Notes under the pieces: generated by a model
Seen by the model: the letters and a program-made list of their open reading frames with translations, nothing else
Told to the model about the DNA's origin: nothing
Databases searched by the model: none
Source of the DNA: [Enterobacter] lignolyticus SCF1
Lineage (GTDB): Bacteria; Pseudomonadota; Gammaproteobacteria; Enterobacterales; Enterobacteriaceae
Length of the DNA: 64,000 nucleotides
NCBI RefSeq assembly: GCF_000164865.1
Contig: NC_014618.1
Coordinates: 661,753 to 725,752, forward strand
Direction: 5' to 3'
Shown: in pieces, positions 1 through 64,000 of the stretch
Numbering within the stretch: the stretch's first letter is position 1
How the letters are laid out: each line of letters begins with the position of its first letter
Position numbers and translations under genes: made by a program

Positions 1-609
1 CAGGGTAAACCGTTTAACGTTCGCGACTCGAACCTGATTTTTAAAATCAGGATCGTGAAGTCGTTTATCGGCACCGTCACTATTCCCCAGCAGGTCATGT
101 TTAACGTGTATGTAACCACCCATAGCGGCGATCCGTTATCCACCGTGGTTTATCAGATTACCTACAGCGGCACGATTACCGTGCCGCAGAGCTGCGAAAT
201 CAACGCCGGGCAAACGGTGCTGGTGGATTTCGGAACGCTCTACAGCGGCGATTTCAAAAACGCCGGACAAAAGCCGGACGACGCGCCGGTAAAAACCTTC
301 AATGTGCCCATCCAGTGCAACGGCAGCATTAACTATCCCGCTAACCTGACGCTGCGCGTCCAGGCCACGGCGGACGCCCATTTTACCCAGGCCGTCGCCT
401 CGGATAACGCCGACGTTGGCGTGGTCATCGCCGACCCGGGCGGCAAGGTGCTAACGCCGAACGACCTCAACAGCAATATTCCATTTACCACCGATGCTTC
501 CGGGAAGGCGAACGTCAGCCTGCAGGCGTACCCCATCAGCACGACGGGGAAATCGCCCGCGGAAGGCGTCTTTACGGCGCTGGCGTTCCTGCGCGTCGAC
601 TTTGCGTAA
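1..609 (+). CDS. Fimbrial adhesin/tip-subunit-like protein, 5'-partial (C-terminal pilin-like domain)
   Basis: Frame 1 is open from nt 1 with no upstream stop; the listed GTG at 55 is probably internal. The translation is beta-rich and Thr/Val/Gly-rich, like the chaperone-usher subunits encoded immediately downstream. The real start lies outside the window. Confidence 0.5.
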   Translation, partial: QGKPFNVRDSNLIFKIRIVKSFIGTVTIPQQVMFNVYVTTHSGDPLSTVVYQITYSGTITVPQSCEINAGQTVLVDFGTLYSGDFKNAGQKPDDAPVKTFNVPIQCNGSINYPANLTLRVQATADAHFTQAVASDNADVGVVIADPGGKVLTPNDLNSNIPFTTDASGKANVSLQAYPISTTGKSPAEGVFTALAFLRVDFA

Positions 610-614
610 ATCAG

Positions 615-1157
615 GTGAAGATGATGAAAAGTTACGTCTTATCAGGTCTGTGGCTCTGCGGGGCGTTTGCGGCCCATGCCGATGACGGCAGCTATAACCT
701 GAAGCTTACCGGCACCATTGTGGCGGAAACCTGCAATGTGGATGCGTCAAGCGAGACGCAGACCGTCAGGCTCGGGCAGTTCTCCACCGCCGATTTCCCC
801 ACCGTCGGCTCGACCTCCCGGTCTGCGCCGCTGCCGATTACGCTGACGGGCTGTACGCAGAATATTACCGGAGGGCAGGTGTGGTTTACCGGCACCGCCG
901 ATAGCGACGACCCGTCGCTGCTGGCCCTTTCCGATACCGGAATGGGCGCCGACGCGCAGATGGCGACGGGCGTGGCGGTGCAGATCCTCGACGGCAGTCA
1001 GTCTCCGGTCAGTATCAATAACACCCATTCTGCGGTGTACCCGCTGCACGCGGGAGATAACGTCCTGACCTTCAACCTGCGCTACATGTCGACGAAAAGC
1101 CAGGTAACCGCCGGGAACGCCACCGCGGTGATGTACTTTGACCTTCAGTATCAGTAA
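615..1157 (+). CDS. Fimbrial (pilin) subunit
   Basis: 180 aa with an N-terminal signal peptide (MKMMKSYVLSGLWLCGAFAAHA), a Cys pair and a C-terminal beta-strand ending ..YFDLQYQ, typical of chaperone-usher pilins. It starts 6 nt after the preceding gene. Confidence 0.7.
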   Translation: MKMMKSYVLSGLWLCGAFAAHADDGSYNLKLTGTIVAETCNVDASSETQTVRLGQFSTADFPTVGSTSRSAPLPITLTGCTQNITGGQVWFTGTADSDDPSLLALSDTGMGADAQMATGVAVQILDGSQSPVSINNTHSAVYPLHAGDNVLTFNLRYMSTKSQVTAGNATAVMYFDLQYQ

Positions 1158-1166
1158 GGGGCCAGC

Positions 1167-1685
1167 ATGAAACGGTTTGCTTTAGCGGCTTGCGTAAGCC
1201 TGGCGATGATGGCGCAACCCCAGGCGCACCAGGGAACGGTGTACGTCACCGGCACGATTACCGATAACACCTGCGCCGTATCGCCGGATTCGAAAAACCT
1301 GACCGTGCCGATGGGCGATGTCTCCAGCAAGCAGTTTTCCCGGGCGGGCGACGGCTCGCGCTATGAGCCTTTCGTCATCAACCTTGAGAAATGCGGCGGC
1401 GCGGCCAGCGGCGTCACCGTTCATTTCGCAGGGACGTCAGACAGCAGGAATCCGGCGCTGCTGGCGCTGACCGGCGGCGCGGGGTATGCCGCCGGCGTTG
1501 GCGTGGGGATCTACAACCCGGATAAGTCGCTCATCCCGTTGGGCGCAGAGAGCGGCAATACGCCGATCTCGCCCAACCAGGCGACGGTCGCCCTGCACTT
1601 TTACGCCCGCTATATCGCCGATGGCGACAGCGTCGCCGCCGGTACCGCGAATGCTTCCGCCACGTTTGTCCTTACCTATGCGTGA
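1167..1685 (+). CDS. Fimbrial (pilin) subunit
   Basis: 172 aa with a signal peptide, a conserved Cys pair (TCAVS...KCGG) and a pilin-like C-terminus ..TFVLTYA. Confidence 0.7.
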   Translation: MKRFALAACVSLAMMAQPQAHQGTVYVTGTITDNTCAVSPDSKNLTVPMGDVSSKQFSRAGDGSRYEPFVINLEKCGGAASGVTVHFAGTSDSRNPALLALTGGAGYAAGVGVGIYNPDKSLIPLGAESGNTPISPNQATVALHFYARYIADGDSVAAGTANASATFVLTYA

Positions 1686-2403
1686 CCGCTCGCTGATTTT
1701 TCCGCTGCTGCTGTGCCTGGCGGGGGCGTTGCTGCTGTTCAGCGCGATAGTGCAGGCGGGGGTGGTGATCGGCGGCACCCGCTTTGTGTATGCCGGGGGG
1801 CAAAAATCGATAAGCGTTTCAGTACGCAACAAATCGCAGGCGCCGTTTCTGGTTAACGCCCGGGTGGCTACGGGCGGCGAGTGGCAGGGCGTGGCGCAGG
1901 CTGATGGCGGGGCCGCGCCGTTTGTCGTCACGCCGCCGCTGCTTGTTATCCAGCCGCAGCGGGAAAATATCATCCGGATTATCTATACCGGCGGGCCGCT
2001 GCCTGCGGATCGCGAAAGCCTGTTTACCCTCAGTATTGCCGCCATTCCCGCCAGTAAGGCGCAGGCCAACAGCGTGCAGCTGGCGGTGCGTTCGGCGCTG
2101 AAGCTGATTTATCGCCCGACCGGGCTTAAGGGGGATGCGGCGTCGGCGTACAGCAACCTGCGCTGGCGGCGGGACGGCGCGGCGCTGCGGGTCAGCAACC
2201 CGGGGCCGTATTACGTCACGCTGTTTCAGCTCAGCATCGCCGGGAAAAGCCTGGACAATGCGGGCGTCGTCGCGCCCTTCGGGGAGCGTCGCTTTAGCGG
2301 CTGTCCGTCTTCTCAGCCCTGCCGGATTCGCTGGCAGTCGATCAATGATTACGGCCGGGTTATGCCGCCGGCAGCCGCCTTACTTCAACCGTCAGGCCGC
2401 TGA
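1678..2403 (+). CDS. Periplasmic fimbrial chaperone (PapD-like)
   Basis: The ATG at 1678 overlaps the stop of the upstream pilin gene (ATGCGTGA). The N-terminus MRDRSLIFPLLLCLAGALLLFSAIVQAGVVIGGTRFVY is a signal peptide followed by the conserved chaperone motif (GTRxxY..., SVxNxS). The 1486-1677 extension in the ORF track is an unstopped reading frame, not coding. Confidence 0.75.
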   Translation: MRDRSLIFPLLLCLAGALLLFSAIVQAGVVIGGTRFVYAGGQKSISVSVRNKSQAPFLVNARVATGGEWQGVAQADGGAAPFVVTPPLLVIQPQRENIIRIIYTGGPLPADRESLFTLSIAAIPASKAQANSVQLAVRSALKLIYRPTGLKGDAASAYSNLRWRRDGAALRVSNPGPYYVTLFQLSIAGKSLDNAGVVAPFGERRFSGCPSSQPCRIRWQSINDYGRVMPPAAALLQPSGR

Positions 2404-2473
2404 TCGTGCAGCAGAGGTGACGCAGTCCGCATCGGCGGGCGAGCGCAGTACAGGAGGGGGTTCGGGAAAACAG

Positions 2474-2499
2474 ACCCTCTCCGGTGAAGGAGAGGGTCA
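2474..2499. terminator. Bidirectional intrinsic terminator hairpin between the fimbrial chaperone and patA
   Basis: A perfect 10-bp stem, GACCCTCTCC-ggtgaa-GGAGAGGGTC, lies between convergent gene ends (2403 and 2512). Confidence 0.5.
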
Positions 2500-2511
2500 G
2501 GTGAAGGCGTC

Positions 2512-3945
<1,434 letters not shown>

Positions 3946-4261
3946 TTACGCCAGTCCGGAGCGAAGCGAGAAAATCGGGATAAACGCCAGGTAGATATTA
4001 TATGTAACAATATTTAATCATTTCGTTAACATTGTTGCAGGTTTTACTCCTGCCGCCTCAGCATAAACGCGGCGATTGGGCGAAAGAGATGCATCATCGT
4101 GGTGCAATGGCCGCACCTGCGGAGGGAAAGCGCACAAATTATAAGGTTTAAACGCAAATTGCGATCTACATCAAATTTAACAACTAAAGATAAACTGTTT
4201 ATCGCCGAAATAACAATAAGCCAAAGAATAAGTAACTTAACAACCTGCATAGGACGCACGT

Positions 4262-5782
4262 ATGTCTTCCCATCCCTACGTCACTCAGTGTGATTATGCG
4301 CTCGATGATGACACCACTCTCATGTCCACCACCGATCTGAATAGTTACATCACCCACGCCAACGACACCTTTGTGCAGATAAGCGGCTACCGGCTCGACG
4401 AGCTGACCGGGCAGCCGCACAATCTGGTGCGCCACCCGGATATGCCGAAAGCGGCATTTGCCGACATGTGGTACACGCTGCAAAAGGGCGAGCCGTGGAG
4501 CGGCATCGTCAAAAACCGCCGAAAGAACGGCGACCACTACTGGGTGCGCGCCAACGCGGTGCCGATGGTGCGCGACGGCAAAATCAGCGGCTATATGTCG
4601 ATTCGCACCAAAGCGCAGCCGCAGGAAATTGCCGCCGTTGAGCCGCTCTATAAGGCGCTGAATGACGGCCGCTGCAATAAGCGGGTGCATAAAGGGCTGG
4701 TGGTCAGCAAGCGCTTCTGGGGAAAACTGCCGGCAATGCCGCTGCGCTGGCGGACGCGCTGCGTGATGGCCGCGCTGTACGCGCTGCTGGCGGCGTCGCT
4801 GCTGGCGACTGGGGCGCACTGGCTGTCGCTGCTGGTCAGCGCGCTGATGCTGGCGGTGGGAACGCTGATTTTTGAATGGCAGATTGTGCGTCCGGTCGAG
4901 AACGTGGCGCGCCAGGCGCTGAGCGTCGCGACCGGCGAGCGCAACAGCGTTGAGCACCTCAACCGCAGCGATGAGCTGGGGCTGACCCTGCGCGCCGTCG
5001 GGCAGCTCGGGCTGATGTGCCGCTGGCTGATTCACGACGTATCGGGGCAGGTGGCCAGCGTCCGCCAGGGCAGCGATACCCTGGCGAAAGGCAATGACGA
5101 CCTGAATGAGCGCACGCGCCAGACGGTGGTCAACGTTCAGCAGACGGTCGCGACCATGAGCCAGATGGCGACCTCGGTGCAGAACAATTCGGCAACCGCC
5201 GCCGCTGCCGATAAGCTCTCTATTGCTGCAAGCGACGCCGCGACCCACGGCGGGCAGGCGATGCAGACGGTGGTGAAAACCATGGACGACATCGCCGACA
5301 GCACCCAGCGCATCGGTTCGATCACCGCCCTGATTAACGACATCGCGTTTCAGACCAATATTCTGGCGCTGAACGCGGCGGTGGAGGCGGCGCGTGCCGG
5401 CGAGCAGGGCAAAGGGTTTGCGGTGGTGGCCGGTGAGGTGCGCCATCTCGCCAGCCGCAGCGCTAACGCCGCCAACGACATCCGCAAGCTGATTGACGCC
5501 AGCGCCAGCAAGGTGCAGTCCGGCGCCGATCAGGTGCATGAGGCGGGTAAAACCATGGACGATATCGTCGAGCAGGTTCGCAACGTGACGCAGCTTATCG
5601 CGCAGATCAGCCACTCCACGTCGGAGCAGGCCGCCGGGCTGTCGGATCTGACCCGGGCGGTGGCGGAGCTGGACGCGATTACGCAGAAGAACGCCGGTCT
5701 GGTGGAGGAGAGCGCGCAGGTCTCCGCCATGGTGAAATACCGCGCCGGGCGGCTGCAGGACGCGGTAACCGTGCTGCATTAA
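4262..5782 (+). CDS. aer: Aerotaxis receptor Aer (PAS-FAD sensor plus MCP signalling domain)
   Basis: 506 aa. The N-terminal PAS region (MSSHPYVTQ...NRRKNGDHYWVRANAVPM) and the C-terminal methyl-accepting signalling domain (IAFQTNILALNAAVEAARAGEQGKGFAVVAGEVRHLASRSA) are near-identical to E. coli Aer as I remember it. The long antisense ORF at 4199-5779 is a GC artefact. Confidence 0.9.
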   Translation: MSSHPYVTQCDYALDDDTTLMSTTDLNSYITHANDTFVQISGYRLDELTGQPHNLVRHPDMPKAAFADMWYTLQKGEPWSGIVKNRRKNGDHYWVRANAVPMVRDGKISGYMSIRTKAQPQEIAAVEPLYKALNDGRCNKRVHKGLVVSKRFWGKLPAMPLRWRTRCVMAALYALLAASLLATGAHWLSLLVSALMLAVGTLIFEWQIVRPVENVARQALSVATGERNSVEHLNRSDELGLTLRAVGQLGLMCRWLIHDVSGQVASVRQGSDTLAKGNDDLNERTRQTVVNVQQTVATMSQMATSVQNNSATAAAADKLSIAASDAATHGGQAMQTVVKTMDDIADSTQRIGSITALINDIAFQTNILALNAAVEAARAGEQGKGFAVVAGEVRHLASRSANAANDIRKLIDASASKVQSGADQVHEAGKTMDDIVEQVRNVTQLIAQISHSTSEQAAGLSDLTRAVAELDAITQKNAGLVEESAQVSAMVKYRAGRLQDAVTVLH

Positions 5783-6369
5783 TCCAGTTGAGAGATATCC
5801 AGCGCCGCGCGGTCGATAATGCCGATTATCTGTTTGAGCTGCGCGTCGCTGAGCTCCTGCTGGTTAACCTTAAGATCCAGCACGGCCTTAAAGTTGTCCA
5901 GCGCGCGCTTCATCTGCGGATTTTTACGCAGCGCGTGGCCGACCATCCGCGCTTTCAGCCGCTCCTGAATATGCTTCAGATGCTCGTGGTGCGCCTCCAG
6001 CCACAGGCTGCCGTCATCGGTAATCGCAATTTTTTTACGTCCGCCGTCTTCCACATCAATAGTGATAAGCCCTTGATCCTGCAACAGCTCAAGGGTCGGG
6101 TAAATCACCCCCGGACTTGGGCTGTAGTTGCCCTGGGTGAGGTTCTCAATCTCTTTGATGAGCTCGTAGCCGTGGCTGGCGTTGCGGGTCAGGATATCCA
6201 GGATAACCAGCCGCAGCTCGCCGTGGCCGAAGAAGCGCTGGCGCCGTCCGCCGCCGTGCCCAGGCTCGCCGAACCCGTGTCCGCGCTCGCCAAATCCACG
6301 CCCGCCGCACGCCGGTTCATCACACCCGCGAGAATCATGTCCGAAGCCAAAACCGTGACGATGTCGCAT
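5779..6369 (-). CDS. yqjI: PadR-family metal-responsive repressor YqjI (NfeR) with a Gly/His-rich N-terminal metal-binding tail
   Basis: A PadR winged-helix core (LRLVILDILTRNASHGYELIKEIENLTQGNYSPSPGVIYPTLELL) follows a His/Gly/Cys-rich N-terminus, as in E. coli YqjI. It is divergent from yqjH and its stop overlaps the aer stop. Confidence 0.8.
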   Translation of the reverse strand: MRHRHGFGFGHDSRGCDEPACGGRGFGERGHGFGEPGHGGGRRQRFFGHGELRLVILDILTRNASHGYELIKEIENLTQGNYSPSPGVIYPTLELLQDQGLITIDVEDGGRKKIAITDDGSLWLEAHHEHLKHIQERLKARMVGHALRKNPQMKRALDNFKAVLDLKVNQQELSDAQLKQIIGIIDRAALDISQLD

Positions 6370-6390
6370 CGTATTGCTCCTGTGTAATTT

Positions 6391-6416
6391 GATATATCTA
6401 ATTTATATCTAAATTT
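6391..6416. promoter_or_regulatory. Putative YqjI operator (palindromic half of an inverted pair) in the yqjI-yqjH intergenic region
   Basis: GATATATCTAATTTATATCTAAATTT contains GATATATCTAAAT. This is the exact reverse complement of ATTTAGATATATC at 6557-6572, inside an AT-rich divergent promoter region. Confidence 0.5.
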
Positions 6417-6533
6417 TAAGATTTGCCAATAATGAGCTGCGACTATTTTTTAATTATTTGATTATATTGGTTTTATAGTGTTGCGTTAACCATTGTGGCG
6501 GTTATATCAAAAATTCGCTTGCTTTCCACTTAA

Positions 6534-6572
6534 TTAGCAATCATTATCATTTGCGTCAAATTTAGATATATC
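6534..6572. promoter_or_regulatory. Putative Fur half-box (AATCATTATCATT) plus a second YqjI operator repeat (CAAATTTAGATATATC) upstream of yqjH
   Basis: AATCATTATC matches the 3' half of the Fur consensus GATAATGATAATCATTATC. E. coli yqjH is Fur- and YqjI-regulated. The second operator copy pairs with the motif at 6391-6416. Confidence 0.4.
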
Positions 6573-6598
6573 TTTTTCTCTGCTTATGAGGGCGAACG

Positions 6599-7372
6599 AT
6601 GACCGATTTAACCCAGGCGACCCGCTATCCACGGCGCGTGCGCAATGCGCTGCGTTTTCGCACGCTGACCGTCAGGCGCGTTGAGCGCATTAGCGCCTGT
6701 TTTCAGCGCGTGGCGCTGGGCGGCGACGCGCTGGAGGGGTTTTCCTCCTGCGGATTTGACGACCACACGAAGCTCTTTTTCCCGCCGCCGGGCCACGATT
6801 TTACGCCGCCCACGGTGACCGACGACGGTATCGAATGGGGAGAGGGCGTGCGTCCGCCGTCCCGCGACTACACGCCGCTGTATGACGCCGCCCGCCATGA
6901 GCTGGTATACGACTTTTTTATTCATGACGGCGGCGTGGCGAGCCAGTGGGCGCTGGCGGCAAACGTGGGCGATAGCCTGACCGTCGGCGGTCCGCGCGGT
7001 TCGCTGGTGGTGCCGGAAGACTATGCCTGGCAGCTGTACGTCTGCGATGAGTCCGGTATGCCTGCGCTGCGCCGTCGTCTGGAGGCGCTGCGCGCGCTGC
7101 CGACGCCGCCGCAGGTCAAGGCTATCGTGACCGTTGGCGATGCCGCCTGGCAGGATTACCTCGCCGACTGCGGGTTCGCCATTGACTGGGTCGTAGGGCA
7201 CAGCGCGTCGGCGGTGGCCGCGCGGCTGGCGGCGCTCAGTGTGCCGCAGCAGGATTATTTTCTCTGGATAACCGGTGAGGGCGAGGCGGTGAAATCGCTG
7301 GTTACGCGCTATGAAGCGCAGGGCGTTGACCCGCAGCTGCTGCGCTACCAGGCGTACTGGCATCGCAAATAG
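6599..7372 (+). CDS. yqjH: Siderophore-interacting ferric reductase (FAD-binding, NfeF/YqjH)
   Basis: 257 aa that aligns along its length with E. coli YqjH as I remember it (RYPRRVRNALRFRTLTVRRVERIS...RDYTPLYD...GGPRGSLVVPEDYAWQLYVCDESGMPALRRRLE). Confidence 0.85.
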   Translation: MTDLTQATRYPRRVRNALRFRTLTVRRVERISACFQRVALGGDALEGFSSCGFDDHTKLFFPPPGHDFTPPTVTDDGIEWGEGVRPPSRDYTPLYDAARHELVYDFFIHDGGVASQWALAANVGDSLTVGGPRGSLVVPEDYAWQLYVCDESGMPALRRRLEALRALPTPPQVKAIVTVGDAAWQDYLADCGFAIDWVVGHSASAVAARLAALSVPQQDYFLWITGEGEAVKSLVTRYEAQGVDPQLLRYQAYWHRK

Positions 7373-7383
7373 CCCGCGCGGGG

Positions 7384-8361
7384 TTACGCCACTTCATCAA
7401 ACCCGGATTCGATAATCTGTTTTTGCAGAGTGGCGATGGTGTTGGCGAGCGCTTTTTCCTGCTGGCGGAAATAGGCCTCCGGGTCGGACAGCGAGGAAAT
7501 CAGCAGCCAGGCTCTCTCCCGCTCCAGGGCGCGCAGCTCCTGCAGCAGACCGGCGATTTGCTGCTTAATGGCGGTCATTTTCCGCTGCAGCAGCGTCAGG
7601 TCGTTGATAGCGTCGTGCGAGGTCAGCGGCTGCTGGCCGCGCATCAGGCGGGCCAGCAGGCTGCGAATGGTGGTGAGGTCGCCGCGCTGGCGCGCCTGGT
7701 TAAGCTGTACCATCATGTCGTTGGCCTGCGCTTTTAGCGCAGCGTCGACCAGGTCCGGATGGCAGAGCTTGCTGGCCTGTCGCCACAGCCGTTTCAGCTC
7801 CTGGCGGTCGGCCTGCGGCATGTTTTCCTGCAAATCGCGGCGCTGCTGCGCTTTTTGCTGCTGTTCGCGCCAGGTTTCATACTGCTCGCCCGCTTCGTCG
7901 CGGGCCGGGTCGACGGCGGGCTCGTCGCGACCTGTGCGCAGCTCCGCCTCCTGCCGGCGCAGCGTGGCTTCGGCCAGCGCTTTGCGCAGCCGCAGCACGT
8001 CGGTCATCAGCGGCCCGAGGCGCGACATATACAGGTCGTTAAATTCGTCCAGCCGGGCGATGCGCGCGTTGCGGGTGTCGAGCAGAGCGCACAGCTGCTG
8101 TTCCAGCGTTTTCAGCTCCAGCTTGCTGGCCGCGATGCGCGGGTCCTGCCAGTGAACCATAGCGCGCTGGTGCTGCAGCCAGGCGATAATATCGGCCATC
8201 GCCTCGCCGTAGCGCTGCTCTTCCAGCGCCAGCACGATAGCGAGCAGCGCGCCGTCCCGGGCGTCGTTTTTCAGGTGCGGCAGCTGGCTGGCGATGATGT
8301 CGGCATCTTCCAGTTCAATGGCGTTTTTGATGATTTCCAGTCGTTTGATGGGATTGCTCAT
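7384..8361 (-). CDS. J-domain-containing protein (DnaJ-like co-chaperone; internal HPD motif)
   Basis: 325 aa. The segment KRLWRQASKLCHPDLVDAALKAQANDMMVQLNQA is J-domain-like, with the HPD tripeptide. The rest is charged, helical and coiled-coil. Confidence 0.5.
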   Translation of the reverse strand: MSNPIKRLEIIKNAIELEDADIIASQLPHLKNDARDGALLAIVLALEEQRYGEAMADIIAWLQHQRAMVHWQDPRIAASKLELKTLEQQLCALLDTRNARIARLDEFNDLYMSRLGPLMTDVLRLRKALAEATLRRQEAELRTGRDEPAVDPARDEAGEQYETWREQQQKAQQRRDLQENMPQADRQELKRLWRQASKLCHPDLVDAALKAQANDMMVQLNQARQRGDLTTIRSLLARLMRGQQPLTSHDAINDLTLLQRKMTAIKQQIAGLLQELRALERERAWLLISSLSDPEAYFRQQEKALANTIATLQKQIIESGFDEVA

Positions 8362-8558
8362 GGGACGCCCGCTCAGACTCCATACCCTGCGATGGGTGGC
8401 AGATTACCATTCACGCCCCCGTGCTGCCAGCCGATAATTACATTACAAACCGCATTATTTCAATGCCTTAATCATTCAGCAGGAAATAAATCTTTAACGG
8501 AAATCCGCGTCCGAAAATGAGGGTTAAGCGCCGGTTTTCGCGCTTAACCCAGGCGGGA

Positions 8559-9707
8559 TTACGCCAGCTCAAACGCCTGCAGCAGGTCGGCCTTCAGGTC
8601 GTTCACATCCTCAATGCCGACGGACAGACGGATCAGCTGCGGCGTAATGCCGTTGGCGAGCCGCTGCGCCAGCGGGATAGAGGCGTGGGTCATGCTGAAC
8701 GGCTGGCTGACCAGGCTCTCCACGCCGCCGAGGCTTTCCGCCAGCGTAAAGAGCTTCAGGCGCCTGATAACCTGCGCGGCATAGCGCTCATCCCCGTTGA
8801 CGATAATTGAGATCATCCCGCCCGGCAGCGCCATTTGCCGACGGGCCAGCGCATACTGCGGATGCGATTCCAGCCACGGAAACAGCACGCGCTCCACCTG
8901 CGGCTGCTGGGTAAGCCACTGCGCGAGCGCCAGGGCATTGCTGCTGTGGCGCTCGACGCGCAGGCTCAGGGTGCGAATGCCGCGCAGCGTCAGGAAGCTG
9001 CTGAACGGGTCGAGTACGCCGCCGACGGCGTTTTGCAGATAGCCGAGCTGCTGCGCCAGCGCGTCGTTGTCGCCCACGACCGCAAGGCCGGCAACCACAT
9101 CCGAATGGCCGTTCAGGTATTTGGTGGCCGAATGCACCACGATATCAAACCCCTGGGTTAACGGCCGCTGGATAACCGGCGAGGCGAAGGTGTTGTCGAC
9201 AACGCTAATCAGCGCGTGGCGGCGGGCGATAGCGGCGATGGCCGCCAGGTCCGCCAGCTTCAGCAGCGGGTTGGTCGGCGTTTCCACCCAGATCATCTTC
9301 GTCTGCGGGCGGATAGCGGCCTCCAGCCCGGCGAGATCGTCCGGCTTCACCCAGCTGACCTGCAGCCCGGCGCTGCGGCCGCGCACGTTTTCGATGAGCC
9401 GCCACGTGCCGCCGTAGACGTCGTCGACGGCGATGATGTGGCTGTCTTTATCCAGCAGCTCCAGCACCGTTGAGACGGCGGCAAGACCGGAGGCGAACGC
9501 GTAGCCGCGCTTACCGCCCTCGAGCTCGGCGATAGCGGTCTCCAGCGCGTGGCGCGTCGGGTTGCCGCTGCGCGAATACTCATAGCCGGTATGCTGCCCC
9601 GGCGCGGGCTGCGCGAAGGTGGAGGTGGCGTAAATCGGCGGCATGACCGCGCCGTACGCGTCGTTAAAGGTTCCGCTATGCACGCTTTGCGTGGCGAGGT
9701 TTTTCAT
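8559..9707 (-). CDS. Cystathionine gamma-lyase (Cys/Met-metabolism PLP enzyme, reverse transsulfuration)
   Basis: 382 aa with the family hallmarks (SGNPTR, VHSATKYLNGHSDVVAGL). It sits 10 nt downstream of a CBS-type cystathionine beta-synthase. The pairing fits the Klebsiella mtcBC-type pathway. Confidence 0.75.
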   Translation of the reverse strand: MKNLATQSVHSGTFNDAYGAVMPPIYATSTFAQPAPGQHTGYEYSRSGNPTRHALETAIAELEGGKRGYAFASGLAAVSTVLELLDKDSHIIAVDDVYGGTWRLIENVRGRSAGLQVSWVKPDDLAGLEAAIRPQTKMIWVETPTNPLLKLADLAAIAAIARRHALISVVDNTFASPVIQRPLTQGFDIVVHSATKYLNGHSDVVAGLAVVGDNDALAQQLGYLQNAVGGVLDPFSSFLTLRGIRTLSLRVERHSSNALALAQWLTQQPQVERVLFPWLESHPQYALARRQMALPGGMISIIVNGDERYAAQVIRRLKLFTLAESLGGVESLVSQPFSMTHASIPLAQRLANGITPQLIRLSVGIEDVNDLKADLLQAFELA

Positions 9708-9717
9708 GGTGCTTTCC

Positions 9718-11091
9718 TTATTGCTGTGGGCGGCGGTTGCGCCAGGCGGTTAAGACATCAGAGCGGGTAATGAGCCCTAAAAACTGGCGATCGTCGACGA
9801 CGACCGCCACCTGGCCCCGGTCGAAAATGGCGTTCAGAGCCTGTTCCGGGGCGCGTTTATCCAGCAGTTCGACGCTGCGGGTCATGGCGGCGGTGACCGG
9901 CAGCGTGAAGCGTTCGCTGTCGCCCTGCACGTAGCGGACCAGATCCCACTCGTCGATGATGCCAACCACCTGACCTTCCTCCAGCACCGGGAGCTGTGAG
10001 ATATCGTACAGCCGCATGCGGTTGAGCACTGCGGCCAGGGTGTCGTCAGGAGAGGCGGTGACCGTCGCGCCCTCGTCGTGGCGCAGGGCGATAAAATCGC
10101 TCAGGTCGCCGACGGCGGGACGGGAGAGCAGCCCCTGCTGGCGCATCCAGTCATCGTTGAACATTTTCGACAGGTATTTATTGCCGCTGTCGCAGGCGAA
10201 GGTGACCACCCGTTTCGGTGTGGTCTGGGCGCGGCAGTAGCGCAGGGCCGCCGCCAGCAGGGTGCCGGTCGACGACCCGGCGAGGATCCCTTCAACTTTC
10301 AGCAGCTCGCGGGCGGTAGCGAACGCCTCGCCATCGCCGATGCGAAACGCGGTGCGCACCTGCTCAATGTGCGCCAGCGGCGGAATAAAGTCCTCGCCGA
10401 TCCCTTCGACCAGCCAGGCGCCGGGGTTGCCATAGCGTCCGGTTTCCACCCGATCGGCAAGAATGGAGCCTGCCGGGTCGGCCAGCACAAACTCCGTGGC
10501 CGGCGAGTGCTGGCGAAACCAGGCCTGCAGGCCGCCCAGCGTACCGCCGGAGCCGACGCCGACCACCACCGCATCAACCTGGCCGCCGAGCTGGTCGAAC
10601 AGCTCCGGCGCGGTGGTGCTGGCGTGCGCCAGCGGGTTGGCGTCGTTGTTGAACTGATCGATATACAGCGCGTCAGGGATGCTTTTGCTCAGACGCAGCG
10701 CGTAGTCCTGGTAATAGGCCGGGTGGCCTTTGCCGACGTCAGAGCGGGTCAGCACCACCTGCGCGCCGAGCGCCCGCAGATGGAAAATCTTCTCACGGCT
10801 CATTTTGTCCGGCACCACCAGGATAAGCGAATAGCCCTTCTGCGCGGCAATCAGCGCCAGCCCCAGCCCGGTATTGCCCGCCGTGGCTTCAATTAGCGTG
10901 CCGCCGGGCTTGAGGCGGCCGCTTTTCTCCGCCTCGGTAATCATCGACAGCGCCACGCGGTCCTTAATGGAGCCGCCGGGATTCTGGTTTTCCAGCTTCA
11001 GGAACAGCTCGCAAACGCCGGTATCCAGCTTGTGCAGCTGGATTACCGGGGTGTGGCCAATCAGGTCCGTTACGGAATGATAGATAGTCAT
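9718..11091 (-). CDS. Cystathionine beta-synthase (CysK-fold PLP domain plus C-terminal CBS pair)
   Basis: 457 aa. The N-terminal half is O-acetylserine sulfhydrylase-like (GSIKDR, TAGNTGLGLA, GSGGT). The C-terminal ~120 aa carry tandem CBS domains. Confidence 0.8.
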   Translation of the reverse strand: MTIYHSVTDLIGHTPVIQLHKLDTGVCELFLKLENQNPGGSIKDRVALSMITEAEKSGRLKPGGTLIEATAGNTGLGLALIAAQKGYSLILVVPDKMSREKIFHLRALGAQVVLTRSDVGKGHPAYYQDYALRLSKSIPDALYIDQFNNDANPLAHASTTAPELFDQLGGQVDAVVVGVGSGGTLGGLQAWFRQHSPATEFVLADPAGSILADRVETGRYGNPGAWLVEGIGEDFIPPLAHIEQVRTAFRIGDGEAFATARELLKVEGILAGSSTGTLLAAALRYCRAQTTPKRVVTFACDSGNKYLSKMFNDDWMRQQGLLSRPAVGDLSDFIALRHDEGATVTASPDDTLAAVLNRMRLYDISQLPVLEEGQVVGIIDEWDLVRYVQGDSERFTLPVTAAMTRSVELLDKRAPEQALNAIFDRGQVAVVVDDRQFLGLITRSDVLTAWRNRRPQQ

Positions 11092-11434
11092 CAGATGTCG
11101 CTCTGTAGAGAGAAGATGACCCGATGGTAGGGCGGCGAAATTTTTCCGATAAAGAATTTTTCACTGCCTTTTAGCGCGAAAAGGAATATGACGTGCTGTT
11201 TTAGCGGTCGGGATGGCAAGCCGTACGGCAGTGTGGAAGTGTCGATGTCTGAATAGAGCAAAAAAGGCGTTTTTTTCGCCATTTTTGCCCTGTTGTATCC
11301 GTGCGTATGCCGTTTTCAGCATAAACATTGCCGATATTTTGCTAATGCGGAGCAAACCCCTGTGCGGGCGCTTTAGCGCTGAGAAGTATAACCATATTCC
11401 ATTTATTTCTTTGAATTATAAGCCGCACTCCGGC

Positions 11435-11466
11435 TATCGTCTGGACGTCCATACTTCTGAATGTCC
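11435..11466. promoter_or_regulatory. Putative MetJ operator (about four tandem met-box-like 8-mers) overlapping the metN-like start region
   Basis: tATCGTCT GGACGTCC ATACTTCT GAATGTCC, compared with the met-box AGACGTCT, gives 5/8, 6/8, 6/8 and 4/8 matches. It lies immediately upstream of the transporter ATG. Confidence 0.3.
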
Positions 11467-11472
11467 ATAATA

Positions 11473-12495
11473 ATGATTGTACTCGAGCGTATTAATAAAA
11501 TTTTTGACCACGGCAAGACGCCCATTACCGCCGTGGACGACGTCAGTCTGCGCGTCGAAAAGGGGCAAATTTACGGCATTATCGGCTACAGCGGCGCGGG
11601 TAAGAGCACCCTGATTCGCCTGCTTAACGGCCTGGAAAAGCCGACGACCGGCAGCGTCACGATTAACGGCCAGCAGATCTCCGCCGCCAAAGGCGAGGCG
11701 CTGCGTCGGGCGCGGCTGAAGATAAGTATGGTGTTCCAGCACTTTAACTTGCTGTGGTCGCGTACGGTCAGCGAAAACATCGCCTTTTCAATGCAAATTG
11801 CCGGCGCGCCGAAGGCGCAGATCGCCGCCCGCGTGGCGGAGCTGATTGCGCTGGTAGGGCTGACCGGGCGCGAGAGGGCGTATCCGTCCCAGCTTTCCGG
11901 CGGCCAGAAACAGCGCGTCGGGATTGCCCGCGCGCTGGCCAATAGCCCGGATGTGCTGCTGTGCGATGAGGCGACCTCGGCGCTGGATCCGCAGACCACC
12001 GATCAGATCCTTGAGCTGCTGCTCGACATTAACCGTCGTTTCGGCCTGACCATCGTGCTTATCACCCACGAGATGCACGTGGTGCGCAAAATTTGCGACC
12101 GCGTGGCGGTGATGGAAAACGGCAAAGTGGTGGAAGAGGGCGAGGTGATTCGCGTGTTCACCCACCCGCAGCAGGCGATCACCCGCCAGTTCGTGCGTCA
12201 GGTGAGCCAGTACGCGGACGACGAAGATTTTGACCCTGAGCTGACCCGCGACCTGCAGGGTAGCGTGATTAAGCTGACCTTTACCGGGCACAGCACCCAC
12301 CGGCCGGTGGTCGGGGAGCTGACCCTGCGCTACGGCCTGCCGTTTAACATTCTGCACGGCAAGATGACCCAGACCGCCAACGGCGCGTTTGGCCAGCTGT
12401 GGGTGCACGTCAGCGCCAGCCAGGAGCAGCTCGCCAACATCCTTGCGGATCTTCAGCGTAGCGATATCGACGGCGAGGTGATTGCCCATGGCTGA
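11473..12495 (+). CDS. metN: Methionine-type ABC importer ATP-binding protein (MetN paralogue with C-terminal NIL/ACT-like domain)
   Basis: Walker A (GYSGAGKST), signature ([15 protein letters not shown]), Walker B ([11 protein letters not shown]) and a C-terminal regulatory domain as in MetN. ATGs at 11461 and 11473 are both possible; 11473 matches the E. coli MetN N-terminus (MI.L..I.K.F). Confidence 0.75.
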
Positions 12496-13156
12496 ACAAT
12501 GGTTTCCTCATTTGCAGTGGGACCTGCTGCTGGCGGCGACCCAGGAGACGCTGTATATGACCGCGCTTGCCGGCGCGGCGACGTTTGTGCTCGGCATCAC
12601 GCTGGGGCTGACGCTGTTCCTGACGGCGAAAGGCGGCCTGTTTCAGCACCGGACGGTGTACAGCGCTATCTCGCTTCTGGTGAACGTGTTCCGCTCGATC
12701 CCGTTCATCATCCTGATAGTTCTGCTGATCCCGTTCACCAAGGCCATCGTCGGCACCATTCTGGGAGCGGATGCGGCGCTACCGGCGCTGATAGTCGGCG
12801 CGGCGCCGTTTTACGCGCGGCTGGTCGAAATCGCCCTGCGCGAAGTGGACAAAGGCGTGATTGAGGCCACCCGTTCGATGGGGGCAAAACTGTCGACGCT
12901 GATTTTCCGCGTCCTGTTGCCGGAATCGTCTCCGGCGCTGGTGTCGGGGATTACCGTCACGCTGATTGCGCTGGTGAGCTACAGCGCAATGGCTGGGGTG
13001 ATTGGCGCAGGCGGCTTAGGCAACCTCGCCTATCTGGAAGGGTTTCAACGCAACCATAACGACGTCACGCTGGTGGCGACGGTGACCATTCTGCTCATCG
13101 TTTTCATCATCCAGCTTGTTGGCGACGTCATCACTTCTCTTTTAGACAAACGATAA
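12482..13156 (+). CDS. metI: Methionine-type ABC importer permease (MetI-like)
   Basis: 224 aa polytopic membrane protein with the EAA-loop-like motif (EATRSMGAKLSTLIFRVLLPES). It overlaps the metN stop. Confidence 0.75.
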   Translation: MPMAEQWFPHLQWDLLLAATQETLYMTALAGAATFVLGITLGLTLFLTAKGGLFQHRTVYSAISLLVNVFRSIPFIILIVLLIPFTKAIVGTILGADAALPALIVGAAPFYARLVEIALREVDKGVIEATRSMGAKLSTLIFRVLLPESSPALVSGITVTLIALVSYSAMAGVIGAGGLGNLAYLEGFQRNHNDVTLVATVTILLIVFIIQLVGDVITSLLDKR

Positions 13157-13173
13157 TACTTTGGGGCCATACC

Positions 13174-13986
13174 ATGAAAAAAACACTGACGTTGATTGCC
13201 GCAGCAACCCTGAGCGTACTGAGCGCCGCCTCCTGGGCCGATACCCTGACCGTGGGCGCCTCGAACGTACCGCACGCCGAAATTCTCGAGCAGGCGAAGC
13301 CGATTCTGGCAAAAGAGGGGATCGATCTGGAAATCAAGCGTTTCCAGGACTACATCCTGCCGAACACCGCGCTGGCGGGACGGGAAATTGACGCCAACTA
13401 CTTCCAGCATATTCCGTACCTCAACAGCGTGCTGAAGGATCACGCCGGGGATAAAGAGTATGACTTCGTTAGCGCGGGCGCGATTCATATTGAGCCGATC
13501 GGCATCTATTCGAAAAAATACAAATCGCTGAAGGACTTGCCGGAGGGCGGCAAGATCCTGCTGCGCGACGCGGTGGCGGAAGAGGGGCGTATTCTCTCGA
13601 TCTTTGAAAAAGAGGGCGTGATTACGCTGAAGCCGGGCGTTGATAAGGTGAAGGCGCGCATCAGCGATATCGTGGAGAACCCGAAAAAGCTGAAGTTCCT
13701 GCCGAACGTGGAGGCCTCTCTGCTGCCGCAGATGTATAAAAACAACGAGGGCGACGCGGTGGTGATTAACGCCAACTACGCCATCGACGCCGGTCTGGAC
13801 CCGGTGCACGACCCGATTGCGGTCGAAAGCGGTGAAAATAACCCGTATGCCAACATCATTACCGTGCATCGCGGCGATGAGAAGAAAAAGGATATCGTTG
13901 CGCTGGTCAATGTGCTGCACTCCAAAGAGATTCAGGACTGGATCCGCAGTAAATATAAAGGCGCGGTGATCCCGGTGAGCAACTGA
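13174..13986 (+). CDS. metQ: MetQ/NlpA-family substrate-binding lipoprotein
   Basis: 270 aa with a signal peptide (MKKTLTLIAAATLSVLSAASWA) and the NlpA-family core (GASNVPHAEILE...). It is the third gene of the transporter operon. Confidence 0.7.
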   Translation: MKKTLTLIAAATLSVLSAASWADTLTVGASNVPHAEILEQAKPILAKEGIDLEIKRFQDYILPNTALAGREIDANYFQHIPYLNSVLKDHAGDKEYDFVSAGAIHIEPIGIYSKKYKSLKDLPEGGKILLRDAVAEEGRILSIFEKEGVITLKPGVDKVKARISDIVENPKKLKFLPNVEASLLPQMYKNNEGDAVVINANYAIDAGLDPVHDPIAVESGENNPYANIITVHRGDEKKKDIVALVNVLHSKEIQDWIRSKYKGAVIPVSN

Positions 13987-14112
13987 TCACCGGCGCGCGT
14001 CCTCTGCGTGAGGCAGAGGGCGCGTTCCGCTGAAGACACTTCTTTACAGCATTACCATTGCCAAAACGCGCTCACCCTATAAGATAAGCCTCGTGAATAA
14101 TTGAGGCCGATC

Positions 14113-14472
14113 ATGATCAAGCGACAGCGAAAAGCCATTCTTCTTGTAGTCCTTGCCTGTCTGGTGGTGCTGGTATGCACCGCGCAGCGGATGGCGGGCC
14201 TGCACGCGCTGGTCATGAACGCCGCCGCCGTGACGCAGACCGCGTCGCCAACTCCGGACCGCGCCGAGGCGCCGGTTTCCCCCTGCGAGCTGAGCGCGAA
14301 GTCGCTGCTGGCCTCGCCGCCGGTGCTGTTTGAAGGGGCGATGGTCGCTATCGCGCTGCTGCTGGCCGTACTGGCGGCGATACCCTCGCGGCCTGTACGC
14401 CTCTGGCCTCCCCGCGTTATTTCCCCGCCCCGGCTACGGGTGCATCTACGATTATGCGTTTTCCGTGAATGA
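14113..14472 (+). CDS. scsA: Small membrane protein ScsA-like (suppressor of copper sensitivity locus)
   Basis: 119 aa with an N-terminal TM segment, upstream of scsBCD. The ATG at 14113 has GAGG 7 nt upstream; the ORF-track start at 14101 is a TTG. Confidence 0.5.
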   Translation: MIKRQRKAILLVVLACLVVLVCTAQRMAGLHALVMNAAAVTQTASPTPDRAEAPVSPCELSAKSLLASPPVLFEGAMVAIALLLAVLAAIPSRPVRLWPPRVISPPRLRVHLRLCVFRE

Positions 14473-14520
14473 GCATTGGCCTGACAACTCAGGTTAATCA
14501 ATCATTTATGGAGAATTTTC

Positions 14521-16527
14521 ATGCATATTTTATTCAGGCGGCTGCTGGTCTGCCTGCTATGGTTATGGCTGCCCGTCAGCCAGGCCGCCGACAGCGGCTG
14601 GCTGCGCGCGGCCGATAATCAACACGCCAGCGTCAGGCTGCGCGCCCAGACGCAGGACAGCGGCGAAACGCGCCTGCTGCTGGATGTCGCCCTCGAAAAG
14701 GGCTGGAAAACCTACTGGCGTTCGCCGGGAGAAGGGGGGATTGCGCCCGCCATCGCCTGGGAGAAACCGCTGGCGGTTACGTGGCGCTGGCCGACGCCGC
14801 AGCGTTTTGAGGTGGCCGGGATTTCGACCCAGGGCTATCACGGCAACGTCAGCTTTCCGATGACGATAGCCGGCGCGCCGCCGGTGCTGAAGGGCGTGCT
14901 GACGCTTTCAACCTGCAGCAACGTCTGCATTCTGACCGACTATCCCTTCTCGCTGGATATGTCCACGCCCGCGGGAGACCGCTTTAGCTACGACTTTACC
15001 CGCGCCATGGGCACGCTGCCGCGCCCTGACGGTCTGACCTCGCAGCTTAGCGCGTCTTATGCGCCAGGCACGCTGACGGTGACCGCCGTGCGCAGCGCAG
15101 GCTGGCCGCAGCCGTCGCTGTTTTTCGACAGCATGGAGGATGTGGATTTCGGTCGCCCGACCTTTTCCGTGACGGGCGATACCCTCACCGCCACTGTGCC
15201 GGTCAGCGACAGCTGGGGCGACGCCGCGCCGGATCTCAGCGGCAAGCGCGTGTCGCTGGTGCTGGCGGACAGCGGTCAGGCGCAGGAGAGTACGGTTACG
15301 CCCGGCACAGGCTCGCCCGCGGCTGGCGTTTCGCTGGGCTGGGCGCTGCTGATGGCGCTGGCGGGCGGGCTAATCCTCAACGTGATGCCCTGCGTACTGC
15401 CGGTGCTGGCGATGAAGCTGGGCTCGCTGGTCCAGACCCGGACCGCGGAGCGCGGCGCGGTACGGCGGCAGTTTCTGGCCTCCGTCAGCGGCATTGTGGC
15501 GTCGTTCCTTGCGCTGGCGCTGATGATGACGCTGCTGCGGCTCGGCAACCAGGCGCTGGGCTGGGGCATTCAGTTTCAGAACCCGTGGTTTATCGGCGTG
15601 ATGGCGCTGGTGATGGTGCTGTTTAGCGCCAGCCTGCTGGGCTTCTTTGAGCTTCGCCTTTCCTCCGGCGCCAGCACCTTCCTGGCGACGCGCGGCGGCA
15701 GCGGGCTGATGGGGCATTTCTGGCAGGGCGCCTTCGCCACGCTGCTGGCGACCCCTTGTACCGCGCCGTTTCTCGGTACCGCCGTGTCGGTGGCGCTGGT
15801 GGCGCCGCTGCCGCTGCTGTGGGGGATATTTCTGGCGATGGGCATCGGTATGAGCCTGCCGTGGCTTTTGATTGTCGCAAGGCCCGGGCTTGCGCTGCGA
15901 CTGCCGCGCCCGGGACGCTGGATGAACGTCGTGCGTATCGTGCTCGGGCTGATGATGCTCGGATCGTCCCTGTGGCTGATAAGCCTGCTGACGGCGCACA
16001 TTGGCCGCGGGCCGGTGCTGGGGCTGATGGCGGCGCTGGCGGCGTTGCTGTGGCTGGCGACGCTCTGGCGCTACCGCTGGCGTACGGCGCTGCGGGCGGG
16101 CGCGCTGGCGCTGGTAATTGCGGCGGCGGCTGGCGCGGTCTCCTGGCCTGACGGCTCAGAGACGTCGCGCGATCGGGTCAACTGGCGGCCGCTCAGCGAG
16201 CAGGCGATAGCCGATGCGCTGGCGAACCACCAGCGGGTCTTCGTCGATGTCACCGCCGACTGGTGCGTGACCTGTAAAGCCAATAAATACAACGTCCTGC
16301 TGCGTGATGACGTGCAGGATGCCCTCTCTGAACCGGATGTGGTCGCGCTGCGCGGCGACTGGAGCCGCCCTTCTGAAACCATCAGCCGGTTCCTGACCGC
16401 CCGCGGCAGCGCGGCGGTGCCGTTTAATCAGATCTATGGACCGGGGTTACCGCAGGGCCGCGTGCTGCCTGCGCTGTTAAGCCGCGAAGAGGTTATGACC
16501 ACCCTGTCCGATGCAAAAGGAAAATAA
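14521..16527 (+). CDS. scsB: DsbD-family thiol:disulfide interchange protein ScsB
   Basis: 668 aa. It has an N-terminal periplasmic domain (Cys pair CSNVC), a central DsbD-type TM core with conserved cysteines (NVMPCVLPVL, TPCTAP) and a C-terminal thioredoxin domain (DWCVTCK). Confidence 0.85.
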   Translation: MHILFRRLLVCLLWLWLPVSQAADSGWLRAADNQHASVRLRAQTQDSGETRLLLDVALEKGWKTYWRSPGEGGIAPAIAWEKPLAVTWRWPTPQRFEVAGISTQGYHGNVSFPMTIAGAPPVLKGVLTLSTCSNVCILTDYPFSLDMSTPAGDRFSYDFTRAMGTLPRPDGLTSQLSASYAPGTLTVTAVRSAGWPQPSLFFDSMEDVDFGRPTFSVTGDTLTATVPVSDSWGDAAPDLSGKRVSLVLADSGQAQESTVTPGTGSPAAGVSLGWALLMALAGGLILNVMPCVLPVLAMKLGSLVQTRTAERGAVRRQFLASVSGIVASFLALALMMTLLRLGNQALGWGIQFQNPWFIGVMALVMVLFSASLLGFFELRLSSGASTFLATRGGSGLMGHFWQGAFATLLATPCTAPFLGTAVSVALVAPLPLLWGIFLAMGIGMSLPWLLIVARPGLALRLPRPGRWMNVVRIVLGLMMLGSSLWLISLLTAHIGRGPVLGLMAALAALLWLATLWRYRWRTALRAGALALVIAAAAGAVSWPDGSETSRDRVNWRPLSEQAIADALANHQRVFVDVTADWCVTCKANKYNVLLRDDVQDALSEPDVVALRGDWSRPSETISRFLTARGSAAVPFNQIYGPGLPQGRVLPALLSREEVMTTLSDAKGK

Positions 16528-17159
16528 TGATGAAACTGTTGACTGCACTTCTCCTGCTCTGTTTTTCGGCGTTCAGCGTAGCGGCGCCCGCCGCCCCGGC
16601 GGCAGAGGACCCACCGCCAGCGGATTCCACGCAGGCGCAGCTGGAAGCGCTGCTGTTTAAAGATCCCAGCAGCCCGCGCATGGGGGCTGAGAAGCCGCGC
16701 CTGATCATCGTGACTTTCACCGATTACAACTGTCCGTACTGCAAGCAGTTCGATCCGATGCTGGAGAAGGTCGTGCACGATAACCCGGACGTGCAGCTTA
16801 TCGTGAAGCTGCTGCCGTTCAAGGGGCAGAGCTCGGTCAACGCCGCGAAGGCGGCGCTGTCGACCTGGCGCCAGCAGCCGGAACGGTTCTGGCCGCTGCA
16901 CCAGCGCCTGATGGCGAAGAAAGGGTATCACGATGACGCCAGCATCCTCGCGGCGCAGAAGAAGACCGGTACCGACGGCATCCGTGTGGATGAAAAAACC
17001 ATGGAGCCGCTGAAGATGAACCTGATTTTGTCCCAGGTGCTGGGCATTCAGGGCACGCCTGCGACCCTGATCGGCGATCAGATGGTGGCGGGCGCTATCC
17101 CGCAGGATGAACTGGAGGCGCTGGTGAAAGAGCAGCTGGCGAAAGCGCGTGCGGGCTAA
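16527..17159 (+). CDS. scsC: DsbA/DsbG-like periplasmic thioredoxin ScsC
   Basis: 210 aa with a signal peptide and a CPYC active site (DYNCPYCKQFDP). Its start overlaps the scsB stop. Confidence 0.85.
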   Translation: MMKLLTALLLLCFSAFSVAAPAAPAAEDPPPADSTQAQLEALLFKDPSSPRMGAEKPRLIIVTFTDYNCPYCKQFDPMLEKVVHDNPDVQLIVKLLPFKGQSSVNAAKAALSTWRQQPERFWPLHQRLMAKKGYHDDASILAAQKKTGTDGIRVDEKTMEPLKMNLILSQVLGIQGTPATLIGDQMVAGAIPQDELEALVKEQLAKARAG

Positions 17160-17649
17160 ACTGCGCCGCTGGCTGCGTGAAATCCTCATGCTGCTGCTGA
17201 TTGCCGCCGCGGCGATGTGGGCGATGGATACCCTGCGCAAACCCGCGCTGCCGCAGGGGTTTATCAGCACGCCACTGCATACGCTGGACGGCGAACAGGT
17301 TTTCCTGGCGACGCTGAGCCGCGAGCGGCCGTTGCTGGTTTACGTCTGGGCGACGTGGTGCGGGATTTGTCGCTACACCACGCCGTCCGTCGCAACACTG
17401 GCGCAAGAGGGCGGCAACGTGATGACGGTGGCGCTGCGTTCCGGCGATAACAGCACGCTGGAAAAATGGCTGTCACGCAAGGGATACGCGATACCCGTGG
17501 TTAACGACGCAACGGGTCAGCTTGCCCGTCAGTGGGATGTGCAGGTCACACCGACGCTATTGGTAATCGATAACGGCGAGGTGACCTCCATCACCACCGG
17601 CTGGACCAGCGGTTGGGGGATGCGTTTGCGGCTGTGGCTGGCATCGTGA
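17149..17649 (+). CDS. scsD: TlpA-like membrane-anchored thioredoxin ScsD
   Basis: 166 aa with an N-terminal TM anchor and a WCGIC thioredoxin motif (VWATWCGICR). Confidence 0.8.
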   Translation: MRAKLRRWLREILMLLLIAAAAMWAMDTLRKPALPQGFISTPLHTLDGEQVFLATLSRERPLLVYVWATWCGICRYTTPSVATLAQEGGNVMTVALRSGDNSTLEKWLSRKGYAIPVVNDATGQLARQWDVQVTPTLLVIDNGEVTSITTGWTSGWGMRLRLWLAS

Positions 17650-17772
17650 AGCGGTAAATGGCGCTGGGCCTGTTCATTACGGGCCTGGCGTCAAAAAGGC
17701 AGTAGTAAAGTTTAGAAATAAACGGTCTGAAGCACGGAATGCTACGAAGCACGATAAAGGACAGTATACTTT

Positions 17773-17997
17773 ATGAGCAGGTTAAATTTTGTACATGAGG
17801 TTGACGTGATGGATGATGCTGTACTGCATAGCGCAGGGTTAGACGAACTGTTGAGAATGCACCTGGACCGACACTTGCAGGGCGAAATACCGTACCTGCG
17901 GGCGCTGGAATTAGCCGTAGTGGAACTTAGCCGGGAAAACCGGGATATGAAAGCGCGACTGCTCGAATATTATAACGTGCAGGCTGGCGGACATTAA
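17773..17997 (+). CDS. Hypothetical small protein (74 aa)
   Basis: A stand-alone ORF with a reasonable gene context after the scs operon; no recognisable motif. Confidence 0.3.
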   Translation: MSRLNFVHEVDVMDDAVLHSAGLDELLRMHLDRHLQGEIPYLRALELAVVELSRENRDMKARLLEYYNVQAGGH

Positions 17998-18421
17998 TAC
18001 CATTATTGTCATCGGCAGGGGCGGGACGTCCTTGCCGGCCGTGGAAATACACAAGTACAGATGACGGTAGCCTGGCGCTGGACGGGTTATATATCATTTC
18101 CTTTCTTCCTATTTAAAAATGTAATCATTATTAACATCCAATGCTACTCTGTTTAAAGTTAAACGGAACGTTTCCTGTTTTTTCTGAAAAAGATACGTTG
18201 GCGCTCGGCTGTTTTATGTGATTAATGTCGTTAAATATATCCTGATTCATTCATCATGGGAATGTTGAAAATAAATCGATCGGTTATGTCTATTATTCCT
18301 GTACGTAAAAATGCAATGAATTTCCGATTTTGGTTTTACAATTAAGCGAAGTGAGGTTATTCCTGGAGGGAAATAAAACCGTTAAAACATAGCGCCAATA
18401 AAATATTCTAAGGAAATTCTT

Positions 18422-21043
18422 ATGCGCTATACATCCCGGTTGTCGCTATTATCACATTGCATTCTTTTATCGTTGACCTCTTTTGCCGTTCAGGCCAGCG
18501 CCACGACGCCATCCGTTCCCTGCGCCGGAGGTGATATAACGCAGACCTGCGGATTAAGCGTCTACACGGATAATAATTTCTATCAGGGAAGCGGTGATAA
18601 AGACGCGGTAATGGCGCAGGCGACCGCGACGAATATTTATATGGATGGCAACCGACGCGCTGGCGATACCCAGTCGCTTATCGTTAACGGTACGGATATG
18701 TCCGGGGCCTATATTCAGGCCAGCAAAGGGGGCACGGTTAACATCACCATGATCGACGGCGCCAGCGCGGATATGATCGAATCCGGAGATGCCGGACAGA
18801 CAACCAATACCGCGATTACGCTTGACGACGCGGTGCTAAAGGGGGAAGACGATTCAATCGCTTACACTCCGGGAGATGCGGCGGGCGACAAGGCGTACAT
18901 GATGGGCTCGGCGATTTTTATCGACCCGCTGGATGCCGGAAACCACAGCGTCGCAATTACCGACGGTAGCCTGGTGCAGGGGAGTATCGTGAGCGCAGGG
19001 GCCGGTGTGCAGACGATTGCGCTGAATAACAGTTCGTTGGTGAACGGAGGAATATATACCGGAAGCAATGCGTCAGCGACCACGATTGCCTTAACGAATT
19101 CGGTGCTGGACGCCAGCCAAAGTGAAATAGCGCAGCAGGCCGGGGAAATCGTCGCTGGGCTGAATGAAAAAGGCGTTGGACCTTTCAGCAATATAAATGT
19201 CCAGGAATATGATGACGTGGGTATTGCTGTGTACGGTAAATCTGCGATGGCGTTGAGCCTTAATAACAGTACGCTGACCGGCGATATTGCGCTGCTAAAC
19301 GAAGGTAATGATGCAGGGCCGGGAAGTATCAGCGTGACGATGGCGAATAATACCACCGTTAACGGTGATATGACCCTGGTTGGCCAGTCCAGTAATACCA
19401 TTACGCTTACCGACGACAGCACCCTGAATGGCGACGTCGATGCGGCGAATAATAGCGGCAATACCGCCCTCACTCTGGATAATTATTCTCGCATCAACGG
19501 CAATATCGCCCTCGGCAGCGGCAATGATACGGTGACGCTGACCCATGACTCGCAGGTGAACGGCGATGTGGATGCGGGCGCGGGCGACGATACGCTGTCA
19601 ATGGATGAGGGCAGCACGATTAGCGGCCAGATTAGCGATTTTGAAACGGTGAATACGGCGGGCAATAACAATATTAAGACCGACGCCATCAATGATACCA
19701 GCACCTGGAACCTGCAAAACGGTTCTCAGCTTACCGCACAGGAGACGGGCAGCAATGTTCAGGTCAATATGAGCGCCGACAGCTATGTTGACCTGGGGAC
19801 GGTGACCGGGACAAATGATGAGATCGTGGTGAACAGCGTAACGGCGGCGTCGGTGAACCAGCAGGATCAGGAGATTGGCACCTTCACAACGGCGGGGGAT
19901 GCCCCTCAAACCGCGGCGGCGGCAGCGTTTAGCAACGGCGAGCAGCAGGTGGAGAGCCGCAGCGGCGCCTACAACTACAGCAACAGTCTGGACGTGGTTG
20001 CGGCGCAGAGCGCGCTGCTCACGGCCAGCGATACCCAGAGCTGGGACATTTTGTTCAGCAGCTCCCGCAGCTCGCTGGCAAGCGATGTTCAGGGGCTGAT
20101 GGCCGGGCTGGACGCGGCGGAACAGGCAGGCCAGCTCATTACCGACGACATCGCCAACCACATGACGCAGATCCACCTGCAAAACCTGCGCGGGCACGTC
20201 GTCGGGGGCGCGCAGCTGTGGGGCGATTTCCTCTATCAGAACGGCGACGTCAGCGACGACGTTGATTACAACAGCATTACCCAGGGCGCGCAGGGCGGCG
20301 TGGACTGGACGATACCGCTCGCCAACGGCGACAGCCTTACCGCCGGTATGGCGTTAGGCTGGACCCGCAGCCGGGTTGAGGACAACAGCGGCGGCGAGAA
20401 CCGCTTTAAGGATACCGTTTACGGCAATTACTACAGCCTCTACGGCGGCTGGCAGCAGGCGCTGCGCGATAGCCGCTGGGGGATGTTTATCGACGGCAGC
20501 GTCAGCTACGGCGACATGCGCTACTCGCTGTCGGCACAGAACGTTACCGGGAATACCAGCGGAATGACGGAGGCGCTCAGCGGCTCCACCCGCGGCGACC
20601 TGTACGTCGCACAGGCGCGTACCGGGGTGAATATCCTGCTGCCGGCAGAGACGGTGCTGCAGCCGTACGTCACGCTGGGGTGGGATAAAGCCGCTGCGGA
20701 CGGCTACGCCGATAGCGAAATCGCGTTCAGCGATAGCCACGTCTCCTCATGGAACAGCAGCGTTGGTGTGCATCTCTCCACCACGGTGGCCTGTCTTGCG
20801 AAAAACACGACGCTGACGCCGTGGCTGGATATGCGCTATCAGGGACAGTTTAGCGATAACACCGATATCCGTGCGGCGGATTACCACAATACCGATGGTC
20901 ATAACCTGTCGCTGGGGATTTTCGGCGCCGGGATCAGCGCCACGATCGCCCACTCGGTAGCGCTTAATACCGGGGTCTATTTCGGGACCGGCGATGTGGA
21001 CAATAATGCCAGCGTTCAGGCAGGTATCAGCTACCGTTTCTGA
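18422..21043 (+). CDS. Autotransporter (type Va) with a repetitive passenger domain and C-terminal beta-barrel
   Basis: 873 aa. It has a signal peptide (MRYTSRLSLLSHCILLSLTSFAVQASA), Gly/Asp/Asn/Thr-rich beta-helix-like repeats (GDxDAGxGNDT) and a C-terminal barrel ending ..GISYRF, the aromatic terminal residue typical of outer-membrane proteins. A ~420-bp AT-rich region lies upstream. Confidence 0.8.
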   Translation: MRYTSRLSLLSHCILLSLTSFAVQASATTPSVPCAGGDITQTCGLSVYTDNNFYQGSGDKDAVMAQATATNIYMDGNRRAGDTQSLIVNGTDMSGAYIQASKGGTVNITMIDGASADMIESGDAGQTTNTAITLDDAVLKGEDDSIAYTPGDAAGDKAYMMGSAIFIDPLDAGNHSVAITDGSLVQGSIVSAGAGVQTIALNNSSLVNGGIYTGSNASATTIALTNSVLDASQSEIAQQAGEIVAGLNEKGVGPFSNINVQEYDDVGIAVYGKSAMALSLNNSTLTGDIALLNEGNDAGPGSISVTMANNTTVNGDMTLVGQSSNTITLTDDSTLNGDVDAANNSGNTALTLDNYSRINGNIALGSGNDTVTLTHDSQVNGDVDAGAGDDTLSMDEGSTISGQISDFETVNTAGNNNIKTDAINDTSTWNLQNGSQLTAQETGSNVQVNMSADSYVDLGTVTGTNDEIVVNSVTAASVNQQDQEIGTFTTAGDAPQTAAAAAFSNGEQQVESRSGAYNYSNSLDVVAAQSALLTASDTQSWDILFSSSRSSLASDVQGLMAGLDAAEQAGQLITDDIANHMTQIHLQNLRGHVVGGAQLWGDFLYQNGDVSDDVDYNSITQGAQGGVDWTIPLANGDSLTAGMALGWTRSRVEDNSGGENRFKDTVYGNYYSLYGGWQQALRDSRWGMFIDGSVSYGDMRYSLSAQNVTGNTSGMTEALSGSTRGDLYVAQARTGVNILLPAETVLQPYVTLGWDKAAADGYADSEIAFSDSHVSSWNSSVGVHLSTTVACLAKNTTLTPWLDMRYQGQFSDNTDIRAADYHNTDGHNLSLGIFGAGISATIAHSVALNTGVYFGTGDVDNNASVQAGISYRF

Positions 21044-21047
21044 AGCG

Positions 21048-21074
21048 AACACCCGGGTCACGCCGGGTGTTTTC
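21048..21074. terminator. Intrinsic terminator hairpin between the convergent autotransporter and djlC
   Basis: AACACCCGG-gtcacg-CCGGGTGTT followed by TTTC, between the gene ends at 21043 and 21097. Confidence 0.5.
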
Positions 21075-21096
21075 AAAGGGAGACAGCACGATTGCT

Positions 21097-22392
21097 CTAT
21101 TTGAAGAGTTTGAGCAGTTCGGAGAGAACGATTACGCAGATAGCGAAATAAAGTATCGCCCATATGGCTGAAAACCATGCAAAATTCATCCATTCCATCA
21201 TTTTCCATGGGCTGGATAGAATCCTGCTCATGATAATACCGGGCGCGCGGATAAGCGGGACGCCTTTCGGCCATGCCGCCCAGAACATAATGCAAAGTAC
21301 CAGAATAGCGAGCAGCGAGACGAGCGCCATTGCGCCATGTCCGGAGGGCGGGATGGCGATCACAGCGGCAAAAAAGAGCCCGCCGAAGAACAGCTGAATG
21401 ACAATGAGCGAAAGCATAAACTCCACAAAAAGGAAGCAGCTCAGCCATCGTGGCCTGTTACTTAATCCCATCATGAGAATGTCGCTGAGATACAGGTAAA
21501 ATACGACGATGACGATAGCCGTTATGCTGACGGCATGATGAACGTCCGGTAGCTGGAATAACGCGTTGAAGGCCAATCCCCAGAACACTAGCAGAAATAT
21601 GCCCTGCCAACTGAGCGTCAGGCGTCTCTGGCGCATAAACGTCAGCATCGCGGGGTTGAGCCGTTCAGCGATCTCGGGGTAGTAAGACGTAAGATGTTGA
21701 GCCTGGGAAACGAGCGCCTGCAGAAGTCCTGGCATCAGGCGAACCCAAAACGGCACATGATCGCGATCGCTTTTCAGTAGCCGAACCGCCGCTTTCGTTA
21801 GCAGCGTACCATGCGTTTCCTCGTTTGACATTTGCTGCCAGGCGCGGTTAATTTCCGTCTCCCGCAGGCGCTGCTGGATAGTGTGTTGTATCGGCGCGGG
21901 AATAATATGGCTGTAATCATATTCGTCAATCCCCCACGTCAGTAGTCCAGATACTCGTTCAAGAAGCCCTTCCGTGAGCCCTTGCTCTTCAGAGAGCGCT
22001 GCAGCCAGATGCTGGTGGAACTGTTGCTGCTGTAGCAAACTCCCCTGCGATGCGACTTTTGCCCATAGCCGGTTCATCGCCACGATCCCTGACATCTCCG
22101 TGTTAACCAACCGATGCGCCAGCGCCTGCATTTCTTCGGCGGTATAGAACGTTTTCGCCGTAGGGAGCGTCGCCTCGTCGGCGGAAGTCTGGGGTTGGGG
22201 AGGCGTCTCAATCTGTATTGGGGTGGCGCCGCCCCGAGCCTGCTGTTTGGCCGCATCAAAGGCTTCGCGCAATTGTTGATATCCTGTCGGGTCTCTGTCA
22301 GGGCGATGCGTTTTGAGCTGCTGGGCGTAGGCGCGACGGATTTCTGCTTCATCGCGTGTCGGGGCGATCCCAAGAACTTGCCAGATATTCAC
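21097..22392 (-). CDS. djlC: Membrane-anchored J-domain co-chaperone of HscC (DjlC/YbeV-like)
   Basis: 431 aa. The N-terminal J-like domain (IRRAYAQQLKTHRPDRDPTGYQQLREAFDAA) and C-terminal multi-TM region (FLLVFWGLAFNALF..., AVIAIPPSGHGAMALVSLLAILVL) give the DjlC architecture. It lies 4 nt downstream of hscC. Confidence 0.65.
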   Translation of the reverse strand: MNIWQVLGIAPTRDEAEIRRAYAQQLKTHRPDRDPTGYQQLREAFDAAKQQARGGATPIQIETPPQPQTSADEATLPTAKTFYTAEEMQALAHRLVNTEMSGIVAMNRLWAKVASQGSLLQQQQFHQHLAAALSEEQGLTEGLLERVSGLLTWGIDEYDYSHIIPAPIQHTIQQRLRETEINRAWQQMSNEETHGTLLTKAAVRLLKSDRDHVPFWVRLMPGLLQALVSQAQHLTSYYPEIAERLNPAMLTFMRQRRLTLSWQGIFLLVFWGLAFNALFQLPDVHHAVSITAIVIVVFYLYLSDILMMGLSNRPRWLSCFLFVEFMLSLIVIQLFFGGLFFAAVIAIPPSGHGAMALVSLLAILVLCIMFWAAWPKGVPLIRAPGIIMSRILSSPWKMMEWMNFAWFSAIWAILYFAICVIVLSELLKLFK

Positions 22393-24089
22393 GAGCGTAT
22401 TTCCTCATCATATGGTCGCAGAAATTGTTCTACGTACCCGCGAATCGTTGCAATACGACGAACATCCTGACTTTCCAGGGCCTGTTCAAACGCCGTCAGT
22501 AGCTCGTCAATCCGCTGGCGTTCTTCGCCGAGCAGATGTTCGTACAGGCGTGCGCAGCGTGTCAGTAATACCTGGTTCTCCTGACGATCCCGGGGATGCA
22601 GCTTCAGGTCAGTTAGCTTTTGCAGACTGGCGGCTATCTGCTCTTCGCTCATTTGTCCGGGGATTTTTTCGATAACCAGTCGCGATACCGTTGGACTGTT
22701 CTTGTAATGGCACTCGACTTCCAGCAGCCCGTCCAGCGTGTAAGTGAAGCGCACGTCGAGCGCCACTTCACCGGCGGGACGGGGCGGGACCTCAACCTGC
22801 ATTTCTCCAAGGAACACGTTATCCTGCACCCGGCGTCCCTCTCCCTGGTAAATTTTCAGCAGTACCGTGGTCTGGTTATCTTCAACCGTGTTAACGGTCT
22901 CCATTTTGCTTACCGGCAAGAAGGTATTGCGCTCAATGAGTGGTAGAAAGAACCCGGGCTCGAGCAGGCCAGCGTGACGTTTAGCCACTTCGACGCCAAG
23001 CGAAAAGGGCATGACATCGGTAAGGATAATGTCTTCAACGGCGCTATCAGCCATCACCATTCCCGCCTGCACGCCCGCTCCCAGCGCTACCGCTTCATCA
23101 GGATTCAGGTCATGGCGGGGAAAGCGACCGAAAAGCCGGGCGACGGTCTGACGTACGAGGGGCATTCGCGTCGCGCCGCCGACCATCAGGATATGGTCGA
23201 GGTCATGCAGTGAGAAGCGGGCATCGTGCAACGCCTGTTGAACCGGGCGCTGTAGCCGCGTCAGCAGCGACTGGCAACAGTCCGCCAGCGCGGCTTCCGT
23301 TAGCGTCCAGTGCCATTGGCGACCATCCCACTCAAGGGTGGCTGGCGCATTATCTTCGAGGCTGAGCGTCTGCTTCATGGCATCCGCCTTCGCCAGTAAT
23401 TCAGCCCTAAGCGCTGGCGATGGCGGTTTGAGTTCAGGGTGCTGGCGTAGCATCCACTGTACGATGGCTTCTGAGAAATCATCCCCACCCAGCTGCACGT
23501 CGCCACTGCTGGCACGCACCTCAACCACGCCTTCAAACATATCGATTATGGACACGTCGAAGGTGCCGCCGCCGAGGTCAAAGGTAAGATATTTTTGTTC
23601 GCGGTTGTCCAGCAAACCGAAAGCGAGGGAGGCGGCAGTTGGCTCATTGAGCAGGCGCGCGACCTCTAATCCGGCAAGACGGGCCGCATTTTTGACGGCA
23701 CGCCGTTGCACGTCATTAAAATAGGCCGGGACAGTAATTACCGCTCTGGTCAGCGGTTGTCCAAGCCAGGCTTCTGCATCCTGTTTTAGCTGACGCAGCA
23801 GTAGCGCAGATAACTCTTCAGCGCGGAACTGGCGTGTCCCGAGCGAAAGGGTAGCATCGGTTCCCATATACCGTTTAAAGCTTGCCTGCGTCAGCTGCGG
23901 AAAGCGCTGCAGGCGGTCACGCGCCGGACGGCCGATCAAAATATTGCCCTGTTCATCAAGACCAATGACTGACGGGGTGAGCACCTCTCCCCACTGGTTT
24001 GGGATCAGAACCGATTTACCGTTCTGCCAGAGACTTACCGCGCTGTTGGTTGTCCCGAGGTCAATCCCCATGACCTGCATGGTTGTCAT
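22389..24089 (-). CDS. hscC: Hsp70-family chaperone HscC (Hsc62)
   Basis: 566 aa with actin-like ATPase motifs (GIDLGTTNSAV, DLGGGTFDVS, NEPTAASLAFG). It is shorter than DnaK, as HscC is, and forms an operon with djlC. Confidence 0.8.
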   Translation of the reverse strand: MTTMQVMGIDLGTTNSAVSLWQNGKSVLIPNQWGEVLTPSVIGLDEQGNILIGRPARDRLQRFPQLTQASFKRYMGTDATLSLGTRQFRAEELSALLLRQLKQDAEAWLGQPLTRAVITVPAYFNDVQRRAVKNAARLAGLEVARLLNEPTAASLAFGLLDNREQKYLTFDLGGGTFDVSIIDMFEGVVEVRASSGDVQLGGDDFSEAIVQWMLRQHPELKPPSPALRAELLAKADAMKQTLSLEDNAPATLEWDGRQWHWTLTEAALADCCQSLLTRLQRPVQQALHDARFSLHDLDHILMVGGATRMPLVRQTVARLFGRFPRHDLNPDEAVALGAGVQAGMVMADSAVEDIILTDVMPFSLGVEVAKRHAGLLEPGFFLPLIERNTFLPVSKMETVNTVEDNQTTVLLKIYQGEGRRVQDNVFLGEMQVEVPPRPAGEVALDVRFTYTLDGLLEVECHYKNSPTVSRLVIEKIPGQMSEEQIAASLQKLTDLKLHPRDRQENQVLLTRCARLYEHLLGEERQRIDELLTAFEQALESQDVRRIATIRGYVEQFLRPYDEEIRS

Positions 24090-24321
24090 TATTATTCCTT
24101 AGATCGCGAAGTCAGATAATAAATGCCCCGCCCGAGCGTGTCGCAGGGGGTAGGGCTGATTTATGCGCCTGTTTCTCTTGTCAGACGACTCACTGCTAAT
24201 CAGAGGATGATAATATCAGATTGACCACAAAGACTTTCTGGAGATAAACGGCGTTAATTGGGCGTAATCTGCGATGGAGTATGTAAGGTCTCCATATGCG
24301 TCAGCGCAGCACTGCATATTT

Positions 24322-25416
24322 TCAGAAGCTATAGCCCATCTTCAGATAGATACCCGAGTTGTTGTCTTTGCCCATCGCGTATTCGAGGTTGGCGACGATA
24401 CCCGCTTCCGGTTTAAGCACATACTGGATACCGGCGCCCCAGGCGGGATAGACGTTTTCGCGATCGCCGCATGACAGCTTTTCGCCGTTGACCGAGTCCC
24501 CGTACAGGCAGGCGACGCCGACAAACAGGGTCGCCGTCCAGCGTTCCGCCAGCTGGTAGCGCTCCTCGACTTCTACTGACGACATATGCTGCGCCAGGTA
24601 TTCGCCGGGCGTATAGCCGCGAAGATAAACCGGAGAATAGGCGCCAACCGGCGCGCCGCTGGAGAACTGGTGACGGCTGCGTACCGCCAGCACATTGCCC
24701 TCGCCGTGCTGCCAGTAGCCGCGGTAGTCGACGCGGTAAATATCGAAATCCTGCTGTCCGCCCCAGGCGTCCAGATAGGCCATGTTGTTCAGGTTGAGGT
24801 ACCAGCCTTTGGTTGCCTTGAAGTCGCTGTCGCGGGAGTCATGCATCACTACCGCGCCGACGCCGCCGGATTTGTAGCCCACCAGCCCCATCTCATCAAG
24901 GATATCGCTGGTTGCCGGGTCCTGCCCCTGGAGCTCATAGTTGGAAGACGCCGCCTGCGCGCCGATAAACCAGTCGCCCTCCACGCGGTAGAGGTAGCGA
25001 AAGAAGGCGAAGCTGTAGTTATCGTTTGTCGCCAGCGACTGGCCGGAGCCGAGGTAGTTTTCGTAATCGTTATTGATATTCCCCACCATCGCGCCGCCCA
25101 GGATCCGGTGGCGATCCTCGCCGAAGGATGTTTTCGCAAAGACGTTGGCGATAAGCGATTCCGAGGTGGTGTATTTGGCCGAAACGCCAAACATCGAAGG
25201 GCGCGATTTTTCGTCAAAGCGGTGCATATACCCCACCATCAGCCCTCCCGCGGTGTCCAGCTTCGGGCTGGAGCTTAATAAGGGAACGAACAGCCAGGGC
25301 GAGGGGGCCTTCTTTTCTTCGCCGTTGTTGGTTTCCGTCCCGGCTGCGGCCGGAAGCGGCATAGCAATAAAGGTGAGCGCCATGGCCAGGCTGAGCGCGA
25401 GAATCATAATGGACAT
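24322..25416 (-). CDS. Outer-membrane beta-barrel protein (uncharacterised family)
   Basis: An ATG at 25416 with GGAG upstream precedes a signal peptide (MSIMILALSLAMALTFIAMPLPAAAG). The product has alternating amphipathic strands and a C-terminal ..YLKMGYSF with terminal Phe. The 64-codon upstream extension in the ORF track is not credible. Confidence 0.6.
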   Translation of the reverse strand: MSIMILALSLAMALTFIAMPLPAAAGTETNNGEEKKAPSPWLFVPLLSSSPKLDTAGGLMVGYMHRFDEKSRPSMFGVSAKYTTSESLIANVFAKTSFGEDRHRILGGAMVGNINNDYENYLGSGQSLATNDNYSFAFFRYLYRVEGDWFIGAQAASSNYELQGQDPATSDILDEMGLVGYKSGGVGAVVMHDSRDSDFKATKGWYLNLNNMAYLDAWGGQQDFDIYRVDYRGYWQHGEGNVLAVRSRHQFSSGAPVGAYSPVYLRGYTPGEYLAQHMSSVEVEERYQLAERWTATLFVGVACLYGDSVNGEKLSCGDRENVYPAWGAGIQYVLKPEAGIVANLEYAMGKDNNSGIYLKMGYSF

Positions 25417-25702
25417 CGAAAGCAGAGGCTCCGCAGAAAATGAACGAGAGGTTATTGGTCGCGTCGCATGTCGCGCCGGATGGTATACAGTACCGCTAAC
25501 CCGGCAACAGAGGTGACGAGCAGGGTGATAAATATCGTGTCGGCAATCAGCCAGTAAGCCTCGGTGTTGAACATGCTCAGGTCCCATAACAAGAAACCCG
25601 CGCATTCTGCATGGGTTTATCCGCGAGTTCTTGCGCTTTGGGTGCTAATGGGCAATGAAATGTTTAGCTATTCTTTTTGATTATTTGTGCAGGCGCAGGG
25701 CG

Positions 25703-26032
25703 CTACATACCGGAGAAGAGGTTCATGATGAGGCTGCCGGAGATTATCAGCATCATGGCGAAGACGGCGGGAAGGTCCGGCTTCTGCTTGTAGAGGATCA
25801 TGGCACACACCGTCACGCCGACGATGCCAAAACCGCACCACAGCGAGTAGGCTATGCCTACCGGAATGGTGCTCATCGCGCGGGTCAGCGCGAAGTAGCA
25901 CAGCCCATAGGCGCAGACGACCAGCGCCGACGGCGCCGGTCGGCGAAACCCGCGGGTCTTTTTAATCATCGACGTGCCGACAATTTCGGCGCTGACCGAC
26001 AGCGCCAGCCATAAAAATCCGGGATTACTCAT
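25703..26032 (-). CDS. mdtI: SMR-family transporter subunit (MdtI-like)
   Basis: About 109 aa with 4 TM helices and a GFRR motif, paired with the upstream SMR gene. The start is MSNPGF at 26032 or MTKRM at 26044. Confidence 0.55.
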   Translation of the reverse strand: MSNPGFLWLALSVSAEIVGTSMIKKTRGFRRPAPSALVVCAYGLCYFALTRAMSTIPVGIAYSLWCGFGIVGVTVCAMILYKQKPDLPAVFAMMLIISGSLIMNLFSGM

Positions 26033-26399
26033 GCGCTTTGTCACGCTCCTCGCGGCCCATTCGGGAAAACAGGTTCATGATGACGATCCCGCAGGCGATA
26101 ACCACCATACCGACAATGGCGGCGGTATCCGGACGCTGGCCGTAAAACAGCATCCCCAGGGTTGAGACCACCAGGATGCCGGCGCCGGACCAGGTTGCGT
26201 ACGCCAGGCCGACGGGGATCGTTTTAACCGCCCGGGAGAGCGCGTAGTAGCAGAGACAGTACAGCAGCACCAGCAGCCCCGGCAGCACGATTCTGGTCAT
26301 GCCTTCGCTGGCGCTCACCATTTTAAGGGCCGAGGTGGCGGAGGTTTCAGCAAGGATAACCAGCAGCATCCATAGCCAGCATTTTGTTTTGGACGACAA
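26025..26399 (-). CDS. mdtJ: SMR-family transporter subunit (MdtJ-like)
   Basis: 124 aa with 4 TM helices, the conserved membrane Glu (ILAETSATSALKMVSASEG) and a charged C-tail as in MdtJ. It overlaps the partner gene. Confidence 0.55.
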   Translation of the reverse strand: MSSKTKCWLWMLLVILAETSATSALKMVSASEGMTRIVLPGLLVLLYCLCYYALSRAVKTIPVGLAYATWSGAGILVVSTLGMLFYGQRPDTAAIVGMVVIACGIVIMNLFSRMGREERDKAHE

Positions 26400-26495
26400 G
26401 GGGTAAACTCCGGTTAGCGGTCAGGGCGGTATTGCGCAGCATTAGCGGCGCGATTATGCACGAGGTTTGTGACAACCAGATAACGGCGGGGCGCA

Positions 26496-27293
26496 TCAAC
26501 CGGTGGTTGCGCCTGCCGTCATGTTGACCACCGTCGCCGTCATGGCGCTGGCGCTGTCCGACGCCAGAAACGTCATGACGTCGGCTACCTGCGCAAGCGT
26601 CGGCAGGCGTTTTAGCAGAGTGCTGTGCGCGGCGCCGTCGACCCATTCCTCCACCGTGATGCCCATCGCCTGCGCCTTCGGCGCGAAGACCTCAGCGGTG
26701 TAAGAACCTGCCTGCACCGCGCCGACAATGGCGTGCGAGCGGACGCAAACAACGCGGATATTGTCGGGAGCCAGTTCGCTGGCGAGCGCCATTGAGAACG
26801 CTTCGATACCCGCGCAGCCGACGATGTGCCCGGAATGACCCGGCACCGCCATGGGGCCCGCAGGCGCCACCACCGTGATGAGCGCTCCGGCACGTTTCCC
26901 CCCCATATGGGGCGCGACGGCTTTGGCGATGTTGAAGTAGGCGGACAGAAACGGGGTGATGCCCTGCATGAACTCCGTCAGGGTGAGCTCTGCGAGGGTT
27001 TTCCCCTGATCGTGCGCAAAGCCGGTCGCATTGACCACGATATCGATACCGCCGATCCTGCGGGCCAGCAGCGCCGTCTGCTGCAGCATGGCCTGTTCAT
27101 CGAGAACGTCGATGATGCCGATGTCGGCCCTGCCGCCCGCCGTGCGGATGCTGTCCGCCACCCGCTCCAGCCGGTCCTGACGGCGGGCAATGAGACACAC
27201 CTGCGCCCCTTCGCGCGCCATCGCCTGCGCCACCGCGCTGCCAATAGCGCCGCTTGCGCCGAAAATGACGGCGACTTTGCCTGCGAGCAACAT
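26496..27293 (-). CDS. Short-chain dehydrogenase/reductase (SDR)
   Basis: GKVAVIFGASGAIGSAVA is a Rossmann TGxxxGxG motif at the N-terminus when the ATG at 27293 is used (MLLAGKVAVIF...). The 20-codon extension in the ORF track is unlikely. Confidence 0.7.
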   Translation of the reverse strand: MLLAGKVAVIFGASGAIGSAVAQAMAREGAQVCLIARRQDRLERVADSIRTAGGRADIGIIDVLDEQAMLQQTALLARRIGGIDIVVNATGFAHDQGKTLAELTLTEFMQGITPFLSAYFNIAKAVAPHMGGKRAGALITVVAPAGPMAVPGHSGHIVGCAGIEAFSMALASELAPDNIRVVCVRSHAIVGAVQAGSYTAEVFAPKAQAMGITVEEWVDGAAHSTLLKRLPTLAQVADVMTFLASDSASAMTATVVNMTAGATTG

Positions 27294-27862
27294 AGCCTGT
27301 CTCCTGTCTGCCAGAACCCAGCAAAAGTATGGGTGATAACACGGGTGATGCAAGCGAAGCGGGGTGATGGCGTCCGGCCAGACATTTTACCGCGAGAATG
27401 AGAGGTAAGAGACATTTTCCAGCCCGGCGGCGTGATACCTGTAAAGGTGAACCACCCGCGACAACACGGAGAGTTAAAACGATGTCAGATTCTCACACGC
27501 TACCAAAATTCGACAGCAGCACCTCATTTACCGGGCTGGATTTTCTCGCCCGCAGCCTGATCAGAATGGAGCAAAACGGCACGCGCCTCGAACCCGGTGA
27601 TATGGCCGGTAACATGACCGACGAGCAAAGAGAGATTTTTATGGCGCGGGTGGCGTTTCATCGGGATTGCCTGAGCCATAAAAACAGGTAGCGGCTCCGG
27701 GGCGCTTTTCACCCACGATACGGCTCGTTAGCGGTATTCTTCATTCATAGCTCACATTTGATCAATTAAATAGGGATTGAATGGATAAACCTTTTGATAC
27801 CGAAGCAAAATGTAGTCCATATTATAGCCTTGTACATCTCATGGATATTTTAAGGAAAGAAT

Positions 27863-28162
27863 ATGTCAGCGGTAATTGATAAAGCACTGGATTTTATTAA
27901 TGGGATGAACACATCATCTTCAGCGCCACACTCAATGGATGAAAGCACGGCTAAGGGCATTTTCAAGTACCTTAATGAGTTAGGCGCTCCGGCCAGCGCG
28001 GCTGATGTCTTTGCCCGAGGCGATCAAGAAGGCTGGAACCCTGGGTTTACTAAAACATTAGCGGGATGGGCGGAACGAATTGAGTCCGGTGAGCGTCTGG
28101 TTATTAAGAATCCTGAATACTTTTCATCTTACATGAAGGAAGAGCTGCGCGCCCTGGTATGA
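27863..28162 (+). CDS. Hypothetical protein (99 aa)
   Basis: A stand-alone ORF in a lower-GC stretch next to the IS remnant; no recognisable motif. Confidence 0.3.
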   Translation: MSAVIDKALDFINGMNTSSSAPHSMDESTAKGIFKYLNELGAPASAADVFARGDQEGWNPGFTKTLAGWAERIESGERLVIKNPEYFSSYMKEELRALV

Positions 28163-28230
28163 GGGGCCACTCTTTAAGAACTTCATTTAGCCAGGTGCTC
28201 TCACCTTCGATGTGAGGGCGCCGATATCCT

Positions 28231-29409
28231 CGGGCCTGTACATAAATTTGTGTAATTACCTGATTTTGATATGTTCAATCCAACATCAAAAGCAGGTTAA
28301 TTTATGGACGAAAAACAGTTGCAGGCTCTGGCTAACGAACTGGCCAAAAATCTCAAAACCCCTGACGATCTCAGGCAGTTCGATCGCCTGCTCAAGAAAA
28401 TCAGCGTTGAGGCAGCTCTCAACGCTGAAATGTCCCACCACTTCGGCTACGATAAAAACCAGACCCGGATCACCGGCATGGATAACCAGATCCTGTCGCT
28501 GTACGCCAATGACCACCCGCGAGATAGCGGCTGCGTTCAAAGAGCTGTATGACGCTGATGTCTCACCGGTGCTGGTATCGAAAGTGACTGATGCCGTTAT
28601 GGAACAGGTAATCGAATGGCAAAACCGGCCACAGGATGCGGTGTACCCCATTGTTTATCTTGACTGTATCGTCCTGAAAGTCCGGCATGACAGTCGTGTT
28701 ATCAACAAATCTGTGCTCCTGGCGCTGGGCATCAACATCGAAGGCCAGAAAGAACTACTGGGTATGTGGCTGGCCGAAAACGAGGGCGCGAAGTTCTGGC
28801 TTAACGTACTGACAGAAATGAAAAATCGCGGACTAAACGATATCCTCATCGCCTGTGTTGACGGACTGAAAGGGTTCCCGGATGCTATTAACACAGTCTA
28901 TCCGGAGGCAAGGATCCAGCTGTGCATCGTGCATAGGGTGCGTAACAGCCTGCGGTTCGTCTCCTGGAAGGACTACAAAGCCGTCACCCGCGACCTGAAA
29001 GCCATCTATCAGGCTCCCACGGAAGAAGCAGGTCAGCAGGCTCTGGACGCGTTCGCCGCAGCCTGGGACAGCCGCTATCCACAGATAAGCCGCAGTTGGC
29101 AGTCGAACTGGGCCAACCTGGCGATGTTCTTCGCTTACCCGGCAGATGTCCGCAAAGTCATCTACACGACCAATGCCATCGAGTCGCTGAACAGCGTAAT
29201 CCGGCGTGCCAGCAAAAAGCGTAAGGTGTTCCCGACGGATGACTCAGTGAAAAAGGTTGTGTGGCTGGCAATCCAGGCGGCCTCACAGAAATGGACGATG
29301 CCGCTGCGGGACTGGCGTATGGCCATGAGCCGCTTTATTATCGAGTTCGGTGACCGCCTGGACGGCCACTTCTGAGAAAAGGCATTTACACAGGATCGTG
29401 TACAGGGTC
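28231..29409 (+). mobile_element. Degenerate IS256-family insertion sequence (about 1.18 kb; internal deletion and frameshift)
   Basis: The ends are imperfect terminal inverted repeats, GGGCCTGTACATAAATTTGTGTAA (28231-28254) and its partner at 29386-29409 (rc GACCCTGTACACGATCCTGTGTAA). They flank an IS256/mutator-family transposase reading frame. Confidence 0.7.
28304..29375 (+). pseudogene. IS256-family (mutator-type) transposase, disrupted
   Basis: The N-terminus MDEKQLQALANELAKNLKTPDDLRQF... and the C-terminal ~330 aa (MTTREIAAAFKELYDADVSPVLVSKVTD...CVDGLKGFPDAIN...TTNAIESLN...) match IS256-family transposases. They are split across two frames near 28510, and about 40 aa are missing between GYDK and NQTRIT relative to intact family members. 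Confidence 0.75.
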
Positions 29410-29415
29410 CGCCAT

Positions 29416-30201
29416 TTACGACATCACCGTCTGGTACAACAGTTTATTCAACGTATGGACATCATCTTCCCGGCTATCCGGCAGGATGGGCGGGATCTCG
29501 CCTCGCGCCAGTTCTGCACGGATAAACGCATGCAGTCGCGGACGACGCGGACCATATTCCGCTTCACCCGCCCGCCGTTTGTGTACCAGCAGTTCATCGA
29601 TCTCCTGACGCAGCGGCGCATCCAGTTCACTTCCCGCCAGCAGTTCAGCAAAGCGCATCGGCGGTACACCCTTACCCGCTTCCACCCAACGTACAGCCAG
29701 CAGCGGGCGCAGCACATAGAAGTATTTTTTCAACCGCACGTCCTCGCCCTGCAGGTAGCCGCGAAAGTTTTTCCGCGCCATCGAATAGTAGTGCCAGCGC
29801 GCACGAAGCGGTGAGAACCATTGCGGGACCAGCGCCTTCAGCGCCGCGACCGTCTTCTCTTCCTGCTGATAGACGACCGGCGAATCCAGCCACTCGATTA
29901 GCGTCGGGTTCGCCCCTTTCAACAACCCCAGGGCTTTGCGCCATTCCCAGCCACAGACGTCCAGTTCATCGTCTATGGGCAGTTCGATCACGTCCCGTGA
30001 CGCGTTTACCCGCAGATACCATTCCGGCGGATGGACGTATAAAAACCGCACATCGTAATCGCTATCCGGCGAGGCGAATCCCCAGCCGCGACTACCGGAT
30101 TCGCAGGCATACAGCACCCTGACGCCAAAGCGTTCCTCCACTTCTTTAAGCTGCCGCGATACCCGCTCGCGCATCGCGGCGCTGACTGCATTTCCGGTCA
30201 T
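29416..30201 (-). CDS. RtcB-associated predicted nucleotidyltransferase
   Basis: 261 aa with an N-terminal nucleotidyltransferase-fold motif (YACESGSRGWGFASPDSDYDVRFLY). It lies 4 nt downstream of rtcB in the same operon. Confidence 0.6.
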   Translation of the reverse strand: MTGNAVSAAMRERVSRQLKEVEERFGVRVLYACESGSRGWGFASPDSDYDVRFLYVHPPEWYLRVNASRDVIELPIDDELDVCGWEWRKALGLLKGANPTLIEWLDSPVVYQQEEKTVAALKALVPQWFSPLRARWHYYSMARKNFRGYLQGEDVRLKKYFYVLRPLLAVRWVEAGKGVPPMRFAELLAGSELDAPLRQEIDELLVHKRRAGEAEYGPRRPRLHAFIRAELARGEIPPILPDSREDDVHTLNKLLYQTVMS

Positions 30202-30205
30202 TTTT

Positions 30206-31432
30206 TTATCCTTTTACACACACGACCTGCCGCAAGGTGTGAACCACCTCCACCAGCGAAGCCTGCGCCGCCATAACGGCATCAATGTCTTTGTAAGCCA
30301 TCGGAATTTCATCGATCACCTCGCTGTCTTTCCGGCATTCAACATGGGCAGTTGCGCGGATGTGATCGGCCACGGTGAAACGTTTTTTGGCCGCTGTCCG
30401 GCTCATGGTTCTTCCGGCGCCATGACTACAGGAGCAGAAACTCTCTTCATTCCCCAGTCCGCGCACGATAAAACTTTTTGCCCCCATTGAACCGGGGATA
30501 ATCCCCATCTGGCCTTTCTGCGCCGAAACCGCGCCTTTACGCGTCACCAGCACCTCTTCGCCAAAATGGTGTTCTTTCTGGACATAGTTGTGATGGCAAT
30601 TCACCGCCTCTTGTTGGGTCATAAACGGTTTGCTGACGATACGTGACAGTGCCGCCAGCACGCGGGACATCATCACTTCCCGATTTTGCCGGGCGAAATC
30701 CTGCGCCCACTCCACCGCTTCAATGTAATCGTCATAATGACGACTCCCTTCCTGGAAATAGGCCAGGTTTCTGTCCGGCAGGTTCGCAATATGCTGCTGC
30801 ATATCCTGCTGCGCCAGCGTGATAAACACGTTCCCGATGGCATTCCCCACGCCACGGGAGCCGCTGTGCAGCATCACCCATACGCGTTGTTGTTCATCCA
30901 GGCACACCTCAATAAAGTGGTTGCCGGTTCCTAACGTTCCCAGATGCTGATGGTTATTGGTTTTCAGCAACTGCGGGTATTTATCGGTCAGGCGTTTAAA
31001 ACGCGGCGCCAGTTGCCCCCAGTGAGCACTCACTTCTTCCGGCGGTGTTTCCCATGCGCCTTTATCGCGACGGGAACGCGTATTGGTGCGCCCATGTGGC
31101 ACCGCCTGCTCAATCGCGCTACGCAGCCCGTTGAGGTTATCCGGCAAATCGCCAGCCAGGAGCGAGGTGCGCACGGCTATCATGCCGCAGCCAATATCCA
31201 CCCCTACCGCCGCAGGAATAATCGCCCCTTTGGTCGGGATAACGCTGCCAATGGTTGACCCTTTGCCGAGATGCACATCCGGCATCACTGCCAGATGTTT
31301 AAAAATAAACGGCATTTTCGCCGTATTCAGCAATTGCTGGCGCGCCTCAGGTTCCACAGGGACCCCGTGGGTCCACATTTTCACCGGCGCCGCGTTTTGC
31401 GACGCCAAAAGCTCATACTCGTTATGCGGCAT
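30206..31432 (-). CDS. rtcB: RNA-splicing ligase RtcB
   Basis: 408 aa, highly similar throughout to E. coli RtcB as I remember it (MPDVHLGKGSTIGSVIPTKGAIIPAAVGVDIGCGM, HNYVQKEQHFGEEV, GSMGAKSFIVRGLGNEESFCSCSHGAGR). Confidence 0.9.
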   Translation of the reverse strand: MPHNEYELLASQNAAPVKMWTHGVPVEPEARQQLLNTAKMPFIFKHLAVMPDVHLGKGSTIGSVIPTKGAIIPAAVGVDIGCGMIAVRTSLLAGDLPDNLNGLRSAIEQAVPHGRTNTRSRRDKGAWETPPEEVSAHWGQLAPRFKRLTDKYPQLLKTNNHQHLGTLGTGNHFIEVCLDEQQRVWVMLHSGSRGVGNAIGNVFITLAQQDMQQHIANLPDRNLAYFQEGSRHYDDYIEAVEWAQDFARQNREVMMSRVLAALSRIVSKPFMTQQEAVNCHHNYVQKEHHFGEEVLVTRKGAVSAQKGQMGIIPGSMGAKSFIVRGLGNEESFCSCSHGAGRTMSRTAAKKRFTVADHIRATAHVECRKDSEVIDEIPMAYKDIDAVMAAQASLVEVVHTLRQVVCVKG

Positions 31433-31436
31433 ACTC

Positions 31437-32564
31437 TTATCCTTTAATATTCACTAAGCCGTGCAGAACCTGGTCCAGACCACCGAATACCGATATTTTA
31501 TCGATACGTTCCGCCACTCTTTCGAGGGTTTCCAGCTCTTTTAAACGCAGCGCCACCGGATTGTTTTCCATCACTTTTGCGGTGTTCAACAGCGAACGCG
31601 TCGCCGCAGTCTCTTCACGTCGGCGGATCACGTTGGCCTGCGCCGATTTCTCCGCTTCAACCAGACGGGAGAGTATGGTTTTCATATCACCCGGCAACAC
31701 GATATCTTTCACCCCTAGCGAGGCCACCTCGATACCATAAGGCGTCATACGGTTTTTCACCTGTGCGCTCACCACGTCGTCAATGATCTGCTTATCTTCC
31801 AGCAATTCATCCAGGGTTCGCGTTCCGACGGCCTCACGCAGGGCAAACTGCAATTCACGGTAGAGGTGATCCAACGGTTTGGTGAGCTGCGCAAATGCCT
31901 GTAACACATCGCTATAGCGCCAGTTCGCCGCCAGATTCAGACGCAGATTGACCTTATCCTTGGTCAAAATCTCTTGCCCACCCACTTCCAGCACCTGTAA
32001 GCGGGTATCCACCACTTCCACGTCAACCAGATGATTGACCTTCCAGTACGCCGTCAGACCTGGCGGCAACAAAGCCTGCGTCTCGCCATCAATTTTCAGT
32101 ACACCCGCATGCCAGGCGGGAACCTGCACGGCGAGCATCGCATCACGGCCTTTTACGGCGCCACTGCGTCGTGGTTGCAGCACCGCATTCATCACCCCGG
32201 CAGGTACCTGAACCTGACGGGTATCCATTCGTACCAGTTTCAGCGCCTCGTCAGCCCGCCAGTACAAACGGCGTGTTGAGGGCGGTACGATCTCCTGCAA
32301 CACGTCGTTCATGTACAACGCACCCACTTCGGCATCGGTTAAATCCACTGCCAGGCTGTAACGCGCAACCCACTCAGGCTGAAAGCGACGTAAGTACTCT
32401 GCCAGCGTTTCCGGTACTTCACTGCCATCCAGATTAACGACGAGCACCTGCGGCGTGCTGAACCACGGCAGACGGTGTTCTCCGGCCTCCAGAACCTGAT
32501 AGTAGTCGCCATTTTTAGCCAGTAACCCTAACTGGCCTTTACGTATAGTGATTTTCTTAGCCAT
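31437..32564 (-). CDS. SPFH/band-7 (stomatin-prohibitin-like) domain protein encoded first in the rtcB operon
   Basis: 375 aa. Its central region is band-7-like (beta/alpha with a long helix ...ILSRLVEAEKSAQANVIRRREETAATRSLLNTAKVMENNP). It is immediately upstream of rtcB with a 4-nt spacer. Confidence 0.5.
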   Translation of the reverse strand: MAKKITIRKGQLGLLAKNGDYYQVLEAGEHRLPWFSTPQVLVVNLDGSEVPETLAEYLRRFQPEWVARYSLAVDLTDAEVGALYMNDVLQEIVPPSTRRLYWRADEALKLVRMDTRQVQVPAGVMNAVLQPRRSGAVKGRDAMLAVQVPAWHAGVLKIDGETQALLPPGLTAYWKVNHLVDVEVVDTRLQVLEVGGQEILTKDKVNLRLNLAANWRYSDVLQAFAQLTKPLDHLYRELQFALREAVGTRTLDELLEDKQIIDDVVSAQVKNRMTPYGIEVASLGVKDIVLPGDMKTILSRLVEAEKSAQANVIRRREETAATRSLLNTAKVMENNPVALRLKELETLERVAERIDKISVFGGLDQVLHGLVNIKG

Positions 32565-32873
32565 AACTTTTTTCCTTTTAAAAAATCAGATGCGGGTGCA
32601 GAGGCGAAGCCACAGGGGAATTCCTTTTTGCCTGCGACACGGCGACATTACCGGCTACCTGTCTTTGGGAGGTTAACCATCCAACACCCCGTTTTTACTT
32701 CTTTGATTAACAACCAGTTTCATTGGGAGTATGAATCGGGAATCGAACCCATTGTTCAGGTGTCATCGGTTGACGGAACACATCGGGAATACAGCCTGTG
32801 CCGTTCCTGAGGTGCCGGCGGGGTTCAACCCCCTGCGCTTTCAACGTATTGACAGAAAAGTTATTGCCAGAAG

Positions 32874-32890
32874 CGTGCCAGGAACAAAGA
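32874..32890 (-). promoter_or_regulatory. Sigma-54 (-24/-12) promoter for the SPFH-rtcB-nucleotidyltransferase operon
   Basis: The minus strand reads CTGGCACGCTTCTGGCA. Against TGGCACG-N4-TTGCW it has correct GG/GC spacing and one mismatch. It is divergent from rtcR, which encodes a sigma-54 activator, and about 300 nt upstream of the first operon gene. Confidence 0.6.
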
Positions 32891-33014
32891 TTTGCAAAAT
32901 AATTTACTATTTAATTGATTTATAATGAATTATTTTTTATCCGGAGATTAAGGATTGCGGCGCTGAGTAGATTTTTTTATCTTTATATATCGATATTTAT
33001 CCTGTGAGATAAAA

Positions 33015-34586
33015 ATGAAAAAACGGCGGGTGGTGATTGGCGTTCTGGGGACGGTGCTGGACAGGCGAGGCAAACGGACAAATCGCTTTAAAAAATGGCG
33101 GCCCACGGTCGGCCTGTGCCAACAACCAGATATGCCGGTCGATCGTCTGGAGCTCATCCATCAACCACACGATGCCGGGATGTGCCAGCAACTGATTGAG
33201 GACATCAATTTACTCTCACCGCAGACGGCAGTGCGTTCGCATGCCATTGCCATCTCAGACCCGTGGGATTTTGAAGAGGTCTACGCCGCATTTCTCGATT
33301 TCGCCACTCACTACGACTTTGATACCGAAAACGAAGAGTATCTGGTGCATATCACTACGGGGACTCACGTTGCGCAGATATGCTGGTTTCTGTTGACGGA
33401 AGCCCGCTATCTGCCAGCCAGCCTGTTGCAAACCGGCCCGGCCGTCAGGGGTGCCACGGAGGAGGCGATCCCTGTGGGTATCTGCTCGGTGATCGATCTC
33501 GATTTAAGCCGCTATACCACGCTCACCAGCCGCTTTCAGCGCGAACAGCAGCAGTCGGTTTCTTTTTTGAAAGCCGGTATTGATACGCGTAATGCCACGT
33601 TCAACAAGCTGATTGACCGTATAGAGCGCGTGGCGCTGCGTTCCGGCGATCCCATTCTGCTGACCGGTCCCACCGGGGCGGGTAAATCCTTCCTCGCCAG
33701 GCGTATTTACGAGCTTCGCCAGTCCCGGCACCTGGTTGCCGGAAAACTGGTCGCCGTAAACTGCGCCACTCTGCGCGGCGACAACGCCATGTCCACGCTG
33801 TTTGGTCATGTGAAAGGCGCTTTTACGGGGGCGCTGACACCCCGTAGCGGTCTTTTACGTGAAGCCGATGGCGGCGTGTTATTTCTCGACGAGATCGCCG
33901 AACTGGGGCTGGATGAACAGGCGATGTTGCTGAAAGCGATTGAGGAAAAAACCTTTTTCCCGTTCGGTTCGGATAAAGAAGTTCACAGCGATTTCCAGTT
34001 GATTGCGGGAACCCACCGCGATATGCCGCAGTGGGTCGCAGAGGGGCGTTTTCGTGAAGATCTCTATGCCCGTATTAACATGTGGAGTTTTGCCCTGCCC
34101 GGACTTGCGCAGCGACGGGAAGATATTGCCCCCAACGTGGAGTTTGAACTTCAGCGTTTTTCCAGCAGTCAGCAGACCCAGATTCGTTTCGATAAAGAGG
34201 CGCGTGAACGCTATCTGACGTTTGCCTGTTCAGCGCAGTCGCAGTGGCGCGGTAACTTCCGCGAGCTGGGTTCATCCGTTGCCCGCATGGCAACGCTGGC
34301 CGAACAGGGACGCATCACGACAGACCTTGTTGACGAAGAAATTGCCTTACTGAAGGCGAGCTGGCAGGTCACGCCATCGCAACCAGCACTGGAGATGGAG
34401 ATTGACCTTTTCGATCGCCGCCAACTGGAAACCGTGCTTGAAGTGTGTCGTCGTAGCACGTCATTGTCGGAAGCCGGTCGTGAACTGTTCGCGGTTTCCC
34501 GTCAGAAGAAAACCAATCCCAACGATGCAGATCGCTTACGTAAGTACCTGGCGCGTTTTGGAATGCGCTGGGAAAATCTCAAATAA
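33015..34586 (+). CDS. rtcR: Sigma-54-dependent transcriptional activator RtcR (CARF-like N-domain, AAA+ domain, HTH)
   Basis: 523 aa, similar to E. coli RtcR as I remember it (GPTGAGKSFLARRIYELRQ, ESELFGH-like GAFTGA, C-terminal HTH). It is divergent from the rtcB operon. Confidence 0.9.
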   Translation: MKKRRVVIGVLGTVLDRRGKRTNRFKKWRPTVGLCQQPDMPVDRLELIHQPHDAGMCQQLIEDINLLSPQTAVRSHAIAISDPWDFEEVYAAFLDFATHYDFDTENEEYLVHITTGTHVAQICWFLLTEARYLPASLLQTGPAVRGATEEAIPVGICSVIDLDLSRYTTLTSRFQREQQQSVSFLKAGIDTRNATFNKLIDRIERVALRSGDPILLTGPTGAGKSFLARRIYELRQSRHLVAGKLVAVNCATLRGDNAMSTLFGHVKGAFTGALTPRSGLLREADGGVLFLDEIAELGLDEQAMLLKAIEEKTFFPFGSDKEVHSDFQLIAGTHRDMPQWVAEGRFREDLYARINMWSFALPGLAQRREDIAPNVEFELQRFSSSQQTQIRFDKEARERYLTFACSAQSQWRGNFRELGSSVARMATLAEQGRITTDLVDEEIALLKASWQVTPSQPALEMEIDLFDRRQLETVLEVCRRSTSLSEAGRELFAVSRQKKTNPNDADRLRKYLARFGMRWENLK

Positions 34587-34740
34587 GGGAATTGAGTATA
34601 ATTTGTTTGAATAATCCCCCTCCGCGCGATAAATAATAACTATGGTCAGGTTCGATCCTGACCGGTTTATAACAAGCAAACACCCCATACGTGCAAGGAA
34701 AACAGCAATATGATCCTACCTACGTAATGTGGACACAGCT

Positions 34741-35442
34741 CTAAGCGAGGTTCTGGTTTTCAAATTGCTCCGGGCTTAGACCGCCGCACGCACTGTGGCG
34801 ACGCCAGCGATTGTAGTCACACTCAATATAATTAAACACCGTCGTCCGCATTATTTCTCTGCTGGTAAAGTGTTCTCCGTGAATACATTCCACTTTCAGC
34901 GAATGAAAGAAGCTTTCCACACAGGCATTGTCATAACAGCAACCTTTTGCGCTCATGCTCCCCCGCAGATTATGGCGTTTCAGTAACGTCTTATAATCCG
35001 CTGAACAGTACTGACCACTGCGGTCCGTGTGAACAATGACATTTTCCGGACGTTTACGCCGTCAGAGCGCCATTTGCAGTGCATCGCAGACAAGTTGTGC
35101 TGTCATACGCGACGACATTGACCAGCCGATGACAGCACGCGACCACAGATCTATGACCACCGCCAGGTATAACCAACCTTCATCTGTACGTAAGTAGGTG
35201 ATATCACCTGCCCACTTCTGGTTTGGGCCACTGGCGTAAAAATCCTGTTTCAGCAGGTTCTCTGACACGGGCAAGCCGTGCTCACAGTAACTGACCGGAC
35301 TGAACTTGCGGGCCGCTTTCGCCCGCACTCCCTGACGACGCAGGCACCAGACATACCAACCGCTGCGGGCAACCCGAAGCACCCGGCACATGGCTTTGAC
35401 GCTGAACTCTGCCCGGTGGTTTTCGATAAAGACATACTTCAT
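34741..35442 (-). pseudogene. IS3-family transposase OrfB (DDE integrase core), interrupted
   Basis: Two fragments carry the IS3 OrfB N-region ([34 protein letters not shown]) and C-region ([24 protein letters not shown]). They are not joinable in one frame. Confidence 0.7.
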
Positions 35443-35738
35443 TTCAGGCGCTTCGCGAAGTATGTCGCGGCCTTTTGGAGAATGGCGAGTTCCTCAGCCT
35501 GCTCCGCCAGTTGCTGCTTGAGGCGTGCATTTTCAGCAGCCAGTTCACTTTCACGCTCCGACGAGGTCATTTGTTGATGTTGTTTGCTGGGCCTGGCATA
35601 AAGCTGAGATTCATAGAGACTAAGTTCACGGGCTGCGGCAGCCACACCAATACGCTCAGCAAGCTTCAGGGCTTCATTGCGAAATTCAGGTGTGTGCTTC
35701 TTACGTGTTTTTTTGCTGGTTAATGCTGGTTTTGTCAT
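35439..35738 (-). CDS. IS3-family transposase OrfA (HTH)
   Basis: 99 aa with a typical IS3 OrfA N-terminal HTH and a leucine-zipper-like C-terminus. Confidence 0.7.
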
Positions 35739-35932
35739 GAGTTACCTCTGGTTGAGAGTTTACTCACTTAGTCGCGTGTCCACTATTCGCGGGTAGGATC
35801 AATTGACTGTTACTAGAAGTCCAGAGACAAAATCCATGAATTGTTCACCGCCTTTTTATCGCCACTCAAAAAAAGATAACAAAAAGGCCACTCAGGAGAG
35901 TGGCCTAACTGTATGTATTTAATACTTAAATT

Positions 35933-35979
35933 TGGTGGCCCCTGTTGGGTTTGAACCAACGACCAAGCGATTATGAGTC
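35933..35979 (-). repeat. 47-nt 3' fragment of a tRNA-Ile(CAU)/ileX-like gene (anticodon loop to CCA); att-type repeat of the integrative element
   Basis: The minus strand reads GACTCATAATCGCTTGGTCGTTGGTTCAAACCCAACAGGGGCCACCA. This matches the 3' two-thirds of tRNA-Ile2, as I remember ileX (GACTCATAATCGCTTGGTCGCTGGTTCAAGTCCAGCAGGGGCCACCA), with compensatory T-stem changes. No 5' acceptor strand (GGCCCCT) follows, so it is not a complete gene. Confidence 0.6.
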
Positions 35980-36103
35980 ATAAAATAGGCATGTTTCTAA
36001 TCGTTCGCTATTGACGCTTATTGTATTTTTAATTGTCTATAATCAATCGGTTATGATGTTGTTTTTGTTTCTGATTGGTTGTCTCGTCTCCCCATTGTAC
36101 TAT

Positions 36104-36153
36104 CGTTACCTGACCCATTACCTGACCCAAAATGGGCATCGGGTCAGGTAACG
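36104..36153. repeat. TTACCTGACCCA motif cluster (two direct and one inverted copy) between the att repeat and int
   Basis: CGTTACCTGACCCATTACCTGACCC...GGGTCAGGTAACG has 13-bp perfect inverted arms. The same 12-mer recurs at 41433-41444 and as a 7-copy tandem array at 63880-63963. Confidence 0.6.
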
Positions 36154-36176
36154 CTTATCCTTAGAAAGGTAACCTC

Positions 36177-37511
36177 ATGGCCGCTAATCTTACCGAGACT
36201 GCTATACGCGGATTGAAGACAAAAAGCACGTCGTACTACGTGTGGAACAATAGTGCTCAGCGTGGTACCGGCAGGCTTGGCGTTAAGGTTCAGCCTTCAG
36301 GCAGCAAAGTTTTTTATTTCCGTTACTACGTTGAGAAAGGGAAGAAAGAGAAATTCATTCAGTTGGGCATCTGGCCTGAGATGAAACTGGTGACGGCCAA
36401 TGAGCTGGCGAAAAAATATGGTGCCTGGCTTATTGAAGGAAAAGAACCTCAGCAAGAGCTTGAGCAACAGCGCCTGGCCGAGCAGCACATCATGCAGCTT
36501 CATCGCTCGCAGGGCTCGTTTAAAGAGCTGGTACATGGCTACGTTAACAAGATGAAGCTCGACAATAAGCGGACCTGGGCCGATGTTCTGAAGCGTCTTG
36601 AAAAAGAGTGCTATTCAGTCATTCCTCGTGAGACCAAAGCGAAAGATGTCACGCCCTTACAGATCAAAACGATCTTGTCAGCCATTATCCAGCGTGATGC
36701 GGTGGTCCATGCAAACCGAATTCGTTCCTATCTGATGGCGGCATTCAACTACGGGCTTAAAGCCGATAACGATCCGATGAATACTAGCGTGGGCATTACG
36801 TTTGGGCTTGAAGTTAATCCGGTATCGGCTATACCGAAGCAGTCCTCAGCGGAGAAAGTCGGTGATATATGGCTAACGCTGGAAGAACTACGAGTCGTCA
36901 TGGAGCAGTTCGCTAAGGCAACTAACGTTGGGCCTTTGATGCAGCATCTCATCCGATTCTGTGTTTATGCGGGCGGGCAGCGTCCATTCGAAATGATTGC
37001 CAGCCAGTGGAGCGCGATTGACTGGCAGCAGAAGACGTTGCTGGTTATTGCCGATGTATCGAAAAACAAGCGTGAACACCTGATCCCGCTGACTGAATCG
37101 GCGTTACAGGAATTAGCCTCAGTGAAAGAGTTGACTAAGGAAAGTAACAGTCCCTACATCTTCCCACTCTCGACTAACGGCGAGCGACCGGTGCGCACCG
37201 ACAGTCTGGCGCGTTCCATCATGTATTTCAGAGCTTTTAATCCTGAATTTAAAGTATTCACAGCGCGAGATTTACGTCGGACCTGTAAAACGTTAATGGG
37301 GGAAGCAGGGATCAGCAAAGAGATCCGCGACCGTATCCAGAATCACGCTTTGAATGACGTCAGCTCGAAACACTATGATCGTTATGATTACTTACCTGAA
37401 AAGCGCAGGGCGCTTGAGATCTGGGAAGATAGGGTCAACAACTATCAGCGACAGCAGGAAAATAACGTTGTGAACTTGTTTGGACGGAGGCAAGAGCTTG
37501 GCAAAATATGA
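36177..37511 (+). CDS. int: P4-type (tyrosine recombinase) integrase
   Basis: 444 aa. It has an N-terminal arm-binding domain and a C-terminal catalytic domain (R..HxxR..Y motifs: LRRTCKTLMGEAG, HALNDVSSKHYDRYDY). It is adjacent to the tRNA-fragment att repeat. Confidence 0.85.
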   Translation: MAANLTETAIRGLKTKSTSYYVWNNSAQRGTGRLGVKVQPSGSKVFYFRYYVEKGKKEKFIQLGIWPEMKLVTANELAKKYGAWLIEGKEPQQELEQQRLAEQHIMQLHRSQGSFKELVHGYVNKMKLDNKRTWADVLKRLEKECYSVIPRETKAKDVTPLQIKTILSAIIQRDAVVHANRIRSYLMAAFNYGLKADNDPMNTSVGITFGLEVNPVSAIPKQSSAEKVGDIWLTLEELRVVMEQFAKATNVGPLMQHLIRFCVYAGGQRPFEMIASQWSAIDWQQKTLLVIADVSKNKREHLIPLTESALQELASVKELTKESNSPYIFPLSTNGERPVRTDSLARSIMYFRAFNPEFKVFTARDLRRTCKTLMGEAGISKEIRDRIQNHALNDVSSKHYDRYDYLPEKRRALEIWEDRVNNYQRQQENNVVNLFGRRQELGKI

Positions 37512-38112
37512 GCTTAATTCAGCAGAAGAGCGGTATCAACCGGGCTCTGGAGACTTGGTGCTGGCTAATAAGTTAGGGATCACTGATGAAGAGGAAATGG
37601 AGGCGCTGGAATCTGGCTTGCTGCTGATGCTTTATGAACAGCTATTTATCGAAGGCCAGCCGCCAGCGGCGCTGGCTTTTGAGCATATCAGTGGCTGGCA
37701 TCGTCAATGGCTGGGGAATGTATACGACTGGGCGGGGAGATTGCGTAATGCCAACTTAACTAAGGACGGTTTCCAGTTTGCCGCTGCCGACAGAATTCCA
37801 CTGCTTCTGGATGGTTTCGAGAGGCAATTTCTCTCTAGGTCTGGTGAGCTGAAATCTCTGGCTCGTCCAGAGCTGGTTCGTTATCTGGCTGAATGTCATG
37901 TGGAATTTATTTTGATCCATCCATTCAGAGAAGGTAACGGGCGTCTGTCGCGGCTTCTTTGCGATGTGCTGGCTGTGTTGGCGGGGAAGGGCTTACTGGA
38001 CTATAGCCTGTGGGATGAGCACAAGGCATTTTACTTCAAGGCGATACAGGCAGGCGTATCAGGGAACTACAGCCCCATGATGCAACTGGTGAGCGATATA
38101 TTGCCAGATTAA
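37480..38112 (+). CDS. Fic/DOC-family protein (probable AMPylation or phosphocholination toxin)
   Basis: 210 aa with the canonical Fic active-site motif HPFREGNGRLSRLL. Its start overlaps the int 3' end by 32 nt. Confidence 0.7.
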   Translation: MDGGKSLAKYELNSAEERYQPGSGDLVLANKLGITDEEEMEALESGLLLMLYEQLFIEGQPPAALAFEHISGWHRQWLGNVYDWAGRLRNANLTKDGFQFAAADRIPLLLDGFERQFLSRSGELKSLARPELVRYLAECHVEFILIHPFREGNGRLSRLLCDVLAVLAGKGLLDYSLWDEHKAFYFKAIQAGVSGNYSPMMQLVSDILPD

Positions 38113-38255
38113 CGGGCGAGGCCAACGGCTTTCGCCTGTGCCTGATTTTTTTTGAGTTGCTGCTCAATCTTTTGCACAGAAGCACCGGTTTCTATCGCGG
38201 TCGAGCTGGCAACGGCGCGGTAGATTTGAGCTTTTGTGATAGGCGATTTTTTCAT
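38112..38255 (-). CDS. Small Lys-rich ORF (47 aa) convergent with and abutting the Fic gene
   Basis: MKKSPITKAQIYRAVASSTAIETGASVQKIEQQLKKNQAQAKAVGLAR. It is below the ORF-track size cut-off, and its stop abuts the Fic stop. Confidence 0.25.
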
Positions 38256-38407
38256 GTAGTCATGTCTCCTTGCGTTATTCTGGAAATTTTAGAGGGTAAT
38301 GAGAATGCTTGCAAGGTATAGACTGAGTTCCACTTTAAGTTATATAAATCAATATATAAAGCACGTATAGTGCAAGCGGCGAAGCATCACACAGGACGAC
38401 CAGTTAA

Positions 38408-39196
38408 ATGACCTCAAAGCAGCCCGACTTTTACCCTCTGTCTATGGCATCTGAAAAGTATCATATCATGCCTGACAATATACTGAATGACTGGCTTGAT
38501 CATAAGGTTCCACTCTACATTCGGTTGGATGCTTTGCCATGCCGGATTGTCCGATATATTGGCGGTGACAACTTTCTTTTGAAACATTGGAAACAGAAAA
38601 TAAAAAGCGGAGTAGATTATTATCAGCACGAAGCCATGCCGGAATTTAAGATAAGGCAGTTTTACCCAGAGAAAAATGCAGAAATAGAGGCCCAACTTTT
38701 GGAAGGGGACCTGGGATTATGCCGTTATACCTATAATGGGCTCGCACATGGTTACTGGCGGGTAAAGGCTACACCTGTAACCCGTTTTGCTGAAGGTCCT
38801 TATGTGCTGACAGATATGGATACTGTCAGAGAAAATAATAATATTGCAGGTGCGATTGCGGTATATGGTAAAGACAACTGGGATTATTTGATATTTCCGA
38901 GTGAAGTTTTCCGAGATAAATCAGAACTGTTTTTTAATGCAAATGAGTTGCCACTACAAAGCGGAGAAAACATGTCCGGTGAGAAAAAAGAAAAACAAAC
39001 CCGCATTTCAAGGCCAGAAAGAATAGCTCTGTATGTCATGCTGAAAGAGCATTATCTTGATGGCAATGGTGAGGTTAATTTTTCAAAAATGGCGGAAATG
39101 CTTACGGTGACTGCCGGAAAACATGGATTTAGTGACTCATTTAGTGATGACACCATCGCTAAGTGGATAAAACGTATTGAGAATGAAAATCAATAG
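38408..39196 (+). CDS. Hypothetical island protein (262 aa)
   Basis: Low-GC ORF after a long AT-rich spacer with no recognisable catalytic motif. The start could instead be one of the internal Met codons. Confidence 0.4.
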   Translation: MTSKQPDFYPLSMASEKYHIMPDNILNDWLDHKVPLYIRLDALPCRIVRYIGGDNFLLKHWKQKIKSGVDYYQHEAMPEFKIRQFYPEKNAEIEAQLLEGDLGLCRYTYNGLAHGYWRVKATPVTRFAEGPYVLTDMDTVRENNNIAGAIAVYGKDNWDYLIFPSEVFRDKSELFFNANELPLQSGENMSGEKKEKQTRISRPERIALYVMLKEHYLDGNGEVNFSKMAEMLTVTAGKHGFSDSFSDDTIAKWIKRIENENQ

Positions 39197-39409
39197 CTAG
39201 CCTTCCGTTGGTAATGAAACGTCAGAATGGCGCGTCGTCCACTTTAAAGATGAAAAAATAATCAACATGTGACCGCGCCAGTTGAATAGTGAACCACAGA
39301 AACCGCATTAAGTCCCGCAATAAGCGTTGACACCTTAATAAGGTGTCCGCTGCTTTCATTCAGTTACCCATCTGCGACATGCTGCTTCCACTGAAACAAA
39401 GGAGGCAGT

Positions 39410-39646
39410 ATGAGTACAACATTTATTACACCTACTCCGGAAGAACGCCTGAAAGTCCTGCGTAATTACGGTGAGCAAAGCGAGCGTCTGGTTCGTGAAC
39501 GGGAGCGTCAGGTCATCACATCCATTTCTCGCTCTACCGCGTGGAAGCTTGAAAAGGCTGGCAAGTTTCCGCAACGTAAATCACTTGGGGTGAAGTCGTG
39601 TGGTTGGTTGCTTAGCGATCTTCTTTACTGGATAAACGAAAGGTAG
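39410..39646 (+). CDS. alpA: AlpA-family phage/island transcriptional regulator (excisionase-like)
   Basis: 78 aa with a typical AlpA HTH (ISRSTAWKLEKAGKFPQRKSLG...LLSDLLYWI). Confidence 0.8.
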   Translation: MSTTFITPTPEERLKVLRNYGEQSERLVRERERQVITSISRSTAWKLEKAGKFPQRKSLGVKSCGWLLSDLLYWINER

Positions 39647-39710
39647 TGGCTAAACATCTCCTAATTCAGCATTTATTTTTCTGACCCAAAATAGAGGATG
39701 GATAACATGC

Positions 39711-41228
39711 ATGTTTAAAAGAACTAAGAGTAAGCAGAATAGAGAACTTTGCTTGGAGTTTCAGACGCTCCCCACTTTTGTACAACGATTGATACGCTAT
39801 ATACATTATAAAACAGGTGCCGCAGTTGAGCTTATTTTAATAGTGTTGCTTGGTGTAATGGCGTATGCCTGTCAGGATAAATTTGATGTTCAGCTTAAAA
39901 ATGGGAAAACCTTTACATCGCTTTACCTCCTATTTTTAGCAAGATCAGGTAGCAGGAAATCAACCGTCTTCAGGTTATTGATGGAGGAAATCTATCGGCT
40001 GGAAAAAGAACTGAAAGATGATTTCCTGTTAAAGGAGAAAGTTTATGAGCAGAAATTCGCATCTTGGGAAGTAGAATTAAAAGAGTATAAAAAACAATAC
40101 AGTAAAGCTATTCGTCAGAAGAGCGGTGTAACTGAAGCACTTGAAGCACAGGAGGAATGCCATGCAAGAAAACCAGTTGCACCGATAAGAAAGTATCTTA
40201 CTAAAAACGATTCAACAAGTGAGGGACTTAGAAAGGTATTGGCGCAGGGCTCTCCGTCATTGATGCTCGGGTCTGATGAGGCCGGAGGGTTATTCGACGG
40301 TAATCTTTTCCGTAATACACCAGTACTCAACTCTCTTTGGGGAGAAGGGAAAATAGCAGACAGCAGGGCATCACGCGACAGCTACGATGTTGATGACGCA
40401 CGGCTAAGCATGTTGCTAATGATGCAACCTGGTTTGTTTGATTACTATCTTGGAAAACAGGGAAAAATTGCAAAAGACTCAGGATGGTTAGCTCGTTTAT
40501 TACCAATTGACATGGAACAAATACCTGAACTATGCATCATCCCTGATGATGCCTGTTCATGGTCTGATGAGCCAGAGCTTGAAGAATTTTTCTCTATTCT
40601 CACTAAGCATTTGCAAGATGGAATGAGACGTAGAGGAAAAAATGAAGAAAGAATCTGTATTACTTTATCTGAAGAGGCGAAAACGTTATGGGATAAACAA
40701 AGTCAACGAATTCGGGAACTAATGAAACTAGGAGAGGATCTGCACCACTACGATGATTTTGGTGCCCGATTTATGGAGCATGCTTCAAGAATTGCAGCAG
40801 TAATGCAAATGTTTATTACACCTGATTTACCAATAATTACTAAGGAGACATTAGTGTCAGCCTTTAAAATAACTGAATGGTGTCTTAATCATTTAATTGT
40901 AAAAATAGACGCTACCAGAAAGCCTAGTGACTCTGAAATATTGCTATTTTGGCTTGAGGAACATGTTATCAGTAATCAATCTTACGATTTCAGGAGACAT
41001 AGTATTCGTAGAGATGGTCCAAATTGTCTTAGGAACATCGAGCGCCTGATATCTGTTTTAAAAAAGCTTGAAAGTGAGAGGAAGGTTCAGTTATTCAAGG
41101 AGGGGGGCGTTGATTACGTGAAATTTATAGGTTCAGAAATGAAACCTGAAAATCTAGCAAATGTATTAAAAATACCTACACTTTCATCTGGATCAGTTGC
41201 TTTTAATAAGTTACCACGACCTGAATAA
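39711..41228 (+). CDS. DUF3987/YfjI-like protein (P4 alpha-like primase-helicase-associated family)
   Basis: 505 aa. Its position after alpA in a CP4-57-type backbone and the motif LFLARSGSRKST match the yfjI family. Confidence 0.6.
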   Translation: MFKRTKSKQNRELCLEFQTLPTFVQRLIRYIHYKTGAAVELILIVLLGVMAYACQDKFDVQLKNGKTFTSLYLLFLARSGSRKSTVFRLLMEEIYRLEKELKDDFLLKEKVYEQKFASWEVELKEYKKQYSKAIRQKSGVTEALEAQEECHARKPVAPIRKYLTKNDSTSEGLRKVLAQGSPSLMLGSDEAGGLFDGNLFRNTPVLNSLWGEGKIADSRASRDSYDVDDARLSMLLMMQPGLFDYYLGKQGKIAKDSGWLARLLPIDMEQIPELCIIPDDACSWSDEPELEEFFSILTKHLQDGMRRRGKNEERICITLSEEAKTLWDKQSQRIRELMKLGEDLHHYDDFGARFMEHASRIAAVMQMFITPDLPIITKETLVSAFKITEWCLNHLIVKIDATRKPSDSEILLFWLEEHVISNQSYDFRRHSIRRDGPNCLRNIERLISVLKKLESERKVQLFKEGGVDYVKFIGSEMKPENLANVLKIPTLSSGSVAFNKLPRPE

Positions 41229-41474
41229 CTTCAGAGTAACTGAGGTTATCCAGATTGATATTTTTTGTTCCTAAGGTCAGTAACGCTGCGGCTTTAGTTT
41301 AAATTATTAGGGAGGGCAATTAATGGGTTTTAACTGGTATATGTAATATACCTTCATTAATGTTCTAATCTTATATCTGTACATCCCCCTGCAGGGATTA
41401 TATCCAACATCACATGGGTAGCGTGAGGGCTACCCATTACCTAATGATTAATATTTACAGAATGAAGGATTATT

Positions 41475-42173
41475 ATGGAATCACAATATTTGCTTACCGA
41501 CGAAGAAATTGTCATGCTGACAACGGAAACCTCCAGAATGTATGACTCGCCCATTGATGGCTATATGCTTAACAAAGCACTTAACATGGTCTATAACAGC
41601 TTAGAACAGCATAAACGGATATTGGCTATTCGTACTGACCCGAGATTTGCAATGTCTCATGTACCGGGAGAACCTGATCTACCAATATGCTTCCAACAAG
41701 ATGATCCACAGGCAATCACTCGTTTCTTCGAGTCACTGAAAAGTCAGTTACGGGCGGATCACAAACGCTCTCGGAGAGCAGGAGATCCAACACTACCATC
41801 TTATGTGTGGTGCAGAGAACGCGATACCGGGGAGCACCCACATTATCACCTGATGTTGCTGTTTAATGCAGATGTGTATGGATACTTGGGCAATTACCAA
41901 GAACTCAATGCTAAAAATATGGCAACCCGAATACAGAAAGCCTGGTGCAGTGCTGTAGGGCTTGCTCACGAAGATTACGCAACATTAACTGAATTCCCAC
42001 CAAATGCTGTTTATAGGTTTAGCATCTTCGATGCTTTGGATCGTAACTCAGTCTACTGGGATTTCCTGATTCGACTGGCGTATCTGGCGAAAACCAGAAC
42101 AAAGGATGTTCACAGCGGTTACCGCAACTTTGGCACAAGCCAGTGTCCACGCTTAAGCGGATTAGCCTGCTAA
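41475..42173 (+). CDS. Inovirus Gp2-type/YfjJ-like protein
   Basis: 232 aa in the position of yfjJ in the CP4-57 gene order, with a conserved HPHYHLMLLFN-type motif. Confidence 0.55.
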   Translation: MESQYLLTDEEIVMLTTETSRMYDSPIDGYMLNKALNMVYNSLEQHKRILAIRTDPRFAMSHVPGEPDLPICFQQDDPQAITRFFESLKSQLRADHKRSRRAGDPTLPSYVWCRERDTGEHPHYHLMLLFNADVYGYLGNYQELNAKNMATRIQKAWCSAVGLAHEDYATLTEFPPNAVYRFSIFDALDRNSVYWDFLIRLAYLAKTRTKDVHSGYRNFGTSQCPRLSGLAC

Positions 42174-42506
42174 TAGCACTCTGGGTGAGGATAAATACCT
42201 CACCCAGTCAATTAACATAATTGATACATTTCTAGGTAAAAAATTCGATACAGTGTCTCGGTACCCTGCTACAACCTGCTACATGTAGCAGCTGTAGCAG
42301 TTCCCAAGAAGCAGCACATACATTTTGGGTCTAAGAGTTACTGGTATGATGTAGTCAACGACACCTGCAATTAACCGATCGATTATGATACAAAGGTGTC
42401 ATTGATGGCACACGAGATGTTGACTGTAGCCAGTTTGAAATAATCTTTTTCACATGTATGGCCTTTCTTATAGGAGAGGCCAATCTGAATCAACGATAAT
42501 CATTAT

Positions 42507-43145
42507 TTAAATAATCTGCGTTTCGGACGAAAAAATAGCATTCAGAACTTTGGTCGATTGCAATAACGTCTCTAGTGCAGTCCTCAGTGGAGAAAATACT
42601 TCATGTTCCACTGGAAATTCACCATACTCCTTCCAGCAATCAGTAAGTAATTTTGGATTAATGATAACAGGAAGAAAATAGTTACCTTTCCCCTTATCCA
42701 ATAGCCCTAACTCCCTAAGTTGCTCACGGTATTGCTGTTGAATAGTACTGGTATAGCTCGTAAGCTTTCTGGCCCCACCAAAAAATCCTGCATTCAATTT
42801 AAACTCAAAACCAAACTGCCCCTGCTCGGTTCCTGTACCAGTCAGAACGGCTAAAATATAATCATTTCCATCAGTAACTGTCGAACTGTTTTCAAACCAA
42901 TATTTGCAGTTAACGCCTTCAATGACCCAGGCTGGATGGCCTAGCCAGCAATAGTCCTGATGTTCATAATTTGCTTTACCTACCCAGTTGTTGTCTTTCA
43001 TAAATCGTTCAACACACTGATCAAAGCTTTTCCAGAAGGCAGGGCTTAAATGCTGTTCAAAATAAACAACAGCTTCGTTAAACATCTTTAGTTGCGAAAG
43101 AATCAGTATACCGGCCTGACGTTCCGCATCGCTGTGTGGATTCAT
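42507..43145 (-). CDS. Hypothetical protein (212 aa), last gene of a 3-gene cargo operon
   Basis: It lies 15 nt downstream of the nuclease-like gene on the same strand. Trp/Phe-rich, with no known motif. Confidence 0.4.
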   Translation of the reverse strand: MNPHSDAERQAGILILSQLKMFNEAVVYFEQHLSPAFWKSFDQCVERFMKDNNWVGKANYEHQDYCWLGHPAWVIEGVNCKYWFENSSTVTDGNDYILAVLTGTGTEQGQFGFEFKLNAGFFGGARKLTSYTSTIQQQYREQLRELGLLDKGKGNYFLPVIINPKLLTDCWKEYGEFPVEHEVFSPLRTALETLLQSTKVLNAIFSSETQII

Positions 43146-43160
43146 GTCTAATCCCTTAAA

Positions 43161-43949
43161 TTAAAATGTACGAACTCGATTAAGAAAGCAAAATGCGGCA
43201 TGGGCAGCCATTTGGCGTGAAGGCGAGTTTTCATTGGCAGAAATGAATTCTTTGTAATGTGCTTGCAACGAAGACACTAAAGCTGTGGCGAGATGTCGCC
43301 AAGAAATACAAGGAACATCCTCTGGTTTGAAATCTAAGCCACAGGTCAGCGGTTTTCCGCCACGAGGCGTTAAAAAGATAACGGCCCAAGGACGTGAGAT
43401 TGCGCGCAATTTAGCATCAGAACAGTATCGGGCGACTTGTTCTGGCTGTTCATACGCATCAATTTTCACCTCTATAAGCAGGAAAAAATTATCCGCATTG
43501 ATTTCTACATCAACACGATTGGTATTATCGCCAGTAGGATTAGTTTCAACCCGCACCCGACAATAGTGAAGGTAATCTTCAGGGATATCATTTCTGCTGT
43601 GCCGTATTGCCTGCAGGAATGCCTGTAAAGGTAGTCTCCCGAAACCATGAGTCCCCTCGGGATCAAGAAGCCAGGCAAGAACAGCTGTGTTACGAACTTC
43701 TTTACGCCCAAGACCTGCTACTTCCCAGGGATCAAAAGATAAAGATCGATGCTGAACAACTTTCAGTGGTTCAGAGAGCAGGCTGAAGAACTCAGTTAGC
43801 TGAGATGCATCAATATTTGTTTTTTTATCTTTTTCTCTGGCCCACTCCAGGTTTTTTGGCCATTGGTGAAAAAATTCCGGTAGCAACTCAGCCAGTGAAG
43901 AATTGTCATGTTCCATTAGATGCCCACTTAAAAAAGACGAATTGTTCAT
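43161..43949 (-). CDS. PD-(D/E)xK-like nuclease-fold protein (262 aa)
   Basis: The candidate motifs VDVEI...LLIEVKID (D-x13-E-V-K) follow WLLDPEGTHGFG. Its start overlaps the stop of the upstream 615-aa gene (ATGA). Confidence 0.45.
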   Translation of the reverse strand: MNNSSFLSGHLMEHDNSSLAELLPEFFHQWPKNLEWAREKDKKTNIDASQLTEFFSLLSEPLKVVQHRSLSFDPWEVAGLGRKEVRNTAVLAWLLDPEGTHGFGRLPLQAFLQAIRHSRNDIPEDYLHYCRVRVETNPTGDNTNRVDVEINADNFFLLIEVKIDAYEQPEQVARYCSDAKLRAISRPWAVIFLTPRGGKPLTCGLDFKPEDVPCISWRHLATALVSSLQAHYKEFISANENSPSRQMAAHAAFCFLNRVRTF

Positions 43950-45793
43950 ACTAGCGGCAATTCAAAACACTTCACCGGTTTCCCATCCTGCATTTCTACC
44001 AGTAACCGTGCAGATTGTGGTTGCTCTACCAGCAATCCCTGTTGGAATTGCCCGAACGACAAATGGGCTTCTTCAATAGCCATCTTTTGCTGCAGTAAAG
44101 TCGTTGTGGTCCATTTCCGCAGCAATACTTTATTGGCATTTGTCGTATTACTCTGTTCCGCCAGGGCACTGATGCTTTGTATTCTCTGCTGTAGCTGACG
44201 CTCAACATTTTCAATCACGCCGTCGAACTGCTGATAGGTATCTGCAATGGTTCTATGGCGCTGCTTGACGAGTTTCGAGTTCCGTTCGGCATGTGTCAGA
44301 AGATGCAACGCTTGCGCACGCACTTTCATGGTAAGGTCCCATTCGTGGATGCGCTCCTCAAGGACATTTTGCTGGTTTTGGATTTTTTGCGTAATTTCCG
44401 TACTGCCAAAGAGCCCACGATCTTTCAGCGATTGAATTTTGTCGCCAGTATTTGAAATATCAGTCAGCAAGTGTGCCTGCAGGGCGGAGAACTGGACTTC
44501 AATATCCTCCAGTTTTTGGCGTATTGCTGGCGAACATTGCTCCTCAATAACCACGGGAGTAATTTGCTGCAAATACTGTATGGCCCCAATGATCTCTGAC
44601 TTGCGCGCGTTATTCTGGAATGCAGAAACTTCACGTACCGCCTCAACAATTTCCGTCAATTTCTTGCTGATATCAGCCAGGTGCTTTTGCGCTAGCACGG
44701 CAGAAGCAACATTCAACAACATACCGGCGTTAACAAGCTGACTGAGTTTGTCAGGATTCAGCAGAACGGCATGTTCTTTAATCCCTTTTTCTCCCAGGCT
44801 GAAGCCTCGGAAACCTGGGCCATCTTTTACACTCGCCAGAGGACCATTAATAATGACCTCCATATATTGATGGCTGGCAATATGTGTAGAGGCCGCCAGA
44901 GAGGGTAATGTTTGCAACAGTGGGCTCAACCGTGAAATACCGGTAATATCCTGCTCCTGCATCGCACCGGTGTTGATACTTTCCGAAGGTGGAATTGTAG
45001 CAACCGTAAGCGCAGGTTGGTGAATATCATGCCCAAAACCCCAGCGTTGATCGTATATGAGAGCAGGCATCGTGGCGGATGATGGCCGGGTGGCAAGCCG
45101 GAACTGGCGGGAGTTTTTTAAGCGAATCCAGGCAATTTGCACCACGCAAGGCAGTGTCACTCGAAACGCGGGGTTTGAGATATCATAGGCCGTATACAAG
45201 CCGGTAATAGCCAGGCCAACTGGCCCTGTTAATACACCCAACACACGCCCGATGCCAAGCCCTGCAATTAAAGGTAGCACTTTGCCTGCTGTCGTTTGAG
45301 CAAGGCCATTGGCAACTAATGCCGCTTTCTGCCAGACGGGGATGTCCAGACTGACAGAGGCGCTAATGCCCATACCACGCAGAATCTGGCGGCGCTCATC
45401 ATCCGACATTTTTTTCCATGATGAGGTAAAGACACAGTCAATAATCAGCGCTTCTTTTTCTTCTACCGATGCAGCGGCCTGAACCTTCATCTTCAGATGG
45501 CTGGCAACGTCATCTACAATTTCGCTGTAGCTGACGCCATTGCGACGAAACAGATTCACGAACGTATTACCACCGAAATGCTGTAACTCCCGTACAAGCA
45601 GGCGCAGAGTTTCTTCATCAGGTATATCCTGGTGTTTGGCGTCCTGTAATACGGCCTTTACGCTGTCTGACATGGAAAAACCAAACTTACCGGTGTTAGT
45701 GACGTAATCGATCAGCAGATCTATATCGCCTTTATCTGCGTTCAACAGCAGTTGAACCAGCGCTTCATCACCCTGGATATCTATCTCACTCAT
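43946..45793 (-). CDS. Large membrane-associated coiled-coil protein (615 aa; N-terminal soluble domain, Gly-zipper hydrophobic segment, long C-terminal coiled coil)
   Basis: A hydrophobic, Gly-rich stretch (ALVANGLAQTTAGKVLPLIAGLGIGRVLGVLTGPVGLAITGLYTAY) is followed by roughly 300 aa of Q/E/K-rich heptad-like helix. No NTPase motifs are present. Confidence 0.45.
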   Translation of the reverse strand: MSEIDIQGDEALVQLLLNADKGDIDLLIDYVTNTGKFGFSMSDSVKAVLQDAKHQDIPDEETLRLLVRELQHFGGNTFVNLFRRNGVSYSEIVDDVASHLKMKVQAAASVEEKEALIIDCVFTSSWKKMSDDERRQILRGMGISASVSLDIPVWQKAALVANGLAQTTAGKVLPLIAGLGIGRVLGVLTGPVGLAITGLYTAYDISNPAFRVTLPCVVQIAWIRLKNSRQFRLATRPSSATMPALIYDQRWGFGHDIHQPALTVATIPPSESINTGAMQEQDITGISRLSPLLQTLPSLAASTHIASHQYMEVIINGPLASVKDGPGFRGFSLGEKGIKEHAVLLNPDKLSQLVNAGMLLNVASAVLAQKHLADISKKLTEIVEAVREVSAFQNNARKSEIIGAIQYLQQITPVVIEEQCSPAIRQKLEDIEVQFSALQAHLLTDISNTGDKIQSLKDRGLFGSTEITQKIQNQQNVLEERIHEWDLTMKVRAQALHLLTHAERNSKLVKQRHRTIADTYQQFDGVIENVERQLQQRIQSISALAEQSNTTNANKVLLRKWTTTTLLQQKMAIEEAHLSFGQFQQGLLVEQPQSARLLVEMQDGKPVKCFELPLV

Positions 45794-45828
45794 GAAAATA
45801 CCTCTGCCATATTCATCACCAAAATCTA

Positions 45829-48744
45829 TTAAAACCCGCGCATCCCATTGATAAATGTTTCAATCACATCACGCACACGGTCATAGACACGTGCCCGCAC
45901 GTTTTTGCGTTCCAGAATCTTCGGCGTCCAGGTCAGCGTTTCTGCCACTTCATCCTCTCGCGGCATCACGTCGGTAAAGAGGTAGTTATCCAGTAAGCCG
46001 GTCAGTTTGATGGAGTCGAGTCGCTCTTCGCTGCACAGGGTAGCCAGCGCCTTACCTTTTTCCTGTTCGACATAGGCTTCAAACACCTGAGTGATATCTT
46101 CGTCATGCGAGGCATGCAGCAAACTTTTTTCAATAAAGTTATCGATAAGCTCACGTTTACTGCGCAGCGTGACGTCGCTGTCGACAATATCCATGATCTT
46201 TTTCTTCTGCTCCTGCTGCTCTTTTGGCGGCATCGCCTGAATGCCTGCCAGCAGACGCAGAATGTAGCCGACGTTAATTTCGTCGCGATGAATCAGCGAG
46301 ACTTCAAAATCCACGTCTTCAAGAATCGAGACTTTCTCTTTACTGGAGTGCTTTTTCACCTTGTCGTGAATATCGAGGTACTTACTGGTGAAATCCGCCA
46401 GCGTCTGGTCCGATAGCGGTTTAGCCGCATCGTCAAAATCGGCAAAGCTTTCGAGGATGTTTTTCAAACGCATCACATCGCGAAATGCTGTTACAAATGC
46501 CAGCTGTGCCTCTTCATCCGGTAAACCGTCCACGCTCTCCACCGTTGGCGTCAGCGCTAACAAACGATCTACAGCGTCCTGATAATCCCCAAAGTACTCG
46601 TCAAAGGGCTTCACCAGCACCACAGAAGAAGCATCTTTGTTCGAGAACAGGGCAATAGCATCGTCGGTCGCTTTCTTCAGATTACGAAAGCAGACAATAT
46701 TCCCGTGGCTTTTCTTTTCGTTAAGGATGCGGTTAGTGCGGGAAAACGCCTGTACCAGGCCGTGAAAACGCAGGTTTTTATCAACATACAGCGTGTTCAG
46801 CGCAGGGCTGTCGAAGCCGGTGAGGAACATATTCACTACCAGAAGAATATCGATGCCTTTCTCTTTGGTGCGCTGAGCAATATTTTTGTAGTAATTGTAG
46901 AAGCTCTTTGAATCATTGGCCGAGTAACTGGTGCCATACAGCTCGTTATAATCCTCAATAAAACTATCCAGATGATCGCGACTTGAGGTGTCAACTTTCG
47001 CCCCCTGCGGCAGGCTGATATCTTCTTCATCCAGCAGGCCGTTTACCGCCTCTTTATCACTTTTGTCCGCTTCATTGGCGGCGTAGGTGAAGATGGTGGC
47101 AATCTTTAACGGCTTGTAATTGGCATCCGCCGCTTGCAGTGCGGCCTGCTTTTCTTTAAAGAGTTTGTAGTAGGTGATCAGCATATCGACTGACCCGACG
47201 CAGAACATAGCGGTGAACTCGCGATTGCGAGTCTTGGCGTTATGATGAGCAAGGATATAGTCGGTGATTTTGCCCAACCGGATGTCGCTTTCCATTACCT
47301 CTTTGGTGTCGATATCTTCCACATCAATATCGATCTCATTGCTGCTCTCTTTGCGCTTGTACGTACCGACATATTCCACGGCAAAGCGCAGAACGTTTTC
47401 ATCCCGGATAGCGTCGACAATCACGTATTTATGCAGGCATTTATCGAACAACAGTTCGGTGGTCTGTTTGACACCGTTGGTGATATTGACGTTATTGGCA
47501 AAGATTGGCGTCCCGGTAAAACCAAACAGCTGAGCATTCTCGAAGAAATTCACGATCGCTTTATGCGTATCACCGAACTGGCTGCGGTGGCATTCATCGA
47601 AGATAAAGACGATGCGCTCTTTGCGCAGGTGTGCGAGCTGCGCTTTATACCCTTCATGGGTGATAGCGTTATTCAGCTTCTGAATAGTGGTCAGGGTCAG
47701 TTTGGTGCTGCTTTGCTTAAGATGTTTTATCAGCGTACTGGTGTTGTTGGTGGTATCCACGCTGTCTTTCGCAAAGCCGTTGAACTCTTTCGCCGTCTGA
47801 TAATCCAGATCCCGGCGATCGACCACAAAAATGACCCGATCCACTTCTGGCATTTCCATGATCACCTGACTGGCTTTGAACGAGGTCAGCGTTTTACCGG
47901 AGCCGGTGGTGTGCCAGATATAGCCGTTCTCCGGCCGTCCCTGCTTGTGGAGATTGTCCTTCACATGGTGGATCATCGCCTCACAGGCGTAAAACTGATA
48001 GGGGCGCATCACCATCAGGCACTTACGGGTTTCGTTCAGCACTGTGTAGTGAGTGATCATTTTGGCGATGTGACACACTTTCAGAAATGCGTCGGTGAAT
48101 TTCTCCAGCGCTTTGAGCGGATTATTCTTTTCATCGGTCCAGAAGAAGGTCTGCTCGAAATGGTTGGCGCGGTTGTTGGCGTAGTATTTGGTATCCACGC
48201 CGTTGCTGATAATAAAGATCTGCACATACTGGAACAGGCCGCTGCCGACCCAGAACGCATCGCGATGATAACGATTGATCTGATTAAAGGCTTCTTTCAG
48301 CCCCAGGCCGCGACGCTTAAGTTCGATCTGCACCAGCGGCAGTCCGTTGATCAGCAGCGTGACGTCGAAGCGAGTTTTGCGTGTGTTTTGCTCGGCGTTG
48401 AACTGCTTCACCTGACTCGTTACCTGAAACTCGTTCTGGCACCACTCCTCTTTATTGATAAAGCTGAGCCATTTCTCGGTGCCGTCATCTCGCAATAACT
48501 GGTAGCGATCGCGCAGGATCTTAGCGCGATCGATGACTTCATTGCCTTTGGTTAGATGCAAAAAAATACGGTTAAATTCGCTATCAGTTAGCGGAGCTTG
48601 CTCCAGCCGGTTGTGAATTTCGATCTGCTTTCGCAGGTTGGCTTTCATACTAGCTTCATCGGTGACATTCACCCGTTCATAGTGCATGCCCACCAGCTGC
48701 TCCACCAGCTGCGTTTCTAACTCGTATTCGCTTTGCGTTGCCAT
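45829..48744 (-). CDS. hsdR: Type I restriction enzyme R subunit (HsdR, type IC/EcoR124-like)
   Basis: It has a PD-(D/E)xK nuclease region, SF2 helicase motifs (TGSGKT, DECH, FTGTPI) and a type-IC-like helical C-terminus. The start is MATQSEYELE at 48744 (AAGG upstream), or 48810 if extended. Confidence 0.85.
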   Translation of the reverse strand: MATQSEYELETQLVEQLVGMHYERVNVTDEASMKANLRKQIEIHNRLEQAPLTDSEFNRIFLHLTKGNEVIDRAKILRDRYQLLRDDGTEKWLSFINKEEWCQNEFQVTSQVKQFNAEQNTRKTRFDVTLLINGLPLVQIELKRRGLGLKEAFNQINRYHRDAFWVGSGLFQYVQIFIISNGVDTKYYANNRANHFEQTFFWTDEKNNPLKALEKFTDAFLKVCHIAKMITHYTVLNETRKCLMVMRPYQFYACEAMIHHVKDNLHKQGRPENGYIWHTTGSGKTLTSFKASQVIMEMPEVDRVIFVVDRRDLDYQTAKEFNGFAKDSVDTTNNTSTLIKHLKQSSTKLTLTTIQKLNNAITHEGYKAQLAHLRKERIVFIFDECHRSQFGDTHKAIVNFFENAQLFGFTGTPIFANNVNITNGVKQTTELLFDKCLHKYVIVDAIRDENVLRFAVEYVGTYKRKESSNEIDIDVEDIDTKEVMESDIRLGKITDYILAHHNAKTRNREFTAMFCVGSVDMLITYYKLFKEKQAALQAADANYKPLKIATIFTYAANEADKSDKEAVNGLLDEEDISLPQGAKVDTSSRDHLDSFIEDYNELYGTSYSANDSKSFYNYYKNIAQRTKEKGIDILLVVNMFLTGFDSPALNTLYVDKNLRFHGLVQAFSRTNRILNEKKSHGNIVCFRNLKKATDDAIALFSNKDASSVVLVKPFDEYFGDYQDAVDRLLALTPTVESVDGLPDEEAQLAFVTAFRDVMRLKNILESFADFDDAAKPLSDQTLADFTSKYLDIHDKVKKHSSKEKVSILEDVDFEVSLIHRDEINVGYILRLLAGIQAMPPKEQQEQKKKIMDIVDSDVTLRSKRELIDNFIEKSLLHASHDEDITQVFEAYVEQEKGKALATLCSEERLDSIKLTGLLDNYLFTDVMPREDEVAETLTWTPKILERKNVRARVYDRVRDVIETFINGMRGF

Positions 48745-48802
48745 CAGTGTGTAGTGCCTTTTATTATTTTGTAGGCCCGGAGTTGGTCGGGCCGGATGAT
48801 TT

Positions 48803-49987
48803 TTATACAAACATTTGCTGGAGCAGGCCTTGCTTCCAGGTTTTCAACTTGTCCAGTTCTGCTTTTTTGACGGCGATTTTATCGTCAAGAGCAGAGAGGA
48901 AGTTGGCGATTTTGCTTTGTTCTTCCAGACATGGATAGAAAACAAATGTTGATGAAATGGTATCCCAATCAGCTCGTGGCATTTTAGAACCTGTTGATTT
49001 ATTAGCTAGATTAATAAAAAAATCAGTCTGAATAAATTGGTACAAATAAGAGTTGTTTATTAAAATCCCCTTGAAAACCCAAATTTCAGAAGAACATACG
49101 CCATCAAAAGTAGCTAATATGTATTTTCTGAGATACGGACGTAGTTTCCCGAAAAGAACATCTCCTTTTTTAAATACATTCTTTATGCTTTGCTGCTGTG
49201 TTGAATCCAACGTGGTTAATAACTGCCCATCCCTCTGCGAAATACAGTCCATTTCGATGCAAGGATAATTTATCCCACTTAGGGGATTGTATTTTTTACT
49301 TTTATTAGAGAATAAAGATGAGATTTCATCGTAATTCCACTCAGGAAACTCTTCCCCATTCTCATCTTTAAACCGTAATTCCTGATTAAAAATCTTCTGC
49401 ATCATGCCTTTTTTGTACTGGCATAGCAGGTCGTACTGCTGGTTCAGTAACGTGATTTTATCGTCAACCGAGGAAAGAAAATCAGCGATTTTGGTTTGTT
49501 CATCATATTGGCAAAGGGGGATTTTTATTTTCCCTATTTCTTTTAGGGATAAAAAAGGTTGGGCTCCACCAGAGGTTAGCTCATGAAATAATTTTTTAGC
49601 ATTTTTTCTTTGAACCTGAAGCAAATAAAAAGGATATATTTTGTTTTTATTAGGCTTTACCAATGCGACATTTTTCAAACTAAATTCGTAATCCACGGTA
49701 TTTAACGCACAAGTGCCCGTTCCAGCGCCAATATTAACGATTAAGAGATCATTTTTTTCTGGATTACATCTTTTATAAATAAATGAATGGGTTAACTTAT
49801 CAAGATAATAGCAATTTTTATAATCGATATAACCATCTTTAACATGGATTGCTGTTAAATAAGGAACCCCTTCACTCGTAGTATCCGGCGTATCGTGAGT
49901 ACCATCAGTAATCTTTGTCGCTAATTTCGACAATAGAGTCATCGTCCATTCTTCTTTAAACCCCCCAAACCGCAACTTCGGCACCAT
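48803..49987 (-). CDS. hsdS: Type I restriction-modification specificity subunit HsdS (two TRDs)
   Basis: 394 aa with the canonical HsdS N-terminus (MVPKLRFGGFKEEW), two variable TRDs and central and C-terminal conserved coiled-coil repeats (QTKIADFLSSVDDKI, QSKIANFLSALDDKI). Confidence 0.85.
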   Translation of the reverse strand: MVPKLRFGGFKEEWTMTLLSKLATKITDGTHDTPDTTSEGVPYLTAIHVKDGYIDYKNCYYLDKLTHSFIYKRCNPEKNDLLIVNIGAGTGTCALNTVDYEFSLKNVALVKPNKNKIYPFYLLQVQRKNAKKLFHELTSGGAQPFLSLKEIGKIKIPLCQYDEQTKIADFLSSVDDKITLLNQQYDLLCQYKKGMMQKIFNQELRFKDENGEEFPEWNYDEISSLFSNKSKKYNPLSGINYPCIEMDCISQRDGQLLTTLDSTQQQSIKNVFKKGDVLFGKLRPYLRKYILATFDGVCSSEIWVFKGILINNSYLYQFIQTDFFINLANKSTGSKMPRADWDTISSTFVFYPCLEEQSKIANFLSALDDKIAVKKAELDKLKTWKQGLLQQMFV

Positions 49988-51594
49988 TACTTATTCCCCT
50001 CCGCCAATGTAAACGGCGAATCAATCCCCAGCGCCTTGCAGAACCCGGCAATAGTCTTATCAATCTCCGCCACTTTCCCTTCCAGATCACGGATTTCCTG
50101 CGCCACGGCGTTGAGATCAATCTCTTCTTCCGCTTCAAAGGTATCGACATAGCGAGGAATATTTAGGTTGTAATCGTTGTTACGGATCTCTTCCAGCGTC
50201 GCGATATGGCTGTATTTCTCGAGTGCTTTCCAGTCGTTGTAGGTATCGGCGATTTTATCGATATGCTCGGGCAACAGTCGGTTCTGGGTTTTCACCTTCT
50301 CAAAATCGTTGCTGGCGTCGATAAACAGAATACTGTCGTTGTGCTTACGACACTTGCGCAGTACCAAGACGCAGGTCGGAATGCTGGTGCCGTAGAAGAT
50401 ATTGGCAGGCAGGCCGATCACCGCATCGATGCAGTTCAGCTTCTCAATCATAAACTGACGAATATGGCCTTCCGCTGCGCCACGGAATAGCACGCCGTGT
50501 GGCAGAACCACCGCCATGGTGCCGTCATCTTCCAGGTGATGGAACATATGCTGTACAAACGCCATATCAGCCTTGCTGGACGGTGCCAGTTTGCCGTACT
50601 GGGCAAAGCGGTCATCGTTCATAAATAGCGGACTAGCGCTCCACTTGGCGGAGAACGGTGGGTTGGCGACGATGGCGTCAAATTTCAGATGCGTATGCTG
50701 CGGGTGTTCCAGCGTATCTTCCTGAATGATTTCAAAATCGGCATAGTGAACCCCGTGCAGGATCATGTTCATACGCGCCAGGTTGTAGGTGGTACGGTTC
50801 ATTTCCTGACCGTAGATTTTACCCACCGATGAGGCTTCACGCTTCACGCGCAATAACAAAGAGCCAGAGCCACAGGTCGGGTCATACACATTTTTGAGCT
50901 TCAGCTTGTGAGTGGTGACGATTTTAGCCAGCAGAGTGGAAACCGGCTGTGGGGTATAAAATTCACCTGCTTTCTTACCTGCGCCTGAGGCGAACTGGCC
51001 GATCAGGTACTCGTAGGCATCCCCCAGAATGTCGGAACTGGCTTCGCTCAGGTTAAAGCTCAGTTTGTCGAGTTCAGTGACGACTTTGCCGATCAATTCG
51101 TTTTTCGCTTTCGCAGTATTACCAAGCTTGCTTGAGCCTAAATCGAGATCTTCAAACAGGTTGCTGAAGTCATCCGCAGAATCAGTGCCCAGCGTGCTCT
51201 GTTCAATGTTGCGTAGGGTAGTGGCGAGGTCTTCCAGAATAAAGCCAGTACCTGTGCCTTTGGGGTCTTTAGCCACACGTTCTGCCATGGTGTGGAACAA
51301 ATCCGTTGGCGGTAGGAAATAGCCTAAAGTTTGGATACTGTCCTCTTTTACCGCATCAACGATATCCTGATACGCCGGATGTTCCGCAGTCAGTTCATTG
51401 TACTGAATGCCATCTTCCGCCAGAATTTTGTTCGCATACGCGACAAATTTTTCTGACAGGTATTTGTAGAAGATAAAACCTAGGCAGTAGTCGCGGAATT
51501 CATCGGCATTCATTTTACCGCGCAGGGTATCGGCGATATTCCACAGGCGGCCTTGCAGTTCACTTAAATTTTGCGCTTCAATCTGGGGAGACAT
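49987..51594 (-). CDS. hsdM: Type I restriction-modification N6-adenine DNA methyltransferase HsdM
   Basis: 535 aa with the N-terminal HsdM_N domain (LWNIADTLRGKMNADEFRDY), an AdoMet motif (DPTCGSGSLL) and the catalytic NPPF (VANPPFS). Confidence 0.9.
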   Translation of the reverse strand: MSPQIEAQNLSELQGRLWNIADTLRGKMNADEFRDYCLGFIFYKYLSEKFVAYANKILAEDGIQYNELTAEHPAYQDIVDAVKEDSIQTLGYFLPPTDLFHTMAERVAKDPKGTGTGFILEDLATTLRNIEQSTLGTDSADDFSNLFEDLDLGSSKLGNTAKAKNELIGKVVTELDKLSFNLSEASSDILGDAYEYLIGQFASGAGKKAGEFYTPQPVSTLLAKIVTTHKLKLKNVYDPTCGSGSLLLRVKREASSVGKIYGQEMNRTTYNLARMNMILHGVHYADFEIIQEDTLEHPQHTHLKFDAIVANPPFSAKWSASPLFMNDDRFAQYGKLAPSSKADMAFVQHMFHHLEDDGTMAVVLPHGVLFRGAAEGHIRQFMIEKLNCIDAVIGLPANIFYGTSIPTCVLVLRKCRKHNDSILFIDASNDFEKVKTQNRLLPEHIDKIADTYNDWKALEKYSHIATLEEIRNNDYNLNIPRYVDTFEAEEEIDLNAVAQEIRDLEGKVAEIDKTIAGFCKALGIDSPFTLAEGNK

Positions 51595-51640
51595 AGTTCT
51601 TCCTGTTGTTTTTCTTCGTCACAAGGGATGACGTAATGAG

Positions 51641-52213
51641 TCAAATCATACCACTGAGCAGGCTCAGGATCTGTTGTTCACTCAGGGCAGCAATCTGCTG
51701 CTGATAAAAGCGTTTTTCTCGCGCCGCCAAATAGAGCCCTCCCATCGCTTTTTGCTGTGCGAGTGGCGGGAGGGAGACGGTAAAATTTTTCAGTTCATTA
51801 ACAGCGATACGCTGTACGACGGTAGAACCCTGTGTGGTCTGAATCCGCTGACGTCGTCCCTCCGGGCTTTCATTGAAATGCCAGAGGAACCACGCGGCAT
51901 CAATCCGGCTGGTATCCACATCCACTTTGACGTAGTTATTACCTAAGATACGCCCGGCATTTTCGGCACTCACACGAACAGCCTTGCCATGGATCAGGCT
52001 GATGACAACATCTCCTTTCTGCGTAATCACAACATCCTGATGTGTTTTAACCCACTGCTCTTTCTCCGCGGACACAAGACCTGACTGCCAGTCATCTACC
52101 AGAAACTGTTCGGTCGCATAGAAACGAAATGCGGGCCCATCTGCACTTTGCTGGATACGGCTGATGTGCGAGCCTGCCGTAAACGTAGCTATTTCCTTGT
52201 AGGTGAGCAGCAT
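51641..52213 (-). CDS. Solo/truncated HsdS-like protein (single TRD plus conserved helix) upstream of hsdM
   Basis: 190 aa: one TRD-like beta-rich domain followed by an HsdS-type conserved helix (LPPLAQQKAMGGLYLAAREKRFYQQQIAALSEQQ). It is half the size of a full HsdS. Confidence 0.5.
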   Translation of the reverse strand: MLLTYKEIATFTAGSHISRIQQSADGPAFRFYATEQFLVDDWQSGLVSAEKEQWVKTHQDVVITQKGDVVISLIHGKAVRVSAENAGRILGNNYVKVDVDTSRIDAAWFLWHFNESPEGRRQRIQTTQGSTVVQRIAVNELKNFTVSLPPLAQQKAMGGLYLAAREKRFYQQQIAALSEQQILSLLSGMI

Positions 52214-52493
52214 TCAAACTCCGAATAAAGATAAATTACATATGCTTTGTGCGGTGTAGCATACTCATGCTGAATAGATTAAATCAAGTAATTTAAATTT
52301 ATTACGCGTGCTCGTGATCAAATTTTTTCTGGTAAGAATAGCGTTATATAGTGCTCAGATATCAGGTTGAACACCAAAAAAATCATTCATAACTTCAAGT
52401 TTTAAAACATGAGAACCCTAAATGGCTTGCTGATGTTAAATGTTATTGAAATTAATGATTTTTATTGGCAAGGCAGTCTTTCATTAAAGGATA

Positions 52494-54815
52494 ATGAGAA
52501 TGCATTTGAGAAAGCTGGCAGTCCGTAATTTCAGAAGGCTGCACGATGTTGTTATCGATCTTGCGTCAGACATTTCAATTTTCGTAGGGGCGAATAACAG
52601 TGGTAAGACTTCTGTCGGTCATGCACTTCAACTATTCACCGGTAAAAGCCGATTCAATATTCATGACTTCAATGCTGAATGTTGGACTGACATTGTCACA
52701 TTTGGAGAAGGGGCGGATGCTGCGTCGCTACCTTCACTGGAACTTGATATTTGGTTTGAAGTAACACCGAATGATGTTCATCGTGTAGTCGATCTTCTCC
52801 CCAGCCTATCGTGGTCAGGTTCTCTGGTTGGAATGCGCGTTGCTTTTTCCCCCATCAATCCTGAAGAAATCCGTTCGCGCTTCCTCGCAGTACGTCAGCT
52901 TGCTATCGATGCCACACCTAAAGATGAAAATGGAACTCTCAAATACGATCCTTCACCTCGTAATCTTTGGGAATATCTTCGCGATAGACTCAATGACGAA
53001 TATGAACTCCGCTATTATGTTCTTGATCCCGCACATTTCAATGCGGAAATGATATCCGAGGAAGGCTATGAGCCTACTCCGCTCACAGGGCGTGATCGAA
53101 GTGGTCGCGAAATACTGAACAGCCTTATCCAAATCAACTTTTTGAATGCTCAGCGTCATCTTTCAGATGGTTCCGGAGGTTCCCGTTCGGAGGATCTTTC
53201 TCGTGTTCTCAGCCGTTTTTACGGACGAAATCTTGAACAAAAAGGTGAAGATTACGAAGCATTAATTGCTTTAGCTGCGTCTGAATCAGCTTTCAATCAG
53301 CATCTTGAACGCGTTTTTGCACCTACGCTGAAAAGTCTGGCGAAACTCGGATACCCTGGACTTTCAAACCCACGCATGATGATTCGTTCGGCCTTAGATC
53401 CGGCGCAGATCATGAACAACCAAAATGGGGCCGTAATACATTACGCGCTGGGGGAGGATGACGGTAATCCTACCCCACCAACACTACCCGATAGTTATAA
53501 CGGGCTTGGATTTAAGAATCTGATCTTTATGGTTGTTGAATTACTCGACATCCACAACCAATGGTTAGCAATAGAAGAGAATCGACCACCGGTTCACCTG
53601 ATTTTTATTGAAGAGCCAGAAGCTCATCTCCACGCACAGTTACAGCAGGCTTTTATACGCAAGATAATGGACCTTCTTGCCATGGAGAGTCAGGAGCTTA
53701 TGCACTACACCACTCAAGTGGTGGTGACTTCTCATTCAACTCATATTCTTTACGAACGTGGTTTTCGGCCGATCCGTTACTTTCGGCGGAAGCGTTCATC
53801 AAATATGTCGGCAACAGATGTGCTCAATCTCTCTGTTTTTTATGATAATACTGATCCTGAAATTCGAGATTTTCTTGAGCGTTACTTGAAGCTGACCCAT
53901 TGTGATTTGTTTTTTGCCGACGGGGCTGTACTTGTAGAAGGCAATGTTGAGCGGCTACTGCTCCCGCAAATGATTGCTACCGCCGCACCTAGATTAAAAT
54001 CCTCTTACCTAACAGTCCTTGAGATTGGCGGTGCTTTTGGCTATCGATTCCAAAAACTAATTGAATATCTTGGGCTTACTACACTCATTATTACTGATCT
54101 GGATAGTGTGTACTGTACCCCTCCGGAACAGGATGCAACAGAAGCTCGAGCAGATGAGTTAGATGGTCTTGCAGAAAATCCGGCTGCAAATGATGATGGC
54201 GAGGAACCTGATGATGATGAGGAAGAACAGGCCAACACAGAAACACCAGGAAAGGCTTGTATTGCCAGTCATCCTGGAGCTATGACCTCTAATCAAACAC
54301 TTCGGCAGTGGTTACCGAAATGTGACACCGTTGTCGCTTTATGGGAAGCAACTGAGGAAATGAAAATACAAAGCCGCACAGCTGAGTGTGACGCTTTGGT
54401 TCGTGTTGCTTACCAGTGCCAGACAGATGTTACATGGAAAGAGGAAACACTGGCACTTGCTGGTCGTACTTTAGAGGAAGCTTTTGCACTTGAAAACCTG
54501 TCTTGGTGTCAGGATGTGAGCTGTAAGCCACTCAAGCTACGCATTGCCAGAGCTGTAAGTATGGACCTACTGCAACTGGCCCAGCGCATTCACAAACGCG
54601 TGCAATCAAAAAGCTTCAGTAAAACTGATTTTGCTCTGAATTTACTTCTTAAAAAACCGGATGAATGGTCTGTCCCAACATACATTGCTGAAGGATTAAA
54701 ATGGCTCGAAGCTGAAATAGCCCCGCCGGAACTAGAAGTTGCAGAAGGTCAGGAAGAGAATGTTCAGGATATGTCCGTCGCTCTGGCTGAAACTGATGGT
54801 GGGAGGGTTGCATGA
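52494..54815 (+). CDS. OLD-family ATP-dependent nuclease (ABC-ATPase N-domain plus TOPRIM; Gabija GajA-like/class 2 OLD)
   Basis: 773 aa. It carries a Walker A (FVGANNSGKTSVG), ABC signature and Walker B region (LIFIEEPEAHLH), a C-terminal TOPRIM-like acidic motif (DGAVLVEGNVERLLL) and an acidic low-complexity insert (DDGEEPDDDEEEQ). Confidence 0.65.
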   Translation: MRMHLRKLAVRNFRRLHDVVIDLASDISIFVGANNSGKTSVGHALQLFTGKSRFNIHDFNAECWTDIVTFGEGADAASLPSLELDIWFEVTPNDVHRVVDLLPSLSWSGSLVGMRVAFSPINPEEIRSRFLAVRQLAIDATPKDENGTLKYDPSPRNLWEYLRDRLNDEYELRYYVLDPAHFNAEMISEEGYEPTPLTGRDRSGREILNSLIQINFLNAQRHLSDGSGGSRSEDLSRVLSRFYGRNLEQKGEDYEALIALAASESAFNQHLERVFAPTLKSLAKLGYPGLSNPRMMIRSALDPAQIMNNQNGAVIHYALGEDDGNPTPPTLPDSYNGLGFKNLIFMVVELLDIHNQWLAIEENRPPVHLIFIEEPEAHLHAQLQQAFIRKIMDLLAMESQELMHYTTQVVVTSHSTHILYERGFRPIRYFRRKRSSNMSATDVLNLSVFYDNTDPEIRDFLERYLKLTHCDLFFADGAVLVEGNVERLLLPQMIATAAPRLKSSYLTVLEIGGAFGYRFQKLIEYLGLTTLIITDLDSVYCTPPEQDATEARADELDGLAENPAANDDGEEPDDDEEEQANTETPGKACIASHPGAMTSNQTLRQWLPKCDTVVALWEATEEMKIQSRTAECDALVRVAYQCQTDVTWKEETLALAGRTLEEAFALENLSWCQDVSCKPLKLRIARAVSMDLLQLAQRIHKRVQSKSFSKTDFALNLLLKKPDEWSVPTYIAEGLKWLEAEIAPPELEVAEGQEENVQDMSVALAETDGGRVA

Positions 54816-56689
54816 CCAGTCGCATTGGTAGCCCTGATACACAGGCAGATATTGATGTTCGTATTTGTCTGGATAGCTCGCCACCACGTTCATTTGTCAT
54901 GGTGGCTGGTGCTGGTTCAGGTAAAACAACATCTCTTATTAAAGCCTTGGCACATTTGGCTGATACCCGTGGTTCTGCTTTACGTCGTGCCGGGCAAAAA
55001 ATATCCTGTATAACGTATACAGAAGTAGCTGTTGGTGAGATTGCCGCTGACGTTGGTAACTCACAGTTATTTCATATTTCAACCATTCATAGCTTTCTTT
55101 GGTCGATCATCCGACCTTTTCATTTAGATATCGCAAAGTGGGTCGTAGCGCGAATACATGAAAAAATAGCTGAAAAGCAAGCCCATTATGATAAGCCCAG
55201 AACACAAGCTAAAACAAAATCTCGTCTTGAAGATGAAATTGCCTATCTCTCTGCTCAACTTGAGTGCATTGATGATATTGATAAATTTATCTACGGGACA
55301 GGAAGTAACTATGCTAAGGGTATTCTAGGACACGATGATATTCTTAAACTCGTCCCTGCTTGTGTTGAGGCTCATCCACTTTTGAGAAGGATTGTAGCCA
55401 AGCGCTTTCCATTTGTTTTTGTCGATGAAAGTCAGGATACCGATCCTGATGTGATCTCTGCGCTTCGAACTATTGCTAATGACAATCCTGACATGTGCAT
55501 AGGATTTTTTGGTGATCCGATGCAGAAAATCTATATGAGCGGAGCTGGTGCTATTCCGTTAAGTGATGGGTGGGCTGAAATTACAAAACCAGAGAATTTC
55601 AGATGTCCGACGTCTGTACTTGGTGTTATCAATTCGATTCGAGCTTCTGGGGATGGCCTCCAACAAATTCGTGGCCGAAAAACTATCGTAGATGGTGTTG
55701 AACAGACTGTATTAGGCACAGTGAATCTTTTCATCTTGCCTTCAAATGTGGAACGAAGTGCCTATCTCACATCTGTCAGACGTTACCTTGCAAATGAAAC
55801 TAGCGATGAACAATGGCTAAGTGATACACGCGAAGGTGATGTTCGTCTGCTTGTTTTGGTGCATCGTATGGCAGCTAATCGACTGGGATTCCCTAATTTA
55901 TTTTCTGCCCTTACTGATAAAGCACCGATGAGCTTGAGTGAAGGGGTGAACGATGGGTCAGCTTGGCCGCTTCGCCCATTTGTCCAGCATATCCTTCCAA
56001 TTTTTGCGGCGGCTCAGGCAAACGATCAATTTCAGATTATGTCGATTATGCGTAACGAGTGCCCAAAGCTGGAGCCATCACGACTGCATGGTCAAGCTAT
56101 GGTGGCAGTCTTAAATGAACTACAACAAGGCATCAATGGCCTGCTTGCACTGTTGGAAGATGGATCGCAAGCAACAGTTCGGGATATATTGCGACACGTT
56201 AGAGACTGTGAACTGCTACGTCTTGACGATCGTTTTGATAATCATTTAAGTGATGAACCTGTGAACGATGGTAATGATGACTTCGAAAATGTTCAGAACT
56301 ATCTAAGATGCAATGCCCATGAACTTTGGGCGTACCGACGCTACCTTTCAGAGGAATCACCTTTTGCCACTCATCATGGTGTAAAAGGTGCACAGTTCGA
56401 GCGAGTGTTGGTTGTTATCGATGATGAAGAGGCTCGCTTCAGCCAATATTCGTATGGAAAATATTTTCAATACATTCCCCTATCCGACAATGATCTAGCC
56501 AATCTTGAAGAGGGGAGAGAGTCAGTACTCGACCGTACTCGTCGTCTTTTTTATGTATGTTGCTCCCGTGCACTGAAAGACTTGGCTGTTGTCATCTTTG
56601 TTCCAGATGTCGCCGTCGCTCAAGCGGCAATTATTGCGCAAAATTTATTCCCGGCATCGGTAATTCTAAGGGCGCACGATCTGGTCTAG
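54812..56689 (+). CDS. UvrD/PcrA-like SF1 helicase (Gabija GajB-like partner)
   Basis: 625 aa with a Walker A (VAGAGSGKTTSL), motif II (VFVDESQDT) and C-terminal helicase motifs (YRRYLSEESPFATHHGVKGAQFERVLVV). Its start overlaps the OLD stop (ATGA). Confidence 0.65.
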   Translation: MTSRIGSPDTQADIDVRICLDSSPPRSFVMVAGAGSGKTTSLIKALAHLADTRGSALRRAGQKISCITYTEVAVGEIAADVGNSQLFHISTIHSFLWSIIRPFHLDIAKWVVARIHEKIAEKQAHYDKPRTQAKTKSRLEDEIAYLSAQLECIDDIDKFIYGTGSNYAKGILGHDDILKLVPACVEAHPLLRRIVAKRFPFVFVDESQDTDPDVISALRTIANDNPDMCIGFFGDPMQKIYMSGAGAIPLSDGWAEITKPENFRCPTSVLGVINSIRASGDGLQQIRGRKTIVDGVEQTVLGTVNLFILPSNVERSAYLTSVRRYLANETSDEQWLSDTREGDVRLLVLVHRMAANRLGFPNLFSALTDKAPMSLSEGVNDGSAWPLRPFVQHILPIFAAAQANDQFQIMSIMRNECPKLEPSRLHGQAMVAVLNELQQGINGLLALLEDGSQATVRDILRHVRDCELLRLDDRFDNHLSDEPVNDGNDDFENVQNYLRCNAHELWAYRRYLSEESPFATHHGVKGAQFERVLVVIDDEEARFSQYSYGKYFQYIPLSDNDLANLEEGRESVLDRTRRLFYVCCSRALKDLAVVIFVPDVAVAQAAIIAQNLFPASVILRAHDLV

Positions 56690-56877
56690 CATGAATTTTA
56701 TACGGACAATAATGGGCAACAACTACTACACGCATGACCGGATATAGTGCTGGTTTTGTTAAAAGACACCTGCATTCTAAAATTTTTCAGACATATATCA
56801 TTTTCCTGAACGCAACATCATTACGGCGAATTCCTCAAGGATTCGCCTTTTTTGTTTTATTTGTCTCAGGAGATGTC

Positions 56878-57741
56878 ATGAGAAATCGGGAAGGCCTGCA
56901 GCCGCTGCAGAACTCACTTTCTGGCTTGCCGCAATGGGTTTCTGAACGCATTTTGCACCAGGTAAGCCAGTTAACCAACTATGTGCCAGTGATCGGTATT
57001 ATGGGCAAAACCGGAGTAGGTAAATCATCCCTTTGCAATGCTCTTTTTGCCGATAAGGTGTCACCTGTCAGCGATGTTACTGCCTGCACTCGCGACCCCT
57101 TATGCTTTCGCCTGCAGGTGGGCGAACATGCTATGACTATCGTCGATTTACCTGGTGTCGGAGAAAGTGGTGCACGTGATATTGAATACGCTGCACTTTA
57201 CCGCAAGCAGCTTCCCCGACTCGACCTGATACTGTGGCTGATTAAGGCCGATGACCGAGCGCTGGCGGTGGATGAGCACTTTTATCATCAGGTGATTGGT
57301 GAAGCATACCGGCATAAGGTGTTGTTTGTTATCAGCCAGTCCGACAAGGTTGAACCCGCCTGCGGTGGTGAAAAGCTGTCCACAGAGCAGAAACAAAATA
57401 TCGGCCGCAAAATCTGTCTGCTGCATGAGTTGTTCCAACCTGTAAACCCTGTCTGTGCGGTGTCGATACGTTTGCAGTGGGGGCTGCGGGTGATGACTGA
57501 ACGGATGATTCGGTGCCTGCCACGGGAGGCCAGTAGTCCGGTGGCGGTACAGCTTAGTGCTCCACTTCGTACCGATGCCGTTAATAAAAAAGCACGTGAC
57601 GATTTTGGTGAAACGGTCGGCTCGGTACTGGACACAGTAAGTTCCATGCCCCTGATACCGGCCCCGGTTCGGACAATTATCCAGGCTGTACGCGACATCG
57701 TAGTATCAGTCGCTCGTGCAGTCTGGAATTTCTTCTTCTGA
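56878..57741 (+). CDS. YfjP/YkfA-family small GTPase (prophage CP4-type)
   Basis: 287 aa from the ATG at 56878 (CAGGAG upstream). It has a G1 P-loop (GIMGKTGVGKSSLCNALF) and a G3 (DLPGVGE), in the position of yfjP in the CP4-57 order. Confidence 0.7.
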   Translation: MRNREGLQPLQNSLSGLPQWVSERILHQVSQLTNYVPVIGIMGKTGVGKSSLCNALFADKVSPVSDVTACTRDPLCFRLQVGEHAMTIVDLPGVGESGARDIEYAALYRKQLPRLDLILWLIKADDRALAVDEHFYHQVIGEAYRHKVLFVISQSDKVEPACGGEKLSTEQKQNIGRKICLLHELFQPVNPVCAVSIRLQWGLRVMTERMIRCLPREASSPVAVQLSAPLRTDAVNKKARDDFGETVGSVLDTVSSMPLIPAPVRTIIQAVRDIVVSVARAVWNFFF

Positions 57742-57771
57742 AAATTAACCCTTCTAACCTGTAGTTTCCTG

Positions 57772-57806
57772 AGCCCTGCCGCCATTTTGCGGCAGGGCTT
57801 TTTTGC
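57772..57806 (+). terminator. Rho-independent terminator after the yfjP-like gene
   Basis: AGCCCTGCCGC-cattttg-CGGCAGGGCT followed by TTTTTTGCTTTT. Confidence 0.6.
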
Positions 57807-57836
57807 TTTTATTTATCCATCATGAGGAGTCTGCTT

Positions 57837-58664
57837 ATGACCCGTCTGGCTTCGCGCTTTGGCGCAGCAAACCTTATTCGTCGTGATCGTCCGCTAACCC
57901 GTGAAGAGCTGTATCTCGTGGTACCCAGTGTGTTCAGTGAGGATAAACACGAGTCACGTAGTGAAAAATACACCTACATACCCACCATATCCCTGCTGGA
58001 CAGTCTGCAGCGCGAAGGCTTTCAGCCCTTTTTTGCCTGTCAGACCCGCGTGCGTGACCCAGGGCGTCGTGAGCATACAAAGCATATGCTGCGCCTGCGT
58101 CGGGAGGGGCAAATTACCGGCAAACAGGTGCCGGAAATTATTCTGCTCAACTCCCATGATGGCACCAGCTCATATCAGATGCTGCCGGGGTTATTTCGTG
58201 CGGTGTGTCAGAACGGCCTTGTTTGCGGTGAGTCGTTTGGCGAGGTGCGGGTGCCGCACAAAGGAGATGTGGTGAGTCAGGTGATTGAGGGAGCGTATGA
58301 AGTGCTGGGGATTTTTGACCGTGTGGAAGAGAAGCTGGATGCCATGCAGTCGCTGATGCTGCCGCCACCTGCACAACAGGCTCTGGCACAGGCTGCACTG
58401 ACGTACCGTTTCGGTGAGGACCACCAGCCGGTGACAGCGCCTCAGATACTCTCCCCACGCCGCTGGCAGGATGAGAGTAATGATCTGTGGACCACCTACC
58501 AGCGTATTCAGGAAAACCTGATTAAAGGCGGGCTCACTGGTCGAAGTACAAAAGGTGGGCGAACACATACCCGCGCCGTGCGTGGTATCGACGGCGATGT
58601 GAAGCTTAACCGGGCACTGTGGGTGATGGCGGAAGCCATGCTCAGTGGTTTCCGGCCTGCGTGA
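57837..58664 (+). CDS. YfjQ/DUF932-family protein
   Basis: The sequence is near-identical along its length to E. coli YfjQ as I remember it (MTRLASRFGAANLIRRDRPLTREEL...RVRDPGRREHTKHMLRLRREGQITGKQVPEIILLNSHDGTSSYQ). The ATG at 57837 has GAGGAG upstream. Confidence 0.8.
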   Translation: MTRLASRFGAANLIRRDRPLTREELYLVVPSVFSEDKHESRSEKYTYIPTISLLDSLQREGFQPFFACQTRVRDPGRREHTKHMLRLRREGQITGKQVPEIILLNSHDGTSSYQMLPGLFRAVCQNGLVCGESFGEVRVPHKGDVVSQVIEGAYEVLGIFDRVEEKLDAMQSLMLPPPAQQALAQAALTYRFGEDHQPVTAPQILSPRRWQDESNDLWTTYQRIQENLIKGGLTGRSTKGGRTHTRAVRGIDGDVKLNRALWVMAEAMLSGFRPA

Positions 58665-58890
58665 GTTCACATTTTACCTCTGGCATGGTTATTAAAATGT
58701 GAATAAATGACACACCCTGTCATTTCGGGTGCACAGAACTTGCCGGTTAAATCATCAGAAATCCACGCAGGTCTGATAATCACTGGCTTCATGCGCTTCC
58801 CAAATTAATTCCCGTCGTGGACATATCCTGTCACCCCTCTCCTTTAGAATCTTATTTCTTTCAGTCAGTTAACAATGCGGAGGAACTTCC

Positions 58891-59601
58891 ATGCCACTGA
58901 CAGAGCGCCGCTACGACAGGCTGGCGGTCAGGCTGTCGCTGATTATCAGCCGTCTTGTGGCGGGTGAAACGTTAGAGATGCAAAAACTGGCAACCGAGTT
59001 TGATGTGTCGGTCCGTACCCTGTACCGGGATTTTCGCGAACGACTGATGTATCTGGACCTCGAGTGTCATCAGGGATGCTATCGCCTGCGGACCGGTGCA
59101 GGTCCGCAGGGTGAACTGGATGTGCTGACTTTTGCATACCGGGCCGGGCTGGCCGATATCTTTCCGGGGCTGGACCGGCGTCTGGCGGGCGCACTGCTGG
59201 CATCGGATGGAACCCCTTGCCTGGTGTGGCAGTCACCACAGCCGATAACGGCCACCAGCCCGCTGGTATTTTATCGGCTGGTCAGCGCCATCACCGGCAG
59301 CCAACGTGTATTGCTGCTCGCGGATGGTGAACGTTGTGACGGACTGGCTCCGTACCGTCTGATATTTCTCGACGGCTGCTGGTACCTCACCGGTGAACTT
59401 AACGGGCATATAACCGTGCATCCTCTGGCGACCATCCATGCAGTGACAATCCTGAACACCACTTTTACCCCGCGAAAACGTCTCAGCCAGTTAACCACAC
59501 AGGCGGGCTTTATCCGGGCCCTTCCGCACTTCAGCTGTATTCGCGAAGTCCTGTCACTGGGGCCTTCTGATGAAGAGCCTGGCAGAACTTTGGCTCAATG
59601 A
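58891..59601 (+). CDS. YfjR/YafY-type HTH-WYL transcriptional regulator
   Basis: 236 aa with an N-terminal DeoR-like HTH (LEMQKLATEFDVSVRTLYRDF) and a WYL-like C-terminal domain, in the position of yfjR. Confidence 0.7.
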   Translation: MPLTERRYDRLAVRLSLIISRLVAGETLEMQKLATEFDVSVRTLYRDFRERLMYLDLECHQGCYRLRTGAGPQGELDVLTFAYRAGLADIFPGLDRRLAGALLASDGTPCLVWQSPQPITATSPLVFYRLVSAITGSQRVLLLADGERCDGLAPYRLIFLDGCWYLTGELNGHITVHPLATIHAVTILNTTFTPRKRLSQLTTQAGFIRALPHFSCIREVLSLGPSDEEPGRTLAQ

Positions 59602-59887
59602 CTTATGTTAAGAAGGAAAAACAATGACCTGGCATTACGAGAGAAATGGAATACGTCGCGATAATGTACCTGAAGACGACATCACCGACCTGATTATGCT
59701 CGGTGAACCGACCACTGGCATCTGCTATATAGACAGGAGGTCATCGAACTGAAACTGAATTCATCTCACTGTTAGCATTTGTGTTAATGCATAAAACATA
59801 CTCTCAGCTAACGACCAAATTTAAAGTAGTGGTTACCACAGCCGATACTTACCATCTGATCTTTCTACATTTTCAAAAAGGATACTC

Positions 59888-60757
59888 ATGAAAATATTAT
59901 TTATTGCCCTGACACTTTTTTTAAGCTTTTACGTAAGCGCCTCAACGATGGAAGATGCCGCCAAATGCACAGATAATTGCCCTTATCCAAGGGAACTGTA
60001 CAAGTCTGACAAAAATTTTGCGGCAGAGCTAAACGATAACTTGAAATCTATTGGTATTAAGAATCCACTTTCTCCTGAGGGCTTACTGAACGGTGTTGAA
60101 ACACCAGTAGAACGTTATGGAGATGGTAAAAATTTTATACTGGTAGGTAGTATATGTGGAAGTGATTGTTTCACCAGTTTCAAATTTCTTTTTGATTTAA
60201 ATACACAGAAAATGAAATCAGCCTTGATTGAAAATGGCAAAGTAACTCTTATGGGTAACCCAACTCAAGATATAGTTAATTTTCTGCTTAAAGACGAAAA
60301 TGTGGTTATTCCTAAAGTGCAAACTGCTACTGCAGAGCGCAATGATATTCCTGCTAACACTATTTGGTCATTCAAGGATCCAAATGGGCGTGTGCTGTGG
60401 GATGTATGCGGTGGAAAACAAAGTTCATGTACTATAGTTTTAGCCGCTACTAACAGAGTGGCAGTTGTTAACCGCAAGTCTACCAACGGTTGTGCGCTGG
60501 GCGATTTCTATGTCGTAGCAAAACCAGAAAAGACTTGGAATCAATACGATACAGGAACTTGCAGTAGCAATGCCTACTTCAGTCAAGGCACGATGAATAA
60601 CGGTCAATATCGTACTGTTGATGTCCGTCTTAACGGTGAACTCGTTAAGCGATTTCCTGTAGAGTATTGGTCGTTGGTTAAATCATTTTCTGGTGAAAAT
60701 CGGCCAAAATGGAAAGAAAAAACCACAGGGAAACAATTTTTTGAAACTAATGAGTGA
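59888..60757 (+). CDS. Secreted Cys-rich hypothetical protein (289 aa, low GC)
   Basis: It has a signal peptide (MKILFIALTLFLSFYVSAST) and multiple paired Cys, with no recognisable domain. It lies in the CP4-57 yfjS/yfjT slot. Confidence 0.45.
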   Translation: MKILFIALTLFLSFYVSASTMEDAAKCTDNCPYPRELYKSDKNFAAELNDNLKSIGIKNPLSPEGLLNGVETPVERYGDGKNFILVGSICGSDCFTSFKFLFDLNTQKMKSALIENGKVTLMGNPTQDIVNFLLKDENVVIPKVQTATAERNDIPANTIWSFKDPNGRVLWDVCGGKQSSCTIVLAATNRVAVVNRKSTNGCALGDFYVVAKPEKTWNQYDTGTCSSNAYFSQGTMNNGQYRTVDVRLNGELVKRFPVEYWSLVKSFSGENRPKWKEKTTGKQFFETNE

Positions 60758-61031
60758 GAATTTCTATCATGACAATAGACTGTGATTTACTGATTTAAAA
60801 AATAGATTACCCTCAGTTTAAATTGGCGTAGAAAATAATCAAAAAAGTTCATCTAGTCTGTCATCCTCATGCCCCACAACCAAGTTGGGGGGCATGCCAG
60901 TTAAACTAATAATGTCTATTCAAGTATCATTTTTAGTTTTATTAAAAATTAATAAAACTCATTTTTAAAAATTCTTTTATTACCTATACACCAGCCATCG
61001 TCGCTGGCGTTTTTATTGACGGAGAATATCC

Positions 61032-61490
61032 ATGACGACACAAACGCAATGCGAATTGATGTCCGCTAATGAACCTCAATTTGACCTTACTTCAACACCA
61101 GTACCTGACGAACAGCGTCTCGATTTCTGGCCGCTGTACTTTGGCGATATCCCGCAATGGATATCGCTGGAACCCCGTATTTTCGCCTGGATGGAGCGCT
61201 TTTGTGATGAGTACAGCGGTGGTATCTGGTCCTTTTACACGCTCAGCAGCGGCGGCGCGTTTATGGCCCCTGATGCTGACGGGGACGATAAATGGCATCT
61301 GTTCAACGGCATGAGCGGCAATGGTGCGGAAATGAGCGCGGAAGCCGCAGGTATTGCTGTCTGCCTGATCGAATACAGCCATCACGCTTGTCGCACCGAA
61401 TGCGATGCCATGACGGAGCACTATTACCGCCTGCGGGATTACGCCCTGCAGCACCCTGAATCCAGCGCCATTCTGCGCATTATTGATTAA
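61032..61490 (+). CDS. Antirestriction protein (YfjX/KlcA-ArdB-like family)
   Basis: 152 aa with conserved WPLYFGDIPQWISLEPRIFAWMERFCDEYSGGIWSFYTLSSGGAFMAPD, typical of CP4-type antirestriction proteins. Confidence 0.75.
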   Translation: MTTQTQCELMSANEPQFDLTSTPVPDEQRLDFWPLYFGDIPQWISLEPRIFAWMERFCDEYSGGIWSFYTLSSGGAFMAPDADGDDKWHLFNGMSGNGAEMSAEAAGIAVCLIEYSHHACRTECDAMTEHYYRLRDYALQHPESSAILRIID

Positions 61491-61498
61491 GGATACTC

Positions 61499-61981
61499 AT
61501 GATGGAACAGTCACTTATCCCACAGGCTCCGGCACTTCCATTGACCGCACAGCGCACGGTAAAACGCGCTTTAACGCTGCTTGACCGACACCTGCGAGAA
61601 ACAGGTGTAGCATTCACCTCCACTCAGGCTGCCCGTGACTGGCTGAAACTGAAAATGGCGGGACTGGAGCGCGAAGAGTTTATGGTGCTGTATCTGAACC
61701 AGCAGAACCAGTTGATTGCCCATGAAATCCTGTTTGCCGGTTCTATTAGCAGTACCGAGGTACATCCTCGTGAGGTGGTCAAACGCGCCCTGTACTTCAA
61801 TGCGGCAGCAGTGATACTGGCGCATAACCACCCTTCCGGCGACACCACGCCCAGCCAGGCAGATAAGACCATTACGCAGCGTCTGGTGCAGGCGCTCCAG
61901 CTCATTGATATCCGTGTGCCTGACCACCTTATCGTCGGTGGCTCGCAGATATTGTCGTTCGCCGAACATGGTCTGCTCTGA
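61499..61981 (+). CDS. RadC-like JAB/MPN-domain protein (YfjY family)
   Basis: 160 aa with the JAMM motif HNHPSGDTTPSQAD. Confidence 0.8.
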   Translation: MMEQSLIPQAPALPLTAQRTVKRALTLLDRHLRETGVAFTSTQAARDWLKLKMAGLEREEFMVLYLNQQNQLIAHEILFAGSISSTEVHPREVVKRALYFNAAAVILAHNHPSGDTTPSQADKTITQRLVQALQLIDIRVPDHLIVGGSQILSFAEHGLL

Positions 61982-61989
61982 GGTATTAC

Positions 61990-62211
61990 ATGAAAATTAT
62001 CAGTAAACGCCGGGCGATGACGATTTACCGCCAGTATCCGGCCTCCCGCATTTTTCGATACTGCACCGGCAGATACCAGTGGCACGGCAGTGTCTGTCAT
62101 TACACCGGTCTGGCCGTTCCTGACATTCCCGGCGTGCTGGCTGTATACGCTGAACGCCGCCAGGACCGCGACGGACCTTATGCCTGTCTGATGAGTATCA
62201 CTCTGAACTGA
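61990..62211 (+). CDS. DUF987-family small protein (YpjJ/YeeT-like)
   Basis: 73 aa in the conserved position between radC-like and the cbeA antitoxin. Its sequence (RYQWHGSVCHYTGL) fits the family. Confidence 0.6.
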   Translation: MKIISKRRAMTIYRQYPASRIFRYCTGRYQWHGSVCHYTGLAVPDIPGVLAVYAERRQDRDGPYACLMSITLN

Positions 62212-62229
62212 CAATAAAGGTGGTTATAA

Positions 62230-62547
62230 ATGAGCAACATTACATGGGGCCTGCAGCGGGATACCACGCCGCGTCTGGGAGCCCGTCTGGTACAGGAGGG
62301 CAACCAACTGCATTATCTGGCTGACCGGGCCAGTATCACCGGTAAATTCAGTGACGCCGAATGCCGGAAGCTGGATGAAACATTCCCGCACTTTATCAGC
62401 CAGATGGAATCGATGCTGACCACTGGTGAAATGAATCCTCGCCATGCCCACTGTGTCACCCTGTACCACAACGGTTTTACCTGCGAAGCCGATACCCTTG
62501 GCAGTTGCGGCTACGTATACATCGCTGTTTACCCCATCCAACGATAA
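62230..62547 (+). CDS. cbeA: Type IV antitoxin CbeA/YfjZ/YeeU family
   Basis: 105 aa, near-identical to E. coli YfjZ/YeeU as I remember them ([45 protein letters not shown]...[10 protein letters not shown]). Confidence 0.85.
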
Positions 62548-62567
62548 CGAATTTCACGAGAGAAAGC

Positions 62568-62909
62568 ATGAAAACTCTACCTGCTATAATTTCGCGGGCG
62601 GCGAAGCCCTGTCTGTCGCCCGTTGCAGTCTGGCAAATGCTACTTACACGCCTGCTGGAAAAACACTATGGTCTGACCCTGAACGATACGCCGTTCTGTG
62701 ATGAAACCGTTATACAGGAACATATCGATGCCGGTATTACGCTGGCTGATGCCGTTAATTTTCTGGTGGAAAAATACGGACTGGTTCGTATCGACAGGAA
62801 TGGATTTATCTGGCAGGAACAATCACCTTATCTTCGGGCCGTTGATATTCTGCGAGCGCGGCAGGCAACTGGCTTATTGCGACAAAGCCGTAACAACGCA
62901 ATACGTTGA
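62568..62909 (+). CDS. cbtA: Type IV toxin CbtA/YpjF/YeeV family (cytoskeleton-targeting)
   Basis: 113 aa from the ATG at 62568 ([43 protein letters not shown]...). This matches the YpjF/YeeV toxins. The upstream extension in the ORF track overlaps cbeA and is unlikely. Confidence 0.85.
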
Positions 62910-62988
62910 ATATTGCGTACAACCTTCCCGAATTACATTCCTGATCTTTCTCCCTTGTTTACTTATTGCATAATGCGCCTGCCATTAC

Positions 62989-63858
62989 TTGGTGGGCGCG
63001 TTTGCTTTTTACGGACAAACTATCATGCAAACAGAAGCTGAAGTATTAACCGAACATAGCGAGCTAATTTACTCGACCAGTATTGAACGCATAGTGACAG
63101 GCCGCGATACAGCACTAAAAAAGATCGAGCAACTCATCCAACAACTTGATGCCATCTCACGGTTAACCTCAGAAATTGGCGGGGGTACAGCGCAAGACTG
63201 GGCGATGAAGGCCGGGCACCGTTACGATAGCTGGATGACCGAAAAGGTAGATAAAGCGCTGCCTGCCGTCACCCGCAATATTGACTGTAGTATCTGGCGA
63301 GACTTGATGTTGAAGTCTGGCATGATGGCCTTGATGGATGCTCAGGCCCGTGACCAGTGGCATAAGAACCTGGAGGAGGGGGAGCTACCCGCCATTAGCG
63401 AGGCGAATATCCTCAGTACTTTTGAGCAGCTACATCTGAACAAAATGGATGTATTTGAGCGTGGCATTATCAATGTCTTCAAAGGGCTGTCGTGGGATTA
63501 CAAAACCAATAGTCCCTGCAGCTTTGGTAAAAAGATCATCGTCAACAATTTGGTGACGCATAACCGCTGGGGATTTAGTTTGAATTGGGGTTGGCGTAGG
63601 GATCAACTGGCGGATCTGGAGCGAATGCTATTTCTGCTGGATGGTAAACCGATACCCGAAAACCGTGGCGATGTTACTACACGGTTGATGGAGCATATTC
63701 GGGACAACCCTTCGAAGGATGTCTACGAAGATGATTTTTTCAGTATCCGTTATTTTCAGAAAGGAACCGCGCACATCACTTTTAAGCGGTACGATCTGAC
63801 AGAAAAGATGAATGATATTGTGGCGAAGCACTATCCGGGGATGCTGGCAGCGAGATGA
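62989..63858 (+). CDS. DUF4942-like protein conserved downstream of cbtA in CP4-type islands
   Basis: About 277-289 aa. The start is ambiguous: 62989, or 63025 at MQTEAEV. The position and size match the yeeW/ykfB-type genes. Confidence 0.45.
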   Translation: MVGAFAFYGQTIMQTEAEVLTEHSELIYSTSIERIVTGRDTALKKIEQLIQQLDAISRLTSEIGGGTAQDWAMKAGHRYDSWMTEKVDKALPAVTRNIDCSIWRDLMLKSGMMALMDAQARDQWHKNLEEGELPAISEANILSTFEQLHLNKMDVFERGIINVFKGLSWDYKTNSPCSFGKKIIVNNLVTHNRWGFSLNWGWRRDQLADLERMLFLLDGKPIPENRGDVTTRLMEHIRDNPSKDVYEDDFFSIRYFQKGTAHITFKRYDLTEKMNDIVAKHYPGMLAAR

Positions 63859-63879
63859 AGAGGGCAGGGAGGCAATTCC

Positions 63880-63963
63880 TTACCTGACCCATTACCTAAC
63901 CCATTACCTAACCCATTACCTAACCCATTACCTAACCCATTACCTGACCCATTACCTGACCCA
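63880..63963. repeat. Seven tandem copies of the 12-bp unit TTACCTRACCCA
   Basis: The array is TTACCTGACCCA x1, TTACCTAACCCA x4, TTACCTGACCCA x2, directly after the DUF4942 gene. It is the same motif as next to int (36106-36151) and at 41433-41444. Confidence 0.9.
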
Positions 63964-64000
63964 AATCGCATCCAAAGAAAAAGGAGTCAGACGATTTCTC

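Follow-up and report, generated by a model that had tools for sequence, protein, structure and literature searches.

A conserved, structured leader RNA with a tRNA T-arm mimic upstream of the slipin-rtcB-rlaP operon of [Enterobacter] lignolyticus, a candidate reduced b7a-tRNA

RtcB repair operons are widespread, and two questions about their organization are how they choose substrates and how accessory proteins such as Band-7 act. A locus that bears on both lies in the 64-kb stretch of [Enterobacter] lignolyticus DNA analyzed here (called the window, at its full length), where a long leader separates a sigma-54 promoter from the first gene of such an operon. The question is what this leader is: an ordinary 5' untranslated region, a relative of the tRNA-like Y RNAs, the remains of a tRNA gene, or a dedicated RNA in its own right.

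Several published observations frame the question. The signal that switches on RtcR is a tRNA 5' fragment with a terminal 2',3'-cyclic phosphate (PMC7790460). RlaP extends damaged RNA 3' ends by one or two nucleotides and can make over-trimmed tRNA fit for aminoacylation again (PMC12776372). A single repressor in Anabaena controls a tRNA array, rtcB and a slipin, which are co-regulated under translation stress (PMC10272220). The P. aeruginosa rtc locus also includes a slipin, and the Y RNA operon of Salmonella is controlled by RtcR. The genes and promoter of the locus in the window are as follows.

29416-30201, minus strand: RlaP (PF10127) nucleotidyltransferase (Pfam RlaP, E 2.4e-95).
30206-31432, minus strand: RtcB RNA ligase (Pfam RtcB, E 1.8e-132).
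31437-32564, minus strand: slipin (SPFH/Band-7), 375 aa (Pfam Band_7 at residues 147-318).
32865-32880, minus strand: sigma-54 (-24/-12) promoter TGGCACGCTTCTGGCA, read from the sequence.
33015-34586, plus strand: RtcR, a divergently encoded CARF-AAA+ sigma-54 activator (Pfam RtcR and Sigma54_activat; NCBIfam RNA_repair_RtcR, 812 bits).

The first-pass annotation of this DNA spoke of an rtcB operon lacking rsr (Ro60). rtcB is indeed part of the operon, but it is the second gene, between the Band-7/slipin gene and rlaP. With slipin, RtcB and RlaP as its gene content, the operon contains neither rsr nor rtcA. A Mutator-family transposase comes after RlaP, and RtcR was the sole match to the PADLOC defence-system libraries. 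The sigma-54 promoter is present on the minus strand as annotated, with one mismatch from TGGCACG-N4-TTGCW, but it had been placed at 32874-32890, about 10 nt off and overlapping the actual element by only half. From the promoter position we infer that transcription starts near 32854. This gives a leader of about 290 nt up to the slipin ATG at 32564, in agreement with the length of some 300 nt originally proposed. The position of the sigma-54 element is kept in all enterobacterial loci and in several betaproteobacterial ones. A terminator and promoter scan found no sigma-70 promoter or terminator-like site inside the leader on the operon strand.

A T-stem-loop resembling that of tRNA had been claimed at 32735-32760, and a canonical T-arm does lie inside that interval.

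32736-32752, minus strand: tRNA T-arm mimic, with a 4-bp stem (one U-G and three G-C pairs) and a 7-nt T-loop, UUCGAUU, at 32747-32741.

Its core, GGGUUCGAUUCCC (GGGTTCGATTCCC), occupies 32750-32738 of the minus strand. The loop has the regular 7 nt, and the invariant T-arm bases G53, U54, U55, C56, R57, A58 and C61 are all present. In its 64 kb the window contains the exact 11-mer GGTTCGATTCC a single time. Among 24 aligned enterobacterial leaders, the G-C stem pairs and the loop were invariant in all 24, and the outermost stem pair covaried (GC in 20, AU in 4). We also fetched 80 loci encoding slipin relatives of 92-45% identity, from Enterobacterales to Burkholderiales, and in nearly all of them the motif GGNTCRANNCC was found on the slipin strand, within the 520 nt that precede the gene. 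Of 41 enterobacterial loci, 40 have the motif in this interval, against a background of 0.026 per 520 nt elsewhere in those loci. This pattern of sequence conservation supports the view that the leader carries a genuine, selectively maintained tRNA mimic.

The T-arm is embedded in a much larger structure. The 24 leaders were aligned from the -12 element to the ATG. RNAalifold predicted 38 pairs, with compensatory changes in 25, and a curated structure of 48 pairs was then compared with controls in which the pairing partners were slid by 1-3 columns, and with 500 shuffles. Pair cells in the curated structure were paired 90% of the time, versus 38-52% in the slid controls, and double changes were seen in 30 of 48 pairs, versus 4-13. 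The covariation score was 0.37 against about 0.1 in controls, and none of the 500 shuffles reached the observed covariation values. The many G-U pairs make the structure strand-specific, to the operon strand. We argue from covariation because the fold of the single sequence is uninformative: its stability did not exceed that of shuffled sequences (z-score 0.13). Folding the leader, one of the checks proposed for it, gave an ordinary result for the single sequence, while covariation revealed structure over its whole length. The elements of this structure are listed in the 5' to 3' direction of the transcript.

32766-32852, minus strand: domain A, a 5' three-way junction (RNAalifold and pair counts in 24 leaders).
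32845-32841 with 32773-32769, minus strand: P0 of domain A, 96% paired, with compensatory changes.
32836-32818, minus strand: P1 hairpin of domain A, 93% paired, with compensatory changes.
32817-32812 with 32781-32774, minus strand: P2 of domain A, with a UU bulge, 97% paired, with compensatory changes.
32807-32786, minus strand: H2, the apical hairpin of domain A, only 65% paired in the MAFFT register and checked by eye.
32719-32735, minus strand: capped hairpin UUCAU-ACUCCCA-AUGAA, which continues the 3' strand of the T-stem and resembles an acceptor stem closed by a loop.
32705-32718, minus strand: ACUGGUUGUUAAUC, tentatively a conserved single-stranded or stem-forming segment.
32667-32690, minus strand: middle hairpin GGGGUGUUGG-AUGG-UUAACCUCCC, which alone folds at -6.5 kcal/mol.
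32582-32665, minus strand: domain B, a long irregular hairpin of three helices, 96-97% paired.
32659-32650/32597-32588, 32643-32642/32605-32604 and 32638-32627/32620-32609, minus strand: the three helices of domain B, with compensatory changes in 15 of their 19 pairs.

Within domain A, P2 covaries across Gamma- and Betaproteobacteria, being 93% paired on the matches of the covariance model R1 described below, with one pair CG in 49 and UA in 24. An alternative GGAACG/CGUUCC pairing offered by RNAalifold was dropped. P2 and H2 were preferred because of A-U/G-C covariation at 77:112 and a compensatory change in Klebsiella oxytoca. The second T-loop-like hairpin that had been noted at 32819-32833 is a real, covarying helix, namely P1, but it is not a T-loop as transcribed: GGGGTTCAACCCC is what the plus strand shows, the RNA has GGGGUUGAACCCC, and relatives differ freely in the loop.

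Downstream of the T-arm, the capped hairpin was 89% paired, with one pair UA in 8 leaders and CG in 4, and its stems in relatives include UUCAU/AUGAA, UUCAC/GUGAA, UCACC/GGUGA and UUUCAU/AUGAAA. Across the clade of the window, ACUGGUUGU (32718-32710) hardly varies. It belongs to ACUGGUUGUUAAUC, which may, tentatively, pair with 32767-32759 (GAUGACACC) and so close a three-way junction with the T-arm and the capped hairpin. In their minimum-free-energy folds, 5 of 7 homologues form this closing stem, which is 69% paired and covaries weakly. Alternatively, the GG of ACUGGUUGUUAAUC may act as an analogue of the D-loop. At the position of the middle hairpin, relatives have other stems by eye, such as GGAGC/GCUCC and GGGGC/CCCC. 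Some 10 nt separate the 3' end of domain B from the Shine-Dalgarno GGA at 32575-32573.

We considered whether the leader could be a coding sequence and rejected this: a 45-aa ORF over domain A and the T-arm is broken by stops in relatives. What the comparison shows is an RNA that is conserved, non-coding, specific to one strand and structured in several domains, and whose T-loop is invariant. Poor conservation had been named as counter-evidence to a functional RNA here; instead, the leader is conserved and covarying across the relatives that have slipin. The expectation of a discrete species of about 100 nt fared less well, since conservation and covariation extend over all of the roughly 290 nt and no internal promoter or terminator marks off a smaller unit.

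Standard searches returned little. Rfam at its gathering threshold identified no family in the window. A permissive search of 32400-33100 (E<=10, 4227 models) gave no tRNA or Y RNA match, though a YrlA model was perhaps not among the models. It returned a tmRNA fragment that aligned precisely the 13 nt of the T-arm to the tmRNA T-arm (9 bits, far under threshold), a plus-strand mascRNA-like match and noise. The leaders of seven enterobacterial loci likewise had no tRNA or Y RNA match at E<=10, and ARAGORN found no tRNA in the window. By ARAGORN and Rfam, a canonical tRNA (a four-arm cloverleaf with a 7-bp acceptor stem and an anticodon loop) is absent from the window. The covariance search suggested for Y_RNA and tRNA was thus negative both at the gathering threshold and at E<=10.

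Models built from the leader itself were far more productive. The covariance model R1, which represents domain A, scored the window at 70.8 bits (E 7e-15), with this as the sole match in 64 kb. Most of 81 loci had one same-strand R1 match upstream of slipin, 66 of them at E<0.01, including beta- and gammaproteobacterial loci outside the seed. R2, which represents domain B, was built from leaders of Enterobacteriaceae, Erwiniaceae, Pectobacteriaceae and Hafniaceae and scored 79 bits on the window. It also matched the non-seed leaders of Providencia, Proteus, Xenorhabdus, Gilliamella and Orbus, just before slipin. Matches to both models were strand-specific, on the operon strand. Covariance models were needed because a sequence-only nhmmer profile of the leader reached Morganellaceae and stopped short of Betaproteobacteria.

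What follows domain A differs among lineages. Upstream of slipin in beta- and some gammaproteobacterial loci, at about 270-450 nt, one or two tRNAs are recognized by ARAGORN and Rfam. The anticodons of these elements are variable or odd, many of their acceptor stems are short, and some are complete tRNAs with an encoded CCA; in the betaproteobacterial homologues the Rfam tRNA scores were 38-72 bits, where the gathering score is 29. The domain A signature directly precedes these elements, with the P1 hairpin and CYGGYRC ... GYRUNCCG, whose partners covary. Fixed placement of the R1 and R2 matches shows that a frame of promoter, domain A, tRNA-like part, 3' domain and slipin is conserved around a variable middle.

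Most Enterobacterales, among them Erwinia, Brenneria, Lonsdalea, Hafnia, Proteus, Providencia and Xenorhabdus, have a mini tRNA in the middle: an acceptor-like stem of 4-8 bp, a linker of 10-16 nt with GGUU, a 5-bp T-arm and, in many cases, (C)ACC. The acceptor-like stems covary in 22 loci, for example as GCGAA/UUCGC, GCAAA/UUUGC, UGAUA/UAUCG, GAUG/CAUC, GGUG/CACC and UCGGAU/GUCCGA. Undibacterium and other Betaproteobacteria have a first element of the same design, with an ACCA end. The clade of the window (Citrobacter, Klebsiella, Enterobacter, Phytobacter, Yokenella and E. coli) is missing the 5' acceptor strand and the linker, and its 3' acceptor strand pairs downstream as the capped hairpin, followed by AC and UGGUUGU. 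Superficieibacter, which can form both pairings, looks like an intermediate. By this frame and these intermediates in sequence, the leader is shown to be homologous to the tRNA-like elements upstream of slipin genes. That so reduced a form persists points to the T-loop as the indispensable part of the tRNA mimicry.

The constant companion of the RNA is slipin, which it adjoins on the same strand in all 81 loci. RtcB, RlaP and RtcR are found in most but not all enterobacterial loci with the leader RNA. E. coli loci of the IAI39 type have the leader, slipin, RlaP and the sigma-54 promoter without an adjacent rtcB or rtcR. In RefSeq the E. coli leader carries no annotation, although it occurs in 1632 of 5426 complete genomes (about 30%), with 74% identity across 290 nt. 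The E. coli locus adjoins P2-like prophage tail genes. In uncultured Burkholderiales and gammaproteobacterial loci, arrays of 9-25 tRNAs stand directly upstream of domain A, and in these loci RtcB and RtcR are absent beside slipin.

The slipin of the window is 100% identical to an [Enterobacter] lignolyticus protein. The PDB relatives of its SPFH and coiled-coil part are stomatin, QmcA and HflK/C, deposited as large multi-chain assemblies. For the N-terminal region of about 150 aa there was no match among solved structures before residue 153, and an AlphaFold model based on a shallow alignment reached a pLDDT of 38, too low to be of use. Neither slipin nor the leader RNA matched any of 50,697 phage records.

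A class of RNA fitting this setting has been predicted. According to the account in Wang et al. 2018 (bioRxiv 10.1101/312249), Burroughs and Aravind (2016) predicted b7a-tRNA beside Band-7 and RtcB genes; in the same account it is strongly tRNA-like, not validated, and apparently redundant or interchangeable with YrlA. We found no later paper that validates or characterizes b7a-tRNA, and Rfam 15 gave no b7a-tRNA-like match for the leader. R1 extends to Betaproteobacteria, where it precedes tRNAs above the Rfam threshold; going by that account, this identifies the locus as probably a b7a-tRNA locus in degenerate form, and not YrlA. On this reading the RNA is a reduced, partly permuted variant of the predicted class, set between two conserved structured domains that have no Rfam family.

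On the comparative sequence evidence, we consider it probable, with real room for doubt, that the leader is a dedicated non-coding RNA, the reduced enterobacterial homologue of b7a-tRNA, serving with slipin as an adaptor or scaffold in RNA repair. The RtcR/sigma-54 promoter would yield it as the 5' part of the slipin-rtcB-rlaP transcript, so that damaged tRNA, by activating RtcR, would cause the RNA and the proteins to be made together. Bound to oligomeric slipin, the RNA would display a tRNA elbow and top half. As an adaptor or scaffold, the slipin-bound RNA would bring or hold RtcB (the ligase) and RlaP (which adds 3' nucleotides) at their substrates, a pairing of RNA and slipin that would parallel that of Y RNA with Ro60. 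The proposal allows the RNA to act either within the mRNA or after processing. By analogy, the leader plausibly fills, in an operon without Ro60, the part that YrlA plays beside Rsr.

The main rival is that the leader is a cis-regulatory 5' UTR that senses a signal and tunes translation or stability of the slipin-rtcB-rlaP mRNA. The signal could, for instance, be tRNA that is damaged or lacks its amino acid, a protein that binds tRNA, or the proteins encoded by the operon itself, with the T-loop as a docking module; T-loops are docked in this way in T-box leaders and RNase P. The place of the leader, right before the ribosome-binding site, suits cis action equally well. Slipin always has the RNA as its same-strand 5' UTR, without internal promoter or terminator, domain B ends close to the Shine-Dalgarno sequence, and conservation covers all 290 nt instead of a discrete unit of about 100 nt. 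E. coli, moreover, keeps the leader with slipin, RlaP and the sigma-54 promoter where no rtcR is adjacent. However, the leaders contain no conserved terminator/antiterminator pair and no conserved helix that sequesters the Shine-Dalgarno sequence, and relatives do not conserve the U-run that the window has after domain B. As to a T-box or riboswitch architecture, there was no terminator or antiterminator, Rfam cis-regulatory or riboswitch family, T-box specifier or conserved U-tract. The betaproteobacterial elements weigh against cis action as well, being complete tRNAs (some with an encoded CCA) that RNase P and the 3' processing machinery should cut out, and in the array-bearing loci the RNA stands in line with tRNA genes. 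We regard a purely cis-acting leader as somewhat unlikely, but as an explanation that deserves to be taken seriously.

A more ambitious version of the adaptor proposal is doubtful, and we offer it as speculation. The three-domain RNA and a cytoplasmic slipin oligomer could form a vault-like ribonucleoprotein compartment or platform for tRNA repair and quality control, in which the T-loop would recruit tRNA-handling enzymes and which, in other Proteobacteria, would work with spare tRNA arrays.

The original suggestion for this leader was an ncRNA analogous to YrlA. Part of it stands, in that a tRNA mimic is present in an RtcR operon lacking Ro60, but membership in the YrlA/Y RNA family fails the tests applied. 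A true, Ro60-binding YrlA or Y RNA, with Rsr encoded elsewhere, would account for the order of T-arm and capped hairpin, which is that of YrlA, and for control of the operon by RtcR, as in Salmonella. YrlA was also reportedly seen on occasion beside Band-7 genes by Burroughs and Aravind, as relayed in bioRxiv 10.1101/312249. Yet the D stem-loop is missing, sister clades carry a mini-tRNA form that is not permuted, the RNA is linked to slipin and not to Rsr in 81 of 81 loci, and the operon is without rsr. Together with the lack of any Y RNA or tRNA-clan match at E<=10 (in a library that perhaps held no YrlA model), this makes a true YrlA very improbable. Least credible of all is a functionless decayed tRNA gene, integration-site remnant or chance motif: the T-arm alone survives in the window, tRNA finders are blind to it and the E. 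coli copy adjoins prophage genes, but the conservation pattern excludes this reading, with a T-loop that is invariant across families and orders while the flanking helices change by compensatory substitutions, a motif present in 40 of 41 loci against a background of 0.026, a T-arm fixed in position between two covarying domains, and slipin identities that fall to 45-60% across the set, which contradicts recent horizontal copying.

The locus gives experimenters a strongly covarying RNA of about 290 nt that has no Rfam family. The leader RNA is also found in Citrobacter, Klebsiella, Enterobacter, Proteus and Providencia, and the 2016 proposal of a particle of Band-7 protein and tRNA-like RNA, as a counterpart of Ro60 and Y RNA, becomes testable in genetically easy hosts. 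The large tRNA arrays beside the RNA in other lineages hint at a link between backup tRNAs and repair.

Comparison with known systems places the RNA among tRNA mimics of several kinds. YrlA (Chen et al. 2014; PDB 6cu1) is likewise a tRNA mimic in an RtcR-regulated RNA repair operon, with a conserved T-loop and no free CCA end. Its order is T stem-loop, capped acceptor stem, UA and D stem-loop, and in the clade of the window the order is T-arm, capped hairpin, a dinucleotide and a GG segment. Unlike YrlA, however, the leader has no D stem-loop, just the ACUGGUUGU segment, and no recognizable Ro-binding helix, and its closing stem is short. Its partner gene is slipin instead of Ro60/Rsr, and whereas YrlA is a free-standing gene after a protein gene, the element in the window is part of a leader.

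The tRNA-like domain of tmRNA and RNAs of the mascRNA/MALAT1 type are also mimics of the top half of tRNA, formed by acceptor stem and T-arm, with the anticodon arm reduced or absent. This design recurs in the mini tRNA of sister Enterobacterales, with its acceptor-like stem, GG linker, T-arm and ACC. The leader differs from tmRNA in having no mRNA-like domain, and the mascRNA-like match (19 bits) is on the wrong strand, antisense to domain A.

The vault particle combines the major vault protein, which has an SPFH-like shoulder domain, with vault RNA. The likeness, an oligomeric SPFH-type protein paired with a small structured RNA, would be one of analogy only.

The closest counterpart is b7a-tRNA, for which the comparison draws on the secondary description in Wang et al. 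The RNA of the window retains only the T-arm and a capped hairpin, so reduced that tRNA models find nothing, and its tRNA-like part sits between domains A and B within an mRNA leader. Like b7a-tRNA, it is the same-strand neighbour of a Band-7/SPFH gene in an RNA repair neighbourhood of the RtcB type (81 loci), and, through R1 and the mini-tRNA intermediates, it is equivalent in position and descent to the tRNA-like elements of other Band-7 loci.

We argue that the functional strand of the region holding domain A (the leader's 5' three-way junction) is the minus strand and not the plus strand, because of its G-U pairs and the strand-specific model matches. Two alternative readings overlap this region.

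Features in the window
32762-32842, plus strand: weak Rfam mascRNA/tRNA-like match (19 bits, E 0.43)
32707-32844, minus strand: 45-aa ORF with a TTG start, over domain A and the T-arm
32622-32626, minus strand: apical loop of domain B, the leader's long 3' hairpin
32115-32564, minus strand: slipin residues 1-150
28212-29375, plus strand: Mutator-family (IS256-like) transposase gene

The plus-strand match was rejected: it mirrors domain A in antisense, so that hairpin P1 passes for a T-arm. The 45-aa ORF was rejected as a coding gene and is regarded as fortuitous, since stop codons interrupt the same frame in relatives.

The apical region of domain B holds AAAGGAAUUCC, which includes a Shine-Dalgarno-like AAGGA and the palindrome GGAAUUCC. 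Longer relatives carry an inserted hairpin at this position.

The leader also occurs with slipin and RlaP in E. coli (IAI39, NC_011750.1 4622950-4625190; locus L001), where it is 74% identical to that of the window and retains the sigma-54 promoter. Among complete E. coli genomes, 1632 of 5426 carry this locus, which is flanked by yjbD and P2-like prophage tail genes and lacks both rtcB and rtcR; RefSeq places no annotation on the leader. The window's operon lacks rtcA, and the RlaP stop codon is followed immediately by the transposase gene.

In the Superficieibacter leader (locus L013, about 3762-3884), the strand UUCGC(C) adjoining the T-arm has two possible partners, an acceptor-like GCGAA upstream and GGUGAA downstream. 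Judged from these pairings, this leader may be an intermediate between the mini tRNA and the capped hairpin of the window's clade, or a switch.

Stomatin-type proteins have an N-terminal membrane segment where the window's slipin has a region of about 150 aa with no sequence match in Pfam or PDB. An AlphaFold model of this slipin could not be used: the alignment behind it was shallow and its pLDDT was 38.

In ten slipin loci from uncultured Burkholderiales and Gammaproteobacteria (L054, L061, L064, L065, L067, L071, L073, L079, L080 and L081), an array of 9-25 tRNA genes (about 300-3500 of each locus) lies on the same strand, directly 5' of the unit formed by domain A, the tRNA-like element and slipin. 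Neither RtcB nor RtcR is encoded beside slipin in these loci. In Anabaena, one repressor is common to a tRNA array, rtcB and a slipin (PMC10272220).

Follow-up and report, generated by a model that had tools for sequence, protein, structure and literature searches.

Related islands

CP4-57 of E. coli K-12, inserted at ssrA, carries int, alpA, yfjI, yfjJ, a defence slot, yfjP, yfjQ and yfjR, an order that extends through genes for an antirestriction protein, RadC, DUF987 and a CbeA/CbtA-type toxin-antitoxin pair. In K-12 the slot between yfjJ and yfjP holds the defence genes AbpAB and RnlAB. CP4-57 is devoid of Fic and DUF4942, and its integrase gene adjoins the intact target gene. CP4-6, inserted at thrW of K-12, has at its two ends a 47-nt direct repeat corresponding to tRNA positions 30-76. 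Its intact tRNA gene adjoins the toxin-antitoxin/RadC/antirestriction end and its integrase gene (intF) is distal, beside the displaced tRNA fragment. Phage P4 has an integrase with an arm-binding domain and an attP core in the 3' part of a tRNA gene; its attP arms are 12-bp repeats, one inverted and two direct beside int and two direct across the core. The Pseudomonas tmRNA-associated defence islands share a core of tyrosine integrase, AlpA, RadC and inovirus Gp2-like protein, have a defence-rich variable cargo without transfer genes of their own, and were shown to be transferred by jumbo-phage transduction (PNAS 2025, PMC12595487). They differ from the island described here in genus, gene order and target, a tmRNA with a 14-bp repeat (PMC12595487).

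The window analysed is the whole 64,000-nucleotide stretch of the Enterobacter lignolyticus SCF1 contig NC_014618.1. From position 35933 it very probably carries an apparently intact mobile genomic island of about 28.09 kb, of the CP4-57/CP4-6 type, inserted in a tRNA-Ile2(CAU) gene on the minus strand. We are likewise highly confident that the island is complete or all but complete, and site-specific integrative. The nearest system is the ileY island of E. coli ET776 (NZ_CP100909.1, 1,128,457-1,161,964), also found in ET896, which shares the tRNA-Ile2 site, the arm sites and the terminator. The present island is an ordinary one, and ET776 already has the same integrase (96% identity), site and defence cargo. 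The ET776 island is about 33.5 kb long, with extra WYL, FxLYD and AIDA-repeat genes.

The gene order, the cargo and the drop in GC content (0.579 at 1-35932 versus 0.462 at 35933-64000) reported in the initial annotation are all real, as judged from Pfam, PADLOC and base composition. The likeness to CP4-57 that it proposed stands for the backbone, whose gene order is the same, but not for orientation: the integrase gene is on the distal side and adjoins the displaced tRNA fragment, which is the geometry of CP4-6. CP4-6 differs in its Thr tRNA, in IntF (27% identity over 203 aa), in being heavily IS-ridden and in its metabolic cargo.

The displaced tRNA fragment and its flank

35850..35932, minus strand: native chromosomal flank downstream of the tRNA-Ile2 gene, including a rho-independent terminator hairpin (35886-35905), from alignment
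35933..35979, minus strand: attL core, the displaced 3' 47 nt of tRNA-Ile2(CAU) (positions 30-76), with the CCA end pointing out of the island

The plus strand at 35933-35979 is the reverse complement of tRNA-Ile2(CAU) positions 30-76, exactly the 3' 47 nt, in agreement with the tRNA origin first proposed for it. Homology to intact tRNAs stops precisely at GAGTC, where island DNA (ATAAAAT...) begins. On the other side, the flank aligns with those of unoccupied tRNA-Ile2 genes of Klebsiella pneumoniae (L068) and Pluralibacter gergoviae (L091), up to about 35846-35849. An IS3-family fragment begins there, 84 nt from attL.

The 47-mer is identical at 42/47 positions to ileY of E. coli K-12 and at 43/47 to a tRNA with an ileX-type acceptor (L046, G67). 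The T-stem pair 50:64 is substituted in a compensated way (C-G to U-A), two bases of the T loop differ and, relative to ileY, so does one acceptor base. These compensatory substitutions, pointed out initially, are no peculiarity of the island: they belong to a common allele that is substituted only relative to E. coli and is the native tRNA-Ile2 allele in about 90 Enterobacterales species. GTDB species-representative genomes contain 102 exact copies of the 47-mer, spread over 101 stretches; it is no chance match, because 93 of these copies sit inside intact tRNA(CAU) genes. ARAGORN and Rfam detect no intact tRNA anywhere in the window. A second att core is also absent from it, including 35980-64000, with up to 3 mismatches allowed.

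Island backbone

36177..37511, plus strand: tyrosine integrase with arm-binding N-terminal domain, 444 aa (Pfam Arm-DNA-bind_3, Phage_int_M, Phage_integrase)
37480..38112, plus strand: Fic-family AMP-transferase, likely start 37498 (Pfam Fic; PADLOC candidate PDC-S04, E = 4e-91)
38408..39196, plus strand: hypothetical protein, 262 aa
39410..39646, plus strand: AlpA-family regulator or excisionase (Pfam Phage_AlpA, E = 3.7e-14)
39711..41228, plus strand: YfjI-like DUF3987, helicase/primase-like replication protein (Pfam DUF3987, E = 3.9e-68; PHROG DNA helicase and primase families)
41475..42173, plus strand: YfjJ/YagK-family protein, inovirus Gp2-like (Pfam YagK_YfjJ_C, E = 7.6e-51)
56734..59601, plus strand: start of the conserved right arm, with YfjP-like GTPase, YfjQ-like DUF932 protein and YfjR/YafY-like regulator (Pfam)
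59888..60757, plus strand: second variable slot, occupied by a hypothetical secreted protein of 289 aa (N-terminal hydrophobic signal-like segment)
61032..63858, plus strand: distal conserved module of antirestriction protein, RadC, DUF987, CbeA antitoxin, CbtA toxin and DUF4942 (Pfam)

Pfam confirms the order Int, Fic, hypothetical, AlpA, DUF3987, YagK/YfjJ to the left of the cargo and GTPase, DUF932, HTH/WYL regulator, hypothetical, Antirestrict, RadC, DUF987, CbeA, CbtA, DUF4942 to its right. The integrase shares 96% amino acid sequence identity with E. coli ET776 WP_022631405.1, 23% with IntA and 20% with P4 Int. It has R-D-L-R in place of the H-x-x-R of its relatives, and conservation of this variant across its family argues for integrase function. 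The fic gene overlaps the end of int; its product has the canonical HPFREGNGRLSR motif and is 96% identical to that of ET776. Searches of Pfam, PADLOC, NCBIfam and PHROGs give nothing for the 262-aa protein.

The two arms compare differently with CP4-57. On the left, int, alpA, yfjI and yfjJ products are only 23-42% identical, with 27% for the DUF3987 protein to K-12 YfjI and 34% for the YfjJ/YagK-family protein to K-12 YfjJ. The ET776 island also differs here (YfjI 27%, YfjJ 35%), a module swap. On the right, identities reach 82-96% except for YfjR: 82% for YfjP, 93% for YfjQ, 54% for YfjR, and 84-96% for the distal module to YfjX, YfjY, YpjJ, YfjZ and YpjF. The second variable slot has other genes in K-12 and ET776; here the sole family match of its 289-aa product is PHROG 5248, of unknown function.

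The AlpA-family regulator and the DUF3987 protein with its PHROG helicase/primase matches, together with a P4-type attP architecture, would also suit a P4-like phage satellite or a PICI packaged by a helper phage. We regard this as highly improbable, since the 25 ORFs scanned include no psu, sid, delta, cos-related or capsid-related family, the integrase is so distant from P4 Int, and a 28-kb element with a CP4-57 right arm is unlike P4, whose annotated genome of 11.6 kb carries psu, sid and delta. P4 differs further in its ATGCCCCCAAT-type arm sequence and its core of 20 bp versus 47 nt. A generic genomic island is the reading that we retain.

Defence cargo

42507..45793, minus strand: cargo 1, three-gene operon for a JukA(YaaW)-domain fusion of 615 aa, a PD-(D/E)XK nuclease of 262 aa and a 212-aa protein (PADLOC, Pfam)
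45829..52213, minus strand: cargo 2, type IC restriction-modification system (Pfam; PADLOC REase_I, Specificity_I)
45829-48810, minus strand: hsdR
48803-49987, minus strand: hsdS
49987-51594, minus strand: hsdM
51641-52213, minus strand: half-size S-like ORF
52494..56689, plus strand: cargo 3, Gabija, with gajA at 52494-54815 and gajB at 54812-56689 (PADLOC, Pfam)

The slot between yfjJ and yfjP is occupied by three defence modules that differ from the K-12 cargo. The first was initially called a novel operon; it belongs to the JukA/YaaW family, for which the Juk preprint already reported PD-(D/E)XK neighbours and fusions of JukA to coiled coils. PADLOC assigns JukA to the N-terminal residues 9-228 of the 615-aa fusion (E = 6.9e-47), which has a helical Q/E-rich carboxyl terminus. 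The nuclease matches PADLOC PDC-S26 and Pfam PDDEXK_4. In the second module, HsdR, HsdS and HsdM are present and HsdR is closest to EcoR124I, a type IC enzyme (EcoR124I/II structures matched at E of about 1e-176), as the type IC assignment had it. The third had been described as a Gabija-like pair; the relation is right but its wording too weak, full-length PADLOC matches to GajA (E = 5.9e-260) and GajB (E = 2.1e-234) identifying a bona fide Gabija system. Pfam finds AAA_15 and an OLD-like TOPRIM in GajA and a UvrD helicase in GajB. Identities to the ET776 cargo are 90% for the JukA fusion, 94% for the PD-(D/E)XK nuclease, 98% for HsdR and HsdM, 99% for GajA and 97% for GajB; HsdS is just 40% identical, indicating a different specificity.

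Arm-type sites and proposed mode of integration

36106..36151, no strand assigned: integrase-proximal arm-type sites, with TTACCTGACCC(A) present twice in direct and once in inverted orientation (motif search)
63880..63963, plus strand: integrase-distal arm-type sites, with the 12-bp TTACCTRACCCA repeated in tandem to seven copies (motif search)

Within the window the 12-bp motif TTACCTRACCCA is confined to the two island ends. Searched as TTACCTGACCC(A), the motif has 10 matches, every one at these ends, versus 0.01 expected by chance. The layout of the repeats matches that of the annotated arm repeats of phage P4 attP, and a P4-style set of arm-type sites is present on both sides of the island. 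On the integrase side, the core-to-arm offset of 173 nt is the same in the related locus L079, loci L075, L129 and L138 have the same core/arm layout, and four other species keep an identical distance between fragment and arms. The arm repeats at the two ends, together with 4 left and 13 right ends that other species have from this family, uphold the tRNA-Ile2 attachment site proposed at the outset. The distal array is atypical: related ends have two copies in 50 cases and rarely 3-4, and the ET776 island has two.

This expansion to seven copies could mark a fixed "cryptic" remnant that kept att sites and genes but lost excision, and it is joined by the IS3-family fragment abutting the native flank and by the annotation of the K-12 relatives as cryptic prophages. 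We find such a remnant unlikely. The backbone ORFs (int, fic, alpA, DUF3987, yfjJ-like and the right arm from yfjP to DUF4942) are all open and full length relative to their ET776 and K-12 homologues, no IS or pseudogene was found inside the island, and core and integrase-proximal arms keep the spacing seen in other species. CP4-57 itself is reportedly still able to excise, a finding said to be that of Wang et al. in 2009.

The mobile island that we favour has a precedent in ET776. Its flanks are identical to those of K-12, the native ileY 3' half adjoins int, and the intact ileY is composed of the E. coli 5' half and the island 47-mer, the differences between copies all lying 3' of tRNA position 49. 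The host tRNA allele differs in ET776, whose ileY is therefore chimeric. Set against K-12, the ET776 locus shows that the insertion was precise and that the 3' half of the tRNA was replaced.

We propose a recombination between the tRNA 3' half carried by the island (attP core) and the chromosomal gene, catalysed by the arm-binding integrase once assembled on the arm sites; strands would be exchanged within tRNA positions 30-49 (anticodon stem-loop and variable region). On insertion the tRNA gene would acquire its T arm, its acceptor 3' strand and its terminator from the island, and the native 3' half would be pushed to the far (integrase) side. AlpA, as in CP4-57, probably drives integrase expression and excision, and the excised circle is probably replicated by the DUF3987 and Gp2-like proteins. 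The island would need a helper for transfer because no transfer or packaging genes were detected in it. The cargo may protect host and island against phages, and the antirestriction protein, RadC and CbtA/CbeA could aid establishment and retention.

The right end

63964..64000, minus strand: island-borne spacer and initial half of the hairpin that would act as terminator of the rebuilt tRNA (matches related right ends)

Over its final 61 nt the window is identical to L031 and near-identical to L054 and L077; the spacer itself is identical in L031 and near-identical in L054, L077, L102 and ET776. In the matching relatives the 47-mer starts 21 nt after the equivalent of the window end. The predicted continuation past 64000 is ATCTAACTCCTTGTTTTRTTT, followed by the 47-mer at about 64022-64068; the island end is placed at about 64068 because of this spacing in the relatives, leaving about 68 nt outside the window. 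The second tRNA copy anticipated just past 64 kb is thus strongly, if indirectly, supported. The island would continue past the window as first claimed, but not far.

The 28 kb could instead be one unit of a tandem array, in which the 47-mer leads into a second element, e.g. a prophage that shares this tRNA target, with the intact tRNA gene situated tens of kb further. Among 12 IMG/VR loci with this right-end spacer, 11 continue from the 47-mer into another element and not into the tRNA 5' half; 10 enter DNA with TGCTGCCA-type repeats and one enters the tRNA 5' half. However, IMG/VR is selected for viral DNA and is therefore biased towards such arrays. In species-representative genomes, an intact tRNA follows in 13/13 right ends that have arm repeats, so placed that the repeats and a terminator precede it. 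We thus consider a tandem array quite improbable and privilege a single island ending at the rebuilt tRNA gene. In Atlantibacter subterraneus a single contig contains both island ends, separated by 35.2 kb.

Island boundaries and integration site

The left boundary of the island is fixed to the single base, and the right one is predicted with an uncertainty of a few bases. The main features are listed below.

Features of the island (window coordinates; genes in left-to-right order)
35886-35905: terminator hairpin, in the native flank left of the tRNA fragment
36106-36151: integrase-proximal arm sites, two direct copies and one inverted copy, just upstream of int
Left part: Int, Fic, hypothetical protein, AlpA, DUF3987, YagK/YfjJ
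Middle: seven-gene block on the minus strand, then a pair of genes on the plus strand
42507-45793: JukA-fusion operon, three genes of the minus-strand block, directly downstream of hsdR
Right part: GTPase, DUF932, HTH/WYL-like regulator, hypothetical secreted protein, Antirestrict, RadC, DUF987, CbeA, CbtA, DUF4942
63880-63963: integrase-distal arm array, seven tandem 12-bp copies, five of them of the A variant TTACCTAACCCA

Window positions 35933-35979 carry the sequence TGGTGGCCCCTGTTGGGTTTGAACCAACGACCAAGCGATTATGAGTC. Its reverse complement aligns with E. coli K-12 ileY over positions 30-76, a stretch spanning the anticodon stem-loop (CTCATAA) through the CCA end. The CAU anticodon and a sequence resembling ileX/ileY rather than tRNA-Met identify a lysidine-dependent tRNA-Ile2. 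Full-length genes bearing this 47-mer are named tRNA-Ile in the K-12 and ET776 annotations and Met(cat) by ARAGORN, a label that derives from the anticodon alone. In a scan of one genome per species the exact 47-mer occurs 102 times, 93 of them within intact tRNA(CAU) genes, found in Klebsiella pneumoniae, Kluyvera, Kosakonia, Edwardsiella, Serratia and many other Enterobacterales; the initial annotation was thus right to regard it as tRNA-derived rather than as a chance match. The compensatory T-stem substitutions that it had also described are real relative to E. coli ileY, where the T-stem pair C50-G64 stands in place of U-A and three further bases differ (two in the T loop, one in the acceptor), but they are nothing special, being simply the common non-E. 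coli allele. An island-specific adaptation of the T stem is ruled out by the presence of this variant as the native allele in those 93 intact genes.

The CCA end of the fragment faces left, away from the low-GC region. Since the tRNA lies on the minus strand with its CCA end leftward, what is seen here is the displaced 3' half, and the rebuilt gene has to be located to the right of the island. The 83 nt left of the fragment match the flank of unoccupied tRNA-Ile2 genes of K. pneumoniae and Pluralibacter gergoviae. Homology between the window and these empty sites ends exactly at ...GAGTC, which fixes the left junction at 35979/35980. No locus was found to match the left flank of the island beyond 87 nt. 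GC content falls from 0.579 left of 35933 to 0.462 right of it, in agreement with the drop noticed initially. Neither ARAGORN nor Rfam detects an intact tRNA in the window, and no second core copy or internal att site is present there at ≤3 mismatches.

Arm sites and right end

The sole significant repeat family in the window is the arm motif. TTACCTRACCC occurs ten times, 0.01 occurrences being expected, and solely at the two island ends. This arm-type motif, TTACCTRACCCA, may be the target of the Int N-terminal domain. The same layout is found beside tRNA fragments in Atlantibacter subterraneus, Enterobacter sp. Bisph1, Kluyvera ascorbata and Escherichia sp. ESNIH1; in A. subterraneus both island ends lie on one contig, 35.2 kb apart. 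Distal arm copies number two in fifty related ends and three or four in three others, against seven here, and growth of the array from two to seven copies may affect how the island balances integration against excision. The short-read contig L001, from the source, is broken inside this array.

Over its last 61 nt the window is identical to an IMG/VR locus (L031) and near-identical to three further related right ends (L054, L077 and L102). Past this segment all four continue with ATCTAACTCCTTGTTTTRTTT and then the 47-mer, and the far core is therefore predicted at ~64022-64068, as the direct-repeat partner of the copy within the window, giving an island of ~28,089 bp. The element does continue beyond the window, as initially proposed, but judged from these related ends it does so for only ~68 nt. 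The predicted sequence past 64000 is ATCTAACTCCTTGTTTT(A/G)TT(T/C), followed by TGGTGGCCCCTGTTGGGTTTGAACCAACGACCAAGCGATTATGAGTC and then GCCTGCTCTAACCACTGAGCTAAGGGGCC, which would form an intact tRNA-Ile2 at ~64022-64097. Arm repeats and a 57-nt terminator-bearing spacer precede thirteen intact tRNA-Ile2 genes, and among species representatives all 13 right ends continue into an intact tRNA.

As a caveat, among the 12 IMG/VR loci that carry this right-end spacer, 11 have another element after the 47-mer in place of the tRNA 5' half. At L004, L005, L023, L031, L045 and L154-L158, all from IMG/VR, the right-end 47-mer leads into a different element with TGCTGCCA-type repeats, which indicates that one tRNA is occupied in tandem by an island of this family and by what is probably a prophage.

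A near-twin in E. coli ET776 and the probable site of strand exchange

A near-twin of the island is already in RefSeq. E. coli ET776 carries it at ileY, between ygaQ and ypjC, with a 96% identical integrase and cargo of 86-99% protein identity. A comparison with an island-free relative, of the kind suggested at the outset, could be made for ET776 with K-12, whose ileY is empty: the flanks are identical and the insertion is precise. In ET776 the copy beside int corresponds to the 3' half of native E. coli ileY, and the intact ileY combines the E. coli 5' half with the island 47-mer, in the allele found in the window. These two copies differ solely 3' of tRNA position 49, which places strand exchange within positions 30-49. 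The crossover presumably belongs to the anticodon-loop class of tRNA sublocation, a placement that draws on the junction polymorphisms of ET776.

With the island in place an essential-codon tRNA has its 3' half replaced, and the resident tRNA-Ile2 thus becomes chimeric in hosts with another allele, such as E. coli. The rebuilt chimeric ileY of E. coli hosts (L151, the ET776 locus, 1958-2033; L046, 325-400) has a U6.G67 acceptor-stem wobble, and in ET776 its T arm is foreign as well.

Two parts of the island differ sharply between ET776 and the window. The YfjI-like and YfjJ-like proteins share only 27% and 35% identity (window 39711-42173 versus L151 29213-31431), beside int, fic and cargo at 86-99%, which suggests that the replication module was exchanged. 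Likewise, HsdS is 40% identical whereas HsdM and HsdR reach 98%, a pattern that points to exchange of specificity domains.

Backbone and class assignment

All features of a CP4-57/CP4-6-type backbone that can be assessed within the window are present. Pfam supports the gene order proposed in the initial annotation from Int through DUF4942, and the K-12 annotation of CP4-57 shows the same order, which upholds the assignment to this backbone. The AlpA, YfjI (DUF3987) and YfjJ/YagK module follows Int as in K-12, with identities of only 27-42%, and Pfam identifies the conserved right arm (GTPase, DUF932, regulator, antirestriction, RadC, DUF987, CbeA/CbtA). Identities to CP4-57 proteins are bimodal, 82-96% in the right arm (54% for YfjR) and only 23-42% for Int, AlpA, YfjI and YfjJ; the island therefore has a CP4-57-type backbone with a distant integration/replication module. 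In CP4-57 the slot from yfjJ to yfjP, equivalent to that of the cargo, is occupied by the defence genes abpAB and rnlAB.

The predicted geometry of the island differs from that of CP4-57, where int abuts ssrA, in that its integrase is far from the intact tRNA. It is like that of CP4-6 of K-12, where a 47-nt repeat (thrW) bounds the element and the intact tRNA has the toxin-antitoxin end next to it and the integrase at the far end. The att region has a P4-type attP architecture, a tRNA-derived core flanked on either side by arm repeats: the annotated P4 attP also has 12-bp arm repeats, one inverted and two direct beside int, and two direct repeats across the core from int. Families of sid, psu, delta and the alpha primase were found in none of the ORFs scanned, DUF3987 giving only a partial helicase/primase-like match, and the island does not classify as a P4 satellite because sid, psu and delta genes are absent. 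No transfer or packaging genes were detected in the island.

The 289-aa protein encoded at 59888-60757 has an N-terminal signal-like segment and occupies a second variable slot; at this place K-12 has ypjK-yfjW and ET776 an AIDA-repeat autotransporter. The hypothetical proteins of 212, 262 and 289 aa had no informative match in Pfam (E ≤ 1), PDB, PHROGs or NCBIfam.

Integrase and Fic

Int, located at one island end, has an N-terminal arm-binding domain (Pfam Arm-DNA-bind_3) together with Phage_int_M and Phage_integrase, and its family is tightly conserved (85-97% identity over dozens of loci). Its residues 363-368 (window 37263-37280) read A-R-D-L-R-R, versus the H-x-x-R catalytic box of P4 Int and IntA; the arginine of R-D-L-R is kept in every relative examined, including a 58% identical homologue. 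The fic gene is translationally coupled to int and its product matches the PADLOC candidate PDC-S04 (E = 4e-91), with the canonical HPFREGNGRLSR motif.

A 48-aa ORF on the minus strand (38113-38259), convergent with fic, encodes S-T-A-I-E-T, an S-x-x-x-E-T motif resembling the S-x-x-x-E-G inhibitory motif of class I Fic antitoxins. Pfam gives no match to this ORF, and ET776 has a homologous small ORF annotated at the equivalent position. Enterobacteriaceae bacterium RIT691 (L137, 2886-6206) has an int-fic homologue of 79% nucleotide identity, ~1.4 kb downstream of an intact tRNA-Ile2 and in the orientation opposite to the family norm.

Defence cargo

The three defence modules announced for the cargo are all present, but the "Gabija-like" pair is Gabija itself and the "novel operon" is a variant of the JukA/YaaW family. 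GajA (ATPase and TOPRIM/OLD nuclease) and GajB (UvrD-like helicase) are adjacent, overlap by 4 nt and match their PADLOC models over the full length (E = 5.9e-260 and 2.1e-234), which identifies the pair. The type IC restriction-modification system comprises an EcoR124-family HsdR, HsdM and a two-domain HsdS of 394 aa. HsdR matches Pfam EcoR124_C (E = 9.7e-63), and its closest PDB structures are EcoR124I/II HsdR (E ~1e-176). A half-size S-like ORF of 190 aa precedes hsdM.

In the third module, a 615-aa protein carries a JukA/YaaW domain at residues 9-228 (PADLOC JukA, E = 6.9e-47), and PGAP names its ET776 homologue a YaaW family protein. Its C-terminal half is helical and Q/E-rich, and has nothing useful in Pfam (E ≤ 1), PDB, PHROGs or NCBIfam. 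The partners are a PD-(D/E)XK nuclease (PADLOC candidate PDC-S26) and the uncharacterised 212-aa protein; no JukB model matches either of them. The Juk preprint reports PD-(D/E)XK nucleases in jukA neighbourhoods and JukA fused to a coiled-coil domain, so the operon is a variant of a described family. It may be a functional Juk-type defence system with a nuclease effector, perhaps cooperating with the co-oriented type IC system. We consider this reading of the operon, together with the suggested effect of the seven-copy arm array, rather unlikely. Few E. coli genomes have the complete three-module block: of 5,426, 2 cover at least 80% of it and 47 contain some part.

Among E. coli hotspots for defence-carrying mobile islands tRNA loci are well known (18 of the hotspots), and insertion at ileX and ileY is documented. 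Islands with int, alpA, RadC, a Gp2-like protein and defence cargo are described in Pseudomonas (PMC12595487). With tRNA-borne defence islands, CP4-type backbones and the ileX/ileY sites all documented, current understanding is unchanged. The locus is a further example of a tRNA-associated mobile island carrying stacked anti-phage systems; its main value is for annotation, in the island boundaries and the integrase arm sites. The JukA-fusion operon beside a type IC system and Gabija offers a natural setting for studying an uncharacterised Juk variant.

Proposed mechanism

We privilege a scheme in which strand exchange would occur inside tRNA positions 30-49, the incoming island providing the T arm, the acceptor 3' strand and the terminator of the rebuilt tRNA. 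From its family membership, AlpA would control excision. DUF3987 and the Gp2-like protein could replicate the circle, as their families and PHROG helicase/primase matches suggest, and the antirestriction, RadC and CbtA/CbeA genes would serve establishment and retention.

Chromosomal region left of the island

Fragments of an IS3-family transposase (126 aa and 99 aa, minus strand, 35062-35849) end ~84 nt from the tRNA fragment, and IS256-family fragments lie at 28.3-29.4 kb (28300-29400), with an rlaP-rtcB-band7/rtcR segment between these remnants. An older att-bounded tandem island at 28.2-35.9 kb is ruled out, as no core fragment occurs there; it is also contradicted by the flank at 35850-35932, which belongs to a different native tRNA-Ile2 locus type, common to Klebsiella and Pluralibacter. 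The region is bracketed instead by the IS256-family and IS3-family fragments. The DUF1889 gene at 27863-28162 has a homologue immediately next to a copy of tRNA-Ile2 in Kluyvera, Atlantibacter, Scandinavium, Pseudocitrobacter and Citrobacter. In the window it is followed by an IS256 fragment in place of tRNA-Ile2, which suggests that a second tRNA-Ile2 locus was rearranged or lost.

What the first reader, a model, noticed from the sequence alone, without database searches (positions are those of the whole stretch)
52494..56689. Gabija-like pair: OLD-family ATPase/TOPRIM nuclease with a 4-nt-overlapping UvrD-like helicase
The 773-aa protein has an ABC-ATPase Walker A (GANNSGKTS), a signature and Walker B region and a C-terminal TOPRIM-like segment. 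The 625-aa partner is an SF1 UvrD/PcrA-type helicase.

This is the gene architecture of Gabija (GajA/GajB) and of class 2 OLD nucleases, which occur in tandem with UvrD-like helicases. Both proteins are larger than canonical GajA/GajB. The OLD protein has an acidic low-complexity insert (DDGEEPDDDEEEQ), so this may be a divergent subtype.
Basis: partly seen in the sequence, partly recalled or inferred. Interest (0 to 1): 0.6.

Follow-up and report, generated by a model that had tools for sequence, protein, structure and literature searches.

The report
Ordinary Gabija anti-phage gene pair
These two overlapping genes are an intact copy of Gabija, a common and already catalogued bacterial anti-phage system (a nuclease plus a helicase). 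They sit in a mobile defence island of [Enterobacter] lignolyticus, so the finding is real but ordinary.

Summary
Two + strand ORFs, 52494/52500-54815 (773/771 aa) and 54812-56689 (625 aa), overlap by ATGA.

- **Family match.** They match PADLOC's GajA and GajB models end to end (863 and 778 bits).
- **GajA.** It has an ABC-ATPase (AAA_15) followed by an OLD-type Toprim. Every catalytic residue defined for class 2 OLD nucleases is present and invariant in 119 distant relatives: E480, E484, D533-x-D535, T657-x-E659 and K708.
- **GajB.** It has all the SF1A helicase motifs, and its model has a UvrD/PcrA/Rep fold.
- **Already public.** The exact proteins are in RefSeq as WP_013364710.1 and WP_013364711.1 from [Enterobacter] lignolyticus SCF1. 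The pair also occurs at 97.5% DNA identity in three E. coli chromosomes.
- **Size.** The large size is normal for a very large proteobacterial clade of about 740-790 aa nucleases with about 625 aa helicases. That clade is carried on ICEs, conjugative plasmids and islands.
- **Clade-specific feature.** The only one is a 34-54 aa acidic loop in the Toprim region. Its sequence varies and it is probably disordered.
- **Context.** The pair lies next to a type I R-M operon in a CP4-57-like integrative island.

Rated a new member of a known kind, of low interest.

The parts
52214..52499 (.). AT-rich divergent intergenic region between the type I R-M operon (- strand) and gajA (+ strand). It presumably holds the gajAB promoter.
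   Evidence: Sequence read. Imperfect inverted repeats were found. The simple consensus scan found no sigma-70 match here, so the promoter is inferred and not located.
52500..54815 (+). gajA: class 2 OLD nuclease (ABC-type ATPase plus Toprim plus helical domain), 771 aa. The mechanical ORF starts at 52494.
   Evidence: PADLOC GajA PDLC00095, 862.9 bits, end to end. Pfam AAA_15 at residues 3-418 and OLD-like_TOPRIM at 473-537. Identical to WP_013364710.1.
52587..52610 (+). GajA Walker A, GANNSGKT. K36 corresponds to BcGajA K35.
   Evidence: K36 is conserved in 117 of 119 distant relatives.
53601..53633 (+). GajA Walker B / D-loop, IFIEEPEAHLH (E371, E372, E374, H378).
   Evidence: Aligned to BcGajA YLIEEPEISLH. 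Invariant in 119 of 119 relatives.
53727..53741 (+). GajA H-loop, TSHST. H412 corresponds to BcGajA H320.
   Evidence: Alignment. H412 is invariant in 119 of 119 relatives.
53937..53951 (+). Toprim glutamates, EGNVE. E480 corresponds to Bp E400 and Bc E379. E484 corresponds to Bp E404.
   Evidence: Alignments to 6nk8 and to the BcGajA chains. Residue roles are from PMC6755086 and PMC10781630. Invariant in 119 of 119 relatives.
54096..54104 (+). Toprim DxD motif, DLD. D533 and D535 correspond to Bp D455/D457 and Bc D432/D434.
   Evidence: Invariant in 119 of 119 relatives.
54117..54245 (+). Acidic low-complexity insert (residues 540-582), between the Toprim core and its helical domain.
   Evidence: Present in all 67 close relatives at 34-54 aa, with net charge -8 to -21, about 10% hydrophobic residues, and column identity 0.51 against 0.95 in the flanks. 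The longer, strongly acidic form seen here is rare among the 119 distant relatives.
54468..54476 (+). TLE motif. T657 and E659 are the candidate metal-B ligands, equivalent to Bp T506 and E508.
   Evidence: The motif pattern and position come after the insert. T or S in 119 of 119 and E in 119 of 119 relatives. Equivalence is inferred, because the pairwise alignment to 6nk8 stops before this point.
54621..54623 (+). K708, the candidate catalytic lysine, equivalent to Bp K562.
   Evidence: Invariant in 119 of 119 relatives. It lies 49 residues after the TxE motif, against 54 in BpOLD. Equivalence is inferred.
54812..54815 (+). ATGA overlap of the gajA stop and the gajB start, indicating translational coupling.
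   Evidence: The same overlap appears in the P. aeruginosa homologues (12322 against 12325 in L007).
54812..56689 (+). gajB: SF1A UvrD/PcrA/Rep-like helicase, 625 aa.
   Evidence: PADLOC GajB PDLC00143, 777.8 bits, end to end. Pfam UvrD-helicase and AAA_19. AF2 model pLDDT 85.6. Top Foldseek hits are UvrD, PcrA and Rep. Identical to WP_013364711.1.
54905..54931 (+). GajB motif I, AGAGSGKTT (Walker A).
   Evidence: Invariant or nearly invariant in 61 relatives.
55424..55441 (+). GajB motif II, DESQDT (the DExx box).
   Evidence: Invariant in 61 relatives. The validated P. aeruginosa PA14 GajB is also described as having a DESQ motif.
55511..55534 (+). GajB motif III, GDPMQKIY.
56369..56389 (+). 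GajB motif V, THHGVKG.
56555..56572 (+). GajB motif VI, VCCSRA (arginine finger region).
56825..56857 (+). Intrinsic-terminator-like hairpin (9-bp stem with 5 G-C pairs) followed by TTTTTTGTTT. This is the likely end of the gajAB operon.
   Evidence: It lies before the real start (ATG 56878) of the next gene.

Best explanation
This is an intact two-gene Gabija system (gajA-gajB) carried as cargo of a CP4-57-like integrative island in [Enterobacter] lignolyticus SCF1.

**Shown here:**
- GajA is a class 2 OLD nuclease. It has an ABC-type ATPase with intact Walker A, Walker B and H-loop motifs. This is fused to a Toprim domain with a complete two-metal active site: E480, E484, DxD 533/535, TxE 657/659 and K708.
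- GajB is an SF1A UvrD/PcrA/Rep-type ATPase/helicase with motifs I-VI intact.
- The genes are translationally coupled through the ATGA overlap and end at a terminator.

**Inferred from the characterised B. cereus and P. aeruginosa systems:**
- GajA oligomerises through its ATPase/dimerisation domain, and GajB docks onto it to form a GajAB complex.
- Nucleotide binding by the GajA ATPase keeps the Toprim nuclease in check.
- During infection the complex nicks or cleaves phage DNA, either when nucleotide pools fall or at linear DNA ends that RecBCD does not occupy. GajB engages the resulting DNA ends and hydrolyses (d)NTPs.
- The result is a block on phage genome circularisation and replication.

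**Speculative:** the clade-specific acidic loop is most likely a disordered surface linker. It might act as a charge-based regulatory element of the nuclease.
For: - **Family match.** PADLOC GajA 862.9 bits and GajB 777.8 bits, both end to end. Pfam AAA_15 plus OLD-like_TOPRIM, and UvrD-helicase plus AAA_19.
- **Catalytic residues.** The Toprim E/E and DxD motifs align directly to BpOLD 6nk8 and to BcGajA. Their roles are documented in PMC6755086 and PMC10781630.
- **Conservation.** E480, G481, E484, D533, D535, (T/S)657, E659, K708, E371, E372, E374, H378 and H412 are invariant in 119 relatives of 33-60% identity. K36 is conserved in 117 of 119.
- **GajB.** Helicase motifs are invariant in 61 relatives. 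The confident model has a UvrD/PcrA/Rep fold and also matches BcGajB 8sm3_B at E=2.4e-11.
- **Co-evolution.** The gene pair keeps its architecture, overlap and lengths in P. aeruginosa (774 and 625 aa, at 74% and 75% identity).
- **Mobile unit.** Zymobacter shares only the 4.2-kb pair, at 92% DNA identity.
- **Defence-island context.** A type I R-M operon lies immediately upstream, Fic/PDC-S04 and JukA-like candidates are nearby, and the backbone carries integrase, DUF3987, YfjJ, DUF932, antirestriction and RadC genes.
- **Experimental support for the system type.** Both Gabija genes and their catalytic residues are required for defence in B. cereus and in P. aeruginosa PA14.
Against: - No member of this particular large-format clade is shown here to have been tested. 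I could not establish whether the validated PA14 system belongs to it.
- Direct sequence similarity to the B. cereus prototype is weak (E about 1e-6).
- The GajA AlphaFold model failed (pLDDT 45). The fold, the oligomer interfaces and the TxE/K equivalence therefore rest on sequence patterns only.
- The two published mechanisms differ: abortive nucleotide-depletion sensing, or non-abortive attack on DNA ends lacking RecBCD. Nothing in the sequence decides between them.
- The consensus scan found no promoter in the upstream region.
Confidence: 0.93

Rival explanations
1. The pair is not primarily an anti-phage system. Instead it is a DNA-processing or competition module of mobile elements, serving exclusion of rival plasmids or ICEs, or maintenance of the element, with the OLD nuclease and UvrD-like helicase acting on incoming conjugative or transforming DNA.
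For: Close relatives sit at the end of a Trb-type conjugative element in P. aeruginosa. Of 101 plasmids carrying relatives, 67 are predicted to be conjugative. The PA14 study reports that Gabija acts on linear DNA ends in general, including transduced cos plasmids.
Against: This is not exclusive of phage defence. The same family is experimentally anti-phage. Here the pair sits with R-M and other defence candidates in an island without conjugation genes.
Confidence: 0.05
2. The nuclease belongs to a different OLD/AAA15-Toprim system: PARIS (AriA plus AriB), a retron-associated class 3 OLD effector, or a stand-alone class 1 OLD. On this reading the adjacent helicase is a coincidental neighbour.
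For: PADLOC AriA matches the ATPase half (165.6 bits, residues 3-419). NCBIfam gives weak hits to the retron Eco8 effector (48.8 bits) and to PtuA (43.1 bits). The best single PDB sequence hit is the class 1 TsOLD structure 6p74.
Against: - All of these hits are partial and far below their thresholds. Eco8 has a cut-off of 250 bits and PtuA 500 bits.
- The GajA models cover the whole protein at 863 bits.
- The Toprim is fused, and there is no DUF4435 partner.
- No reverse transcriptase ORF lies next to the pair, and the window has no Rfam match.
- The helicase overlaps gajA by 4 nt and co-varies with it across genera.
Confidence: 0.01
3. The locus is a decaying, non-functional copy.
For: A related copy in Cedecea colo has gajB cut after 92 codons. 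Truncated members also occur in the 90% clusters.
Against: Both ORFs here are full length, identical in length to the clade consensus, and keep every catalytic motif. The overlap, the Shine-Dalgarno sequence and the terminator are intact.
Confidence: 0.01

Closest known systems
Gabija GajA/GajB of Bacillus cereus VD045 (PDB 8SM3, 8J4T, 8U7I; Doron 2018, Cheng 2021, Antine 2023)
   Same: - Same two-gene order, with a class 2 OLD nuclease followed by a UvrD-like protein.
- Same GajA motifs: Walker A K, Walker B EEPE, H-loop His (H320 aligns to H412), Toprim Glu (E379 aligns to E480), and DxD (D432/D434 align to D533/D535).
- GajB has the SF1A fold.
   Different: - Sequence similarity is only marginal (phmmer E about 1e-6).
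- GajA is 771 aa against 578 aa. About 80 extra residues lie before Walker B in the ATPase/dimerisation region. The Toprim-to-helical-domain segment is longer and includes a roughly 43-aa acidic insert. There is also an acidic C-terminal tail.
- GajB is 625 aa against 494 aa. Its model resembles full-size UvrD, PcrA and Rep more than the trimmed BcGajB, which ranks 29th.
- Whether it forms a 4:4 complex, has sequence-specific nicking, or is inhibited by Gad1 is unknown.
Class 2 OLD nucleases of Burkholderia pseudomallei and Xanthomonas campestris (PDB 6NK8, 6NJV; Schiltz 2019)
   Same: - This is the best Toprim-region sequence match (E=2e-8 to 6nk8). It has identical E-G-x-x-E and T-D-L-D motifs, and the alignment even runs into an acidic stretch after the DxD.
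- The two-metal ligand set E/E/DxD/TxE plus Lys is conserved.
- The gene is in tandem with, and overlaps, a UvrD-like helicase gene, which is the class 2 definition.
   Different: - From the published residue numbers (K562 near the C-terminus), BpOLD appears to be a smaller protein, and its DxD-to-TxE spacing is 48 residues against 121 here.
- The biological role of Bp and Xcc OLD has not been tested.
- BpOLD hydrolyses ATP and is a non-specific nuclease, properties that cannot be read from the sequence here.
Gabija of Pseudomonas aeruginosa PA14 (PA14_60070/60080, PAPI-1; bioRxiv 10.1101/2025.08.30.673261)
   Same: - A Gram-negative Gabija carried on a mobile island.
- GajB has a DESQ motif II, as here.
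- Both genes and their catalytic residues are required for defence.
- It offers a plausible functional model: non-abortive attack on linear phage DNA ends that RecBCD does not occupy.
   Different: - I could not obtain the PA14 sequences, so membership of the same clade is untested.
- The P. aeruginosa relatives I did retrieve (774 and 625 aa, 74-75% identity) sit on a Trb-type ICE and not on PAPI-1.
PARIS (AriA AAA15 ATPase plus AriB DUF4435 Toprim) and the retron-Eco8 class 3 OLD effector
   Same: They share the ABC-type AAA15 ATPase and an OLD-like Toprim nuclease chemistry.
   Different: In PARIS the ATPase and the Toprim are separate proteins and there is no helicase. Retron OLDs sit next to a reverse transcriptase and an ncRNA. 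Neither arrangement is present here, and scores are far below family thresholds.

Membership tests
Gabija (GajA/GajB) | GajA protein matched by a Gabija GajA profile over its full length | tested here: met
   PADLOC PDLC00095, E=5.9e-260, 862.9 bits, residues 3-750 aligned to positions 1-741 of 752. Twenty-four of the 25 listed hits are GajA models.
Gabija (GajA/GajB) | GajB UvrD-like helicase matched by a GajB profile and encoded immediately next to gajA on the same strand | tested here: met
   PADLOC PDLC00143, E=2.1e-234, 777.8 bits, residues 1-619 aligned to positions 1-628 of 632. The genes overlap by ATGA.
Gabija (GajA/GajB) | Anti-phage activity that requires both genes | not testable with these tools
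   This needs plaque assays. It has been shown for the B. cereus and P. aeruginosa PA14 systems only.
Gabija (GajA/GajB) | GajA-GajB supramolecular complex (4:4 in B. cereus) | tested here: inconclusive
   The GajA AlphaFold model was unusable (mean pLDDT 45), and no complex prediction is available. The matching divergence of the two proteins (74% and 75% identity to the P. aeruginosa pair) is consistent with a complex but does not prove one.
Class 2 OLD nuclease | N-terminal ABC-type ATPase with Walker A, Walker B and H-loop | tested here: met
   Pfam AAA_15 at residues 3-418, E=7e-41. GANNSGKT, IFIEEPEAHLH and TSHST are conserved in 117-119 of 119 relatives.
Class 2 OLD nuclease | Toprim with the invariant Glu, a second Glu, Gly and DxD (Bp E400, E404, D455, D457; Bc E379, G409, D432, D434) | tested here: met
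   Direct alignments to 6nk8 and BcGajA place E480, E484, G510/G511, D533 and D535 on these residues. All except G510 (Gly in 93 of 119) are invariant in 119 of 119 relatives.
Class 2 OLD nuclease | Helical-domain metal-B ligands T-x-E and the catalytic Lys (Bp T506, E508, K562) | tested here: inconclusive
   T657-L-E659 and K708 fit the pattern and spacing and are invariant (T or S, E, K in 119 of 119). No pairwise or structural alignment reached this region. The 588-position PADLOC model PDLC00071 does align colinearly across it, residues 335-736 to positions 248-579.
Class 2 OLD nuclease | [quoted passage not shown] | tested here: met
   The definition is in PMC6755086.
SF1A UvrD/PcrA/Rep helicases (for GajB) | Helicase motifs I, Ia, II, III, IV, V and VI, and the four-subdomain fold | tested here: met
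   AGAGSGKTT, TYT, DESQDT, GDPMQKIY, NFRCP, THHGVKG and VCCSRA are invariant in 61 relatives. The model has pLDDT 85.6. Foldseek gives E=4.5e-17 to UvrD 2is1 and 1.5e-16 to PcrA 1pjr. NCBIfam scores are far below the UvrD, Rep, PcrA and RecB equivalog cut-offs, so this is not one of those housekeeping enzymes.
PARIS (AriA/AriB) | Separate AAA15 ATPase (AriA) and DUF4435 Toprim (AriB) proteins, with no helicase | tested here: not met
   AriA matches only residues 3-419 (165.6 bits). The Toprim is fused in the same polypeptide, and the partner is a UvrD-like helicase.
Retron-associated (class 3) OLD effector | Adjacent reverse transcriptase and msr/msd ncRNA, and an NF038234 equivalog score of at least 250 | tested here: not met
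   NF038234 scores 48.8 bits. The neighbours are a half-size HsdS on one side and GajB and a GTPase on the other. The window has no Rfam family match.

The most novel reading that the evidence does not exclude
The acidic loop is 34-54 aa long with a net charge of -8 to -21. It is inserted between the Toprim core and its helical domain, and a second acidic tail lies at the C-terminus. Its charge and length are conserved in all 67 close relatives while its sequence is not.

The loop might act as an intramolecular DNA mimic that occupies the nuclease's DNA-binding groove and auto-inhibits GajA until a trigger displaces it. This would add a layer of regulation absent from the B. cereus prototype. 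Nothing here tests the idea, and the loop could equally be an inert disordered linker.
Probability: 0.1. Interest if true: 0.4.

Novelty: new member of a known kind. Interest (0 to 1): 0.15.

Why it matters
The locus matters little on its own. It adds one more correctly identified Gabija locus to a defence island and shows that the first-stage reader can recognise the system from raw sequence.

Three points have modest value:
- **Annotation.** RefSeq labels these proteins only as "ATP-dependent nuclease" and "UvrD-helicase domain-containing protein", so a defence-system label is more informative.
- **An untested major clade.** The large-format proteobacterial clade (about 770 and 625 aa) is very widespread on ICEs, plasmids and islands. 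I found no biochemical or structural study of it. Its full-size UvrD-like GajB and its acidic Toprim loop are the obvious places where it may differ mechanistically from the B. cereus model.
- **Co-transfer with R-M.** The same type I R-M plus Gabija block is shared at 92-97% DNA identity among Enterobacter, E. coli, Kosakonia, Cedecea and Erwinia. This is a neat example of two defence systems moving together.

Tried and rejected
- **GajA structure prediction.** AlphaFold2 on a 67-sequence alignment gave mean pLDDT 45 and pTM 0.31, because the alignment was too shallow (all sequences at least 68% identical). No fold search was run on it. The structural equivalence of TxE and K708 to BpOLD, and the disorder of the insert, are therefore not shown structurally.
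- **Profile search of PDB.** The search with the family alignment still aligned only up to the DxD motif and did not reach the helical domain.
- **Placing the validated PA14 Gabija in this clade.** The paper and its supplements give no residue numbers or lengths. The P. aeruginosa relatives I retrieved are on a Trb-type ICE and not on PAPI-1. This remains unresolved.
- **The E. coli plasmid Gabija used in the tmn synergy study.** Its GajA residue numbering (K35, H317) marks it as the small format, so it is not this clade.
- **Alternative classifications.** PARIS, retron and class 1 OLD were considered and rejected on domain architecture and scores.
- **Plasmid near-identity search.** It found nothing.
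- **Promoter scan.** It found no consensus sigma-70 site upstream of gajA.
- **tRNA and Rfam scans.** They found no RNA gene in the window. The tRNA fragment at the island edge was seen only by eye.

Full report
**Observation**

The stop of the first and the start of the second share ATGA at 54812-54815, and a GGGAGG ribosome-binding site lies just upstream. The quoted Walker A (GANNSGKT, 52587-52610) and the acidic run (within 54117-54245) are both present.

The real start of the first gene is most likely the second ATG, at 52500, giving 771 aa. The Shine-Dalgarno spacing favours it, all profiles begin aligning at residue 3, and the identical RefSeq protein is 771 aa. Residue numbers below use the 771-aa protein; add 2 for the 773-aa ORF.

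**What the proteins are**

- **First protein.** Pfam finds AAA_15 (residues 3-418, E=7e-41) and OLD-like_TOPRIM (473-537, E=1e-15).
- **Second protein.** Pfam finds UvrD-helicase (E=2e-19), AAA_19, and weak UvrD_C.
- **PADLOC.**
  - GajA model PDLC00095 scores 862.9 bits (E=6e-260), aligning residues 3-750 to positions 1-741 of 752.
  - GajB model PDLC00143 scores 777.8 bits (E=2e-234), aligning residues 1-619 to positions 1-628 of 632.
  - Twenty-four of the 25 best listed hits for each protein are GajA or GajB models. The exceptions are AriA, which covers the ATPase half only, and a DRT helicase model.
- **NCBIfam.** There is no equivalog match. Hits to the retron-Eco8 effector, PtuA, RecF, UvrD, Rep, PcrA and RecB are all far below their cut-offs. 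So these are not housekeeping repair enzymes and not a retron or Septu effector.

**Catalytic residues**

- **Toprim core.** phmmer and profile alignments to solved structures place E480-G-N-V-E484 on BpOLD E400...E404 and on BcGajA E379. They place T-D533-L-D535 on Bp D455/D457 and Bc D432/D434. The roles of those residues in two-metal catalysis are documented in PMC6755086 and PMC10781630.
- **ATPase.** K36, E371/E372/E374 and H412 align to BcGajA K35, the EEPE Walker B and H320.
- **Helical domain.** Pairwise alignments stop at the acidic insert, so the metal-B ligands and the catalytic lysine (Bp T506, E508, K562) could not be aligned directly. However, T657-L-E659 and K708 have the right pattern and spacing.
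- **Conservation.** In an alignment of 119 full-length relatives of only 33-60% identity, E480, G481, E484, D533, D535, E659 and K708 are invariant, and position 657 is always T or S.
- **Colinearity.** A canonical-size PADLOC GajA model (588 positions) aligns colinearly across this region, residues 335-736 to positions 248-579.

I regard the active site as complete. The last three assignments are inferred.

**GajB**

Motifs I (AGAGSGKTT), Ia (TYT), II (DESQDT), III (GDPMQKIY), IV (NFRCP), V (THHGVKG) and VI (VCCSRA) are present and invariant or nearly so in 61 relatives. The AlphaFold model is confident (pLDDT 85.6). Its best Foldseek matches in the PDB are UvrD, PcrA and Rep (E=1e-17 to 1e-14). 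BcGajB 8sm3_B appears at rank 29 (E=2.4e-11). The extra 130 residues relative to BcGajB therefore make this protein look like a full-size UvrD/PcrA/Rep core and not the trimmed Bacillus GajB.

**Is it a divergent subtype?**

In sequence it is far from the B. cereus prototype (E about 1e-6), but it is not an outlier.

- **Homologue counts.** Word-indexed searches give 6633 GajA and 3256 GajB homologues. The best 120 of each are 758-828 aa and 596-644 aa long, at 62-99% identity. They come from Pseudomonas aeruginosa, Burkholderia, Xanthomonas, Stenotrophomonas, Sinorhizobium, Sphingomonas, Citrobacter and others.
- **Exhaustive search.** A search of cluster representatives finds 546 clusters at E<=1e-30. 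The full-length ones have a median length of 742 aa.
- **Where the extra length sits.**
  - About 370 residues precede Walker B, against about 287 in BcGajA.
  - The DxD-to-TxE segment is 121 residues, against a median of 79 in the wider large-format group and 48 in BpOLD.
  - There is an acidic C-terminal tail.
- **The acidic insert.** It is specific to the close clade.
  - All 67 aligned relatives have it, at 34-54 aa.
  - Net charge is -8 to -21, and only about 10% of residues are hydrophobic.
  - Column identity is 0.51, against 0.95 in the flanks.
  - Only 3 of the 119 sequences in the distant-relative alignment, which includes the window protein, have a comparably acidic stretch.

This composition-conserved, sequence-variable pattern is typical of a disordered loop. 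Whether it has a function is unknown.

**Provenance and mobility**

- **Exact proteins.** They are WP_013364710.1/ADO46957.1 and WP_013364711.1/ADO46958.1 of [Enterobacter] lignolyticus SCF1. Their 90% clusters hold 441 and 499 member sequences, from E. coli, Klebsiella, Citrobacter, Raoultella, Yersinia ruckeri, Leclercia and Enterobacter.
- **E. coli.** The 4.2-kb pair occurs at 97.5% DNA identity in 3 of 5426 complete genomes. There it is annotated as ATP-dependent endonuclease/nuclease plus UvrD-helicase domain-containing protein.
- **Shared R-M plus Gabija block.** In those E. coli genomes, and in Kosakonia, Cedecea and Erwinia, the same type I R-M operon lies divergently upstream. Only the HsdS specificity region is replaced.
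- **The pair as the mobile unit.** Zymobacter shares only the gajAB pair, at 92% DNA identity. In P. aeruginosa the 774 and 625 aa pair sits at the end of a Trb-type conjugative element.
- **Plasmids.** tblastn finds relatives on 101 plasmids, 67 of them predicted conjugative.

**Local context**

The island starts at a 47-nt tRNA 3' fragment (35934-35980, - strand, read by eye), and GC falls from about 0.60 to about 0.45 there. It then runs as follows:

1. A P4-type integrase (36177-37511).
2. A Fic protein, matching PADLOC candidate PDC-S04.
3. A DUF3987/YfjI-like gene.
4. A YfjJ-like gene.
5. Three - strand genes, including a PD-(D/E)XK protein and a 615-aa protein with a JukA-like N-terminus.
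6. hsdR, hsdS, hsdM and a half-size hsdS-like gene (45829-52213, - strand).
7. gajAB.
8. A YfjP/YeeP-like GTPase, whose real start is at 56878.
9. DUF932, an HTH/WYL-like protein, an antirestriction protein, and beyond.

This is the CP4-57/CP4-6 type of enterobacterial island, with defence cargo in its variable middle. A strong hairpin plus T-run at 56825-56857 closes the gajAB operon.

**Mechanism**

Shown here are the domain architecture, an intact ATPase, an intact two-metal Toprim site, an intact SF1A motor, translational coupling and a defence-island setting. The rest is inferred from the characterised systems:

- GajA oligomerises and GajB docks on it.
- Nucleotide binding to the GajA ATPase restrains the nuclease.
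- On infection the complex nicks or cleaves phage DNA, and GajB acts at the resulting ends.

Two triggers have been published: nucleotide depletion with an abortive outcome (B. cereus), and linear DNA ends not occupied by RecBCD with a non-abortive outcome (P. aeruginosa PA14). The sequence cannot decide between them. I lean slightly to the second for a Gram-negative, RecBCD-containing host, but this is a guess.

**Rivals**

- An inter-mobile-element competition role is compatible with the ICE and plasmid carriage. It is not exclusive of phage defence.
- PARIS, retron-OLD and class 1 OLD readings fail on architecture and scores.
- Pseudogenisation is excluded by intact lengths and motifs.

**Verdict**

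The finding is correct and well observed, but it describes a standard member of a known and already modelled system, and the exact proteins are already public. I rate it a new member of a known kind, with an interest score of 0.15. The only mildly open points are the untested biochemistry of the large-format clade and the purpose of its acidic Toprim loop.

Noticed in passing
window 35934-35980 (- strand): A 47-nt 3' fragment of a tRNA, running from the anticodon loop CTCATAA to ...GGTTCAAACCCAACAGGGGCCACCA. It lies about 200 bp from the P4-type integrase gene (36177-37511), and GC content falls from about 0.60 to about 0.45 here. It is probably the att repeat marking the left edge of the island. 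ARAGORN and Rfam did not call it.
   Followed up: partly
window 34790-35740 (- strand): An apparent IS3-like two-ORF transposase remnant between rtcR (33015-34586) and the tRNA fragment. It was seen only as ORFs and raw sequence.
   Followed up: no
window 42507-45793 (- strand): Three co-oriented genes lie just downstream of hsdR. The first is 212 aa with no family hit. The second is 262 aa and matches PDDEXK_4 (partial PADLOC PDC-S26). The third is 615 aa, and its N-terminal 230 residues match PADLOC JukA (158 bits) and weakly MsyB/YaaW. They travel with the R-M plus Gabija block in E. coli ET776 and Kosakonia and could be a further, uncharacterised defence module.
   Followed up: partly
window 37480-38112 (+): A Fic-domain protein next to the integrase matches the PADLOC candidate system PDC-S04 end to end (302 bits). 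It also matches SoFic weakly.
   Followed up: partly
window 51641-52213 (- strand): A 190-aa HsdS-like protein with a single target-recognition domain heads the type I R-M operon, which already has a full-length 394-aa HsdS. It is divergent from gajA and is conserved in the E. coli copies, where it is annotated as either 'restriction endonuclease subunit S' or 'hypothetical protein'.
   Followed up: partly
window 48900-49970: Within the otherwise 92-97% identical R-M plus Gabija block shared with E. coli, Kosakonia, Cedecea and Erwinia, the hsdS region does not align at the DNA level. This indicates a swap of specificity domains between hosts.
   Followed up: no
window 56734-57741 (+): The mechanical 335-aa ORF is over-extended. 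The real GTPase gene (YeeP/YfjP-like) starts at ATG 56878, behind an AGGAG Shine-Dalgarno sequence, which matches the 864-nt RefSeq homologues. The gajAB terminator hairpin (56825-56857) lies inside the spurious extension.
   Followed up: yes
L003 (Cedecea colo NZ_SOYS01000003.1) 12313-12588: This close relative has an intact gajA (99% identity), but similarity to gajB stops after codon 92. That copy of the system is therefore probably inactivated.
   Followed up: partly
L007-L010 (P. aeruginosa contigs), genes at about 9032-9769 (- strand): In P. aeruginosa the large-format gajAB pair sits directly after the Trb-type T4SS genes (TrbB...TrbI, DUF2274) of an integrative conjugative element. A conserved 245-aa gene with no Pfam hit lies divergently upstream.
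   Followed up: no
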